A DNA stretch of 64,000 bases from the NCBI RefSeq assembly GCF_036588685.1, contig NW_026963314.1, forward strand, positions 2,356,001 through 2,420,000. The letters are read 5' to 3'. Under the pieces are notes generated by a model. That model saw only the letters and a program-made list of their open reading frames with translations. It was not told the origin of the DNA and did not search any database. Within the stretch, counting starts at the first letter, position 1. Every line of letters starts with the position of its first letter. Below, one piece after another: positions 1 to 64,000 of this stretch. The position numbers were made by a program, and so were the translations under genes. This DNA comes from Mytilus trossulus (lineage: Eukaryota).

Positions 1-1540
1 ACACCCTGTTATCTTTACATTATATATCTACTATAGGACGTTCCTAAGACCCCCTGTTGATTGCTTTTCATGTTTATACAATAGGGCGTTCTTAAAAATC
101 ACCTGTTTTCTCATCATTATTTATCTGCTATAAGACGTTCTATAGGATCCCATGTACATGTAGTTTGTTTATCATGTATATTATATAGGGCGTTCAATAG
201 GATCCCCTAGGTAGTCGACAGGATTCCCTTTTGTTTGAACATTATATATAAACTATAGAACGTTCTATAGGATACCCTATTGTTTATTTTTGATGTATCT
301 ACTAGAGGACTTTCTACGGAATCTCTTGGTCGGTCTGTGTGATCCTCTGCTTTCTCAACATTATGTATCTACTACAAGACATTCTACAGGATCCCCTGAT
401 GTTTGTTTTTCAAGTATATACTATAGGGCGTTCTACAAGATCCCCTGGGCGGTCTACAGGATCCCCTGTTTTCTCATCATAATAGATCTACTATAAGACG
501 TTCTATAGGCCCCCCTGTTGTTTGTTTTTCAGGTATATTCTATAGGGCATTCTACAGATTCCCCTGTTGTCTGAACATAATATATCTACTATAAGATGTT
601 TTATAGGATCCCCTATTTTTTTGTTAATCAGGTATATATTAAATGGCGTTCTACAGGATCCAGTGGGCGGTCTATAGGATTCCCGTTTGTTTAAAAATAT
701 ATATATCTACTATAAGACGTTCCAAAGTATCCCCTGTTGTTTGTTTTTCATTTATATACTAAAGGGCGTTCTACAGAATCCCCTGGACGGTTTATAGGAT
801 CCCCTGTTTGCCAAACATAATATATCTACTATAAGACGTTCTATAGGGCCCCCTGTTGTTTGTTTTTCAAGTATATACTATAGGGCGATCTACAGGATCC
901 CCTGGGCGGTCTACATGATCCCTTGTTTTCTCAAAATAATATATCTACTATAAGACGTTCTATAGGATCCCCTTTTGTTTGTTAATCAAGTATATACTAA
1001 AGGGCGTTATACAGGATCCCCTAGTTGGTCTTCAGGATCCCTTGTTGTCTGAACATTATATATCATTAAAGGACGTTCTATAAGACCCCTTGTTGATTGT
1101 TTTTCATACTATAGGGCGTTCTTCAGGATCCCCTGGGCGCTCTACAGGATTCCCTGTTGTCTTTACATTATAAATCTACTATATGACGTTCTATAGGATC
1201 CCCTATATTGTTTGTTTATTATTTATATATTAAAAGGCGTTCTATTGGATCCCCTGGGCAGTCTACAGGATGCCCTGTTGATTGTTTTTATGTTTATACT
1301 ATCGGGCGTTCTACAGGATCCCCTGGGCGTTCTACAGAATCCCCTTTTTTTTTTTAAAATATGCATCTGAGATATGAAATTATATAGGTTCCCCTGTTCT
1401 TTGTTTTTCATGTATCTATTAGAGAACGTTCTATATGATCCCCTGTTGGGTCTATAGGATCACTTCTTGTTTAATAATCGTGTAGCTGCTATACGGTATT
1501 ATATAGGATCCCGGGGCGGTCTATAGGATCCCTGGTTATT
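1..1540 (+). repeat. Degenerate complex tandem repeat (core tctataggatcccctgtt); left arm of a foldback-like inverted structure, runs off window start
   Basis: Recurrent gcgttctacaggatcccctg / actatagggcg motifs every ~20-60 bp; reverse complement of the 4330-10890 array. Confidence 0.85.
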
Positions 1541-3002
1541 TTTTTTATGTCGGACATGATTTTTCTCTCCTTTTTCTGATACGATTTAATAACTTACACT
1601 ACAGTTAATTTTTTGGAATTGTAATCATTTTTGTTAAAACTAAATTACACACTCAAAAGTGTTACTGATGTTTGAAGCTTTTATTTGAATGGATGCAGCC
1701 TGCATTAGACGGTATCCGGTATGCGGGGAGAGGGAATTTCGGTGGTTGAAACCCCATTTTTTTCGATTTTTTTTTATTTTGTGGACGTCCTGCCAATTTC
1801 TTTATGTACCTGTTCCAAGTCAAGAGCCCGTAGTTCAGTGGTTGTCGTTACATGGTTCATGTCTGTCATATATGTTTCTCGTAAATTGTTTTATTATGAA
1901 TTAGACCGTCAGTTAAATTCGAAAGGTATTGATTCTTATTTTTCATGTCGGGACCTTTTATAGCCGACTATAACTGCTTACATCTATTTATTTTTTTTGA
2001 AATTTGACAATTATATCACATCTCCTTATTTTTATATTGAAAATATAAATGAGGTTTGATAAAATGTTATTCTCACTAAAAACAAAAACTGTTTCGTTCC
2101 TTTGTCGGATGCTATATAGTTGCAGAATATTGAAAGGTTCCCGAATCATGACATTGATATAAAAAAAAATCATGTTGAAGGATTTTTTGTTTTCTCTGTC
2201 TTTCAGGTATCAAGTCCTCTCCCACCCTAGATACAATTTGATTTAGTGGAGCTTTTTCTACCAGTAGCTATAGCTTGTAATACACAGACATCTCATTTGA
2301 AATTGTACCACATCTTTTCATTTTAATATCATGTTTATTTACATATACGTGTCTTTTCTTGGATCAGTGGTTAGCTACCACCATTCCACATTCGAATTCC
2401 TTTATCAAGTTACAATATCCCGATCCTTTAATAAAAAAATCTTTGTTGTATTGTTCAAATATGTATTTATTATCTTTTTTTAAATTGCTGGTAAATAATA
2501 TATTAAGTAAAATTCAAAATATGCTAATTACTCTTTTAGAATCTAGTCACCTGTCGGTATATATAAATATTTATTTTTGTACGAGGATTATTTTTTTTTT
2601 TATATTTTTATTTTGTACTGTCCTTTTCTTTTGTCTTGTATACGTATTCAGTGGTTGTTTGCTTAGGTGTTACGTATTTGTTTTTCGTTCATTTTTTGTA
2701 CATAAATAAGCCGTTTGTTTTCTCGATTTGCATTGTTATTTCGGGGCATTTTATAGCTGACTATGCGGTATGGGCTTTGTTCATTGTTGACGACCGCACG
2801 GTGACATATAGTTGGTAGTTTCTGTGTCTTTTTGGACTTTTTTGGAAAGTTGTCTCTCTGCAATCATACAACACCTTTTTTATATCTATTGTACACATTT
2901 TGTTTTTGCCTCTGATATAGTCACCTTAAAAGGGTTCCTTGATAGAATCTTAATTGTCAAAATGAATTGTTTTGTGCTTATTTTCACTTCAAATACCATA
3001 GA

Positions 3003-3355
3003 TAAAATTGAGAATGGAATTAATGGGGAATGTATCAAAAAGACAACAACCCGACCATAGAAAAAACAACAGCAGAAGGTCACCAACAAGTCTTCAATGT
3101 AACGAGAAATACCCGCACTCGGAGGCGTCCTTCAGCTGGCCCCTACACATTATATACTAGTTCAGTGATAATGAACGCCATAGTAATTTCCAAATTGTAC
3201 ACAAGAAACTAAAATTAAAATAATACAAGACTTACAAAGACCAGAGGCTCCTAACTTGGGACATGCGCAAAAATGCGGCGGGGTTAAACATGTTTATGAG
3301 ATCTCAACCCTCCCCTATACCTCCAGCCAATGTAGAAAAGCAAACGCATAACTAT
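3003..3355 (+). mobile_element. Interspersed repeat (aaattgagaatggaaatggggaatg... family)
   Basis: Related copies at ~14968, ~19440-19530, ~37520-37770. Confidence 0.6.
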
Positions 3356-4329
3356 AATAGGACAGCAAGAAACAAACAATGCAATAATATATTTGGCCAA
3401 GCAATTCTTCAGGAAAGCTCAAAGTGATTGTACAGGAAGGCTCCGAGTGATATTACAGTAAACGTGCAAGCGATTGTACAGTCAATAAAAATATCCGACA
3501 TTGAGAAAATGCATATATTTGGATTTCTACTGGGACAATGGCTTTGAAACTTTCAGACAGGTAAGACTATAAATCAGAAAAGGTACATGTGAAAATGCAG
3601 GTAGCAAACATTGATTTTCGATGTATATTTGACAGTTTTGATCGCTGTTGTGTGACAATTTTTATCGTTTTACACGGAGCTCCACCATTCTAAGGAACAC
3701 GTTTGGGTGCATATATGTTTCTTATCATTTTATTGGTTCATATTTACATAAAGAATGTTTTAGATATCAAAACTTGAAACAGAAACGTTGTATAGTTGCA
3801 TAAGAGTTCATCAAAGTTTCCATCAAGAAACTTGTTATTTTGCAAATGTCGGAGCCCCGCTTGACAGTTTCCCAAATGATCAATTAGAAAACCGTACAGT
3901 TCCGTTCCCACACTGTGACCTTGTCATTGCTAGGTTACCGTCAGCAATTTTGAAATAAAATGTATACTAAAAAAACACAACTACCTACTGCTAGGTACAT
4001 GTAGTTCTGAGGATCATACAAATGGTTGAAACCTACTTTGTATATTGAATATCATGGTTCTATGCTCAGGAATACTATAATTATATACAAAAAACATTAA
4101 AAAAAAACTGTTGACCAGTGTTTATAGTAAGCGAGACCATCTTGGACCATCCCATTATTAAAAAGCACAACTTTATATAATGGTTTACATTATGCCATAA
4201 TTCCATAAATATGAATGTGTCTATCCTTTTCCGAGAACTTGTCGGGACAATAAAATTCTGGTGAAAAAGAAAAAAAAACAGAAAAAAAACCAACCAATAA
4301 CAATATGCACCCTCGCCCTTTGAAAGGGA

Positions 4330-7300
4330 TACCATAGAACGCTATATAGCAGATGCAAGGTAATTCAACAATGCAATAGGGGATTCTATAGACAGACCCG
4401 GGGATCCTATAGAACGCACTATAGAATATGCGCGATTATTAAACAAAACAGGATCCTATAGACCGCCCAGGGGATCGTATACAACAACCTATTATAGATA
4501 CATGATGCACAACCAACAGGGGATCCTATAGACCGCCCCGGGGATCCAATAGAACGCCCTATAGCAGATACACAATTATTAAACCACAATGGATCCTATG
4601 GAACGCCTATGGGATCATATATATAACGCCCTCTAATAGATCCATGATGAAAAAACTACAGGGCTCCTATTGACCGACCCTGGGATTTTATGGAACACCC
4701 TCTAGAAGAAACATGTTGAACAAACAACAGAGGATCCTATGGACCGACCCGGGGATCCCAAAGAATTCCCTATAGCAGATGAGCGATTATAAAACAATAC
4801 GGGGTCCTATAGACCGCCCAGGGGATCCTATAAAACAACCTGTTATATATTCATGATTAACAACCAACAGGACATCCTATAGAACGCCCAATACATATAT
4901 ACAACTATTAAACCACAGGGGGTCATATCGACCGCCCATGGGAGCATATATATAACGCCCTCTAATAGATACATGATGAAAAAAATACAGGGCTCCTATA
5001 GACCGACCCTGGGGTTTATGGAACACCCTCTAGAAGAAACATGTTGAACAAACAACAGGGGATCATATAGCAGATACACGATTATAACATAACAGGTTAT
5101 CCTATAGACACAACAGGGGATCAATTAAAACGCTCTCTAGTAGATAAATCTAGTGAATACATGATAACCAAACAATGGGATCCTATAGACCACCCCGGGA
5201 ATCCTATAGAACGCCATATACAGATACACAACTATTAAACCACAGGGCTCCTATATAGACCGACCCTGGCATTTTATAAAACACCCTCTGGAAGAAACAT
5301 GTTTAACAAACAACAGGAATCATTTTCACCGACCTGGGGATTCTATAGAATAACCTGTTATAGATACATGATGAACAACCAACAGGGGATCCTATAGACC
5401 GCCCCAAGGATCCAATAGAACGCCCTATAGCAGATACATAATTATTAAACCACAAGGGATCTTATAGAACGCCCTCTAATAGATATACATGGTGCACAAA
5501 CAACAAGGCTCCTATAGACCGACCCGGTTATCCCAAAGAATGTCCTTCGGGGATTCTACATGGAACGCCCTATAGCAGATACACAACTATTAACCTATCC
5601 CGAAGACCGACCCTTGGATGTTCAGGGGATCATGTAGAACGCCCTGTAATATATACATGAAAAACAAACAACAGTCTAACCTATATAGAACGTCCCATAG
5701 TAGATGTATAATATTCAAACAACAGGGGACCCTGTATAGCGTCCTTTAGTAAATATATGTTCAGACAACAGGGGATTCTGTAGACCGCCCAGGGGATCCT
5801 GTAGAACGCCCCTTAGTATATACACGATAAACAAACAATAGGGGATCATATAAAACGTTCTATAGTAGATATATAATGTTCAGACAACAGGGGATCCCGT
5901 AGAACGCCCTTTAATATATACATAATAAACAAACAATATATGGGATTCTATAAAACGTTTTATAGTAGATATATAATGTTCAGACAAAATAGGATACTGT
6001 AGAACGCCCTATAAAATAAACACGAACAACACCAGCAGGGGATCCTATTTTAGATATTTAACGTTGAGAAAAAAGGAGATCCTGCAGACCGCTCAAGGGA
6101 TCATAAAAGCCTTATAGTATATACATGAAAAACAAACTACAGAGGGACCTACAGAATTTCCTATCTCAGATGGATACTTTTAAACAAAAGAGGATCCTGT
6201 AGAACGACCTGTAGTATAAACATGAAAAACAATCGATAGGGGCTCTTATAGGACGTCCTTTAGTAAATGTATAATGTTCAGACAACAGGGGATTGTGTAG
6301 ACCGCCAAGTGAATGAACAACAAACAACAGGGGATCCTATAGAACGTCGTATAGTAGATAAATAATGCTGAGAAAAGAGGGTATTCGGCAGACCGCCCAG
6401 AGGATACTGTAGAACGCCCTATAGTAAGAACAAGAACAACAAACAACAGTCTAACCTATATAGAACGTCCCATAGTAGATGTATAATGTTGAGAAAACAG
6501 GGGATCCTGTAGATCGCCTACAGAATCCTGTAGAAACGCCCAATAGTATACACTTGAAAAAAAAACAGGGGATACCGTAGAACGCCCTATAATATATACA
6601 TGAACAACAAACAACAGGGGATCATATAGAACGTCTTATAGACCAACAGACCAACCAAGTGATCCTATAGAAAGACTTATAGTATATACATGATAATTGA
6701 ACAACAGGGGAACCTTTAGAATGTCCTATCTTAAATGCATAATTTTCATAAACAACAGGGGACCCTGTAGACCGCCCAAGGGATCCTGTAGAACGCCATT
6801 TAGTATCTACCTGAAAAACAAATAGCAGGGGAACCTATGGAATTTCTTATCTCAGATGCATACTATTTTAACAAAAGAGGATCCTGTAGACCACCCAGGT
6901 GATACTGTAGAACGCCCTATAGTATAAACATAAACAACAGGGGACCCTATAGAACATCCTATAGTAGATATATAATTTAAAGAAAACAGGGGATCCTGTA
7001 GACCGCCTAGGGGATCCTGTAGAACGCCCTATATATAGAATACACTTGAAAAAACAAACAACACGGGAACCTGTAGAACGTCTTATAGTAAATAAATAAT
7101 GTTGAGAAAACAGGGAATCCTGCAGACCGCCCAGGGGATACTAGAGAACGCCCTATAGTATAAACACGAACAACAAACAACAGGGAGATCATAGAACGTC
7201 ATATAGTATTTATATAATGTTGAGAAAACAGGGTATCCTGCAGAACAACCAAGTGGTCCTGTAGAAAGCCTTATAGTATATACATGATAAATAAACAACA

Positions 7301-10300
7301 GGGGAACCTTAAGAATGTCCTATCTTAAATGCATAATTTTCATAAACAACAGGGGACCCTGTAGACCGTGCAATGGAATCATGTAGAACGCCCAATAGTA
7401 TAGCCTTGAAAAACAGTCTTCTGAACGTCCTATAGTAGATATATGACAACAGGGGATCCTGTAGAACGCCCTATAGTATATACTTGAAAAATAAACAACA
7501 GGGGATCCTAAAGAACGTCTTATAGTACATAATTAATGTTGAGAAAACAGGGGATCATGTAGACCGCCCAGGGGAAACTGTAGAACGCCCTATAGTATAA
7601 ACATGAACAACAAAAATAAACAACAGGGGGTCTTATAGAACGTACTATAGTAGATATATAATGTTAAGACAACAGGGGATCCTGCAGACCGCCCAAGTGA
7701 TCCTGTAGAACGCCCTTTAGTATATACTTGATTATAAAAAAGGGGATCCTATAGAGCGTCTTATAGTAGATAATTAATGTTGAGAAAACAGGGGATCCTG
7801 CAGACCGCCCGGTGGATACTGTAGAACGCCATATAGTATAAAGATGAACAACAAACAACAGAGGACCCTATATAACGTCCTATAGTAGATATATATATAT
7901 AATGTTGAGAAAACAGGGTATCCTGCAGACCGCCCAGGGGATACTGTAGAACGCCCTATAGTATAAACACGAACAATAAACAACAGGGGATCCTGCAGAC
8001 CCCCCGGGGGATACTGTAGAACGCCCTGTAGTATAAAGATGAACAACAAACAACAGAGGACCCCATAGAACGTCCTTTAGTAGATATATAATGTTGAGAA
8101 AACAGGGGATCCTGCAGACCGCCTAGGGGATCCTGTAGAACGCCCTTTAGTATATACTTGATTAACAAAAAAAGGGGATCCTATAGAACGTCTTATAGTT
8201 GATAATTAATGTTGAGAAAACAGGTGATCCTGCAGACCGCCAGGGGGATACTGTAGAACGCCCTGTAGTATAAAGATGAACAACAAACAACAGAGGACCC
8301 CAAAGAACGTCCTATAGTAGATATATAATGTTGAGAAAACAGGGGATTCTGCAGACCGCCTAGGGGATCCTGTAGAACGCCCTATAGTATACGCTTGAAA
8401 AACAAACAACAGGGAATCCTGTAGATCGTTTTACAGTAAATAAATAATGTTAAGAAAACAGGGCATCCTGCAGACCGCCCAGGGGATACTGTAGAACGCC
8501 CTATAGTATAAACACGAACAATAAACAACAGGGGATCCTGCAGATCGCCCAATGGATCCTGTAGAACGCCCTTTCGTATATACTTGATTAACAAAAAAAG
8601 GGGATCCTATTGAACGTCTTATAGTAGATAATTAATGTTGAGAAAACAGGGGATCCTGCAGACCGCCTAGGGGATCCTGTAGAACGCCTTATATATAGTA
8701 TACATTTGAAAAACAAACAACAGGGAATCCTGTAGATCGTCTTACAGTAAATAAATAATGTTGAGAAAACAGGGGATCCTGCAGACCGCCCAGGGGATAG
8801 TATAGAACGCCCTATAGTATCAACACGAACAATAAACAACAGGGGATCCTGCAGACCGCCCAAGGGATCCTGTAGAACGCCCTTTAGTATATACTTGATT
8901 AACAAAAAAGGGGATCCTATAGAATGTCTTATAGTTGATAATTAATGTTAAGAAAACAGGGGATCCTGCAGACCGCCCGGGGGATACTGTAGAACGCCCT
9001 ATAGTATAAAGATGAACTACAAACAACAGGGGAACCTGTAGAACGTCTTATAGTAAATAAATAATGTTGAGAAAACAGGGGATCCTGCAGACCGCCCAAG
9101 GGATCTTAAAAGCCCTTTAGTATCTACCTGAAAAACAAATAACAGAGGAACCTATATAATTTCCTATCTCAGATTCATAATATTTTAACAAAAGAGGATC
9201 CTGTAGACCACCCAGGGGATACTGTAGAACGCCCTATAGTATAAACATATTAAACAAACAACAGGGGACCCTATAGAACGTCTTATAGTAGATATATAAT
9301 GTTGAAAAAGAGAAGATCCTGTAGACCAACCAAGGGATTCTATAGAAAGCCTTATAGTATATACATGATAGGCAAACAACAGGGGAACATATTGAAAGTA
9401 CTATCTTAAATGCATAATTTTTATAAACAGGGTATCCTGTAGATCGCTCAGGTATTCTGTAGAACGCCCTATAGTATATACTTGAAAAACAAACAACAGG
9501 GGATCATATACGTCTTATAGTATATATATAATGTTGAGAAAACAAGGGATCCTGTAGAACGCCCTATAGTATACACTTGAAAACAAACAGGGGATCCTGT
9601 AAAACGTTCTCTTAGCCTAGTAGATACACTAGAAACAAACAATAGGGTATCATATAGAACGTTCTATAATTTATATATAATGTTGAGAAAACAGGGGATC
9701 CCAAAGACCGACCAAGGGATCCTGTAGAGAGTCCTCTAGTATAAACATAATAAACAAACAACTGGCGATTCTTTAGAACGTTCTCTTAGCCTAGTAGATA
9801 CATCAAAAACAAACAATAGGGTATCATATAGAACGTTATATAGTTAATATATAATATTCAGACAACAGGGGATCTAGAGAACACGCCATTTAGTATAATA
9901 CACAAACAATATGAGATCCCATATATATTTTTTCTCCAAAATTACAGTGCCCATAAAAGGCATTAAATCAGATACAATTGATTTACATAATTGGTAACAA
10001 CAACAATAATAGAGGCGTACACATATATATTTGGAAAATGAGCATTGGTCAGAATCAAGCCAAAAAATAATAAAATTACATTATATATGTATTTATTCTC
10101 AAATTGTTTACTTGACTTAGTGTCAGAGTTCATACTTGATCTCCTTAATTCAAAACAGTCACCAATAGAACAGCCCAGTTTTTCCATAAGAGTAACATGT
10201 TTTGAGTCAAGAGCCATAAAAATTTAGAAGATTTTAAATTTATAAAATTATAACAATTGTTAGAAATGTAATTAGAACAAAGACATTGTCTTATCGGGCC

Positions 10301-10890
10301 CTTTTATAGCTGACTATGCGGTATGGGCTTTGCTCGTTGTTGAAGGCCGTATGGTGACCTATAGTTGTTAATATTTGTTTCATTTTGGTCTCTGTGGATA
10401 GTTGTCTCATTGGCAATCATACCACATCTTCTTTTTTTTATTTTATATATGACAATATTTTTACATTGATAAAATTATAGTAAAATATAAAGGAAATCTA
10501 CCAATCTCTGACATTACAGCTATATTACTTGACTTTCTGTTTACACCAAGAATGTATTTCTTAAATTTGGTATGAGCTTTTTCAGAAGAATCCTGACCAG
10601 AAACTTGTTCCTATAGAACGTTATATACTATACTAGATATATATGTATATAATATTCAGACAACAATGGATCCTGTAGACTGCCCAGGGGATCCTGTAGA
10701 ACGTCCTTTAGTGTATACATGATAAACAAACAATATAAGGAATCCTATAGAACGTTCTGTAGTAAATATACAGGGTTCATACAACAGGGGATCATGTAGA
10801 ACGCCCTCACATAGCTTTATTGTAAACAAGTAACAATGGTTCCTATAGAACGTCACGCTATAGTAGAATGGTCAGACAACAGGGGGTCAG
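4330..10890 (-). repeat. Same complex tandem repeat in opposite orientation (core aacaggggatcctgtagaacgccctatagta); right arm, interrupted at ~9920-10610
   Basis: Dozens of motif copies; sub-blocks mirror the order of those in 1-1540. Confidence 0.85.
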
Positions 10891-11498
10891 ATTACAGATT
10901 CGTTTCTTTAAACGCAGACCAGTTTAAACATCCTCTCACACTCCTGTAAAGCCTTAATTTAGTACGTGTAACATGTTTAACATGTGTAGGCTATATCTTT
11001 TTTTCAATTTGCCTACATAAAAATACTCTTTTAAAAGGATAATACAAATATTATTAATTCCATAGTACATCCAAAGCCATGGGACCACGTGCATGTGACA
11101 TTTGCAGGTCTTTACAACATAATTAAGGCACTTTTAAAGTACTACTGTTGATCATATCTATATCAAATGTATCATACAATGTATGTATTTTAAAAAGGAA
11201 TCTGTATATCATATTTTCACAATGATATATGCTACTGTAATGCGGTACATTTTCCTTTTTTTCATGTGATAAAAAATAAATAAAGCAAATTCACCGTGTT
11301 ACATGAAAGTTAATGATTTTGAGTCGTTTTTTTTTAATAGTTGTACATGTTGAGAATATTCTATTTTTAGAATAAGTATTTTCAGAATCGTTTATAAATA
11401 GCCTATAAATAGAATATGCATAATTCATGAATCGTGACGTAGGGCGGTCTACGGGATCCCTTCTTCCGCTTACCATTCACCTGTTACCTATTACCTTA

Positions 11499-11991
11499 TC
11501 TGTACGTTCCGCATCTGACAGGCCAAAAGTAATATTTAGGATGCTACATATATTAGACGGGTCATAATCACAGGCTTGACACTACTAAATTCAATCATTG
11601 TCAATTTGTTCCCTATTGTAGTAATTTAATTAGTAAGACTTTCTAAGATGACCATACGAATACTAAAAATCTGTAAGGCGTAGTTTTCAATATGTTAGCG
11701 GGCATGACGTAAAACAGCGAATCAAAGAGTTCAACTGTAGGACAATGCTGTTGATTAAAAAATACTCCATTCAAGGACCTTTTGATTTCCAAATAATTAA
11801 TATTACCAATATTAATTGATAAGTTCCAGGTCGACAGGTTCAAGCAGAAAGATTTTGAAAGCAGAGAAAACTGTGCATCTTATAATCGGCATGACTTTAT
11901 CAGATGAAAATACCAATACTACAATAAGACTTACGCATGGTTATATACTTTAATTCAATCACGGACCCGCGATTTCACGGGTGTGTTCTAG
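11499..11991 (+). mobile_element. Non-autonomous Helitron-like element
   Basis: Ends acccgcgatttcacgggt (hairpin) + gtgttCTAG followed by T; possible A|TC 5' end; second copy 18632-18977 and degenerate reverse copy at ~36708. Confidence 0.65.
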
Positions 11992-12053
11992 TTGTTATAA
12001 AATATATGTTTAATGACAGTAAAAATTGAAATAAATTATTTATATCATTATAG

Positions 12054-12116
12054 TACAAAGAGCGACAATATTCCAAGATGAAAACTGTCCTTATGATCCT
12101 TGTGGAAACATCCCAG
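12054..12116 (+). CDS. LRR-TM gene A, exon 2 (xQRATIFQDENCPYDPCGNIP)
   Basis: tag|ta...ccag|gtcagt, 63 nt, phase 1-1; matches paralog micro-exon pattern K(K/R)ATxYxxxxCxxxxxC. Confidence 0.8.
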
Positions 12117-12254
12117 GTCAGTATAGTATATGGAATGTATTTGATTCAGACACTAACTAATTTTGATAGATATTGTTAGAACATCAGTTTGTTCTTTAAT
12201 TAAATGTTAAGAATGCGTGTTACTTAATATGTTACCGAACTCAGTGTTCACAAA

Positions 12255-13595
12255 ACAAGAGGCTCTCAAGAGCCTGAATCGCTCGCCTTAATTTTTTTGG
12301 TTAAATCTCTCATCAATGATTATTTTGGCTTTTCAATTTATTTAAATGTTCTTTGAATCGTCCTATTTTCTTCAAAAGCAAAAAAAAAATCATTTTCTCC
12401 TTTGTTCTATTTTAGCCATAGGAGCTATGTTTCTTGACATACAAGGAAATAAAATATAAAATTTGTACTAGATACTCTGAAACTCATTTAGCCCAAGTTT
12501 TGCTGAAATTGATACAGCAGTTTCAAAGGAGAAGATTTTTTAAAGTAAGTCAACATGATGAACAAATTGTGAAAAAAGTCTTTAAAGGGCAATAACTCCT
12601 TAAGGGGTCAATTGACAATTTTGGTCAAATTGACTTATTTGTAGATCTTACTTTGCTTAATATTATGCTATATACAGTTTATCTGTATCTATAATAATAT
12701 TCAAGATAATAACAAAAAACTGCAAAATTTCTTTAAAATCATCAATTCAGGGGCATTATACCTGAAAAACCAGTTACCCAATTCGGCTGAAAATTTCAGG
12801 ACAGGTAGACCTCGACCTAATAAATACTTTAACTTCTTGTCTTATTTGTTCTAAATGCAGGAGTTTTTGAGATATAAGCCAAAAACTGCATTTTACCCTG
12901 TGTTCTATTTTTAGCCATGACGGCCATGTTTTTTGACGAAATAGAAAATAAAACACAAACTTTATTTTATACACCCTACTAATCATTCAGTTGAAGTTTG
13001 GTTGAATTTGGTTGAGTAGTTTTAGAGGAGAAGATTTTTTAAAGTTAGCAAATATGATGAACAAATTGTGAAAAATTGTCATTAAACATGTTAAAGGACA
13101 ATAACCCTTTGACAATTTTGGTCATATTAACTTATTTGGAGATCTTACTTAGCTGATCATTTTTGCTGTTTACAGTTTATCTTTATCTATAATAATATTC
13201 AAGATAATGACCAAAAACTGCAAAATTTCCTTAAAATTACCAATTAAGTGGCAGCAACCCAACAATGGGTTCTTTGATTCATCTGAAAATTTCAGGGCTG
13301 ATAGATCTTGACCTAATGAACATTTTTACCCCCATGTCAGATTTGCTCTAAATGCTTTCGTTTTTGAGATATAAGCCAAAAAATGCATTTGACCCCTATG
13401 TTCAGTTTTAAGTAACGGCGGCCATGTTTTTAGACGTATCAAAAATCGAAGCACAAACTTTGTGCACGATAATCTAAGGAACAATCATGCTAAGTTTCAT
13501 CCAAATCCATTCAGTAGTTTCAGAGGAGAAGATGTTTGAAAAATTGTTAACGACGACAGACGACGACGACAACGACGGACGCCCAGTAATGAGAA
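12255..13595. mobile_element. Helentron-associated/pearl-like non-autonomous element with ~498-bp internal repeats and (GAC)n/(GACG)n tail
   Basis: tgttctattttagccat-like motif at ~12403, 12901, 13399; gacgac microsatellite 13550-13582; architecture typical of bivalve HINE/pearl elements. Confidence 0.6.
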
Positions 13596-13667
13596 TGTCT
13601 TTGCCGCTCGGTAATCTTGTTATCAAGATGTTCCTATTTAATACGTAGTTTGTTATGCCAAACTTGA

Positions 13668-14445
13668 GACCCGTTCACACTAGCATTTTTTTTTATCGAT
13701 CTAATCTGAATCGATCTAAATAAAACCAGTTAGCGTTCACATTATCTTTAATCATAACGATCTTTATCGGTCTACTAATCTGAACCACTGCGTTCACACT
13801 GCAATTAAAAACGCAATCGATCTAACCTTTTTGCCCGTAAAACTGTAAACACTGTGTATAAATAGAAATTATTTATAAAATTCATGTGTTGATACACTGA
13901 TACACGCACTTGGGAAAAAAATGGATAATTTTATTGTTTCTCTTGAATCACAAGTTAACATTTTGATAATGGTGTTACATGTATTGCAGTTTTCCGTTTA
14001 ATGTTGAAAAAAATAACTGTAGCAACGAAGTCACAACACGACGCCGGAAATACTGTGGTTCCCACAAAGAAAAAAACCAACAGAATAAAAGACGACACAG
14101 ATTTCGCAAATCTATGCTACGGCGAAGACAACATGTTTTCAGTTCGTTTAAAAGGTCTTTTAGCAGAGAAATATGGGTTAAACAACGAACCTTTGAGATA
14201 GATGTGCCGCTACACATGCGCATTCGTTATTTCGATGCAATCGTACTAGTTTAAACAGATCTATGCGTTCACATCTAAAGTAAGATCGGTTTACTTTAGA
14301 TCGATTCAAACTAAACTACCTTTTTTGGTGTTTTAGTTTAGACCGATTGAAGATCGATTCAATGCGTTCACATTAGCCCTTAAACCGATCTAAAGAGAAC
14401 CGGTCTAGTTTAAATCGATAAAAATGACCTAGTGTGAACGGGGTC
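13668..14445. mobile_element. MITE, PIF/Harbinger-like
   Basis: TIRs gacccgttcacactag...atcgat / atcgat...ctagtgtgaacggggtc; flanks tga/tta (TWA-like TSD with one mismatch); subterminal gcgttcaca repeats. Confidence 0.75.
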
Positions 14446-14564
14446 TTAGAACACGTGTGTTAAAACATTTGACTTTACATTTTGAAACACATGTTTTCCC
14501 CTTGCCAAACTAAAAGAAAAATTGAAAGAGTTGATTAAATGAATAGCCGATTTATATATATATC

Positions 14565-15420
14565 ACTGGAGTATCTTTCGTCAGGAGAGATCACAATTTC
14601 TTTGTAAAAACACACTCTTATTCAAACAAAAAGTTCTCTGAAGCTGACATTATCAAGATGCTTGATTTCTAGATTGACAACATATCTTTTTCGTTTGGAG
14701 GTCGGGCTTTTTATTAACAAACCGTCGGAAATCAATTATTTCTTTTCTGTTATATATGCATTAAAATAGAAACAAGTCTCCTGTTATGTTTTTTTGCTTT
14801 ATAATCTCAATTTACTGAAAATACCGGGATCCATTTATGAATGTGTGTAGCACATGAATAGATCACTCAAGTTTATGAAAGTAGTTTCGGAAAACATGGC
14901 TTATCGAAGTGTAAACCAAGGGGGGGGGGGGGGGGGGATATAATGTAATTGACCAATCCCGTTCAATGAAATTGAGAATGAAAATGGGGAATGTGTCAAG
15001 TATAATTTTATAGATATTCAAATCATGTAAGTTTTACGGGCGCCATTACGAGTTGGTTGGTCGTTATGGATTATCCGTGTCACAGATGATATTGGATACG
15101 CTTCTTATGTCGTTACTGTGATCCTGATCCCTTTTAACACATGTGACCTAACAAAAAAGACAATATATGTCGGATTTGTAATAACATAGGCAACACTACA
15201 GGTTCCACATGTGGAGCAGAATCTGCTAACCCTTCCGGAGCACCTGGAATCACCCCAGTTTTTTTGGTGGGGTTCTATTCTTGTTGCTTAGTATTTAGTT
15301 TCCAATTTTGTTTCTTGTTTACTACTGTTTGTCTGCTTGTAGTTTTCTTTTTTGGCTATGGCGTTTGGTTTTTTTTTCGAGCTATGACGTTGAATGACCC
15401 CCCGATATCTTTCGTCCCTC
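14565..15420 (+). mobile_element. Degenerate Penelope-like retroelement fragments
   Basis: 14630-14730 translates KFSEADIIKMLDF*IDNISFSFGGR, resembling the Penelope-type RT segment before the QxxGxPMG motif; probable 3' portion at 15020-15420. Confidence 0.55.
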
Positions 15421-15458
15421 TTTTATTTATGTACAATTTTCAATATCTTTGTTTTCAG

Positions 15459-15922
15459 GTATAAATGCAGATCCACGATGTCATACGATTTTCCAGGTGT
15501 TTGGATATGTTGTGACGTGTGGTAGTTTACTCGTGACATTGATGGCCATTTATCTGTACCTTAACACCCGACTTCATATTGCAATGCCAAAATTCCGACT
15601 AGAACAGAAGAAAAAAAACGCTTGGATTAAAGTACAAGACTCACTTTACAAAGGTGTGGTCAATATGATTCCACCAGCTTCGACAGGAGTAAACGGAGTT
15701 AAATTGCCTCCAATTAAGAGAGCGACGAGGAAGAGATTTCCATCCCCGAACGTGATACAGCATTTTGATCTTCCGTACAATTCTGATCTGGAAAAAGATG
15801 ATTTGGAAAAAGAAATTAATGAAAAAAACAAAAATAATTCTTTGGGAAATAGTTACACGACAAATGAAGTGAATAAAAAATCAAAAGCGGATTTAGAAGT
15901 GTCAATTGCAGACGGACAATGA
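15459..15922 (+). CDS. LRR-TM gene A, exon 3 (TM helix + extended cytoplasmic tail)
   Basis: gttttcag|gt acceptor, phase 1; C-x-x-x-x-Q-V-F-G-Y hydrophobic helix then KKKNAWIKVQ and PP motifs as in paralogs; aataaa at ~15945. Confidence 0.85.
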
Positions 15923-18444
15923 TTATGTACATGGATATATTTTAAATAAAGACATTGACGTATCAAGGGAAACGAAAGATAAAACCACAAGATTTAGATA
16001 AGATCACGAAAAATATAGCAAACCGCCATTTATAGCTTGCTAAGGCTCCGTGTTGAAGGCCGAACATTGACCTATAATTATTTTATACAATGTGATATGG
16101 ACGGAGAGTTGTCTTTTATTAATACTACATCTTCTTATTTATATTGAAAATAAAATAAAAGAGTAACACATTTTATACAAGCAGTCATTGACAATTGTAA
16201 CCATTGAGTGTCGCAATGCTGTATTATTCTAGCTCGGAGCCTCCCTTTTTCTCTCTACTTGTTATATTTTGCACATTATTCCGTATTGACTAGGATTGAC
16301 ATTTTTCCTGTCGTAGGTCGATAGTTTTCTCCGGTTACCCCGAGTTCCCCAAGCAATAAACACATGTATAAACAGGGTAATGAAAGCGGGAGAAATTTAT
16401 TTATTACGAAATCAATGTTTTTACCAATAGACACAATATCTAACGATCTGATCAGAGTGGTTAAAGGGTCGATAAGTTAACACTAATCGTATTCTAAATT
16501 AACTGACTCTGTAAACAACATCAATGTACACATTTATATTGCGAATAGATTTCTTGTAGTAGAGACAACTTTCCAAACCAAATATGTTTTTCTATGACAA
16601 AATTAAACTATTAAAGGTTTTAAGTAATTTGTTGTAACGAAACACATTTTTTTGTACTTCCATGTTCTAAAAGCAGTTGTTTAATTTGTCTTGATGAATT
16701 GCTTAAACGAAAGAGGTATATCACCAAAATATATATATATATTATGGAACGCAAAGCTAAGTCAGTATAGTAGATCCATGAACTATTACAAGGGGTGAGT
16801 GGTTACATGTTAATACGACCAAGGAGAATCGTCTGAATCATTCATCAGTGAAATGTTAAATATTAGTTACATTATATGTCCATGGTAAAAAGTTGCCTCA
16901 TTATCATCCAAACCATCATTTTACATTTGTAGCTGGTCTGACACAAAGGGTCAAGTTAGCTATCCTCGTGATCTTTCGTCTCCCGTCTATAAACTTCAAA
17001 AACTCTGATGTTCCATGTGTGTGTATATTATACTCTTCACAAAGCTCCAAGCTGTGTAATCCTCAAACAGAACACAGATATTCCCGATAACTTTTCTAAG
17101 TCAATGACCATCATTGATTCAATGTTGCCTAACTATATTTAAATATTGTATTCTTTAAAACGATAGTCTGAAGCACATCTTAATTTGGATACTTCTATTG
17201 TGCCAATTACGTTTCAATATTATTTTACAGATATTTTATCATATTACATCCAATATAAGAGACTGATTTTACAAGTTTTAAAAAATCAAGGTGTTGCAAT
17301 ACTTTTTTCATCGTTAAAAAGATAAGAAATGAATTTTGTAGAAACAAATGAAAAACAATGTTTGAGCCAAATAGAAAGCCGAAAAAAGTTTTGAAACACC
17401 TTAAGATCGACAAAGAATTGGGGACTACTTATATAAGACAATACCTCAGCTTATTGACCTTGCACACGACAGTATCCTAACAACACATTACTCTGTCAAT
17501 GGCAGTTCAAAGGTGGCTCTGCTCAAGAATATTCAATTGGAGTAAATGCATCTGCAAATGACAGAAGCCTTAAATCATGATTGTAACCCAGCAAGAAATC
17601 TTGTTATTACAATGTGATATAAAATATAAAGACTCAAAAAAACATTGTCTACAAGCTCTGATCATTGTTTCCGGATCAAACGAATAATTTCACGATGCCA
17701 TGTTTTTTGTCTTTGATTGCTTATGCTTATGTTGTTTTTTTTTCCTAAATTAATAGCTTTCAGTAAATGCAACGACTCTGAGATCTGTACTTGCTGTCTT
17801 TTGTTGTTGGGATGTACAAGTACCTGTCCACGTCTTATCTGTGTTTTGTTAGATATATTTCCATCTGACGATTTCAGCTTTTTTCAACTGATTTTTATAA
17901 TTTGTTGTGACAAAACGAAAACAGACGGATATATAGCAACAAACGTCAACCACTAAGTTACAACATTCAAAACTGCGACATGCACGTTCAATAAGAGGTT
18001 ATGTTAAACATGTTTTCTGGTGCCGATTTCAGCTCTCCCCTAGCCCTTGGAAACAGTGTAACAGTACAACATAATAACCAATTATAAAGATATGTTGAAT
18101 GAAGGCTTAAATAGTCAGATTTCTTGTTGGGGTACAATCATGCATACGCAGTCAATTGTCTTATGCTTCTGTCTATTGCAGAGGTATATCTCTATGGAAT
18201 ATTCTTGAGCAGAGCCTGATTTTGAACTGCCATTGGCTAGGGGTGAGTGGAAATCGGCACCAGAAAACATGTTTAATATAACCTTTTATTGAACGTGCCT
18301 GTCGCAGTTCTGAAGCGTATAACTTAGTGGTTGACCTTTGTTTGCTATACATCAGTTGTTTCTCGTTTTGTACATTAAACAGACCGTTATTTTAGTATGA
18401 ACTCGAAGTCGTAAGAGTTATGATTGGCAGTTCTAAATTTTAAA

Positions 18445-18630
18445 TTATTAGGGCCCCGACTTTAGTCGAGTCGCCCTATAGTGATCAGTCTGTCCGTCCG
18501 TCCGTCTGGTCCGTCCGTCCGTCCGTAACACTTTAACTTTGTGTCCGCTCCATATCTAGAAAACCATTATGATTTCATACATTATACTTTACATGTTTAT
18601 TAACCACCACCAAAGGGCGTGTCATGATGT
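18445..18630. mobile_element. Truncated HINE/pearl-like element with (GTCC)n microsatellite
   Basis: Short hairpin (cgactttagtcg) inside gggc...gccc followed by gtctgtccgtccgtcc run. Confidence 0.5.
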
Positions 18631-18631
18631 A

Positions 18632-18977
18632 TGTACGTTCCGCATCTGACAGGCGCACCACCAAACGGTATATTTACTGCTAATTACACGGGTCATTATC
18701 ACAGGGTTGACACTACTAAATTCCATCAACCATTGTCAAATTGTTACCAATTGTAGTATTTTAATCAGTAAGCTTTTCTAAGATAACAATACGAATACTA
18801 ATCACAGTTCCAGTTCTACGGGTTCAAACAGAAAGATTTGAAAGCAGAGAAAACTGTGTATCTTATAATCAGTATGACTTTATCAGATGACAATAATATT
18901 ACTGAAATAAGGCTTGCGAATAGTTATATACTTTATAAATTCAGTCACGGACCCGCGATATCACGGGTGTTTTCTAG
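18632..18977 (+). mobile_element. Helitron-like element, second copy
   Basis: Homologous to 11499-11991; ends acccgcgatatcacgggt-gttttCTAG|T. Confidence 0.65.
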
Positions 18978-19726
18978 TAGAACATATAAATTACGCAACA
19001 TTAAAACGACACAAAACCTAAATACATCTATAAATGTATACATCTACAGATCATCATGGCACCCAGGGTCATTTTTTTCACTTTATAAATCAAACAAATA
19101 GAAGGAAAGTGTTCATTGTATTAAATTTATCTTTACCAAATGTTAATTTACATTTTCTAGTTCAAAGTTTCTGAATCTCATCAGTGTATGTGTATGTAAT
19201 AATCTTAGTGTTTGGTCCTTTAAAGAAACAATTAGTACTACTGGTGGCCGTTTGACAAGGGTACTATTCTGGTTCCCTTTTCGAGAGGCAGTTTAAATGC
19301 CCCTCCTTTCATTCTACCCACTTTGCAGAATCCACCTTTATGTTAACAATTTCTCAGGATTAATGTGTTTCTCGTCTTGAATGTATGCCTGAACTTCTAG
19401 TATAATTCAATAACTGGAACAACCACTTTTGTAAAAATAAAATTGAAAATGGAAATGGGAAATGTGTCAAAGAGACAACAACCCGATCATAGAAAACACA
19501 ACAGCAGAAGGTCACCAACAGATCTTCAATATTTGTTTGTGATCATACACAAGTAGGCAGAGCACGTTTAAAGACAATTTTCAAAGATTTATTTACATTT
19601 AACTGTCACAATAGATAGTGTACATTCAACGAGAATAATATAGTGTTTTTATAATGTCTCTGCTACCATCCCTTACGCATGAGCGGAGCTTAGGTCTCTG
19701 CTATCTTCCTTACGCATATGTCTCTG

Positions 19727-19983
19727 CTACCATCCCTTTCGCATGGGCGGAGCCGTCGATGCAGGGGGTCTCTGACCACCCCCACCTCCATGTAGAAGAG
19801 CTTGTTGAACTTTCATCCATGCAATATTCCTCTTTTTCATCAGTCTTTCTCTGTCAGTAATTAGATCTCGTCTAACATGGCATACGATTGCTAAAGCTAA
19901 AGCTCCAATAACTAAGGTAAATAATAGTACTGCATACGCTATAATATTGTATAGAATAAAACATTCCACTCCCCAACGGAAAC
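19727..19983 (-). CDS. LRR-TM gene B, exon 3 (TM + tail ending MRKGW*)
   Basis: tgtattgtag|gt acceptor, 257 nt; TM followed by CHVRR...KKRNIAWMKVQQAL...GQRPP. Confidence 0.9.
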
Positions 19984-20899
19984 CTACAATACACAATTTA
20001 GATTAATTGACATTAAATACATCTTATCGGGGGAAAACTGTGACATGAATAAAATTAAAGCAGTGATAAAGTTTGTAGGTGGAGGTCTTTGCTCTTCTAT
20101 ATACAAGTTGATTTAGTCTTGTAGTTTAACATCTCTCCTCGTTTTTCAATTATTTTTTTATTGTGAGTTGAGTATCTCATTGATGTTATACTTTGCACTT
20201 TTTACATATTTTATAATATGATTTAGACGAAACAATGTTTGGCTATACTAGTTTACGGCGTTTATATATGTTAAAAAAATCAATGACCACTTACTTAAAA
20301 AGAAAGAACAATTTGAAAGTTATATTTCTACACATTAATCCATGGAAACACCTGAAAAGTTCAAAATTCAGAATGTTGCTTTGAAGAAAAAGGAAAGGAA
20401 GTCAGCTTTTTCTTAATAACTAAATCTTCCTTAGTTTTGCCCTTCGTATTACTATGATCAGGGATTATAATATATTGACCTCTGCCGTCCTAGAGCAGTG
20501 GCTCGAAGTATATCTTTTCGCCTTCTGTAATTCTAAGATCAGGGATTTTAAGAGTTACCTTAAGTTTGCTCCTTGAATATGATGCACAAGGGTTCAACGT
20601 TTTAACAATGCCTTGGTTTTCCCGTTTGAATGGTTTTACACTAGTAATTTTGGGGCCCTTTATAGCTTGTTGTTCGGTGTGAGCCAAGGCTTGTTGTTCG
20701 GTGTGAGCCAAGGCTCCGTGTTGAAGGCCGTACTTTAACCTATAATGGTTTACTTTTTAAATTGTTATTTGGATTGAGAGTTGTCTCATTGGCACTCACA
20801 CCACATCTTCCTATATCTACTTACGTGTTCAAAAATTCGGGGATTTGAACTTTTACTTGTGTCCTCTGTGGAGCAAAGATAGGGGTTCAAACTTTTACG

Positions 20900-21700
20900 T
20901 GATACAAGAGTCGGGGATTTTGATGTTTACCTTTGCCCTCCGTGATACAAGTGCAAAAAATAACTGTATGAAGAGATTTAAGTCTTTACTTTTTCCTGCC
21001 CTCTCTGATACAGGGATCAGGAATTATGACTTTTACCTTTGCCCTACGTGATAAGGGATCAGGGATTAAGACTTTTACCTTTGCCCTCCGTGATAAGGGA
21101 TCAGGGAGTAAGACTTTTACCTTTGCCCTCCGTGATAAGGGATCAGGGATTAAGACTTTTACATTTGCCCTCCGTGATAAGGGATCAGAGATAAAGAAGT
21201 TAACCTTTGCCCACCGTGGAAAGGGATCAGGGATGAAGACTTTTACCTTTGCCCTCTGTGATACAAGGATCAGAGATAAAGACGTTTACCTTTGCCCACC
21301 GTGGAAAGGAATCAGGGATTAAGACTTTTACCTTTGCCCTCTGTATTACAAGGATCAGGGATTAAGACTTTTACCTTTGCCCTCTGTGATACAATGATCA
21401 GGGATAAAGACTTAATTGTGCCCTCTCTGATACAAGGATCAGGGATTAAGACGTTTACCTTTGCCCTCTGTGATACAGGGATCAAGAATTATGACTTTTA
21501 CCTTTGCCCTCCGTGATACAGGGATCAGGATTAAGACTTTTATCTTTGCCCTCTGTGATACACGGATCAGGATTAAGACGTTTATATTTGCCCTCCGTGA
21601 TACAGGGATCAGGGATTAAGACTTTTATGTTTGTCCATCGTAATAAGGGATCAGAGATTAAGACTTTTACCTTTGCCCTCCGTGATACAGGGATCAGGGA
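20900..21700 (-). repeat. 42-43 bp tandem array spanning the gene B exon 2 donor (~17-19 units)
   Basis: Minus-strand unit ccctgatccctgtatcacggagggcaaag|gtaaaagtcttaat; first unit is the real exon end. Confidence 0.9.
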
Positions 21701-21739
21701 TTTCACATTCTTTGATGTAGTATTCTTTTCCTGTCCTTT
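21671..21739 (-). CDS. LRR-TM gene B, exon 2 (KRTGKEYYIKECEIPDPCITEGK)
   Basis: ttgacag|aa ... aaag|gtaaaa, 69 nt, phase 1-1, two Cys. Confidence 0.85.
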
Positions 21740-22541
21740 CTGTCAATAGAAAACAATATACATTAACATATATAGTGTTACATATTTAGTCTTAGATGCA
21801 TGCTTGTTTATTAGTTTTAGTGGCTTTGAATTAGCTGTCAGTAACTGCGAGTACTGTCAGATCTGTTCTTAGTGTTTTGTTGTTGTTGGGATGTACAAGT
21901 ACCCGGCCACGTCCACTTGTATTAGTAGTATTTGTATTTTTATCCTTCTGATGAGTTTCTTAACTGATTTTTATAGTTCGTTCTTATGTTGTACTGTTAC
22001 ACGACTGTCCCAGGTTAAGGAAGGTTTGGGATCCCGCTAACATGTTTAACCCCGCCACATTCTGTATGTATGTGGCTGGCCCTAGTCAGGAGCCTTTAAT
22101 TCAGTGGTCACATACGTATGTGTTACATATTTGTTGTTCGTTCATTTTTTTGTACATGAATTAGGTCGTTATTTTCTCGTTTGAATTGTTTTACATTGTT
22201 ATGTCGGGGTCTTTTATAGCTGACTATGCGGTATGTGTTTTTTTCTCATTTACGAAGGCCATACGGTGACCTATGTATACTTGTGTCATTTGATCTCTTA
22301 TGGAGAACCTTCTCATTGGCAATCATACCACATCTTCTAATTGATATATATAATTACTTTGATTATTACAAATTATTCAATTCAAATTAATTTACATATT
22401 ATTCAATTCAAATTTATTTACAAAGTATTCAATTCAAATTAATTTACAAAATACAGTTAAATTGTTGTTGTTTGGTAGAGAGTTGTCTCATTTGCAATCA
22501 TACCACATCTTCATTTTTTTTTTATAAACAATTATATTTAC

Positions 22542-23421
22542 TTTCATACAGCGCTGGTGTGGTACATGTATATCCGGTCTCTATCTCGTATCCGCTTGCA
22601 TTCGCCGTATTGACGATCCAGATATTTTCACACGAACAATTCCATTCAGTTCCCATCAAGTTCACACTCAATAGTAGGTCAAGGCCATCGAAGATCGTGG
22701 AGGAAATCTCGGTAAATGCATTGTACTGTAGTGAAATCTTCTCTAGTAAAACATTCTGAGAAAAATCATCTGCCCTTACGACGGTTAGTCCGAGATTGTC
22801 CAGTACTACGCTAACTAAATTAGTCTGTGAGTACAATAGTCCTTGTGGTAAAGTTGTACTAGGTAACGTAACACCAATCATAGCTAGTTCTCCTTTCGGA
22901 TCTGGAACGGTGGTTAGCTTCTGTATATCGAGACCGGTAAAGGCGTCATTAGCCAGAGTGGTCAATGAGCCACCGTACACCAAGAAGTAATTGAGTGAAC
23001 CTATGGCTGAGAAGGCTGATGACGTAAACCCACTGCTGATGACACAGTTGATAATTGATAGTTCCTGGAGGTACGACATCCCGGTAAATGTTCCCGAGAA
23101 TAAAAGTAGGGTGCCACCTGTGGAGCAGCGTATTTCTAGAGACGCTGGATAATCGGGATCAAGTGTTCCCATTCCAGAAAAACCTGAAAAAGTCGATGTT
23201 GGGTTACTGGCAGGAAGTTGTCCATGAACATTATAAATCTGCATCCTTTGTGGGATCGGACTAGAGAAGGATGAATACGACAAAGGAAGAGAAACCGATA
23301 GATAATCACATTCGTATACCCCTCGGGCTGAACCATCTGTATCAACGTAAGTACATCCAGATTGTGCTGCGCCTTTCACCATCACAGCGCCACACAACAA
23401 TACCACGAACAACATCAACAT
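22542..23421 (-). CDS. LRR-TM gene B, exon 1 (signal peptide, Cys cap, LRRs, LRRCT); spliced product ~401 aa
   Basis: Hydrophobic N-terminus; LEKISLQYNAFTEI-type LRRs; WNCSCENIW LRRCT; donor gaa a|gtaaat; 880 nt. Confidence 0.92.
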
Positions 23422-23949
23422 TTTAAATTTTTCTGATTTCGTGTTCGGAATAATTTTACATTCGCACCTCCATTTTCCAAAATTGGCTGGTGTCGGATCT
23501 ATACTGTAAATATTGAACCATTTCTATATAAAAACATGTTAATCTTTTATTATCGCCTTAATCCTTTAATCCATAAGTGTAAGTAAGTTTTTAAATTATG
23601 GAAACAAGTAATTAAGTCTAATATTTATTATGTTTAGGAGATTATATTAATGAACAAACCCTGAAAGTATATAGAGATATGTGTATATGCATCAAGTCTC
23701 CAGGTTACACATCATTCTTAGATATTTTCCCCGTTAAAATCCATAAATATGAATCGTGATAATCAGTTATTCCGAGAACACAGTTATCAGCCTTTAATGA
23801 GTGGTACAAATATATATAGTCCCATTGGCTTTAAAACGAACAAAACATGTATGAAATTATTTTTTTTATCTAATCAAATTTTTTTTTTTACAAAATGAAG
23901 TGTTTTTTGTTAAAAAAAAATGCATTTTACAACTTTTACTGTAGTCGAA

Positions 23950-24927
23950 CTTTACAATGTTAGACATTTCAAAATTAATCTCTAGGTGATTGTTCACATC
24001 ATGGTTGATCGCCATACGCCAAAGAATTAGTACATTGTGCGCAGCCTCCATTCAAATGGATAACCTCATCTTAACGTCTTCTGATTCCTGAAATAAGTCG
24101 ACTAATGTGTTGCTAAGCTAGCAGCAACCATTCTTAACGAAGGGTTTTGTTTATTTGAGGACTTGTTTGAACTGAGGTGTCCTTTCATGCAATTTACGTC
24201 AAAAAGTGTCCCATATATGATCGATATGGTTCAAATTCGGGCTACAATTGGGCCAAGGAAGATAAACCGAATTCCATTTGTTCGTAGGCAAAAGTCTCCG
24301 AAATGGTATTATCGCACGATAACCAGAAGCGATGAGCCGATCTCGAACAGCTCTTGTTTAAAGGCTCCTGTATGGTCATCATTCTCTTTTTAGGATCGTA
24401 TTGTTTGCAATGGGTTTCCTTCTGACCAACCTTCATTATGCATTATTTTCCCAAGCAGATGTTACAGCGGGTCTCATTGACCTAGGAAGGTCTTTAACAT
24501 CGTTTCTTGCCTGGTTTTTATTCCCAAAACGACTTATAGTGGAATGGTGATGACCAACAATACGTGCAATTATCACAGCGACATACACAATGTACCTGCT
24601 TCCCTCATGCTTGATATCTGCCAACTTGCTGAAGTTATGAGTTGCGGATGACCAATTACAAGGTATCAATAACATAAACTAATAAACTTGGTTAATAAAG
24701 TGTTGAAAACAAAAAGGATAAAAACATCTGTTTTAGTCTTTACGAGTACAGTAGCTGCATGTGCAGATAGGAACTGATAGAGTCGGTATTTATTGATTAA
24801 AATCAGCTGTTATTTAAATAATGTTTAACTAGTTCTATTTCAAAAATTTATTTAACAAAAAAATAAAAAGTGTTTTTTTTTAATTTGAATTTCAATTTGG
24901 TGTTGCAATACTTTTTTCTATGTGTAT
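23950..24927 (-). mobile_element. Decayed Tc1/mariner element
   Basis: IARIVGHHHSTISR...VKDLPRSMRPAVTS resembles the Tc1 N-terminal HTH + GRPR motif; TIR-like end cacatagaaaaaagtattgcaacacc abutting TA; frameshifts and stops. Confidence 0.65.
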
Positions 24928-25326
24928 ATTTAGAGGTGAATTATCATTTATTTTTGTTTGTTTACTTTTTTTATTTCAATAGATCTTTCTAAGTTTTTAG
25001 ATCGTACTGTTTCAATAAGCATGTAATATTTGCCACTACGTAGATGTAGAGCAGCTAACAATAAAACAATACTTTAGTGCATACCAGGGTTTATTCTTAA
25101 ATAGAGCAAATACTAATTTGTCACGATTAAAGAATAAACATTCTTAATAATCCAGATTAAATATATTTTTGTTAATTGTAAAATGCTATATTAAAGTACA
25201 ACCGTTATATGTCTATATATTATAAACCAGTTTTATAGGATCAAAGATTAGGAATTAAGATCGTTGTTATTTTGAGAGAAAAAATGGCGGACAGAAAATA
25301 AGAAAATTAGAGAGACAATAAGGAAT

Positions 25327-26182
25327 ATGGCACTTCTTTTAACCATTCTGATGTTTTGTATCTACAATAGTGATGCAGCAACACCTACCGGATGTACAGG
25401 GGATAGTTCCGATAGCTCTATCATTCATTACACGTGCGACAAGACAAGTATCGGTGGATCTATCAGTTTCGCTGGATTCACAGATTCTGAGCCACAGAGG
25501 CTAACCATCTACAGCGCCAGTGGTACAGTTTCCGCGGGAACATTTAGCGGTTTCAGCGCATTTAGTGGTGTTAACTCTGATTACCCGGCTACCCTTCAGT
25601 TCCTATGTACAGGCTCACTTACGTTTTCTACAGGGACGTTCGGTGATCTCGGGTATTTTGAGGAGGTTTTTATCAAAGATTGTACTACTTCCTTGATTGC
25701 CAGTATGTTTAATAGTCTTGGAACGGCAAACAAAGTATCGATCAGTGGCGGAACACTTTCAACCATTGATGCTGGCACCTTCACAAGCCTCGACATCACA
25801 CCAATATCCACAACAGCAAGTCCAAGAGGAGAATTGAGCATCAAGAACGTAGTACTAACGCCAGGAACATTTCCCTCGACATTCTTTAATCCACTGACGA
25901 ATATTAAATTCATATATTTGGAGAATCTAGGCCTGACATCTGTTGATGCTGCGTGGTTCAGCAGTAACACAGCCCTCGTATATCTGTCTCTGGCTAACAA
26001 TCAGATCACAACACTCCCGAGTACTATGTTTGATACAACATTGGCGTTACTGTATATCAATTTACACGGGGCTCCTTTGGATTGTACAGATACTAGTACC
26101 ACTTGGTATTATGATTACACTGTAGCCAACAACATCACCTTTGACGGAGCAGCTGTCTGTTCCACTCCAGCTGCTGAACAAT
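25327..26182 (+). CDS. LRR-TM gene C, exon 1; spliced product ~380 aa
   Basis: Signal peptide, PTGC cap, LVYLSLANNQITTL LRR; donor caa t|gtaagt; 856 nt. Confidence 0.92.
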
Positions 26183-26826
26183 GTAAGTAATCACTTGGTA
26201 TTATGACTACGCTGTAGCCAATAACATCATTTTTGACGGAGCAGCTGTCTGGTCCACTCCAGCTGCTGAACAATGTACTAATCACTTGGTATTATGACTA
26301 CGCTGTAGCCAACAACATCACTTTTGACGGAGCAGCTGTCTGTTCAACTCCAGCTGCTGAACAATGTAAGTAATCACTTGGTATTATGACTACGCTGTAG
26401 CCAATAACATCACTTTTGACGGAGCAGCTGTCTGGTCCACTCCAGCTGCTGAACAATGTAAGTAATCACTTGGTATTATGACTACGCTGTAGCCAATAAC
26501 ATCACTTTTGACGGAGCAGCTGTCTGGTCCACTCCAGCTGCTGAACAATGTAAGTAATCACTTGGTATTATGACTACGCTGTAGCCAATAACATCACTTT
26601 TGACGGAGCAGCTGTCTGGTCCACTCCAGCTGCTGAACAATGTAAATTATCTCTTGGTATTATGACTATACTGTAGCCAATAACATCACTTTTGATGAAG
26701 CAGTTGTTTGTTTCACTCCGGCTGCTGAACAATGTAAGCTATCACTCTGTATTATGATTACACTGTAGCCAATAACATCACTTTTGTTGAAGCAGCTGTC
26801 ATTTCTAGCCTAAGTGTAAGTAATCA
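26100..26826 (+). repeat. 92-bp tandem array spanning the gene C exon 1 donor (~8 units)
   Basis: Unit starts at 26101, 26193, 26284, 26376, 26468, 26560, 26652, 26744. Confidence 0.95.
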
Positions 26827-27107
26827 AGTGCATAGTGTATAATAGTTTGATTCTGTCAAATGAATTTAGTATTGTGTGGTATTATGTCATTCGTAATAGC
26901 GTAAGTTAATGAGTGTGTCATGTCATAACAATATTCGAAAAACGAATTCAAAGTAATCTTTTTGTCTTTTAAATCTATCAAACAAAGGGTATAACAGTCA
27001 ACGTTAAGCAAACAACAATTAATCAATCAGTATAATTCTGGTGAACAAGATCAATATTGAAGTCAAGGTCATTATGATACTAAAATAACAAAAATAGTGA
27101 TCTTCGA

Positions 27108-27240
27108 AGAAAATCACTACTTGATCATAAAATCCGTACTTGATCAGAAAATCAGTACTTGATCAGAAAATCAGTACTTGATCAGAAAATCCGTACTTGA
27201 TCAGAAAATCAGTACTTGATCAGAAAATCAGTACTTCAGA
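27108..27240 (+). repeat. 19-bp minisatellite (cagtacttgatcagaaaat, ~7 units)
   Basis: Direct reading; ends ~60 bp before the gene C exon 2 acceptor. Confidence 0.9.
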
Positions 27241-27299
27241 ATACAACAAAACAAACCAATTGTTATGAAATATTCAAGATGTGTGATTACTACTTCCAG

Positions 27300-27365
27300 A
27301 TAAAAGTTTAACAGTTTGGGCACAGGCGTTTGCAACATCAACTGATGCATGCAAAGGGGAAATGG
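27300..27365 (+). CDS. LRR-TM gene C, exon 2 (YKSLTVWAQAFATSTDACKGEM)
   Basis: cttccag|at ... atgg|gtaaga, 66 nt, phase 1-1, open frame. Confidence 0.8.
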
Positions 27366-27942
27366 GTAAGACTTCGTTTTATTTATATATCATTTTCATC
27401 TGTATACATGTTAATTTTTTGGTACTTGTGATGGTGACAAAACTTGTTTCCCTCTAAATTTATTTTATTACACGAATGATTTTACTATATATTTATTTGT
27501 TTCATTTCTTTTTTTTTTAAAGAAAGAATGGAAACAGCTATTTATCCATGACCTTAATCCGTCGTGCACTTGACAAAACCAACATCAAAATGTATTAATT
27601 TTTCGTCATCGTAAAAAGTAAAATCACAAAGATACTGAACTTAGAGGAAAATCAATTCGGAAAGTTCATCACATGGCTAAATCAAATAACAAAAGGCATA
27701 AAAAACGAATGGACAAGAACTGTCATATTCCTGACTCGGTACAGTGTTTTCAAATGTAGAAAAAAAAGTCAAAATATGGGTACATCAGTCATCATCGTGT
27801 TACAATTTTAAAAGGAACAATCACAGGAAGACACCAATACTCAGAAGAAGATCCCTTAATTAACTGATTAGTAGGCAGACGATTAATTGCAAATCATGTT
27901 ACTTGTTACATGAAACCATGCCAACGTTCTGGTATGATAGTA

Positions 27943-28925
27943 AATAGTTATCAAAAGTACCAGGATTATAATTTTATACGCCAGACGCGCGTTTCGTCTA
28001 CATAAGACTCATCAGTGACGCTCAGATCAAAATAGTTAAAAAGCCAAACAAATACAAAGTTGAAGAGCATTGATGACCCAAAATTCCAAAAAAGTTTTGC
28101 CAAATACGGCTAAGGTAATCTACTCCTGGGGTAAGAAAATCCTTAGTTTTTCGAAAAATTCAAAGTTTTATAAACAGAAAATTTATAATATGACCATATA
28201 ATTGATATTCATGTCAACACCGAAGTGCTGACTACTGGGCTGGTGATACCCTCGGGGACGAAACGTCAACCAGCAGTGGCATCGACCAGAAATAGAGTTC
28301 ATGTTATTCTGTAGATAATCGGAACCAAAATTTAACATTTGCAGGAACGATTTGGAGACTGAATGCAATTAGTTGCAGAAAAATTATGTTCCAACACATA
28401 TTTCACTAAACATATATTATGATATTAGAACTTTTTGGTATAATGCTCTTCAACTTTGTACTTGTTTGCTTTTATAAATATTTTGATTTGAGCGTCCCAG
28501 ATGAGTCTTATGTAGACGAAACGCGCGTCTAGCGTACTAAATTATAATTCTGGTACTTTTGATAACTATTAACACCACTGGGTCGATGCCACTGCTGGTT
28601 GACGTTTCCTCCCCGAGGGTATCACCAGCCCAGTAGTCAACACTTCGGTGTTGACATGAATATCAATAATGTGGTCATTTTTATAAATTTCCTGTTTACA
28701 AAACTTTGAATTTTTCGAAAAACTAAGGATTTTCTTATCCCAGGCATAGATTACTTTAGGCGTATTTGGCACAACTTTTGGAATTTTGGATCCTCTATGC
28801 TCTTCAACTTGTAATTGACTGTTTGGTTTTATAAAAATTTTGATTTGAACGTCACCGATGAGTCTTATGTACACGAAACGCGCGTCTGGCGTACTAAATT
28901 GTAATCCTGGTACTTTTGATAATTA
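27943..28925. mobile_element. Inverted copies of an interspersed repeat (tatcaaaagtaccagg... family)
   Basis: 27943-28289 forward; 28440-28568 and 28570-28925 reverse; another copy at 34930-35585. Confidence 0.75.
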
Positions 28926-29061
28926 TTGTCTGTGTTCTATAGGAATTAATTTTTGTGGCTTATCAATTCGATTACATACACGTATGTATACACGTGTTTG
29001 CTGTCATAAAGTCCACCAATGAAGTATGACTTAACATCTTGTATTGGTTTATGTTTTATAG

Positions 29062-29282
29062 GAATAGTAGTCGGCGGCTCTTGCATTGGTTTATTCCAGT
29101 TGATCTGTTACTGTGTGACATTTGTGTGTCTGATATTTGGTATCGTTGCCCTTATACTGGTAATATATCTACGTCGCAGTACATTGAGAGCGAAGCAAGA
29201 CAATGGAAGTAAGGGAAACCAAAGGCAAGAGAAGAGGAAAGGAGGAAGACGGGAGAAAAGAGATTCAAATGCATGGACTTAA
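29062..29282 (+). CDS. LRR-TM gene C, exon 3 (TM + basic tail ending NAWT*)
   Basis: gttttatag|ga acceptor, 221 nt; GIVVGGSC then TM, YLRR. Confidence 0.88.
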
Positions 29283-31706
29283 TTATCAACTTTGTATCTA
29301 ATGATACATGTAAAAGACAAAGACGTTTGAGATTATCCATTGGACACGCTGAACATTTTATTTGTTTCATTATTAAATTACTTTTACTCATGAATTTTTC
29401 CATTGGTTATTAAAAGGTGAAATTGTCAATGTTGTATCATGATTTAGAATTCTAGTTTATATCAATCCGTACTTTTTCAATATCAAATTTCATTTCTCAG
29501 TATAGTTCTATATTCTAGACAGTAACTGTTTTTAATGACTACGCGTCATAACAGTGTATACAGTACTGTATAAAAACAAACGAACAATAAATTAAAATCA
29601 GAATAAAAGTTACAGAATTTAATTACCGATAACCAATGAATTACTGAACCCGTCTTTCACCTAAATTTGTTAATGTCAAAGTATCAGCCACACACTTATC
29701 AATCGGAGTCCATATAAACAAGTAATGCGATGCCAATGAGACAAGTACCGAAGTTCGAAGTGGGTGTTAACAATTAAGGGTAACCGTAGGACTTCCACGA
29801 TGAGACAACTCATTCTGTAAAGTCAGCTATAAAAGGCCCCGACATGAAAAACAATGTGAAGCTATGCAAATGTGGACAGATATGACAGATACATGTATAA
29901 ACCAATTACAACCGCTGGATCCTAACTTTGAACAGACACATAACGAATGTGGCGAGATTAGACATTTTAAAAATGCGCCATTTCTTCCCTAATTACCCAT
30001 GGCAGTGTTGTAGCTATACACAATAAGAACCTACTATAACATCAGTTGAAAAGGTCTTAATTTCCCCGATTTAAACAATGCCGAAAAACATCTATAATAT
30101 AAAAAAACAGACATGACATGATAGGAAATGTATGCATTGAATTCTAACAACAACAAAAAAGATACAAAGTACAGATCTGAGAGGACTGACTAATAGAGAG
30201 ATAGCTAATTCAAAGCTTATACCATCTATTAAAAAAGCATGAAAAATAAGCCTTGAAAGACTGAAATATCTCTAAGTACACATCCAACACCCAATGCATT
30301 TAGAGTTAAAAAAGCATCATTAACAGTAAGAGAAAAATACGATCATATGAAGATATACTGTAGGTATCGACAGGTCGAGATATCTAAAGGCTCTAAATAG
30401 CTTTGGTTAACGAAGCTCACCTATGTATACCTTCATCGTCAACAATGTGCATTCGCCAACATTTCAAAATGCCCTCTTGGTTTTGTTGATCTTGCATTGC
30501 TGATCATTGTTTTTTAAAGTGTCTGCAGTAAAGTTATAACAATTTCTGTTAAATTTGACTTACTTGTAGATCAGATCTAGTCTTCTATACATTAATTTAT
30601 ATACAAGGGGTGATATGACGGGTTGTTTATCTATAAAAAATATATAATGTTTAGATCTTGTCTTGCTGATCAGTTTTGCCTATTTACGTTTCGTCTATCT
30701 ATAATAGTTTTTCAGATATAGGCAAAAAAAAAAACACAGGTAAAAGTCGTCAATAAAGGGCAATTTGTTAAATGAGCGGGAGTCAGTCTGAAACTTATTT
30801 TTTTTGTATTCTACTCATATTTCTGTACAAAATGTATTGAAATTTCTTTTCACAATGATCATTGATGAGAAAAAATTCTGGCGATGTTTGTTAAATAATA
30901 TAATTTGAAATTTGAAATACTATTTTAGAAATACTGTTTTATTGAAGGCTTTCCACGTTAGTATTTCTAGATAAAATTCTGCAATGCAAAAAAATGTAAA
31001 GAACATTTGTCGTTGTATCAGTATCTATAAAATTAGTATTTTTGAGGTTTAATTTGTCCTCCAGTAATATTAGAAGGGTGTGATCCCTGAATCCGCTTAC
31101 TGTTTTGTCAGATTCCCGTATCCCGCTTATCAATTTTATAATTATAACGCTTGTAATTTCACGCGTCCCGCCTTACTTTTTTTTTACACACAAGCACATT
31201 TCAAATATCACACTTACAAAAATATTGTCCAATTCCGCGTCAAGCTTCAACCCTAATGAGACACACTAGCAAGTGTAACTATCTTTAACTCAATCATATT
31301 TTGATATGTTTCTTAATAATTAATAATACCTTTAACACTTTATTATTTTATCTTACTTATATATAATCCTATTACTATTTGTTAAGCTTTTCTAGCTTTG
31401 AATGTAGGCCATCTTTAGGTTAGTCTCTAAATGATTTAATATTTATTTTTGTTAGATCTTATTAAGTTCTAATCCATATTTTGATATATACCAATATTTG
31501 AACCTGTAATACATATTAGTTACAGTTGATAACATTTATAACGATCAAAAGATTAAATCGAAAAAATTTGGAACTAAAAGTTCAACATAATTTTGTGACC
31601 CAGCTGTAATAAGAAATGTGATTGTTTTCGTTAAAATGTAGACCATCATAGTCTGAATGCTGCTGCAGAATAGTATGTGATTAAATTTGAACTTTATTAA
31701 AACAAG

Positions 31707-32583
31707 ATGAAAATTGTAGAAGTGTTTGTGTACTTATGGACAACGTACATCGGATATGTGTATAGTGCACAGCCTACCGGATGTACATACGACAGTACAG
31801 ATTCATCAACAGGTATCTATACGTGTACATTCGGCAGTTACACAGCACCACTTACCTTTACTGCGTTCACTGATCCGTATCCACAGCGTATAATTATCAA
31901 TGCTGTAAGCGGCACTTTACCAACAAATACTTTCTCAGGCTTTTCATCGTTTGCTGCTAATTTGATAGATCTTGATTATGCTGCAAGCTTACAGGTTATT
32001 TGTAGTTCTGGAGGAACACTGACAATTTCGCAAGCTTTATTTTCGAGCATGAGCTATCTACAGGAACTGAAAATAAGTAACTGTGATATTCAGTCGCTTC
32101 CTTCGAGTGTTTTCTCAAACTTAGTCACACTCGATTCTCTGTGGATTGAAGGAGGTTCAGTCAACACACTAGCAACTAATATTCTTACGGGTTTATCTAT
32201 AGAAAAATTGGACGTTCCAGTCCCGACCGGCGAATTTGTCATAAAGAACACTGTGGTTTCCGGTAATCAAATTCCGGTCGGTATGCTTGATGGACTGACT
32301 GCTGTTAAATCAATTAGATTCGACAACATCGGACTGACTTCGGTTGATGATGCGCTGTTCGGTCTGAATACAGCTTTGACGTCTTTGTCACTTGCTAACA
32401 ATGTTGGGATAATAAAGATAGAAACTGCTTTGATTAGCGCACTAGAGGGGTTATCTTCCCTTGATCTAGATGGTATCCCGTTTGAATGCACGTGCGAAAA
32501 CTTATGGATCCTCACTCATGCCACAATGAATGGTATAGCCTTACCATCAGGAATCATTTGCGGCACACCTGCTGAATATCAGA
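31707..32583 (+). CDS. LRR-TM gene D, exon 1; spliced product ~399 aa
   Basis: Signal peptide, PTGCTYD cap, LRRs, PFECTCENLW; donor cag a|gtacgt; 877 nt. Confidence 0.92.
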
Positions 32584-32699
32584 GTACGTATTTGTTATGA
32601 CAATCGTATTGATATACAATATAATAGTTTGATCATGTAGGTTGCACTTGTAAATGCTTCTGTTTCACAACCCACAAGACCCAAAGTGAAAGGAGGGGT

Positions 32700-33005
32700 A
32701 TATATAAAAAAGATTTGGTATGATTGCCAATGAGACAACTGTTCACAAGAGACCAAAATGACACAGACATTAATAACTATAGCTCACCGTACGGCCTTCA
32801 ACAATGAGCAAAGCCCATACCGACTAGTCAGCTATAAAAGGCCTCGATAAGACAATGTAAAACATTTCAAACGAGAAAACTAACGGCCTCATTTATATAA
32901 AAAAAAATGAACGAAAAACAAATATGTACCAAGTAACACATAAAAAACCGACAACCACTGAATTACAGGCTCTTGACTTGGGACAGGCACATACGTAAAT
33001 AATGT
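32700..33005 (+). mobile_element. Very abundant short interspersed repeat (ggtatgattgccaatgagacaact... family)
   Basis: Ten or more copies in both orientations, e.g. ~2690-2885, 10285-10445, 20620-20820, 22040-22340, 34495-34620, 44695-44962, 50105-50425, 51115-51325. Confidence 0.8.
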
Positions 33006-33309
33006 GATATGTAGTACATAATTTTAGTATAAATTAATGCCTTATTATTCGGAAGTTCGGGGCATATAAATGTTGAAAACTGCCACACAGCTTTTATTGC
33101 TGTACTTCATCTGAAAGTCAAAGTGATGCCTCCAAAACGGAACAAAATAAAAACTATCACCTTACTGCAAGGTAATACGGCCGCTACCGTTGGCTTTAAT
33201 ATATTTAATACTGGTTACATTGCCACAAAAAAAGTGCTTAACTCATTGCCAATTTAGTAAATAAGTTTTGTGATTCCTTAATAATTGACAAGGCTATATT
33301 TTTATTCAG

Positions 33310-33375
33310 ACAAGAAAGCTTCTAAGTATTATGATGAGATGTGTGACACTGCAAACGCGTGTGGAGATTTACCAG
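33310..33375 (+). CDS. LRR-TM gene D, exon 2 (NKKASKYYDEMCDTANACGDLP)
   Basis: tttattcag|ac ... ccag|gtgagt, 66 nt. Confidence 0.92.
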
Positions 33376-33769
33376 GTGAGTATAGGACGTTTGAATATAC
33401 AAAAGAAATAATCCAATTTCATAAGACGAAGAAATAACCAACGAACTCGTAGCTAGAAAAAAAAAAAAAAAAAAAGGCCCTACAAAATTCTACACAACTC
33501 TACATGAGAACTTCACGTAGACAACCAGAACACCAACAACATACCAAGGTTGATCTCAGATCGATTTAAACACGAATTTAAACCATAAACCATCTTCTGT
33601 TTAAAAAAAATGCATTTGTTCACGTTGGTCAAATTGCTTTATAAATTTGTTGACATTTGTTTGCAATCAGACCATATATTTTTTCCCATAAATACAAAGT
33701 GGAATACAACCTCACGGTGGTTAATCAAAATAAATAAAAAACATCAATCAACATACTTTTATATTTCAG

Positions 33770-34026
33770 GTATAACCCTTGGTCCAACGATATGTATGAC
33801 TATTATCGAGATTGTCAGTTATTGTATCCTAGCTGTTACCATGGTAATAGCTATAGTAGCACTTGTTATCATATGTTATGTCAGAAGGAAACTGGTCATT
33901 GCCAAAGAAAATCTAGAGAAAAAGAGAAATAGCTCCTGGGCACGTGTACAAAATGCACTGAAGAAGGGCGGAGCATCTGGTCAAAAACCACCATTGAGAT
34001 CGTCACAAGTAGATGGTTGGGTGTAA
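33770..34026 (+). CDS. LRR-TM gene D, exon 3 (TM + tail ending DGWV*)
   Basis: atttcag|gt acceptor, 257 nt; aataaa at ~34154. Confidence 0.92.
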
Positions 34027-35101
34027 CAAATATTGATAAACCAATAGATGTCTGAGTTTGCCTGTCCTTAATTGATGTATAAACATATACACTGTATACA
34101 ACTGCTTAACAAATAGATGCTTGGAATCTTCTTTACGTCATTAAAACACATTTAATAAAATGTTTTATAGAAAACGTTTTTATAATCAATGTTTTTTAAT
34201 GCAGATTCAAACGATCCTGATTAAGAAGGCATATAGTTATTCGTTGCTTGATATCCAACATAGATATACTATAATTTATTGTATGATCACTAGTACATAA
34301 CAGGTGAAAGGTCACACATAGGGGTACATCACCCAATATTGTGTTGTTATCTTAATCACTATAAAAACAAACCAATATGTAACAAAGACCTACAAAAACT
34401 AATAGACAAAGTACATAAGCAGAATACAAAAAGTATCATAGAACAATAAAACAATCATTAAGACGGGATGTATACGTACAGAGCCACGTCATACATATAA
34501 AAAAGAAGATGTGGTATTATTGCCAATGAGACAACTATCCACAAAAGACCAAAATGACACAAACATTTACAATAATAGGTAACCGTACGACCTTCAACAA
34601 TGAGCAAAGCCCATACCGTCATCAAAGAAACACAAAATGGCATATAGAAAAACTACATACATGTAAGCAAAACTGAAAGTCAAGAATACAAAAATTGTGA
34701 GAACAATAACAAAATGAGTGATAAATAAGTAAATAGTCTCGTCTAATGGATGTCTAAAAAAGAGACTAAACAGTAGATTAACAGTAATTCATACGGACAA
34801 ATAAAAGAATAATATAATTCACGATATTGCATTTAGGACAATTAATAACGTCAGTACCCATAATCTTAAAAGAACACCGTGTATTATTCGTTAAATTTTA
34901 AACTTCTGTATAAAAAATTCATCATATATACCGGATTAAATTTGGTATTTACACCAGACGCACGTTTCATCTACAAACGACTCATCAGTGACGCTTGAAT
35001 TCAAAAAAAAATATATAAAAAAGCCAAATAAAATACAAAATTGAAGAGCATTGAGAACCAAATTCCGAAAGGTAATCTATTCCTGAAGTAGAAAAACATT
35101 A

Positions 35102-35468
35102 GAGTGCATTTTTTCTTACACAAATGACGCAAGCGGCTAAGCGCGCACATGTTCTGCTGATTTGTGTCTAACATACGTTTGCAAAGTTTACGTACACTTT
35201 AACAACATTGCACTCGCTAGAGTTTTGTTTGTCGTTTATTGTTTGTAAGTACAAACGCTACATTTCTAACTTCAACCTGATTTAACGATGTATTTTTTTC
35301 TACGTTTGTAAAAAAAGTCTGTTTACCAACAACATATGCATGCATTATTGAAAGTTCAAACAAGGTCAATAAACACTGATTAATTGATGTTTTTGCTTCT
35401 ATTTTTGTAGCGTTTAGAAAATAACAAAAAACGCCACACAATTTTGTAAGAAAGAAATGCACCTACTC
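35102..35468. mobile_element. MITE nested in an interspersed repeat
   Basis: TIR-like gtgcattttttcttaca / tgtaagaaagaaatgcac; splits the 34930-35585 repeat copy. Confidence 0.6.
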
Positions 35469-37064
35469 TTATTATTTCAAAAATTCGAATGTTTTATACT
35501 AAACAGTTAATTTATAAAATATGGCAATATCAATGAGAATTTATGCTGACTACTGGGCTAGTAAGTGATACCCTCGGGGAATTAATGTAGTTTGGTGTCT
35601 TCATGAAGTAACACATTAGGTGTATCGGCTTCGCGAAATATTTATGATTCTGATTTGACAAGACTCCCATATAGGCCCTTCATATATGTCTAAGATGCTT
35701 ATATCGTCACTAACCGAGATAAAAAGGAAAATGTTTCTTCTTATGTGACCTTTTGTCAAGCAATGTTTCTTTCTTTGCGTATTCACATATTTAGGTTTTT
35801 GTTTATATTTAATGTAAAGCAATTTCAAACAATGAAAAACACCCACAGCAAATACATTGTAGCCGGCTATAAAAAGTCGCGACATGAAAAATACAAAACA
35901 ATTCAGTTGAAAATAAATGTACTAACGGTCTAATTTAAAACATAACAAACTACGAAAAACAAATATGACAGACATAAAATAACAGCAACAACCACTGAAT
36001 AACACTCAGAATGTGACAGGGTTAAACATCTTTGTAAGCACTCAACCGTCCGACAATTTGGACCAGTGTTGCAACAGAACAAAAATATAAAAAAAAAATC
36101 AGTTGAAAAATGTTTATCTCATTAGATCGATACAAAGAAAAACACCAAACAAATACACAGGCAGGGCGATACAGGTTATATATCAACCGCCTTCCGTAAC
36201 AACAAAACATGTCATTAAGTACATATCTGGAGAGTATTCGCAGTACCGGTAACTGACAGAAATATAGAGTCCAAAGCCAATAACAATCAAATATCAATCA
36301 GTACACATAAAAAATCCAATGGATTTAGTGTAAAAGCGTCATTAACAGTCAGAGAAAATCACTGGTGTCAATAAAGGGGACAAAAATATATGAAAATTTT
36401 ATAAGGCTAATTTCTCCACTTTAACAGCTTATTTTCAGATGTGTATTATTTCAAGAAACATCTTTTTAATCATTGCCATTGAAATATTTTTTCGGACAGA
36501 ACGGAAAAAAAGCATCAGGAAAATATGACATTGTGCAATGCTAAAATATAGGTGTTGATAGATTGTAGCTAGTTAAATGTTAAAGTACATAATTATGTGA
36601 AATATAAAGTGCATGACAATGTTCTGACAAAAAATCGTACATTGTTATATTTTGATCAATTCATATTGATAGTGTTGGCAAATCTCTAAACAATACTTTT
36701 AGTTAATACTAGAACACACGCGGGTTTGTGAAAAAATGAAAGTGCCTATGTTTATTTAACTGGGTTTTTAGTATCCGTATTGTCATCTAATAAAGCCGTG
36801 TTGTTTGTAAAGTGCAGACTTTTTTCTTCTTTTAGAATGTTTCTGTTAAAACCAGTCCATGTACAATAAACTATCTATAAACTAAATTTAATTTTGTAAT
36901 TACTAATAATTAACCAAATTAAATTGTTGTATTGAGGTCCAAGAATACTGACTCGTTACATGTACCAGTGTTAGGCCTGTGCTGCTCTCACCATTTTACA
37001 TTTGTCTTTTATGTGGACATTGTGTGGTATTATGTGGATGAGTCAATATAATAAACAGTTATTT

Positions 37065-37305
37065 AACGCATCATGTAAATATAACGGAATTTGATGAGAC
37101 AATTATTAAAGTGAGAGGGTTAGCGCTATAGAACCAGGTTTAATCCACCATTTTCTACATTTGAAAATGCCTGTACCAAGTCAGGAATATGACAGTTCTT
37201 GTCCATTCGTTTTTGATGCGTTTTGTTATTTGATTTTGCCATGTGATTATGGACTTTCCTAATTGATTTTCCTCTGAGTTCAGTATTTTTGTGATTTTAC
37301 TTTTT
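37065..37305 (-). mobile_element. Interspersed repeat
   Basis: Reverse-complement homolog at 27613-27765. Confidence 0.6.
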
Positions 37306-38419
37306 GCTAACATTGAATTTGTCTACCCACAAGTATTTCATATTTTAAACTAAGATCTATTCAAATATGCTTTTTTAAAATCTCCTAATGCTTGCTCTCC
37401 CAGAATACTCAGTCTTCCCAGTTATATTTAAATTATTATTATAGTTGGAACAAGCTCGACGCTTAAGCTTAACCTAATTGTGAGGCAAAACATTTGTAAA
37501 ATTGGCATTTAATTTAATAAAACCGAGAATGGAAACGGGAAATAAGTCAAAGAGACAACCAAACCATAGAGCAGATAATAGCCGAAGGCCACCAATGGGT
37601 CTTGAAAAAAACCAAGAAACATCCCGCACCCGGTAGTGTTCCTCAGCTTAAAATACAAACGTAAACTAGTTCAGTGAAAATGGACGTCATATACAAAACT
37701 CCAAAATAAATAAATGAACTAAAATTAAGATATATACCTACAAGACTAACAAAGGCCAGAGGATCCTGATTTTTTTCTCTTTTTTTTGTTTTATTTATTT
37801 TCATCCTGGTATCTATGATGAGTGTATTTAACAGTTTGTTATTTTGAAATAAAAGTAACAAACATCTTCAAACTTATTAGTGTCTTTTCTAAACTCACGG
37901 AAATAAACAGCTATTAGAGATTCCTTATTTTATTTGTGTTAAGTTGTTGGATTGCCGACTCAGTTAAAGACATCCAGTTTGAAAACTCTTTGTATTCATC
38001 AATTTATAAAAGATTCTTTTGTGAGAAATTTCTTTTATAAAAACATTAACTACTGGAACTGTTATCATTAGTTTATTGAAACTGTTTGTTTGTAACCCGG
38101 ATTTGGTTTTTCTCTCTATCGATTTATGAGTTTCGAACAGCGGTATACTTCTGTTGCTTTTATTTAGCATGCCGTTTTGAATTTTAAATGTCTTTAAGGT
38201 AAGCGTGCATCTGATGGTAAACATGAATCAAAAATTTAAATGAATTTTAAAACCAAATACATAAAGGGCGTGTTTACTTAATCCGTAATTTATTTGTTTT
38301 GTTTAATCGCATTTATAGTGCAGTAAATTGCAGATTGGATAAAAGGGATTAAACCCATAAGTTTACATTACAATCACAGATTCTATATGTTATGTTTTAT
38401 TATATCTATGTTGTCTAAA

Positions 38420-39308
38420 ATGTTTAAGCATTGTAAGATTTTTCCGTTTGCAATCTACTTTATTTTATTGTTTGAGACAATAAATGGAACATCTCCGACC
38501 GGTTGTAGTTATGACAGCGCCTACTCATCAACAGGGATATATACTTGTGTATTTGGAAGCTATTCGGAACCTTTGACTTACTCAGCGTTTTCAAGTCCAC
38601 TTCCACAAAGACTAAAGATCACGAATTTAAACGGAAACTTGCCAGCCAGTGGAAGTGCATTTTCGGGATTCTCAAGTTTTACCTCTGGTTCGTTCGACAG
38701 AAATTACCCAGCTTACCTCGAACTAGTCTGTACTACGTCAGGGTCGATAACTCTTACAACGAGTACTTTCACCGACATGAGTTATCTACAGGAAGTTAAG
38801 TTTTCTTATTGTAACATAGTTTCCCTATCAAATGGCATGCTAGGACCTTTCGGAAGTCTGAACTCATTGATATTTGAACACGGTTCCATAGCGTCTTATT
38901 CGGCAGACTTTTTAACATCTGTTACGATTGAACCACTTGCTGTTGCTGAACCGAGGGGAGAACTTATTATAAAGGATTGTTCGATTACACCCACTACAAT
39001 ACCAGCAGGTGTGTTCGACGGACAAACTTCGATACGAACAATACAATTAGTGAAAGCTGGGGTTACATCTATCGATGCTTCAGCGTTTAGTCTGACAACT
39101 CAGCTTAATTATATATCTCTGGTCGACAATTCTATTACGTCATTGGAAAGTAACCTCTTCACAAGTGTGAAAAGTCTGTCGTCCATTGATTTAGGTGGAC
39201 TTGCTTATGACTGTTTCTGTTCAAATTTAGACGTCCTAACGTATTCTAGTGAAAACTCTGTAAAACTGCCGTCTGATTTGATCTGTAACACACCAGCCAG
39301 TTATCAAT
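38420..39308 (+). CDS. LRR-TM gene E, exon 1; spliced product ~392 aa (in-frame alternative ATGs at 38387 and 38408)
   Basis: Signal peptide, PTGCSYD cap, LNYISLVDNSITSL LRR, YDCFC; donor caa t|gtatgt. Confidence 0.9.
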
Positions 39309-39715
39309 GTATGTTTATTATTAAAAAAAAGAAATTTGTAAGTAATATCATTCAAGTGTTAACCTTACCTTTAAAAAAAACCCATAGTTTTTACGTAAAA
39401 AAAAAAAAAAAAAACTTGTGAGATAGTGAGGGAGTGTTAGCTGAAAAATATATTTTACTTTGAAATATCCTGTTATCTGTCTTGAAACTTACTCAGGTAG
39501 CCTAGAAATAGGGGGGGGGGGGACAAGCCTGAAATGAGTGTCATCAAAGTTTGTTCTGGGATAAATCAGATCTTTTTTCTCTCTATACGCGCACATATTT
39601 CAAATAAATATAAAATTTATTATAATTTAAAACATACACTGTTATTCGGAAAATCAGGATAGGTACAACAATATTTGAAGTTTTATATAAATGATTATGC
39701 TTGGTATTTTTGTAG

Positions 39716-39772
39716 ATAAAAAAGCGACAAAGTTTTACGCTGAGACCTGTGCTACAGTGTCAAGTTGTTCAG
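39716..39772 (+). CDS. LRR-TM gene E, exon 2 (YKKATKFYAETCATVSSCS)
   Basis: ttttgtag|at ... tcag|gtaaat, 57 nt. Confidence 0.92.
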
Positions 39773-40183
39773 GTAAATTGTTTATTTATACCGGTATATG
39801 CTGATCTGACTGATCAACTGATTTTTGTTCTTGTTGATTTTATGCTGAACAGTAACACCACTAACCAAGGTACTAATAGAGATGATTGAATGCTCCTAAA
39901 GTTGAATTCCCGCGATAGCCGATTATCAGTTTTCCATGACTTATAAGAATATCCGTCCGTTTTACTAATTCATTGATTGTTTTTATGATTAATACAACTT
40001 TCATTTCCTAATATCTACAACAGCTTCACTTCTCAGAACAAGTAGGGTACAATGTATGAACCAAAAAGCATAATGTATGCTTATTGATTTTATTGTTAAT
40101 GTGTTAAAATTTAGCTTGAAAAAGAAATTTACTTCGATCTAAGTTGTGGTCGAATTTTAATATTTACTTTAATTTGATTGTAG

Positions 40184-40416
40184 GTCTGTCTTGTTATACT
40201 GCGATAGAAATCGTAGGATTTGTCTTACTAGGCATGGCACTAATTGTCGCATGTGTTGCCTTGGCAATGATTTGTCATGCAAAGCGACAAATAACTTCTG
40301 CTGCAATATCATCCAGGAGAAGACGACCAAATAGATGGTCAAAAATGAAAAATGCCATGAGAGCTACACATCGTGGTCGTCGAGGAGAAAAGCCACCGAT
40401 GAAATCCAAGTATTGA
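40184..40416 (+). CDS. LRR-TM gene E, exon 3
   Basis: gattgtag|gt acceptor, 233 nt; TM, CHAKR, RPNRWSKMKNAM, GEKPP. Confidence 0.92.
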
Positions 40417-41857
40417 GGTTATATGAAAATGAATGGTTTCAATGACATTTTCTGATTTCCTTCATAAAGTAATCAAGGCATATTGATGCATGTACAATGT
40501 ATCAATAGGAACAATACAATATTTAAAAAATCACGAGTATTTATTCAATGTTTATCTTTAATTCATGTCAATAAAAATGGCGGTTTTGTTTTGTGTATTC
40601 TGTATTGAATTAGAGACGATGCGAGTAGTTGTCGATGATAGCATCCAAACAGTACTATTTAATAGAACTAACTGTTGAAGAAAATACATTATAGTACAGC
40701 TTCCTTTGAATCCGATACGTCTCTGAACGAGAACCGGCTTCTACAGATGCCCTCGAAATGATTAAAAAGCCAACATTAACGCCAAATAAAAGTCAATTAA
40801 TCTTTTACTGTGTTTTACGAAAAATCAAATTTCACAAACTGATGTATGGTGGTAACACCAATGACACTATTTAGTAAACACTATTGACATTTTCAGTAAT
40901 GGATGTTATGCTATATAATTTGAGATTTTTTAGTCGAAGATGTATTTTTTTCATCTTTTTCTTTTGCTCGGTGTTCTTGATTTTGTGTTCAAAACTTAAA
41001 AGTAAAATTTGAAATGTGATGTCAATGGTGATGCTTTTTGTGTCATTAGAGTTACTGAAGGGTCAGTGGTGTTGCTATATAGAAATGCGACATTTTTTGA
41101 TTTTTTTTCATAAATAAAAGTGTTGTTAGGTCGTTTACGAAGGATTAGGTATATTGTTATCATTTAATTTTATACATGCTTTACATATATTCAGTTAAAG
41201 TGTATTTCTTAGTGTTTACAACAGCAATGCATAATTAAGACAGCCATTTTTCTTACGACAATGTATTCTGAAATTTCTGTTTGAATAGAATGCACAGCTA
41301 TATGAATAATGTCACACGTCGTAATTTAAACCTAAACAACAAATTGGAACAGTTGTTTGGTAATTATATCTAGTACCTAAATGTATGTTTTGAATAGGTT
41401 ACACCATTGCCACGATGCTATCAAAGGATGACCTAAAATTGTTAAAATTGAAGGAACTCGTCTTTTTTCCCATTGCATATTTCTGAATATCGTTGCTACC
41501 ATACTAAAGATTAAATGTTTTAAACAATGAAATCATTTTTCACAATATTACCTCGTCGAAATTTGCACTTGTTTTGATAATGACCAATGTACAAAACAGT
41601 GGACGCGATATTTAAATTGACATTTTTTTACTGTATGATAAACTTAGTTCATAACATATATTTATAATAATGAGTTTACGATAATCCATGTTAATCCGAC
41701 TAAACCTTTCTATAATATTCCACAAGAAGTTAGACTCAACTATTTTACTGAACAGCCATTGACATATTTAAGATATGGATTCATAAATGTTTATGTACAT
41801 TATTTGATTGTTGGAGGCAGTTTTTGTAGAACCAACTTGTGTTTTCAGTTTTACACG

Positions 41858-42734
41858 ATGAAAACAAACATCAGTGTATTGACTGTTCTACTGTTTCTTC
41901 TACTGATCAACTTTTCCTCGAGTGCTCATCCCGCCGGGTGTTCCTATGATGGCACATTAGCCTCAACTGGACTATATACTTGTGATTTAGGAAGTTACAC
42001 TGCACCTCTCGCCTATAGTTCTTTCTCCAGTCCTCTCCCACAGAGATTGAAGATCACTGGTGTAACAGGAACATTCACCTCTCAATTGTCAGGATTCTCC
42101 AGCTTCTCCACTGGATCCTTTGACGCCAATTATCCAGCAAGCCTCGAACTGGAATGTTTGTCGTCTAATTCGTTAACGTTATCTAGTGTATCCTTCACAG
42201 ATATGGGTTATCTCCAGGAAGTTAAATTCAGTTTCTGTAACATAGTATCATTGACTACCGGGATGCTGTCTCCATTTGGAACACTCAATTCCTTACGATT
42301 TGAAGGGGGTTCTATTGCTTCATATTCAAATAGCTTTCTAACTGGACTCATAGTGGAACCCGTGACATCAACTCCAGAACCGAAAGGAGAGCTTGTAATT
42401 AAAGATTGTACGATTACCCCTACGTCCATACCATCCGGGACATTTGACGTTTTGACAACAGTGAAGTCCATTCGTGTAGAGAACGCCGGTGTTACAGCGG
42501 TTGACAGTTCACTATACAACCTGGCTGTGGCTGTAAATGACGTATCTCTGGCAGATAACTCTATAACCACTCTAGACAGTGGTATATTTAGCAGCCTGAA
42601 AGGACTATCTGATATAAACCTTGACGGGATACCGTATAATTGTACTTGTACCTCCCTAGCATTTCTACAGTCTTTGTCTCAGAACTCTATCCGCTCGGCT
42701 GGTCCCATCTGTAATACGCCAGCTGCCTATCAAA
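41858..42734 (+). CDS. LRR-TM gene F, exon 1; spliced product ~394 aa
   Basis: MKTNISVLTVLLFLLL signal peptide; closest paralog of E; PYNCTC; donor caa a|gtaagt; 877 nt; possible 5'UTR acceptor gttttcag at 41848. Confidence 0.92.
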
Positions 42735-42935
42735 GTAAGTAACATTGCATAAACTTCTCTTTTTAAATTCAGCTTGTTTCAAGTCAAAACACTATAATTA
42801 CCAACAGTAAATATTTGAAAAACAACTCCAAATTAAAGAAGATATAAACATTGCCGAAAGTATACAAACTAGTGTTGTTTCATTTTTATGTGTAGTTTTT
42901 CTCTTTCTGTGTAACAGTATAATGTATGTTTGTAT

Positions 42936-43300
42936 TTAAGAATTGAATGCTTCTTTTTGTAAATTTATTGGGGTGTTAAAGCGTTGACCGAAGTACATTT
43001 TGTATGAAGCGCAAGCGCTTCATTCTAAAAATGTACGCACGGTCAACGCTTTTACAACCCTATAAAGTTACAAAAAGAAGCATTCAATACTTATAATTAC
43101 ATTTTTTAGCTAGGATTATAAAAACACGATTTTCATGAAGTTAAATTTTTAAATTCACCTGTGCACTTTATTGTGGGACCTCGTGTCATCATGAATGAAA
43201 TGTTATTGTCTCATGCAATTGCTTACGGAATAACATGTGATGTTCAATTAGCCAATCAGAATAACGTATTATAATGAAACATACATCTAATGTAATTATT
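42936..43300. mobile_element. Palindromic non-autonomous element (~160-bp hairpin plus tail)
   Basis: 42936-43095 is an imperfect palindrome centred on gaagcgcaagcgcttc; ataattacatt/aatgtaattat bracket the remainder. Confidence 0.65.
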
Positions 43301-43379
43301 TGTGTGCGTTTCATCAATATAGGCGTATTTGCAAATACATTATTTTAATTTTAATTCACATTAATTCAACAGGGTTAAC

Positions 43380-43558
43380 ATCCTGTGTAAACAAATAAAC
43401 AATATATCATACATCTGCTACACTCCTGTGTAAACAAATATACAATATATCATACATCTGCTACACTCCTGTGTAAACAGATATACAATATATCATACAT
43501 CTGCTACACTCCTGTGTAAACAAATATACAATATATCATACATCTGCTACACTCCTGT
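43380..43558 (+). repeat. ~43-bp intronic minisatellite, ~4 units
   Basis: tcctgtgtaaacaaatatacaatatatcatacatctgctacac repeated. Confidence 0.9.
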
Positions 43559-44186
43559 TTAATTTAAACTTTCAAAATCATAGTTTAAAAAGTTGGTCAC
43601 GGAAAGAAAAAAGTGAAAAACTATAAAAGGATTCCAATTTTTTTAAATGATCTGAAAACAACAGCCGTCAACACTCCTACGCACAATAATCAATTAACTG
43701 ATACACTCATGTGCTACCATATCTAAAATTAGCAAAAAGATAATTAATGCTGTTTTTTTTCTTTATAATGAATTCATGCATGTGAGATCATATAAAAAAA
43801 GAGAATGTTCAATCAAAGAAAACTAATGTATAAAGAGATGGTGTTGTGCATACCATACGTCAATGAGACAGAAATCTAACAACACATAAAAACAACCGAG
43901 GTCGTAGTAATTGTCTTAAGCATTAGACATGTGTATATATTACAAATCAAAGTGAACATCGTTCAAGTGTAGAAAATAGTGAACATGACTTAAGCAGAAA
44001 AAAGAACAAAGAATCTAGACATTTTCAAGTTTTTTTTTTTAATCTTTACAGACAGCGGCCGGGTTGCTTTTTAGATTTTTTCAGGAGTGATATTTGATAG
44101 TTTACTATTTTTACAATTCATTTTTTTCTTCAAATTAAATCATGCATTGATTGTGTATGCATCTCAAGTGCAATCTGTTATTGTAG

Positions 44187-44243
44187 ACAAGAAAGCGACA
44201 AAGTACTATGCAGATTCGTGTGATCTAAGTGTCAGCTGTGCAG
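44187..44243 (+). CDS. LRR-TM gene F, exon 2 (NKKATKYYADSCDLSVSCA)
   Basis: tattgtag|ac ... gcag|gtttgt, 57 nt. Confidence 0.92.
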
Positions 44244-44971
44244 GTTTGTACATTACAATAACATGAGGTATTTTATTACAGTAACAATTACTCGATGCCA
44301 TGAAAAAAAGATCTGTACGTTTCATTTTCTCTTCTGGTAAATATTTCATTAGCCAATGGAAAATCAGCCTTCACATTTTTGAAGGTGTATATGAATACGA
44401 TAATACAAGAGAATCTCGGATTCAAACACACAGAAAGTAAAACCGAGCGTTTTAGATCCTTGTAAAAGTAGCTTACTAGTATTTATATAGTATATTAATC
44501 AGATCATTGTCATTTCTTTTTGTTTTAACATTAATATTTTTAAAAACCTCTTTACATTCACTAAGTTCACATGGAAATAAACAGTTGAAATGTAAGCTTA
44601 CATGCAATTTAAAGACTATATCTACAAGACTGTTGGACCAACTCATATGATTTGAGTATAAACTTATTGTTAAATTGTTAATAATGAATTATATAGATAT
44701 AGGAAGATGTTATGAGATTCCAATGAGACAACTCTCCATCCAAATAACAATTTAAAAAAGTAAACCATTATAGGTCAATTTACGGCCTTCAACACGGAGC
44801 CTTGGCTTACACCGAACAACAAGCTATAAATGGCCCCAAAATTACTAATGTAAAACCATTTAAACGAGAAAACCAACGGTCTAATCTATATAGAAAAAAA
44901 AAGAGAAACGAGAAACACTTATTAATTACATAAACAAACGACAACTACTGTACATCAGATTCCTATATATA

Positions 44972-45993
44972 GTATGATATTAGTATACCTTTATGTTTAG
45001 ATATAGCCATTGGATCAACCTGTATGACTGTGTATGTTATCAGTTTACCTTTATGTTTAGATATAGCCATTGGATCCATCTGTATGACTGTGTATGTTAT
45101 CAGTTTACCTTTATGTTTAGATATAGCCATTGGATCCATCTGTATGACTGTGTATGTTATCAGTTTACCTTTATGTTTAGATATAACCATTGGATCAACC
45201 TGTATGACTGTGTATGATATTAGTGTACCTTTATGTTTAGATATAGCCATTGGATCAACCTGTATGACTGTGTATGTTATCAGATTACCTTTATGTTAGA
45301 TATAGCCATTGGATCCATCTGTATGACTGTGTATGTTATTAGTTTACCTTTATGTTAGATATAGCCATTGGATCCATCTGTATGACTGTGTATGATATCA
45401 GTTTACCTTTATGTTTAGATATAGCCATTGGATCCATCTGTATGACTGTGTATGTTATCAGTTTACCTTTATGTTTAGATATAGCCATTGGATCCATCTG
45501 TATGACTGTGTATGATATCAGTTTACCTTTATGTTTAGATATAGCCATTGGATCCATCTGTATGACTGTGTATGTTATCAGTTTACCTTTATGTTTAGAT
45601 ATAACCATTGGATCAACCTGTATGACTGTGTATGATATTAGTGTACCTTTATGTTTAGATATAGCCATTGGATCAACCTGTATGACTGTGTATGTTATCA
45701 GATTACCTTTATGTTAGATATAGCCATTGGATCCATCTGTATGACTGTGTATGTTATTAGTTTACCTTTATGTTAGATATAGCCATTGGATCAACCTGTA
45801 TGACTGTGTTTGATATCAGTTTACCTTTATGTTTAGATATAGCCATTGGATCAACCTGTATGACTGTGTATGATATTAGTTTACCTTTATGTTTAGATAT
45901 AGCCATTGGATCAACCTGTATGACTGTGTATGATATCAGTTTACCTTTATGTTTAGATATAGCCATTGGATCAACCTGTATGACTGTGTATGA
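44972..45993 (+). repeat. 60-bp tandem array spanning the gene F exon 3 acceptor (17 acceptor copies)
   Basis: Unit ...ttacctttatgtttag|atatagccattggatcaacctgtatgactgtgtatg; four 59-bp variants. Confidence 0.95.
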
Positions 45994-46207
45994 GCTTGTT
46001 GGGAGTATTCTAAGCTTTGTTACCCTAGTGTTAGCGGCAATAGCACTGGTTATCATTTGCCACACCCGACGTCAGCTCATGGCAGCAACCTCTAACCTGG
46101 AAAAAAACAGGAACAGTGGATGGTCTAAAGCCAAGGAGGCTATGGATACAAATAGATCCATCAAACCTCCAATGAGAGGATCACAGGCAGTACATGGTTG
46201 GGGATGA
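45957..46207 (+). CDS. LRR-TM gene F, exon 3 (TM + tail ending HGWG*)
   Basis: Last acceptor of the array; DIAIGSTCMTVYELVG aligns with paralog D GITLGPTICMTIIEIVS; 251 nt. Confidence 0.88.
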
Positions 46208-47008
46208 GATCTTAAGTGACTGCATGGATCGATAGGTGTCAGTGGAACGACATGGACTAATCGAAACTATATGTTTTTATTTGATATAAAGTAAAAGGAA
46301 ATAAATCATGTATTTTAACTATAATATGTAATTATATAGTATGGTTTTTAAAATTAACGTAAATACCCGTTATAGAATTTTGTTTTCCAAAATTAGAAAA
46401 GTCTCACACGTGGTCAAGATCCCAAAATTAACGCACATATTTAAATATCAAACATAAAAAGGGTCGAAAAATACCAAAGGGGCATTTAAGGGCATTCGAT
46501 ACAGTTTCTATCTCATGATGATTTTTTTACAAAAATTTACATACGAGCTATGTTTTACCCAAGTGTTTGAAGCATTTAATAAAAGATATACCTTCATATT
46601 TGCAACTTATTTCCGAAAATGGTAAACGTGTTATGTTGTTATTGACATTTTCTCTACCTTTTTATTACATTTATTAGTTTTAAAATGTGATCTTAAAACT
46701 GGCGCTCATGGGCAAATAACACCATTTCTAAAATCTAGAAAGAAAGCAGCGAAAGATATTAGAATCACACCCAAACAAAGAAAAACAAAATGAGGTTACA
46801 ATTAATTACATTATAAACAAACCAAAAACAAAATGAGGTTACAATTAATTACATTATAAACAAGACCAAAAACAGAAAAAAATCATAATGAAATTACAAC
46901 TAATGACATTATTAACAAAACCATAACAGAGAAAAACATAATGAGATTACAACTAATAACATTTACAACAACTCAAAACAGGTTATGGGACAACAGTTGT
47001 CAGGACAA

Positions 47009-48495
47009 ACAACCACAATCATTCTCTCCTTGTCGGCCTAGTATCAACAACCACAATCATTCTCTCTTTGTCGGCCTAATATCAACAACCACGATCATTC
47101 TCTCCTTGTCGGCCTAATATCAACAACCACACTCATTCTCTCCTTGTCGGCCTAGTATCAACAACCACAATCATTCTCTCCTTGTCGGACTAATATCAAC
47201 AACCACAATCATTCTCTCCTTGTCGGCCTAATATCAACAACCACAATCATTCTCTCCTTGTCGGCCTAATATCAACAACCACAATCATTTTCTCCTTGTC
47301 GGCCTTATATCAACAACCATAATCATTCTCTCCTTGTCGGCTTAATATCAACAACCACAATCATTCTCTCCTTGTCGGCCTAATATCAACAACCACAATC
47401 ATTCTCTCCTTGTCGGCCTTATATCAACAACCACAATCATTCTCTCCTTGTCGGCCTAATATCAACAACCACAATCATTCTCTCCTTGTCGGCCTTATAT
47501 CAACAACCACAATCATTCTCTCCTTGTCGGCTTAATATCAACAACCACAATCATTCTCTCCTTGTCGGCCTAATATCAACAACCACAATCATTCTCTCCT
47601 TGTCGGCCTAATATCAACAACCACAATCATTCTCTCCTTGTCGGCCTTATATCAACAACCACAATCATTCTCTCCTTGTCGGCCTTATATCAACAACCAC
47701 AATCATTCTCTCCTTGTCGGCCTTATATCAACAACCACAAACATTCTCTCCTTGTCGGCCTAATATCAACAACCACAATCATTCTCTCCTTGTCGGCCTA
47801 ATATCAACAACCACAATCATTCTCTCCTTGTCGGCCTTATATCAACAACCACAATCATTCTCTCCTTGTCGGCCTAATATCAACAACCACAATCATCCTC
47901 TCCTTGTCGGCCTAATATCAACAACCACAATCATTTTCTCCTTGTCGGCCTTATATCAACAACCATAATCATTCTCTCCTTGTCGGCTTAATATCAACAA
48001 CCAACAACCACACTCATTCTCTCCTTGTCGGCCTTATATCAACAACCACAATCATTTTCTCCTTGTCGGCCTAATATCAACAACCACAAACATTCTCTCC
48101 TTGTCGGCCTAATATCAACAAACACAATCATTCTCTCCTTGTCGGCCTAATATCAACAACCACAATCATTCTCTCCGTGTCGGCCTAATATCAACAACCA
48201 CAATCATTCTCTCCTTGTCGGCCTCATATCAACAACCACAATCATTCTCTCCTTGTCGGCCTTATATCAACAACCACAATCATTCTCTCCTTGTCGGCCT
48301 AATATCAACAACCACACTCATTCTCTCCTTGTCGGCTTATATCAACAACCACAATCATTTTCTCCTTGTCGGCCTTATATCAACAACCACAATCATTCTC
48401 TCCTTGTCGGCTTATATCAACAACCACAATCATTTTCTCCTTGTCGGCTTATATCAACAACCACAATCATTTTCTCCTTGTCGGCCTAATAACAA
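47009..48495 (+). repeat. 38-bp minisatellite, ~39 units, intergenic
   Basis: caaccacaatcattctctccttgtcggcctaatatcaa repeated. Confidence 0.95.
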
Positions 48496-51400
48496 CACGT
48501 ACAGAGTTATCAAAAGTACCAGGATTATACTTTTATACAGTCAGTGTTCCTAACACTCAGAACTGATAGACATGCAATATTGCTGAAATCCGTTTCATTT
48601 GAACTACTTTGGAAAGTTGTTTCATTGGCAATATAACAAAATCTGCTTATATTTTATATGAAAGTCAAAACATTTAAAAGGTCCCTGATAGCCATATTAG
48701 GTAGAGTCACAAAAACAACGCAGCTTTAACTTGTTAAGGACAATTGATGACCCTTCCCCCTCGAACTCGAAAAACGATTAAACAAATATCTGTACATGTA
48801 TATATCTATCAATGGTATACTTCTAAGATAAAACTGCAAAATTACATTGTCTGTCAAATACTTGAAATGTCTCCTTGTTTTGCCAATATTTAATCCAAAT
48901 GTTGCTCTATAATTATTGTTTTGTTCAAATATCATTAACAGTCGGAAACCAGGTTGAAATAGAGCAAAAGAATCGAACTATTTATTAGAGAAGGCGATAA
49001 AAGTTTACTGTATTGTTTACTATAGTGACCAGTTTTTTAAAAGTTAATAGAACCAAACAAAATTGCAATTTTCTTCTCAATAACGAGGTGTTTTATTTTA
49101 AAAACACTATTTGCAATTTATTTAGTACATAGTTAAGCAGAACAATTAGATATCAAGTCGACGACATGCGTATTTTTCAAGTTGGATGAAGAAAATGCAT
49201 AACCTCCGATTTTTTCTGAAAAAATTATCACGGACGGAAAACATATCAATCTAATAGTTCAGTAATTTTCCTGTCTGCCCTTCCATTATGTGACTGAGAA
49301 AAAATTCCAAAAAATAGGTAACAATTGTATCGAAAAGAGAAAATCGAGTGCGACTTTTTATGTTAGGGCGTGTTTGAGTTGATTATTTTGTCTTGATATC
49401 GTACAAAGTAAGAATATTTCATACATCATCTCGCTTTAGATTCTATTATTTTCATATATTTAAGCTTCAGGTTGACTTTATAACACAAAAAATAACAGTA
49501 CTAAAAGATGAAATATATGGGCCAAGTGAAATACCTATCTAATGAGTCACAAAAACAGAGAAGGTGTGTTCGAATAGCTATTTGTTTTACTGAAAGTACT
49601 TGACGACAGTCTTACAAGTTGGATGATGAAAATGCATATCTTCGAAAAATTCTAATTTTTTGTATGTGATAACTAGGGTTTATAGTCTTCATACACTAAA
49701 AAAAAATGTAGTCTGCCCTTTCACGAAATATTTAATTAGATTTTTTTTAAATGTTTATGAATTTTCGAAAATTCCACCTGACAACCGATCAGACAATAGT
49801 TTTAAGTTGAATCAATGCAGACAAGATCATTAACTGATGCTCATTAGCTAGTTGATACATTTGTCTTTTACAATGCAACTGACATATGAGGATCGTACTG
49901 GTGCAATGTGGATAAATTTATCGGTTTCCAAGAGCAAAATTGGTAGCGCGTCATCCCTACAATGGCTTCCATTTCTACGATTGTGAAGATGAACTGGCGT
50001 AATGGGGAGATAATTTTGACGAAGTAGGATCCTGACTGTAAGGGCCTGATAATTCTCTTTGTCGGTTAACATTTAAAAAATGTTAAGTGTCTGTGCATGA
50101 ATCAATATATAAAAAAAGAATTGGTATGATTGCCAATGAGACAACTATCCACAAAAGACCAAAATGACACAAACATTAACATTTATAGGTCACCATACGG
50201 CCTTCAACAATGAACAAAGCCCATACCGCTTTGTCAGCTATTTCTTGTTTGAATTGTTTTACATGGTCTTATTGGGGCCTTTTATAGCTGACTATGTGGT
50301 ATTGGGTATACTCATTGTTCTAGGCCGTACGGTGACCTAAAGTTGTTAAATGTCTGCGTCATTTTGGTCTCTTGTGGACAGTTGTCTCATTTGCAATCAT
50401 ACCACATCTTCTTTTTTATATTATAAGGATTGTTACGTTTTATAATAACGTTACTCTTTATATTGCTGATCATTCTTGCAATCAAATTGAAAGTTTTAAC
50501 TTTTAGTGGAAAAGGCTTTATTTCAGGGGTAATAACTCAGGTTTACTGATTTTTCTAACATTTATAGGTAAATGTCGTGCTGAAGATTTTTCAATTTGCA
50601 CTTTAAATGCAGATAACGCTAACATTCAAAAACTGAAAAAAGATGTTGTTTAACGGACAAATAAAACATACTCAAAGATATGTCAACGGATTTTTATTAC
50701 TTTGCAATTCAAGGCATCTGCATTATGTATTCTGTGTCCTTTCTGCCAATATACGCACACCTTCAGAATGAAGTCAAGAATATCATTTCACCAGTAGAAT
50801 GTTATAGATTAAAAGTATCCAACCACCAATAGAATATGTATAACGATGTACACTATTTACAATTGTCGGTATATATCTCTACACCAATATCTCACACGTT
50901 CTCGTCTATAAAATTTAGAAATGAGTCCTTAGATAGCATGAAATTTGCAGTCCACACAACCATTTTCTTAAATAAAACTGTGATCTTAAATCACTTTTTT
51001 CTATATCTTTTCTGCATCTTGTTCTGCTGGTGTTTTTTTGGGTGTTTTATACGTTTATCATACCTCCTTTAGTTTTCAGTCAACAACTGTTTTAAATTGA
51101 AAAAATATATATATATAAAAAAGAAGATGTGGTATGATTGCCAATAAGATAACTCTCCAAAAGTTACCATAATGACACATAAATTAACAGCTTTAATCAG
51201 TCACCGTATGGCCTTCAACAATGATCAAAGCCCATACCAGATAGTCAGCTATAAAAGACACCGAAGTGACAATGTAAAACAATTCAAACGAGAAAAACTA
51301 ACTGCCTTATTTACAAAAAAAAATAAGCCTTTATAGCCACAATAAGACATCCAACTGTAGGGCTTTAGCTAAAACTCCGTTGCATCTTCTTTCCGCTCTT

Positions 51401-52264
51401 TAATTTAAATAAGCCTTTCTGATTAATATGAAAGGATTTATGAAGGGGAACCTTTTCAATAGACATACATGACTGATACTGTAGTCATCCTTATTGCAAA
51501 CTGTTTGCAATATAGATAATTATTAAGTTAGAAATACAGCAAATTCTGTCAATCTGCAAAAAATACTTAGTACATGTATCAATCATTCGAGAAAAACGTT
51601 TGAGCTGAAGATAACTACAAAAAAAGTTATACACTTGGTAAGATTTCAAATGTCACAATTATCTTTAAAAGACAAACAGACTATTGAATGTAACTTTTAA
51701 AAGACAAACATGACACAACATAGAAAACTAAAGACTTAATGCAAATTGCGTGTAACGAATTGGCGAACACAGAGACTCAGAGCGTCTGCATTTTGCGATC
51801 TTCTAATCAAATCCCCCACTTTTTCAACTTCAGTACTGTAATGCCATACATACTTTTGAAATAACTTTAATGTGATTTAATAACAATGAATAACAACTCA
51901 TAGTCATAACTAGAATGTATTATACCTAAACAGACCATTTTCGACATAAGGAGTTTATCTACTTAAACATTTTAGTGTACATGAAAAACTACAATTATTT
52001 AAAATTAATTCTGAAACAACACGATTCTATTGTTTATTTAATCTCTTGTATTGAGGTGTATTTTTTAATAAATATTATCTTTTGACCTTATTATTAAGAA
52101 TTACTCTAATTTTACCACTGTGCCAATATTTCACTTAATCGGATTTAGTTGGATTTATGTGTATTTTATACCTTAACCTTTAAAGAAATGAATGTATAAT
52201 AATTGCTTTCAATATGGCGGAATATTTCCTCAGAAGATAGTAAGATAATTTAATAACAAAAACA

Positions 52265-53141
52265 ATGGGTCTACATTTGTGTTTTCTGTTTGTTATATAT
52301 GTTTTGTCATCAGTATCTGGGGACCCTACCGGTTGTTCATATGATGCATCGACAATTTTATTCACCTGTAACGCAAGAAGTTGGAGTTTGCCTCTTGTAT
52401 TTTCTGACTTTACAACTGCGCAGCCGCAAAGACTGATGCTGAAAGATGTTGATGGAGAAATCTCAGCAAGTGCACCAAATGGACCAGCATTTTCTGGATT
52501 CAGTAGTATTAACACTGCAACTTTTGACCCAGACTATGCGCCAGCCCTATATATCATGTGTTATTTCGGAGGGCAGTTAATTTTGGACAAAGACGCGTTT
52601 GCCGATTTCAGTTACGTTGAAGAAGTCAAAATCCTAAATTGTGATATTCTATCCATTCCAGTTGAAGCATTCTCTTACTTTGGAGATGTCAATCTATTCC
52701 ACATTCAAGGCGGATCCATTTCTAATATGGTGGCTGATAGTTTCAAAAATCTGAACGTAAATCGAATGACAACAGTACCGAATCCAAAGGGAGAGTTCGC
52801 AATTATTAACTCAGAGCTGACTTCCGGTGCATTGGCATTCGGAGCATTGTTTAATATGCCAAACATTGAACGTGTGCTGATTGAAAACGCTCACCTATCA
52901 ACAGTAACATCCGACATGTTCTATGCTTTATCAAAGTTAAATTATGCTTCCCTGAACTATAACACGTTTACAACCATCCCGAACAACATGTTTGCCAATG
53001 TCTTTGGCCTTGCCTCAGTAGATATGTATGGCATCAGCTGGGACTGTTCCTGTGACAACCTCTGGTTCTTAGACTATTTATCAGAGAACAATATCACTAT
53101 GAATGGCGACATAGTCTGTAGCACGCCTGTTGATTACGAAC
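52265..53141 (+). CDS. LRR-TM gene G, exon 1
   Basis: Signal peptide, PTGCSYD cap, LNYASLNYNTFTTI LRR, WDCSCDNLW; donor gaa c|gtaagt; 877 nt. Confidence 0.92.
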
Positions 53142-56100
53142 GTAAGTGATATTGTATGTAGAACTCCTGTACAAAACGTACGTAAGTGACATTGTCTATA
53201 GTACTTCTGTTGATTACGAACTAGGTGACATTTTTCTGAAGCACTACTATTGATAACAAACGTAAGTGACATGGTCTATAAGACTCCTGTTGATTACGAA
53301 CGTAAGTGTCGTTGTATGCAGCACTCCTGTTGATTACGAACGTAAGTGTCATTGTATGCAGCACTCCTGTTGATTACGAACGTAAGTGACATTGTATGTA
53401 GCACTCCTGTTGACTACGAACGTAAGTGACATTGTATGTAGCACTCCTGTTGATTACGAACGTTAGTGTCATTGTATGTAGCACTCCTGTTGACTACGAA
53501 CGTTAGTGACATTGTATGTAGCACTCCTGTTGATTACGAACGTAAGTGTCATTGTATGCAGCACTCCTGTTGACTACGAACGTAAGTGACATTGTATGTA
53601 GCACTCCTGTTGATTACGAACGTAAGTGTCATTGTATGTAGCACTCCTGTTGATTACGAACGTAAGTGTCATTGTATGTAGAACTCCTGTTGACTACGAA
53701 CGTAAGTGACATTGTATGTAGCACTCTTGATGATTACGAACGTGAGTGACATTGTATGTAGCACTCCTGTTGATTACGAACGTAAGTGTCATTGTATGCA
53801 GCACTCCTGTTGATTACGAACGTTAGTGTCATTGTATGTAGCACTCCTGTTGACTACGAATGTTAGTGACATTGTATGTAGTACTCTTGTTGATTACGAA
53901 CGTAAGTGTCATTGTATGTAGCACTCATGTTGATTACGAACGTAAGTGTCATTGTATGTAGCACTCCTGTTGATTACGAACGTAAGTGTCATTGTATGTA
54001 GCACTCCTGTTGATTACGAACGTAAGTGACATTGTATATAGCACTCCTGTTGACTACGAACGTAAGTGACATTGTCGGTAGAACTCCTGTTGACTACGAA
54101 CGTGAGTGACATTGTATGTAGCACTCCTGTTGATTACGAACGTAAGTGTCATTGTATGTATCACTCCTGTTGATTACGAACGTAAGTGACATTGTATATA
54201 GCACTCCTGTTGACTACGAACGTAAGTGACATTGTCGGTAGAACTCCTGTTGACTACGAACGTGAGTGACATTGTATGTAGCACTCCTGTTGATTACGAA
54301 CGTAAGTGTCATTGTATGTAGCACTCCTGTTGATTACGAACGTAAGTGACATTGTATGTAGCACTCTTGATGATTACGAACGTAAGTGACATTGTATGTA
54401 GCACTCCTGTTGACTACGAACGTAAGTGACATTGTATGTAGCACTCCTGTTGATTACGAACGTAAGTGTCATTGTATGTAGCACTCCTGTTGATTACGAA
54501 CGTAAGTGACATTGTATGTAGCACTCTTGATGATTACGAACGTAAGTGACATTGTATGTAGCACTCCTGTTGATTACGAACGTAAGTGTCATTGTATGTA
54601 GCACTCCTGTTGATTACGAACGTAAGTGTCATTGTATGTAGCACTCTTGATGATTACGAACGTAAGTGACATTGTATGTAGCACTCCTGTTGACTACGAA
54701 CGTAAGTGACATTGTATGTAGCACTCCTGTTGATTACGAACGTAAGTGACATTGTATATAGCACTCCTGTTTACTACGAACGTAAGTGTCATTGTATGTA
54801 GCACTCCTGTTGATTACGAACGTAAGTGACATTGTATATAGCACTCCTGTTGATTACGAACGTAAGTGACATTGTATGTAGCACTCTTGATGATTACGAA
54901 CGTAAGTGTTATTGTATGTAGCACTCCTGTTGATTACGAACGTAAGTGACATTGTATATAGCACTCCTGTTGACTACGAACGTAAGTGACATTGTCGGTA
55001 GAACTCCGGTTGACTACGAACGTGAGTGACATTGTATGTAGCACTCCTGTTGATTACGAACGTAAGTGTCATTGTATGTAGCACTCTTGATGATTACGAA
55101 CGTAAGTGACATTGTATGTAGAACTCATGTTGACTACGAACGTAAGTGACATTGTATGTAGAACTCCTGTTGACTACGAACGTAAGTGACATTGTATGTA
55201 GCACTCTTGATGATTACGAACGTGAGTGACATTGTATGTAGCACTCCTGTTGATTACGAACGTAAGTGACATTGTATGTAGCACTCTTGATGATTACGAA
55301 CGTTAGTGACATTGTATGTAGCACTCCTGTTGATTACGAACGTAAGTGACATTGTATGTAGCACTCCTGTTGATTACGAACGTTAGTGACATTGTCGGTA
55401 GAACTCCTGTTGACTACGAACGTAAGTGACATTATATGTAGCACTCTTGATGATTACGAACGTAAGTGACATTGTATGTAGAACTCATGTTGACTACGAA
55501 CGTAAGTGACATTGTATGTAGAACTCCTGTTGACTACGAACGTAAGTGACATTGTATGTAGCACTCTTGATGATTACGAACGTGAGTGACATTGTATGTA
55601 GAACTCCTGTTGATTACGAACGTAATTGTCATTGTATGTAGCACTCCTGTTGATTACGAACGTAAGTGACATTGTATGTAGCACTCTTGATGATTACGAA
55701 CGTTAGTGACATTGTATGTAGAACTCATGTTGACTACGAACGTAAGTGACATTGTATGTAGAACTCCTGTTGATTACGAACGTGAGTGACATTGTATGTA
55801 GAACTCCTGTTGACTACGAACGTAAGTGACATTGTATGTAGCACTCCTGTTGATTACGAACGTAAGTGACATTGTATGTAGAACTCCTGTTGACTACGAA
55901 CGTAAGTGACATTGTATGTAGCACTCCTGTTGATTACGAACGTAAGTGTTATTGTATGTAGAACTCCTGTTGACTACGAACGTAAGTGACATTGTATGTA
56001 GAACTCCTGTTGATTACGAACGTAAGTGACATTGTATGTAGAACTCCTGTTGACTACGAACGTAAGTGACATTATATGTAGCACTCCTGTTGATTACGAA

Positions 56101-59100
56101 CGTAAGTGTCATTGTATGTATCACTCCTGTTGACTACGAACGTAAGTGTCATTGTATGCAGCACTCCTGTTGACTACGAACGTAAGTGACATTGTATGTA
56201 GCACTCCTGTTGATTACAAACGTAAGTGACATTGTATGCAGCACTCCTGTTGACTACGAACGTAAGTGACATTGTATGCAGCACTCCTGTTGACTACGAA
56301 CGTAAGTGACATTGTTTGTAGAACTCCTGTTGATTACGATCGTGAGTGTCATTGTATGTAGCACTCCTGTTGATTACGAACGTAAGTGTCATTGTATGTA
56401 GCACTCCTGTTGATTACGAACGTAAGTGACATTGTATGTAGCACTCTTGATGATTACGAACGTGAGTGACATTGTATGTAGAACTCCTGTTGATTACGAA
56501 CGTAAGTGACATTGTATGTAGAACTCCTGTTGACTACGAACGTAAGTGACATTGTATGTAGCACTCTTGATGATTACGAACGGGAGTGACATTGTATGTA
56601 GCACTCCTGTTGATTACGAATGTAAGTGACATTGTATGTAGCACTCTTGATGATTACGAACGTTAGTGACATTGTATGTAGCACTCCTGTTGATTACGAA
56701 CGTAAGTGACATTGTATGTAGCACTCCTGTTGATTACGAACGTTAGTGACATTGTCGGTAGAACTCCTGTTGACTACGAACGTAAGTGACATTGTATGTA
56801 GCACTCTTGATGATTACGAACGTAAGTGACATTGTATGTAGAACTCCTGTTGACTACGAACGTAAGTGACATTGTATGTAGCACTCCTGTTGATTACGAA
56901 CGTAAGTGTTATTGTATGTAGAACTCCTGTTGACCACGAACGTAAGTGACATTGTATGTAGAACTCCTGTTGATTACGAACGTAAGTGACATTGTATGTA
57001 GAACTCCTGTTGACTACGAACGTAAGTGACATTATATGTAGCACTCCTGTTGATTACGAACGTAAGTGACATTGTATGTAGAACTCCTGTTGACTACGAA
57101 CGTAAGTGACATTGTATGTAGCACTCCTGTTGATTACGAACGTAAGTGTCATTGTATGTAGCACTCCTGCTGATTACGAACGTAAGTGTCATTGTATGCA
57201 GCACTCCTGTTGACTACGAACGTAAGTGACATTGTATGTAGCACTCCTGTTGATTACGAACGTAAGTGACATTGTATGCAGCACTCCTGTTGACTACGAA
57301 CGTAAGTGACATTGTATGCAGCACTCCTGTTGACTACGAACGTAAGTGACATTGTTTGTAGAACTCCTGTTGATAACGATCGTGAGTGTCATTGTATGTA
57401 GCACTCCTGTTGATTACGAACGTAAGTGTCATTGTATGTAGCACTCCTGTTGATTACGAACGTAAGTGACATTGTATGCAGCACTCCTGTTGATTACGAA
57501 CGTAAGTGTCATTGTATGTAGCACTCCTGTTGACTACGAACGTAAGTGACATTGTATGTAGCACTCCTGTTGATTACGAACGTAAGTGTTATTGTATGTA
57601 GAACTCCTGTTGACTACGAACGTAAGTGACATTGTATGTAGAACTCCTGTTGATTACGAACGTAAGTGACATTGTATGTAGAACTCCTGTTGACTACGAA
57701 CGTAAGTGACATTATATGTAGCACTCCTGTTGATTACGAACGTAAGTGTCATTGTATGTAGCACTCCTGCTGATTACGAACGTAAGTGTCATTGTATGCA
57801 GCACTCCTGTTGACTACGAACGTAAGTGACATTGTATGTAGCACTCCTGTTGATTACGAACGTAAGTGACATTGTATGCAGCACTCCTGTTGACTACGAA
57901 CGTAAGTGACATTGTATGCAGCACTCCTGTTGACTACGAACGTAAGTGACATTGTTTGTAGAACTCCTGTTGATTACGATCGTGAGTGTCATTGTATGTA
58001 GCACTCCTGTTGATTACGAACGTAAGTGTCATTGTATGTAGCACTCCTGTTGATTACGAACGTAAGTGACATTGTATGTAGCACTCTTGATGATTACGAA
58101 CGTGAGTGACATTGTATGTAGAACTCCTGTTGATTACGAACGTAAGTGACATTGTATGTAGAACTCCTGTTGACTACGAACGTAAGTGACATTGTATGTA
58201 GCACTCTTGATGATTACGAACGTGAGTGACATTGTATGTAGCACTCCTGTTGATTACGAACGTAAGTGACATTGTATGTAGCACTCTTGATGATTACGAA
58301 CGTTAGTGACATTGTATGTAGCACTCCTGTTGATTACGAACGTAAGTGACATTGTATGTAGCACTCCTGTTGATTACGAACGTTAGTGACATTGTCGGTA
58401 GAACTCCTGTTGACTACGAACGTAAGTGACATTGTATGTAGCACTCTTGATTATTACGAACGTAAGTGACATTGTATGTAGAACTCCTGTTGACTACGAA
58501 CGTAAGTGACATTGTATGTAGCACTCCTGTTGATTACGAACGTAAGTGTTATTGTATGTAGAACTCCTGTTGACCACGAACGTAAGTGACATTGTATGTA
58601 GAACTCCCGTTGATTACGAACGTAAGTGACATTGTATGTAGAACTCCTGTTGACTACGAACGTAAGTGACATTATATGTAGCACTCCTGTTGATTACGAA
58701 CGTAAGTGACATTGTATGTAGAACTCCTGTTGACTACGAACGTAAGTGACATTGTATGTAGCACTCCTGTTGATTACGAACGTAAGTGTCATTGTATGTA
58801 GCACTCCTGCTGATTACGAACGTAAGTGTCATTGTATGCAGCACTCCTGTTGACTACGAACGTAAGTGACATTGTATGTAGCACTCCTGTTGATTACGAA
58901 CGTAAGTGACATTGTATGCAGCACTCCTGTTGACTACGAACGTAAGTGACATTGTATGCAGCACTCCTGTTGACTACGAACGTAAGTGACATTGTTTGTA
59001 GAACTCCTGTTGATTACGATCGTGAGTGTCATTGTATGTAGCACTCCTGTTGATTACGAACGTAAGTGTCATTGTATGTAGCACTCCTGTTGATTACGAA

Positions 59101-62100
59101 CGTAAGTGACATTGTATGCAGCATTCCTGTTGATTACGAACGTAAGTGTCATTGTATGTAGCACTCCTGTTGACTACGAACGTAAGTGACATTGTATGTA
59201 GCACTCCTGTTGATTACGAACGTAAGTGTCATTGTATGTAGCACTCCTGTTGATTACGAACGTAAGTGACATTGTATATAGCACTCCTGTTGACTACGAA
59301 CGTAAGTGACATTGTCGGTGGAACTCCGGTTGACTACGAACGTGAGTGACATTGTATGTAGCACTCCTGTTGATTACGAACGTAAGTGACATTGTATATA
59401 GCACTCCTGTTTACTACGAACGTAAGTGTCATTGTATGTAGCACTCCTGTTGATTACGAACGTAATTGTCATTGTATGTAGCACTCCTGTTGATTACGAA
59501 CGTAAGTGACATTGTATGTAGAACTCCTGTTGACTACGAACGTAAGTGACATTGTATGCAGCACTCCTGTTGACTACGAACGTAAGTGACATTGTTTGTA
59601 GAACTCCTGTTGATTACGATCGTGAGTGTCATTGTATGTAGCACTCCTGTTGATTACGAACGTAAGTGTCATTGTATGTAGCACTCCTGTTGATTACGAA
59701 CGTAAGTGACATTGTATGTAGCACTCTTGATGATTACGAACGTGAGTGACATTGTATGTAGAACTCCTGTTGATTACGAACGTAAGTGACATTGTATGTA
59801 GAACTCCTGTTGACTACGAACGTAAGTGACATTGTATGTAGCACTCTTGATGATTACGAACGTGAGTGACATTGTATGTAGCACTCCTGTTGATTACGAA
59901 CGTAAGTGACATTGTATGTAGCACTCTTGATGATTACGAACGTTAGTGACATTGTATGTAGCACTCCTGTTGATTACGAACGTAAGTGACATTGTATGTA
60001 GCACTCCTGTTGATTACGAACGTTAGTGACATTGTCGGTAGAACTCCTGTTGACTACGAACGTAAGTGACATTGTATGTAGCACTCTTGATTATTACGAA
60101 CGTAAGTGACATTGTATGTAGAACTCCTGTTGACTACGAACGTAAGTGACATTGTATGTAGCACTCCTGTTGATTACGAACGTAAGTGTTATTGTATGTA
60201 GAACTCCTGTTGACCACGAACGTAAGTGACATTGTATGTAGAACTCCCGTTGATTACGAACGTAAGTGACATTGTATGTAGAACTCCTGTTGACTACGAA
60301 CGTAAGTGACATTATATGTAGCACTCCTGTTGATTACGAACGTAAGTGACATTGTATGTAGAACTCCTGTTGACTACGAACGTAAGTGACATTGTATGTA
60401 GCACTCCTGTTGATTACGAACGTAAGTGTCATTGTATGTAGCACTCCTGCTGATTACGAACGTAAGTGTCATTGTATGCAGCACTCCTGTTGACTACGAA
60501 CGTAAGTGACATTGTATGTAGCACTCCTGTTGATTACGAACGTAAGTGACATTGTATGCAGCACTCCTGTTGACTACGAACGTAAGTGACATTGTATGCA
60601 GCACTCCTGTTGACTACGAACGTAAGTGACATTGTTTGTAGAACTCCTGTTGATTACGATCGTGAGTGTCATTGTATGTAGCACTCCTGTTGATTACGAA
60701 CGTAAGTGTCATTGTATGTAGCACTCCTGTTGATTACGAACGTAAGTGACATTGTATGCAGCATTCCTGTTGATTACGAACGTAAGTGTCATTGTATGTA
60801 GCACTCCTGTTGACTACGAACGTAAGTGACATTGTATGTAGCACTCCTGTTGATTACGAACGTAAGTGTCATTGTATGTAGCACTCCTGTTGATTACGAA
60901 CGTAAGTGACATTGTATATAGCACTCCTGTTGACTACGAACGTAAGTGACATTGTCGGTGGAACTCCGGTTGACTACGAACGTGAGTGACATTGTATGTA
61001 GCACTCCTGTTGATTACGAACGTAAGTGACATTGTATATAGCACTCCTGTTTACTACGAACGTAAGTGTCATTGTATGTAGCACTCCTGTTGATTACGAA
61101 CGTAAGTGACATTGTATATAGCACTCCTGTTTACTACGAACGTAAGTGTCATTGTATGTAGCACTCCTGTTGATTACGAACGTAAGTGACATTGTATATA
61201 GAACTCCTGTTGACTACGAACGTAAGTGACATTGTATGTAGCACTCTTGATGATTACGAACGTGAGTGACATTGTATGTAGAACTCATGTTGACTACGAA
61301 CGTAAGTGACATTGTATGTAGAACTCCTGTTGATTACGAACGTGAGTGACATTGTATGTAGAACTCCTGTTGATTACGAACGTAATTGTCATTGTATGTA
61401 GCACTCCTGTTGATTACGAACGTAAGTGACATTGTATGTAGAACTCCTGTTGACTACGAACGTAAGTGACATTGTATGTAGCACTCTTGATGATTACGAA
61501 CGTGAGTGACATTGTATGTAGAACTCATGTTGACTACGAACGTAAGTGACATTGTATGTAGAACTCCTGTTGATTACGAACGTGAGTGACATTGTATGTA
61601 GAACTCCTGTTGATTACGAACGTAATTGTCATTGTATGTAGCACTCCTGTTGATTACGAACGTAAGTGACATTGTATGTAGAACTCCTGTTGACTACGAA
61701 CGTAAGTGACATTGTATGTAGCACTCCTGTTGATTACGAACGTAAGTGTTATTGTATGTAGCACTCTTGATGATTACGAACGTAAGTGACATTGTATGTA
61801 GAACTCTTGTTGACTACGAACGTAAGTGACATTGCATGTAGCACTCCTGTTGATTACGAACGTAAGTGTCATTGTATGTAGCACTCCTGTTGATTACGAA
61901 CGTAAGTGACATTGTATGTAGCACTCCTGTTGATTACGAACGTAAGTGTCATTGTATGCAGCACTCCTGTTGACTACGAACGTAAGTGACATTGTATGTA
62001 GCACTCCTGTTGATTACGAACGTAAGTGACATTGTATGCAGCACTCCTGTTGACTACGAACGTAAGTGACATTGTATGCAGCACTCCTGTTGACTACGAA

Positions 62101-62571
62101 CGTAAGTGACATTGTTTGTAGAACTCCTGTTGATTACGATCGTGAGTGTCATTGTATGCAGCACTCCTGTTGATTACGAACGTAAGTGTCATTGTATGTA
62201 GCACTCCTGTTGACTACGAACGTAAGTGACATTGTATGTAGCACTCCTGTTGATTACGAACGTAAGTGTCATTGTATGTAGCACTCCTGTTGACTACGAA
62301 CGTAAGTGACATTGTATGCAGCACTCCTGTTGATTACGAACGTAAGTGACATTGTATGTAGCACTCTTGATGATTACGAACGTAAGTGTCATTGTATGCA
62401 GCACTCCTGTTGACTACGAACGTAAGTGACATTGTATGTAGCACTCCTGTTGATTACGAACGTAAGTGTCATTGTATGTAGCACTCCTGTTGATTACGAA
62501 CGTAAGTGTCATTGTATGTAGCACTCCTGTTGATTACGAACGTAAGTGACATTGTTAGTAGCACTCCTGTT
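53108..62571 (+). repeat. 40-bp satellite (~236 units) spanning the gene G exon 1 donor
   Basis: Unit gacattgtatgtagcactcctgttgattacgaac|gtaagt; register kept from 53141 to 62541 (235 x 40). Confidence 0.97.
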
Positions 62572-62869
62572 ATTTACTTAAGTATGTTTTCAAAGTTGTT
62601 TTGGTACTTTCTTGTATTTTACGGCTAAGTATGTGTTGAACCATACATTTGATTTTAAGCACACATTAGAGAAAAAATGGATCTATATTCAACAAGGAAA
62701 TAATTTACCTTAACGCATATTGATATAGATACACATTATCAATCTGATAATACATTATGGTCAGCACACGGGTCTTACTTGACGCAGTAATCATGAGTAA
62801 TACGGTATTGTGCATGTACATACATAGCCACTGTTGATAAAATATGTCATCGCTACTTTTCTCTTTCAG

Positions 62870-62935
62870 ATAAACGTGCCACAAAATACAACTTGGACAC
62901 GTGTGTGACAGATGGGGTGTGTGGTAAAATAACAG
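62870..62935 (+). CDS. LRR-TM gene G, exon 2 (HKRATKYNLDTCVTDGVCGKIT)
   Basis: ctctttcag|at ... acag|gtaaag, 66 nt, phase 1-1. Confidence 0.92.
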
Positions 62936-63396
62936 GTAAAGTCTATGGGTTCTATAAATTTTAATACAAGCAGATTTAAGGTATATACCAATAGTACAAA
63001 AACCCAACAACAAAATGACATAACTAGGTCAAAATATTCTAAAACAGTGCTTGCAAGACTAAAAACTAGTTAAGAACTATTTCAACGAAGCAAGAAAACA
63101 GGATGAAAGATTAAAAAAGACATCAGTCTCTTAAACAGATGTAAGCAGCCAAAAAAAACAGACAAAATATAAGTAAAAACGATTGGACATGACAATAATG
63201 TTGATGATAAAACAGAAGCTAATCCACGATTTGATTTTGATTGATTGGGTCGGGTCTCGTAGATATCTATATTCTAACAAAATCATCGCAGAAATTTTAC
63301 CTTCCAGTTACTTTTGCTGAATCTTTTAGGTGGAAGGCGCCAGGTGTGCTCCCGTCTGAATAAATGTTTGTATAATTATATTCAATAACGTGGAAC

Positions 63397-64000
63397 TATG
63401 TCGGTACTTGCAATATATTGTTTTCTACAAACACTCAGATACATTTTGTTTTTACTAGGTATTGCTATTGGTAGTATGTCGGTACTTGTAATATATTGTT
63501 TTCTACAAACTCTCAGATACATTTTGTTTTTTTATACTAGGTATTGCTATTGGTAGTATGTCGGTACTTGTAATATATTGTTTTCTACAAACACTCAGAT
63601 ACATTTTGTTTTTACTAGGTATTGCTATTGGTAGTATGTCGGTACTTGTAATATATTGTTTTCTACAAACTCTCAGATACATTTTGTTTTTTTATACTAG
63701 GTATTGCTATAGCTAGTATGTCGGTACTTGTAATATATTGTTTTCTACAAACTCTCAGATACATTTTGTTCTTTAATACTAGGTATTGCTATAGCTAGTA
63801 TGTCGGTACTTGTAATATATCGTTTTCTACAAACTCTCAGATACATTTTGTTTTTACTAGGTATTGCTATTGGTAGTATGTCGGTACTTGTAATATATTG
63901 TTTTCTACAAACTCTCAGATACATTTTGTTTTTTTATACTAGGTATTGCTATTGGTAGTATGTCGGTACTTGTAATATATTGTTTTCTACAAACACTCAG
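63397..64000 (+). repeat. 78/82-bp tandem array spanning the probable gene G exon 3 acceptor; runs off window end
   Basis: ttttgtttttactag|gtattgctattggtagt encodes GIAIGS (cf. F DIAIGS); copies start at 63459, 63541, 63619, 63701, 63783, 63861, 63943. Confidence 0.85.

What the first reader, a model, noticed from the sequence alone, without database searches (positions are those of the whole stretch)
19657..64000. Recurrent, independent tandem amplification of splice junctions across an LRR receptor cluster
Seen: five arrays in four of the paralogs have a unit made of the host gene's own exon end plus adjacent intron. They are the B exon 2 donor (42-43 bp), C exon 1 donor (92 bp), F exon 3 acceptor (60 bp), G exon 1 donor (40 bp) and probable G exon 3 acceptor (78/82 bp). 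The units are unrelated in length and each carries gene-specific coding sequence, so they arose separately after the paralogs diverged. The homologous site is the first unit in donor arrays and the last in the F acceptor array (presumably also in G), so the full receptor stays encodable. All sit at the boundaries separating ectodomain from membrane anchor, and most extra sites lead to a nearby stop. Inference: either a junction-biased duplication process, or a copy-number-tunable splicing switch between membrane, secreted and stalk-extended LRR proteins. Caveat: these genes have only four coding junctions each, all near the anchor, and the genome is minisatellite-rich.
Basis: partly seen in the sequence, partly recalled or inferred. 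Interest (0 to 1): 0.9.

Follow-up and report, generated by a model that had tools for sequence, protein, structure and literature searches.

The report
Splice-junction minisatellites in mussel LRR genes
In a mussel cluster of leucine-rich-repeat receptor genes, six introns are filled with tandem copies of the gene's own exon edge plus splice site; this repeat type is already known as a "mirage" minisatellite, and where RNA could be checked the cell splices only at the genuine copy, so no splicing switch is shown.

Summary
All five arrays are tandem copies of the host gene's exon end plus adjoining intron. They are B exon 2 donor, C exon 1 donor, F exon 3 acceptor, G exon 1 donor (about 236 copies) and G exon 3 acceptor (60 copies, running 4.1 kb past the window). 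A sixth lies just upstream of the window, at the gene A exon 1 donor.

The genome is a Mytilus, closest to M. edulis. The 11-gene cluster is assembled twice, on C39 and C12. Every array sits at the same junction in both copies, with different copy numbers, so these are not assembly artefacts.

Each donor unit matches only its own gene. Junction overlap exceeds random placement (P about 6e-4 to 3e-3, post hoc).

The functional reading is not supported. Transcript contigs from four runs join gene F only at the last acceptor, and annotated proteins for B and G use the exon-adjacent sites.

The kind is known: "mirage" minisatellites of amphioxus and the human F7 intron 7 repeat. This scan has already reported many such arrays elsewhere in this genome, and I verified one in symplekin. 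I class it as a new member of a known kind, unusually large and dense, with the junction bias still unexplained.

The parts
15459..15922 (+). Gene A exon 3 (transmembrane segment plus tail). Gene A exon 1 and its 40-bp x 31 donor array lie upstream of the window, at window-equivalent -9158 to -7042.
   Evidence: tblastn and acceptor reading. The array and junction were read in L018.
19727..19983 (-). Gene B exon 3 (transmembrane segment plus tail, including the stop codon)
   Evidence: Sequence. Identical to the tail of orthologue P0010.
20997..21702 (-). Gene B exon 2 donor array, 42/43 bp x 16.7. The first unit is the true exon 2 end (21671) plus its donor. About 11 units keep a GTAAA(A/C)GT donor. 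Degenerate copies continue towards 20460.
   Evidence: The C12 copy has 21.7 units.
21671..21739 (-). Gene B exon 2 (69 nt, two-cysteine stalk)
   Evidence: The peptide matches P0010 exactly across both junctions.
22542..23421 (-). Gene B exon 1 (signal peptide, LRR ectodomain, LRRCT)
   Evidence: (LRR_8)
25327..26182 (+). Gene C exon 1
26100..26800 (+). Gene C exon 1 donor array, 92 bp x 7.6. The unit is the last 83 nt of exon 1 plus 9 nt of intron. Four of the six decoy units keep a GTAAG donor (three of them GTAAGT, identical to the true site); the other two read GTACTA and GTAAAT.
   Evidence: The C12 copy has 3.1 + 5.6 units, split by a MITE.
27300..27365 (+). Gene C exon 2
   Evidence: AG/GT flanks; the frame continues
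29062..29282 (+). Gene C exon 3
31707..34026 (+). Gene D, an array-free paralogue. Exons 31707-32583, 33310-33375 and 33770-34026.
   Evidence: Orthologue P0001 confirms both junctions. No array found.
38459..40415 (+). Gene E, an array-free paralogue. Exon 1 ends at 39308, exon 2 is 39716-39772 and exon 3 is 40184-40415. The exon 1 start is approximate.
41858..42734 (+). Gene F exon 1 (the start codon is approximate)
   Evidence: Covered by transcript contigs.
44187..44243 (+). Gene F exon 2 (57 nt)
   Evidence: Joints 42734>44187 and 44243>45957 appear in all four runs.
44972..45992 (+). Gene F exon 3 acceptor array, 60 bp x 17.1, with a 418-bp higher-order period. The last unit carries the acceptor that is used, with exon 3 starting at 45957.
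   Evidence: The C12 copy has about 36 units.
45957..46207 (+). Gene F exon 3
52265..53141 (+). Gene G exon 1
   Evidence: 98% identical to the M. edulis protein P0012.
53108..62571 (+). Gene G exon 1 donor array, 40 bp x about 236. Of 235 decoy units, 191 carry GTAAGT and 25 carry GTGAGT. The edge units are degenerate.
   Evidence: The C12 copy has about 78 units behind a 330-bp insertion.
62870..62935 (+). Gene G exon 2
   Evidence: The peptide is present in P0012.
63397..64000 (+). Start of the gene G exon 3 acceptor array. The whole array runs to window-equivalent 68138 (78 bp x 60, with some 82-bp units). The true exon 3 is at 68121-68422, beyond the window.
   Evidence: The C12 copy has 20 units.

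Best explanation
These are junction-spanning ("mirage"-type) minisatellites.

Origin (inferred). In each case a short tandem duplication of 40-92 bp happened to include an exon edge and its splice site. It then expanded by unequal exchange or slippage, often in multi-unit blocks.

Why they persist. The arrays are tolerated because the spliceosome uses the copy that abuts the real exon. That is the first donor or the last acceptor, so every other copy is simply intron and the full receptor is still made. Use of the edge copy is shown for F by transcript contigs. It is indicated for B and G by annotated proteins. It is inferred for A and C.

What they are not. They are not a feature of this receptor family. 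The same thing occurs in unrelated genes of this mussel genome.

What remains unexplained. The arrays sit on junctions more often than random placement predicts. This points to a junction-biased birth or retention process, whose mechanism is unknown.
For: - Anatomy of all six arrays, with the genuine site at the edge.
- Host-specific units.
- Both assembled copies of the cluster (C39 and C12, 88-98% identical outside repeats) carry every array at the same junction. Copy numbers differ: A 31 vs at least 38, B 16.7 vs 21.7, C 7.6 vs 8.7, F 17 vs about 36, G 236 vs 78 and 60 vs 20. One copy also has transposon insertions inside its arrays.
- Higher-order periods (418, 127, 160/242 bp) and degenerate edge units are typical of minisatellite turnover.
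- F transcripts in four runs use only the canonical joints.
- Proteins P0010 (B) and P0012 (G) use the canonical junctions.
- In G, the donor hexamers are neither more nor less conserved than the rest of the unit: 0.965 vs 0.947.
- The same array type occurs at a symplekin exon.
- Published precedents: amphioxus mirages that do not disturb splicing (PMC3087553, PMC3902484), and the human F7 intron 7 repeat, where the most upstream donor is chosen by 5'-3' scanning (PMC1557585).
Against: - Junction overlap is well above the neutral expectation, so plain random duplication does not fully explain where the arrays sit.
- RNA evidence exists for gene F only, and only as assembled contigs, which hide minor isoforms.
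- For donor arrays, forms spliced at decoys carry early stops and could be removed by nonsense-mediated decay (NMD) before they are seen.
- P0011 (294 aa, from run assemblies) equals G exon 1 read through its donor. It could be a retained-intron transcript or merely genomic DNA.
- That C39 and C12 are haplotypes rather than a segmental duplication is inferred, not shown.
Confidence: 0.75

Rival explanations
1. The arrays are a copy-number-tunable splicing device. Decoy donors and acceptors are used at meaningful rates. This would yield anchorless secreted ectodomains (A, C, G), stalk-only forms (B) or receptors with extra 20- or 26-residue modules (F, G). Alternatively, it would throttle productive mRNA through nonsense-mediated decay (NMD).
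For: - Most decoys are intact and identical to the true site.
- The F and G acceptor units are 60 and 78 bp, both multiples of three, with open frames through 3 and about 41 extra units.
- All arrays sit between the ectodomain and the membrane anchor.
- One run shows trace depth (1.98) in the last F units.
Against: - Four runs show only the canonical F joints and no depth in the array.
- Annotated B and G proteins are canonical.
- The same arrays occur in housekeeping genes such as symplekin, where such a switch makes no sense.
- The G units are open on both strands, so open frames come cheaply.
- Splice signals in G units are no better conserved than other positions.
- The extra G modules are hydrophobic and would add membrane-like segments rather than a stalk.
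Confidence: 0.08
2. The junction overlap is coincidence. In a minisatellite-rich genome with short introns, some arrays will cover junctions. This window was noticed only because several did.
For: - The region is dense in arrays, including intergenic ones of 38, 58, 25 and 50 bp.
- Ancestral introns were short, 400-730 nt in D and E.
- The test is post hoc, on a window picked for looking odd.
Against: - P is 6e-4 to 3e-3 even with generous nulls, and that is before adding gene A.
- All six intragenic arrays longer than 500 bp are junction arrays.
- The pattern recurs in symplekin. By unverified notes of this scan, it recurs in dozens of other genes.
Confidence: 0.08
3. The arrays are assembly artefacts, such as collapsed or inflated repeats.
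For: Exact copy numbers of 9.4-kb and 4.7-kb arrays depend on long-read assembly and were not checked against raw reads.
Against: - Two separately assembled copies carry all the arrays, with distinct variants, copy numbers and private transposon insertions.
- The unique flanks are joined correctly in transcripts.
Confidence: 0.02

Closest known systems
"Mirage" minisatellites of amphioxus (Adh3, troponin C, globins BflGb6/9, PGBD5). Read here in PMC3087553 and PMC3902484, which cite the original Adh3 report.
   Same: - Tandem repeats whose unit spans an exon-intron boundary, at either 5' or 3' boundaries.
- Most units keep the AG/GT signals.
- Regular splicing is undisturbed.
- Copy number differs between haplotypes.
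- Inner units are homogenised and edge units are not.
- The mechanism of origin is stated as unclear.
   Different: - A different phylum (bivalve mollusc).
- Far larger arrays: up to about 236 and 60 copies in one gene, against 2-6 in the globins.
- Six arrays across five paralogues of one cluster.
- Apparently very frequent across the genome.
Human F7 intron 7 37-bp repeat (PMC1557585)
   Same: - The first repeat element spans the exon-intron boundary.
- The authentic donor is followed by identical pseudo-donors that stay silent.
- The most upstream site is chosen.
   Different: - F7 has only a handful of copies.
- Silence of the pseudo-sites was shown there by minigene mutagenesis. Here it is only inferred for the donor arrays, from annotated proteins.
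- Acceptor arrays, where the last copy is used, are not part of the F7 model.
Internal gene duplication as a source of new introns and alternative sites (the Rogers model and later surveys, as cited in PMC3087553)
   Same: A duplication that includes a splice signal leaves the outer site in use and turns the duplicate into intron.
   Different: Those cases are mostly single duplications. Here the duplicates have expanded into satellites of kilobase size, and no new intron or exon has been created.
Single-pass LRR ectodomain receptors. Database names for relatives include 'LRRCT domain-containing protein', 'LRRC4C-like' and 'platelet glycoprotein V-like'.
   Same: Signal peptide, LRRNT-like cysteines, LRR_8 repeats, LRRCT, short stalk, one transmembrane segment and a short basic tail.
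   Different: These are uncharacterised bivalve proteins. No function or ligand is known, and the database names are automatic.

Membership tests
Mirage (junction-spanning) minisatellite | The repeat unit contains an exon edge plus the adjoining intron | tested here: met
   All six arrays. Exon/intron parts: A 23+17, B 32+10/11, C 83+9, G donor 34+6, F about 33+27, G acceptor about 18+60.
Mirage (junction-spanning) minisatellite | Many, not necessarily all, units keep the GT or AG splice signal | tested here: met
   G: 216 of 235 units carry GTRAGT. C: 4 of 6 decoy units keep GTAAG. B: about 11 of 16. A: 27 GTAAGT. F and G acceptor units keep the pyrimidine tract plus AG.
Mirage (junction-spanning) minisatellite | Regular splicing uses the authentic edge copy | tested here: met
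   F: transcript contigs in 4 runs. B and G: annotated orthologue or conspecific proteins. A and C were not tested.
Mirage (junction-spanning) minisatellite | Length instability between haplotypes | tested here: met
   Every array differs in copy number between C39 and C12. That these are haplotypes is inferred from colinearity and 88-98% identity.
Mirage (junction-spanning) minisatellite | Concerted evolution inside the array, with edge units excluded | tested here: inconclusive
   The G edge units are visibly degenerate and inner units are 92-95% alike. Higher-order periods are present. No unit tree was built.
F7-type silent pseudo-donor array | Pseudo-donors identical to the authentic donor remain unused | tested here: inconclusive
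   Identity of the sites is shown. Silence is only implied by canonical annotated proteins.
Regulated membrane/secreted alternative-splicing switch | Alternative isoforms using the extra sites are present in RNA | tested here: not met
   There are no joints to any upstream F acceptor and no depth across nearly all of the array (one run has trace depth, 1.98, in its last units) in four runs. Rare forms are not excluded, and the other genes were not tested.
Recursive-splice (ratchet) sites | An acceptor is immediately followed by a functional donor, which is regenerated after the first splice | not tested
   G acceptor units read AG|GTATTG, a weak donor lacking G at +5. F units read AG|ATATAG, which is not a donor. 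The true G exon 3 keeps these letters in the protein.
LRR single-pass receptor | LRR repeats with capping cysteines, followed by one transmembrane segment | tested here: met
   Pfam LRR_8 is above its cut-off in 5 of the 6 exon-1 products tested; F reaches only 20.4 bits against a cut-off of 27. A hydrophobic segment plus basic stop-transfer residues lie in exon 3.

The most novel reading that the evidence does not exclude
Mussels may have a genome-wide mutational process that seeds minisatellites specifically at splice junctions. One candidate is break repair or template switching coupled to transcription or splicing at the 5' and 3' splice sites. If so, arrays such as those of gene G (236 decoy donors and 60 decoy acceptors, with threefold copy-number differences between haplotypes) could measurably lower productive splicing. 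That would make copy number a heritable dial on receptor dosage.
Probability: 0.2. Interest if true: 0.8.

Novelty: new member of a known kind. Interest (0 to 1): 0.5.

Why it matters
- **Splice-site choice.** Gene G is an extreme natural test. One genuine donor is followed by about 216 equally good copies, and one genuine acceptor is preceded by 59 copies, yet the annotated protein is canonical.
- **Origin of mirages.** The excess of arrays on junctions, seen in many unrelated genes of this genome, revives the question left open since the amphioxus reports: how do these repeats arise? A minisatellite-rich genome with two haplotypes in hand makes the question testable.
- **Annotation.** Long open frames run through the acceptor arrays (1177 aa in G). 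Stops follow immediately after the first donors. Both can mislead gene predictors.
- **Markers.** The arrays are hypervariable markers inside a likely immune-type receptor cluster.

Tried and rejected
- **More genome DNA.** As a result the exon 3 regions of I, J and K, the whole of A', and small gaps in C' and F' were not read. An unbiased baseline sample of junctions could not be taken either: myosin-head exons were located but not fetched.
- **Kinase-domain loci as a baseline**. These were unsuitable because the best hits are intron-poor genes and macro-satellites. In 49 kb, none of the four arrays with at least 3 copies lay next to an open-frame end, but the sample is too small to use.
- **Same 40-bp period in A and G.** I considered a shared ancient array. 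I rejected it because the units align only with their own exon ends and periods of 38-43 bp are common here.
- **GC-rich units as the cause of the bias.** Donor units have exon-like GC (43-47%), but acceptor units have intron-like GC (29-33%).
- **Selection for or against decoy donors in G.** There is no difference in conservation. My unit walker lost register on the C12 array and on the acceptor array, so those profiles were discarded.
- **Intron part of donor units.** It is short in all five donor arrays, about 2-17 nt. A rough hand-computed Fisher combination (not a tool result, and made with earlier estimates of 14 nt for A and 4 nt for symplekin) gave P near 0.06, so this is a lead only.
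- **Joined spliced coding sequence.** Exons were searched one by one, by reference.

Full report
**Source and genes**

The window is G000:C39:2356001-2420000 of a 1.3-Gb genome. Exon-1 products are 98% identical to a Mytilus edulis protein and 94% identical to a M. galloprovincialis protein. The genome is therefore a Mytilus, closest to M. edulis.

The window holds paralogues B to G of a family of single-pass LRR receptors, plus exon 3 of gene A. Each gene has three coding exons:
- Exon 1 encodes the signal peptide, the LRR ectodomain and the LRRCT. Pfam LRR_8 is above its cut-off in five of the six exon-1 products tested; F reaches only 20.4 bits against a cut-off of 27.
- Exon 2 is 57-69 nt and encodes a two-cysteine stalk.
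- Exon 3 encodes the transmembrane segment and a short tail.

All junctions are phase 1. I read them from the sequence. They are confirmed by full-length proteins: P0001 for D, P0010 for B and P0012 for G. Exons were searched one at a time, by reference.

**The observation**

Tandem Repeats Finder reports the five arrays at the stated places.

| Array | Window position | Unit and copies | Exon part + intron part |
|---|---|---|---|
| B exon 2 donor | 20997-21702 (minus strand) | 42/43 bp x 16.7 | 32 + 10-11 nt |
| C exon 1 donor | 26100-26800 | 92 bp x 7.6 | 83 + 9 nt |
| F exon 3 acceptor | 44972-45992 | 60 bp x 17.1 | 31-36 + 24-29 nt |
| G exon 1 donor | 53108-62571 | 40 bp x about 236 | 34 + 6 nt |
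| G exon 3 acceptor | 63397 to 68138 (window-equivalent) | 78 bp x 60, some 82-bp units | about 18 + about 60 nt |

- By fetching the next 10 kb I found that the second G array has 60 copies and ends in the true exon 3 at window-equivalent 68121.
- The genuine site is the first unit of each donor array and the last unit of each acceptor array.
- Reading through a first donor meets a stop within a few codons in A, B, C and G.
- The F and G acceptor units are multiples of three. Three extra units in F and about 41 in G are in frame. G is open on the opposite strand as well, so open frames are cheap in such repeats.
- Most decoys are intact. In G, 191 of 235 decoy units carry GTAAGT and 25 carry GTGAGT. 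In C, three decoy donors are identical to the true one.

**Extension beyond the window**

A search of the whole genome with G exon 1 found exactly 22 matches. They form an 11-gene cluster, A to K, present twice: on C39 and at C12:59.23-59.35 Mb. Gene order is the same in both, and gene B is inverted.

Outside repeats the two copies are 88-98% identical, and exon-3 proteins are 97-100% identical. C39 is a 2.7-Mb contig and C12 is chromosome-sized. I take C39 to be the alternative haplotype. A recent segmental duplication is not excluded.

Gene A lies just upstream of the window. It carries a sixth array, 40 bp x 31, made of its own last 23 exon nt plus 17 intron nt.

Every array is present at the same junction in both copies, with different copy numbers:

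| Array | C39 | C12 |
|---|---|---|
| A donor | 31 | at least 38 |
| B donor | 16.7 | 21.7 |
| C donor | 7.6 | 3.1 + 5.6 |
| F acceptor | 17 | about 36 |
| G donor | about 236 | about 78 |
| G acceptor | 60 | 20 |

- The C12 array of gene C is split by a MITE with 24-bp inverted ends.
- The C12 array of gene G is separated from its exon by a 330-bp SINE-like insertion.
- These private differences rule out an assembly artefact. They also show that the arrays predate the split of the two copies and have been unstable since.
- D, E and H have no array. I, J and K have none at the junctions I could see.
- By junction type, the tally on C39 is: exon 1 donor 3 of 11, exon 2 acceptor 0 of 9, exon 2 donor 1 of 9, exon 3 acceptor 2 of 8.

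**Independence of the arrays**

The A, C and G donor units align only with their own gene's exon end. Scores are 34-64 against the host and 6-22 against any other paralogue. The shared 40-bp period of A and G is most simply a coincidence, because periods of 38-43 bp are common in this region.

**More than chance?**

Within genes B to H, eight arrays have at least three copies, and five of them cover a junction. I gave each array the chance that a seed of its unit length covers one of the four junctions.
- With present intron lengths minus arrays, and exon interiors forbidden, P(at least 5 of 8) = 6.5e-4.
- With introns capped at the short D-like length, P = 3e-3.
- Without selection against exonic seeds, P = 6e-5.

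All six intragenic arrays longer than 500 bp, counting A, are junction arrays. The test is post hoc and small, but it agrees with what is seen elsewhere in the genome.

**Is the extra sites' use visible in RNA?**

I had one run search and one lay-reads call, and I spent both on gene F. F is the only in-window case where extra sites could lengthen the protein.

Four runs were laid, from three coded organisms and three studies. They are flagged 'RNA?' by the tool and are shown to be RNA by their spliced contigs. Each holds an F transcript contig that joins 42734 to 44187 and 44243 to 45957, GT..AG in both cases. No joint to an upstream acceptor was listed. Depth is zero across the array, apart from a trace (1.98) in one run near its end.

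So the last acceptor is the one used. Contigs drop rare forms, so minor use is not excluded.

For donor arrays I have only annotation:
- The RefSeq-style M. californianus protein P0010 uses B's first-unit donor.
- The M. edulis protein P0012 joins G exon 1, exon 2 and exon 3 across both giant arrays.
- P0011 equals G exon 1 read through its donor. Its contig may be DNA, so it is uninformative.

**What it is**

The literature search found this repeat type under a name. [quoted passage not shown] They occur at either boundary, vary between haplotypes, have homogenised interiors and divergent edges, and do not disturb splicing. The authors call the generating mechanism unclear.

The human F7 intron 7 repeat is the donor-side counterpart. 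There, identical pseudo-donors stay silent and the most upstream site wins by 5'-3' scanning.

The arrays here meet each defining feature that I could test. I found no report from bivalves in the searchable library.

**Not special to this family**

Notes of this scan list the same thing in many unrelated genes of this genome, including symplekin, DROSHA, PHGDH, MPRIP, TRAPPC1, a myosin and a multi-EGF receptor. Several follow-ups reached the mirage reading. Those notes are leads, not evidence.

I checked one myself. The symplekin exon at C3:91859096-91859350 is followed by 10.7 copies of a 37-bp unit made of its own last 35 nt or so plus GT.

A device peculiar to LRR receptors is therefore unlikely. 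A genome-wide tendency is likely.

**Mechanism**

Shown:
- The arrays exist, are unstable, are host-derived and lie on junctions.
- F is spliced at the genuine copy.

Inferred:
- Each array began as a short tandem duplication. Two to four nt of microhomology can be read at several unit boundaries.
- Each array grew by unequal exchange in blocks, which would explain the higher-order periods of 418, 127 and 160/242 bp.
- The arrays persist because edge-site choice makes them intronic.

Unexplained:
- Why junctions are favoured. Unit GC content does not explain it, and splice signals inside G units show no sign of selection.
- The intron part of donor units is short in all five donor arrays. A rough hand-computed Fisher combination, not a tool result, gave P near 0.06. 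This hints at a breakpoint near the 5' splice site but is not significant.
- Acceptor arrays using the last rather than the first copy argues for definition of the real exon by its downstream sequence, not simple first-come choice. That is inference.

**Limits**

- Copy numbers of the longest arrays rest on the assembly.

**Verdict**

The splicing-switch half is not. The find is a new, very large and dense member of a known kind, and this scan has already met it repeatedly elsewhere in this genome.

Noticed in passing
G000:C1:26.000-26.029 Mb; C3:16.309-16.365 Mb; C4:20.129-20.150 Mb: Three macro-satellites with periods of about 1.71 kb and 1.89 kb. Each unit carries a protein-kinase-domain exon (profile positions 43-257), mostly with open frames, in about 11 to more than 30 copies.
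   Followed up: no
G000:C3:91859314-91859692 (loci L070-L072): A symplekin N-terminal-domain exon is followed by 10.7 copies of a 37-bp unit made of its own last 35 nt or so plus GT. This is the same junction-array phenomenon in an unrelated housekeeping gene.
   Followed up: partly
G000:C12:59253046-59253260 (L027): A 215-bp MITE with 24-bp terminal inverted repeats and a TA target duplication is inserted inside the 92-bp donor array of the C12 copy of gene C. It is absent from the window copy.
   Followed up: partly
G000:C12:59290142-59290470 (L006/L008): A SINE-like insertion of about 330 bp separates the true exon 1 donor of the C12 copy of gene G from its decoy array.
   Followed up: partly
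window 19727-23421 versus C12:59241078-59244715: Gene B is inverted between the two assembled copies of the cluster. The A-B and B-C spacings also differ by more than 10 kb.
   Followed up: partly
window 4-1345 (+) and 4374-9874 (-): Two oppositely oriented blocks of a satellite of about 119 bp with a 21-bp sub-repeat. They lie between gene A exon 1 (upstream of the window) and gene A exon 3 (15459-15922). If those exons belong together, this is a 24-kb intron.
   Followed up: no
window 47008-48497; L005 1554-1677 and 5266-5389: An intergenic 38-bp minisatellite has 39 copies on C39 but 3.3 on C12. On C12 the surrounding segment of about 3.7 kb is itself duplicated in tandem.
   Followed up: no
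window-equivalent 81584-83605 (L016) and 105537-106300 (L013): Large minisatellites lie just upstream of genes I (25 bp x 81) and K (50 bp x 15). The array upstream of I has 29 copies on C12.
   Followed up: no

Follow-up and report, generated by a model that had tools for sequence, protein, structure and literature searches.

Intron 1 of gene G in Mytilus trossulus is, as assembled, filled almost entirely by 237 head-to-tail units of 40 bp (53108-62587, + strand), each corresponding to the end of exon 1 followed by a splice donor. This array is probably a tandem amplification of the gene's own exon-1/intron-1 junction, a 'mirage' minisatellite that is tolerated rather than functional, since splicing takes the first donor and the remaining 236 copies would leave with the intron.

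The repeat unit and its host gene

Judged from its sequence, gene G is a Mytilus leucine-rich-repeat (LRR) single-pass membrane-protein gene whose function is uncharacterised. It has three coding exons, as do the neighbouring paralogs, and related proteins are also found in oysters and scallops. Exon 1 encodes a signal-peptide-like N-terminus, an LRR region, and a cysteine cap, and agrees at 292/292 residues with P0032 (M. trossulus XP_063418407.1), on which Pfam LRR_8 and LRR_5 were found. Joined, exons 1 and 2 encode ...DYEHKRATKYNLDTCVTDGVCGKIT, a sequence shared by the Mytilus proteins P0002 and P0032-P0035 (414 aa); the true exon 3 falls past position 64000, outside the window (the 64-kb stretch of DNA analysed). 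Four of the 24 listed sequencing runs (X1, X5, X7, and X16) were examined, as assembled contigs only, and runs with a small share were given no weight as evidence. The features of gene G and its array are as follows.

52265-53141, + strand: gene G exon 1, coding part (protein match; RNA-run contig from 52244); its last 34 nt are array unit 1
53142-53147, + strand: authentic 5' donor of intron 1, C/GTAAGT, phase 1 (exit of the X5 contig and protein models)
53148-53307, + strand: units 2-5, forming the diverged left edge (each with 5-8 differences; donor of unit 3 lost), found in DNA contigs of X1, X7, and X16
53308-62547, + strand: units 6-236, homogenised core (unit comparison)
62548-62587, + strand: unit 237, diverged right edge with 8 differences, ending in GTATGT; the next 282 nt are unique intron
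62870-62935, + strand: exon 2 of gene G (66 nt), flanked by phase-1 introns (X5 contig end matches 27/30 letters)

Intron 1 extends over 53142-62869 (9728 nt), and 9446 nt of it (97.1%) lie within the array. From 53108 onward, 236 units follow one another in the 40-nt register and a degenerate 237th closes at 62587; the TRF row for this array ends at 62571 and gives the period as 80. Each unit is composed of 34 nt of the exon 1 end (DIVCSTPVDYE plus one base) and donor positions +1 to +6. The donor hexamer was GTAAGT in 192 of the 236 units, GTGAGT in 25, GTTAGT in 13, GTAATT in 4, and GGGAGT in 1, with one broken copy in unit 3. GT itself was present in 234/236 units and GT[AG]AGT in 217/236, each of the latter agreeing with 6-8 of the 11 positions of the donor consensus. 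Translation past donor 1 into the array reads ...DYERK*. These results bear out the initial annotation in its copy number (about 236), its filling of about 97% of the intron, its unit of 34 nt of exon 1 plus gtaagt, its common variants gtgagt and gttagt, its RK* on read-through, its intact exons 1 and 2, and its idea of a satellite born from a coding junction. The absence of a net indel, also claimed there, holds as a balance only, since unit 3 has lost 1 nt and unit 4 has gained 1 nt.

Fifty-nine distinct unit types were found among the 237 units. Within the core, the mean pairwise difference was 3.04 of 40 positions, with 32 variant alleles, of which 6 are singletons, and 15/40 positions carried no variant at all. 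Nested higher-order duplications occur there at many offsets, the largest comprising 38 units at an offset of 41. The edge units each differ from the core consensus at 5-8 positions, the pattern of concerted evolution with excluded edges that characterizes mirages. No further copy of the 40-bp unit was detected in the rest of the 64-kb window. These patterns suggest that a single 40-bp duplication over the donor generated unit 2, and that unequal exchange may then have amplified and homogenised the core while stranding the diverged edges.

The core consensus differs from exon 1 at three sites, all of them synonymous (chance 0.008). The states of the edge units indicate that positions 6 and 18 were most simply changed on the exon side and the remaining site on the array side. 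The core consensus thus seems to lie 1 site away from the founding unit and the edge units 5-8 sites away, nearer to the exon than plain drift would suggest, which counts against a tolerated array.

Junction arrays in the paralog cluster

Arrays of this kind were found at 5/27 junctions in the paralog cluster, two of the five being in gene G. The four other than the donor array are listed here.

63397-64000, + strand: second gene G array, at an acceptor; units of 78/82 bp that combine the end of intron 2, AG, and about 18 nt of the exon 3 start
26100-26830, + strand: array at the homologous donor, that of exon 1, in the paralog at 25327; about 8 units of 92 bp
20997-21702, - strand: array at the exon-2 donor of a minus-strand paralog; about 17 units of 41-44 bp, with decayed copies to about 20440
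44972-45992, + strand: array at the acceptor of exon 3 in the paralog at 41858; 17 units of 59/60 bp, the last being the authentic acceptor

The units of the acceptor-side array of gene G begin with GIAIGS, like exon 3 of P0032, and supply at least seven decoy acceptors; the array continues past the window end. In a post hoc comparison confined to this single window, 5/11 arrays spanned a junction where 0.42-0.50 were expected (P 2e-5 to 5e-5), and 5/8 did so under an intron-only null (expected 0.76, P=3e-4); without the gene G donor array, the excess remained at P 3e-4 to 2e-3. With non-independent probes, 4/26 junctions gave a signal compared with 15/1073 (or 29/1087) controls (P=8e-4, or 6e-3), and 3/25 did so when the gene G donor array was left out (P=0.007, or 0.03). 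None of the other 22/26 junction probes had a match scoring 30 or more, that is, they revealed no further decayed junction copies. Two arrays, of 38 bp (47008-48497) and 43 bp (43381-43562), resemble minus-strand acceptors and have no supporting gene, and were counted as non-junction.

The placement of arrays on junctions in this window is far above chance, and the excess suggests that arrays preferentially arise or are retained there. The likeliest cause would be allelic repair or recombination that begins in a conserved exon, runs into intron too different to align, and re-anneals a few tens of bases back; exon-anchored arrays may also survive longer. In M. galloprovincialis, the accessible text of the genome report gives a heterozygosity of 1.73% and 36.78% hemizygous sequence (PMC7653742). 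No microhomology beyond a few bases was evident at the unit boundaries, which leaves this step without direct support. A competing account of the placement, and of nothing else in our scheme, is that frequent position-blind tandem duplication combined with tolerance put arrays on junctions by chance. It keeps some weight as a minority possibility, as the window is repeat-rich (70 TRF rows) and was chosen for one such array. However, the excess outlasts both the removal of the gene G donor array and the intron-only null, donor and acceptor sides are both affected, and the homologous donor carries unrelated units (40 and 92 bp) in two paralogs.

A broader proposal, which we consider rather unlikely, is that mussel genomes have a mutational process that specifically duplicates exon edges where conserved exon meets intron that cannot be aligned between alleles, and that these arrays are kept from species to species, exchange sequence with the end of the coding exon, and occasionally give rise to new exons. 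Beside the 5/27 affected junctions, two observations would fit it. A second X1 contig with exon context has 4 differing positions from the first array/exon difference on. In addition, the M. edulis model P0026 (XP_071147182.1) contains 57 extra residues, an in-frame copy of the same exon-1 end that has no counterpart in this window. P0026 is the exception among the six full-length gene-G models retrieved: the other five connect donor 1 with exon 2, which means that not every assembly has the same splicing or structure. The X7 and X16 contigs showed no break across 52874-53143 that would indicate a longer duplication of the P0026 type, although contigs cannot prove its absence. If the exon-edge process were true, mirages would offer highly heterozygous marine invertebrates a general way of evolving exon ends and gaining introns, and would be more than a lancelet curiosity.

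Donor use, array length, and tests of function

The 1171-nt contig of run X5 follows 52244-53145 and then enters exon 2, indicating use of donor 53142. By eye, its end differs from exon 2 at three positions, all synonymous, and no X5 contig covers units 2-5 (bins 53148-53307 empty). The RNA nature of X5 was a guess until this splice appeared. Regular splicing appears undisturbed at gene G, and only the first donor is apparently used, in this one contig of one run; contig-level RNA drops rare isoforms, and nonsense-mediated decay (NMD) would hide degraded ones. Exclusive use of donor 53142, together with neutral change at GT, had been named beforehand in the initial annotation as an outcome that would speak against a role for the array. 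By translation, a premature stop would follow from any later donor. In the reading that we prefer, the 5'-most donor would win, as in the single contig here and in experiments on human F7, and any slight leakage to later donors would run into the stop in ERK*, with degradation the probable outcome.

An array of neutral origin could nevertheless tune splicing through its length, by leakage to later donors or by skipping of exon 2, as at human ABCA7. Leakage would yield a premature stop or a secreted 294-aa ectodomain that lacks the membrane anchor, and skipping would keep the frame because exon 2 has 66 nt and phase 1 on both sides. According to the accessible text on ABCA7, the variable-number tandem repeat (VNTR) holds the exon-18 donor, an isoform retaining one unit makes up 2 +/- 1%, skipping of the next exon grows with length, and a 9711 bp allele is described (PMC5954066). 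Here, exon 2 (a multiple of 3) sits between two arrays, and consensus-type donors number 217. Against this, the unit-retention isoform of ABCA7 is independent of length (PMC5954066), the pseudo-sites in F7 offer no competition to the upstream one (PMC1557585), the X5 contig takes donor 1 and keeps exon 2, and the donor positions are not conserved. We therefore consider such a modifier unlikely.

Units 2-5 were covered, and array-type contigs present, in 3/3 DNA runs (X1, X7, and X16), and in one of them an edulis/galloprovincialis-type exon allele passes straight into unit 2. On this basis, the array is real and probably predates the edulis/galloprovincialis split. The exon would since have changed at two synonymous sites, with the edge units retaining the older base. 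Drift permits but does not require such persistence across alleles and probably species. The runs also hold unit variants and edge units missing from the window, and their summed depths are very different, contigs giving no copy number.

A true array much shorter than 9.4 kb, with the excess arising from assembly, is quite improbable. In its favour, 3520 of the 9240 core bases lie in stretches of 200 bp or more that exactly repeat earlier core, one of them a block of 38 units (1520 bp) recurring at the 41-unit offset, so part of the assembled length could be assembly inflation. However, the 59/237 distinct units, the nested duplications at multiple offsets, the 6 singletons, and the diverged edges are traits of a real array, and summed contig depth over unit 1, which is not a copy number, far exceeds that of the exon (11808 vs about 38 in X7; 409 vs 8 in X1).

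The roles that the initial annotation had suggested for the repeated donors found no backing. Its question whether GT is conserved beyond expectation is answered in the negative, as positions +1 to +6 hold 4 of the 32 variant alleles (expected 4.8, P=0.46), 13/40 six-base windows are as variant-poor as the donor, and 8/40 adjacent pairs are as invariant as GT; selection on donor sites was rejected accordingly. Suppression of intronic polyadenylation by U1 would have no canonical signal to mask, as neither AATAAA nor ATTAAA occurs anywhere in the 9728-nt intron 1, where two weak polyadenylation-signal variants lie in the unique tail. Sequestration of U1 is numerically small, about 4300 sites on 20 nascent transcripts corresponding to 0.4% of a mammalian pool of about one million (the mussel pool may differ). 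A selected array that titrates U1 snRNP or shields the intron from premature polyadenylation is thus extremely improbable despite its 217 GT[AG]AGT sites and GT in 234/236 units, a retention that the low variant count (15/40 invariant positions) predicts.

Other candidate functions fared no better. For selection on the encoded peptide, the all-synonymous consensus differences are suggestive, but two most simply arose on the exon side, and core polymorphism lacks a synonymous bias (8/27 alleles, expected 5.5, P=0.16; peptide kept in 62/231 units). RNA structure hiding the donors was unsupported (z=+1.22 for the core and -0.09 for the authentic donor), and no Rfam family reached the gathering score in 51500-64000.

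Comparison with known systems

Gene G offers a natural test of 5' splice-site choice, with 217 consensus-type donors 40 nt apart and alleles that may vary, and five independent cases among 27 junctions make a genome-wide test in Mytilus straightforward. Junction arrays can also mislead gene prediction and short-read assembly. No mollusc report of such arrays was found in a literature search whose scope excluded most subscription papers. The larger question is why arrays sit on splice junctions; the amphioxus reports, in their accessible text, call the origin of mirages unclear (PMC3087553, PMC3902484).

Those reports describe mirages in the globins BflGb6 and BflGb9, Adh3, troponin C, and PGBD5 (PMC3087553, PMC3902484). 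The gene G array has the same defining form: its tandem unit spans an exon-intron boundary, unit 1 is the authentic junction, and many but not all units keep the splice signal. The amphioxus arrays are likewise described, in the text available, on donor and acceptor sides, with regular splicing unaffected and concerted evolution that excludes the edge units. BflGb6 has 3-6 copies compared with 237 here, and somatic instability is reported for the Adh3 mirage. Unlike in amphioxus, the host is a mollusc, five arrays lie in one paralog cluster, and there are signs of sharing across Mytilus allele types.

In human F7, the first unit of the 37-bp IVS7 VNTR is the authentic donor, near-identical pseudo-donors follow, and only the most upstream site is used, as far as the accessible text states (PMC1557585). 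Gene G shares the arrangement of an authentic donor in the first unit with near-identical pseudo-donors after it, but in F7 the sites number 5-9, lie at an internal exon, and are backed by mutational proof, whereas gene G has 217 consensus-type sites after an apparent first exon and one RNA contig. The 25-bp VNTR in intron 18 of human ABCA7 also includes the donor, use of the next donor leads to a premature stop (PMC5954066), and its expanded 9711 bp allele matches the gene G array in size. The ABCA7 unit is, however, described in that text as starting at GT, whereas 34 of the 40 nt of the gene G unit are coding exon, and a length effect on splicing is demonstrated there, while at gene G it is hypothetical. 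Taken together, these comparisons suggest that the gene G array is a very large mollusc example of the described mirage or F7-IVS7-type minisatellite, and likely a harmless one.

The index array of gene G and its age

From position 53108, near the end of exon 1 of gene G, 236 in-register 40-nt units extend into intron 1 (53142–62869), each joining the last 34 nt of exon 1 to donor positions +1 to +6, followed by a degenerate 237th unit ending at 62587. This index array occupies 9446/9728 nt of the intron; the unit, position and intron filling described in the initial annotation are real and correct. The donors of the 236 units comprise 217 GT[AG]AGT, 13 GTTAGT, 4 GTAATT, 1 GGGAGT and 1 broken copy, and 59 distinct unit sequences occur in the whole array. 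Core units (6–236) show a mean pairwise difference of 3.04, edge units (2–5 and 237) carry 5–8 differences each from the core consensus, and higher-order duplications are nested in the array, the largest covering 38 units at an offset of 41 units. The same pattern of a homogenised core with stranded edge units is reported for amphioxus BflGb6 in the available text of PMC3087553. The core consensus (53308–62547) seems one change from the founding unit, against 5–8 for edge units, and is nearer the exon than simple drift predicts.

Exon 1 of gene G (coding 52265–53141) equals the M. trossulus protein model P0032 (XP_063418407.1) at 292/292 residues. P0032 matches LRR_8 and LRR_5, and inspection of exon 3 shows a hydrophobic stretch; the protein therefore probably crosses the membrane once. 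Relatives of gene G are present in other mussels, oysters and scallops.

Four of the 24 runs listed were aligned to 52108–53307, every one at contig level. Units 2–5 were covered in all three aligned DNA runs (X1, X7 and X16), with array-type contigs. Over its entire depth, X16 carried the F5, R6, V7 and A17 changes of edulis/galloprovincialis proteins, and a single X16 contig extended from 52661 across the donor to 53168, within unit 2. X7 contained two alleles, one of window type and the other carrying the changes I124 and I144 found in the related model P0035; both runs contained unit variants and edge units absent from the window. These results show that the array, with its decayed edge, is common to divergent allele types, and it is therefore probably older than the split of these Mytilus species about 3.5 million years ago, although introgression could make it younger. 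Summed contig depth is far higher at unit 1 than on the exon (11808 versus ~38 in X7, 409 versus 8 in X1, 598 versus 71 in X16), though it is not copy number. Exact repeats of at least 200 bp make up 3520/9240 core bases, so the array length in the assembly may not be exact.

Use of, and selection on, the extra donors

The RNA run X5 yielded one 1171-nt contig aligned to 52244–53145, whose loose end matched exon 2 (62874–62903) at 27/30 letters with three synonymous differences. The splice in this contig is 53141/62870, the four-base alignment overrun arising because the donor resembles the start of exon 2. X5, a single contig-level run, gave no cover on array units 2–5, and its one contig uses the first donor (53142). 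This agrees with human F7, where splicing takes the most upstream donor and ignores the identical ones that follow (PMC1557585). Exon 1 of the X5 contig differs from the window by ~1%; its contrast with exon 2 points to deeply diverged or mosaic alleles. Splicing at any later donor gives ...ERK*, a premature stop, and such transcripts would probably be removed by NMD.

We found no sign of selection on, or use of, the extra donors. Units 6–236 hold 32 variant alleles, with 15/40 positions variant-free. Conservation of GT beyond expectation was not borne out: 1 variant allele fell on GT versus 1.6 expected, and 4 on donor positions +1 to +6 versus 4.8 expected (P=0.46), a test with little power for weak selection that showed no trend toward conservation. 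The exon-derived part of the core is not kept as code, with 8/27 alleles synonymous versus 5.5 expected and the encoded peptide kept in 62/231 core units. As RNA, the array core and the real donor both fold no better than shuffled sequences.

The U1-related functions proposed initially fared no better. Intron 1 contains neither AATAAA nor ATTAAA, and therefore no canonical polyadenylation signal for U1 to mask, which speaks against suppression of intronic polyadenylation. Measured against the roughly one million U1 particles of a mammalian, not a mussel, cell, the sites on 20 nascent transcripts would take up 0.4% of the pool, which argues against sequestration. The best functional rival would be length-dependent skipping of the next exon, as at ABCA7.

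62870–62935, plus strand: gene G exon 2, 66 nt, its boundary giving the frame of the related models P0002 and P0032–P0035

This exon could be skipped in frame. In the available text of PMC5954066, skipping of the next ABCA7 exon increases with repeat length, and a one-unit isoform stays at ~2% independent of it.

Junction arrays across the paralog cluster

The exon-1 reading frames of six paralogs lie in the window; a seventh gene is represented by its last two exons. For the gene with exons 2–3 at 12054 and 15459, no exon 1 was found within the window. Besides the index array, four junctions carry arrays, making 5/27 in the cluster:

20440–21702, minus strand: 41–44 bp x ~17, exon-2 donor of the minus-strand paralog
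26100–26830, plus strand: 92 bp x ~8, exon-1 donor of the paralog at 25327, homologous to the gene G donor
44972–45992, plus strand: 59/60 bp x 17, exon-3 acceptor of the paralog at 41858
63397–64000, plus strand: second gene G array, at its exon-3 acceptor, units of 78/82 bp supplying 7 or more decoy acceptors before exon 3, continuing past the window

The 60-bp acceptor units at 44972–45992 are in frame and stop-free, so that splicing to an earlier acceptor would lengthen the protein by 20 residues for each unit included, up to the point where a 59-bp unit breaks the frame.

We counted 11 non-redundant arrays (period at least 19, at least 3 copies), after dropping two-copy rows, overlapping TRF rows, a ~2.5-copy repeat at 46773 and a microsatellite. 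Five of them span a junction versus 0.42–0.50 expected; under an intron-only null, 5/8 do so versus 0.76 expected, and the enrichment persists without the index array (P 3e-4 to 2e-3). In a probe test, 4/26 junctions (the 27th falls outside the window) were positive versus 1.4–2.7% of control probes, and 3/25 without the index array (P 0.007–0.03). Within this family of genes, such arrays are thus concentrated at splice junctions, in post hoc tests of a single window, and it is this clustering that still merits attention.

Other repeats were also observed. Diverged 119-bp satellite blocks lie in opposite orientations at 4–1345 and 4374–9874, with scattered copies near 10640–10890. At 19668–19727, the surroundings of the minus-strand paralog's stop codon carry a short duplication, which was also a control match in the probe test. 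Two related interspersed-element copies (27956–28290 and 28436–28920) lie in intron 2 of the 25327 paralog, with a related piece near 34950. The minus strands of a 38-bp x 39 array (47008–48497) and a 43-bp x 4 array (43381–43562) resemble a pyrimidine tract plus AG; no gene to anchor them was found.

Proposed origin, possible exchange with the exon end, and known systems

A repair-based origin is proposed as the likeliest cause of the junction arrays. The available text of PMC7653742 gives heterozygosity of 1.73% and hemizygous sequence of 36.78% for M. galloprovincialis, so homology between alleles would lie in islands, namely the exons. A repair event beginning in an exon would reach unalignable intron and re-anneal slightly upstream, duplicating the junction; the gene would stay intact through its first donor or last acceptor, and the surviving copy could grow in number through unequal exchange. 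Loss by deletion may also be rarer for exon-anchored arrays. Microhomology at unit boundaries is no more than a few bases, which counts against such an origin.

Two X1 contigs of similar depth (5.68 and 4.73) begin at 53083 in exon context, just where the long exon contig stops, at 53112; 53113 is the first position where array consensus and exon differ. One of the two equals the window, and the second carries 4 differences in its last 26 nt, as far as 53138, in a pattern matched exactly by 31/231 core units. This suggests, at a depth below 5, an allele with array-type or ancestral bases at the coding end, possibly through exchange with the array or as an ancestral allele; a joint of the same depth listed elsewhere in X1 is a caveat on the allele reading.

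The protein model P0026 (XP_071147182.1) of M. edulis carries, at residues ~293–349, a second in-frame copy of the 57 residues that end exon 1, with one change. The intron-gain model for mirages, amphioxus minisatellites whose unit spans an exon-intron boundary, would predict such a copy, judging from the available text of PMC3087553. The copy may stem from a separate, longer duplication at this donor that was exonised or mis-predicted, and may equally be a prediction or assembly artefact; no matching break was found in X7 or X16 contigs.

No mollusc case of a junction-spanning array was found in the literature searched, mostly outside subscription journals. The index array is a large example of a class already described, which includes amphioxus mirages and the donor repeats of human F7 and ABCA7. 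It shows the testable features of mirages and appears to work like F7 IVS7. Its 237 units far exceed the 3–6 of the BflGb6 mirage (PMC3087553) and the 5–9 sites of F7 (PMC1557585), but one ABCA7 allele reaches 9711 bp (PMC5954066).
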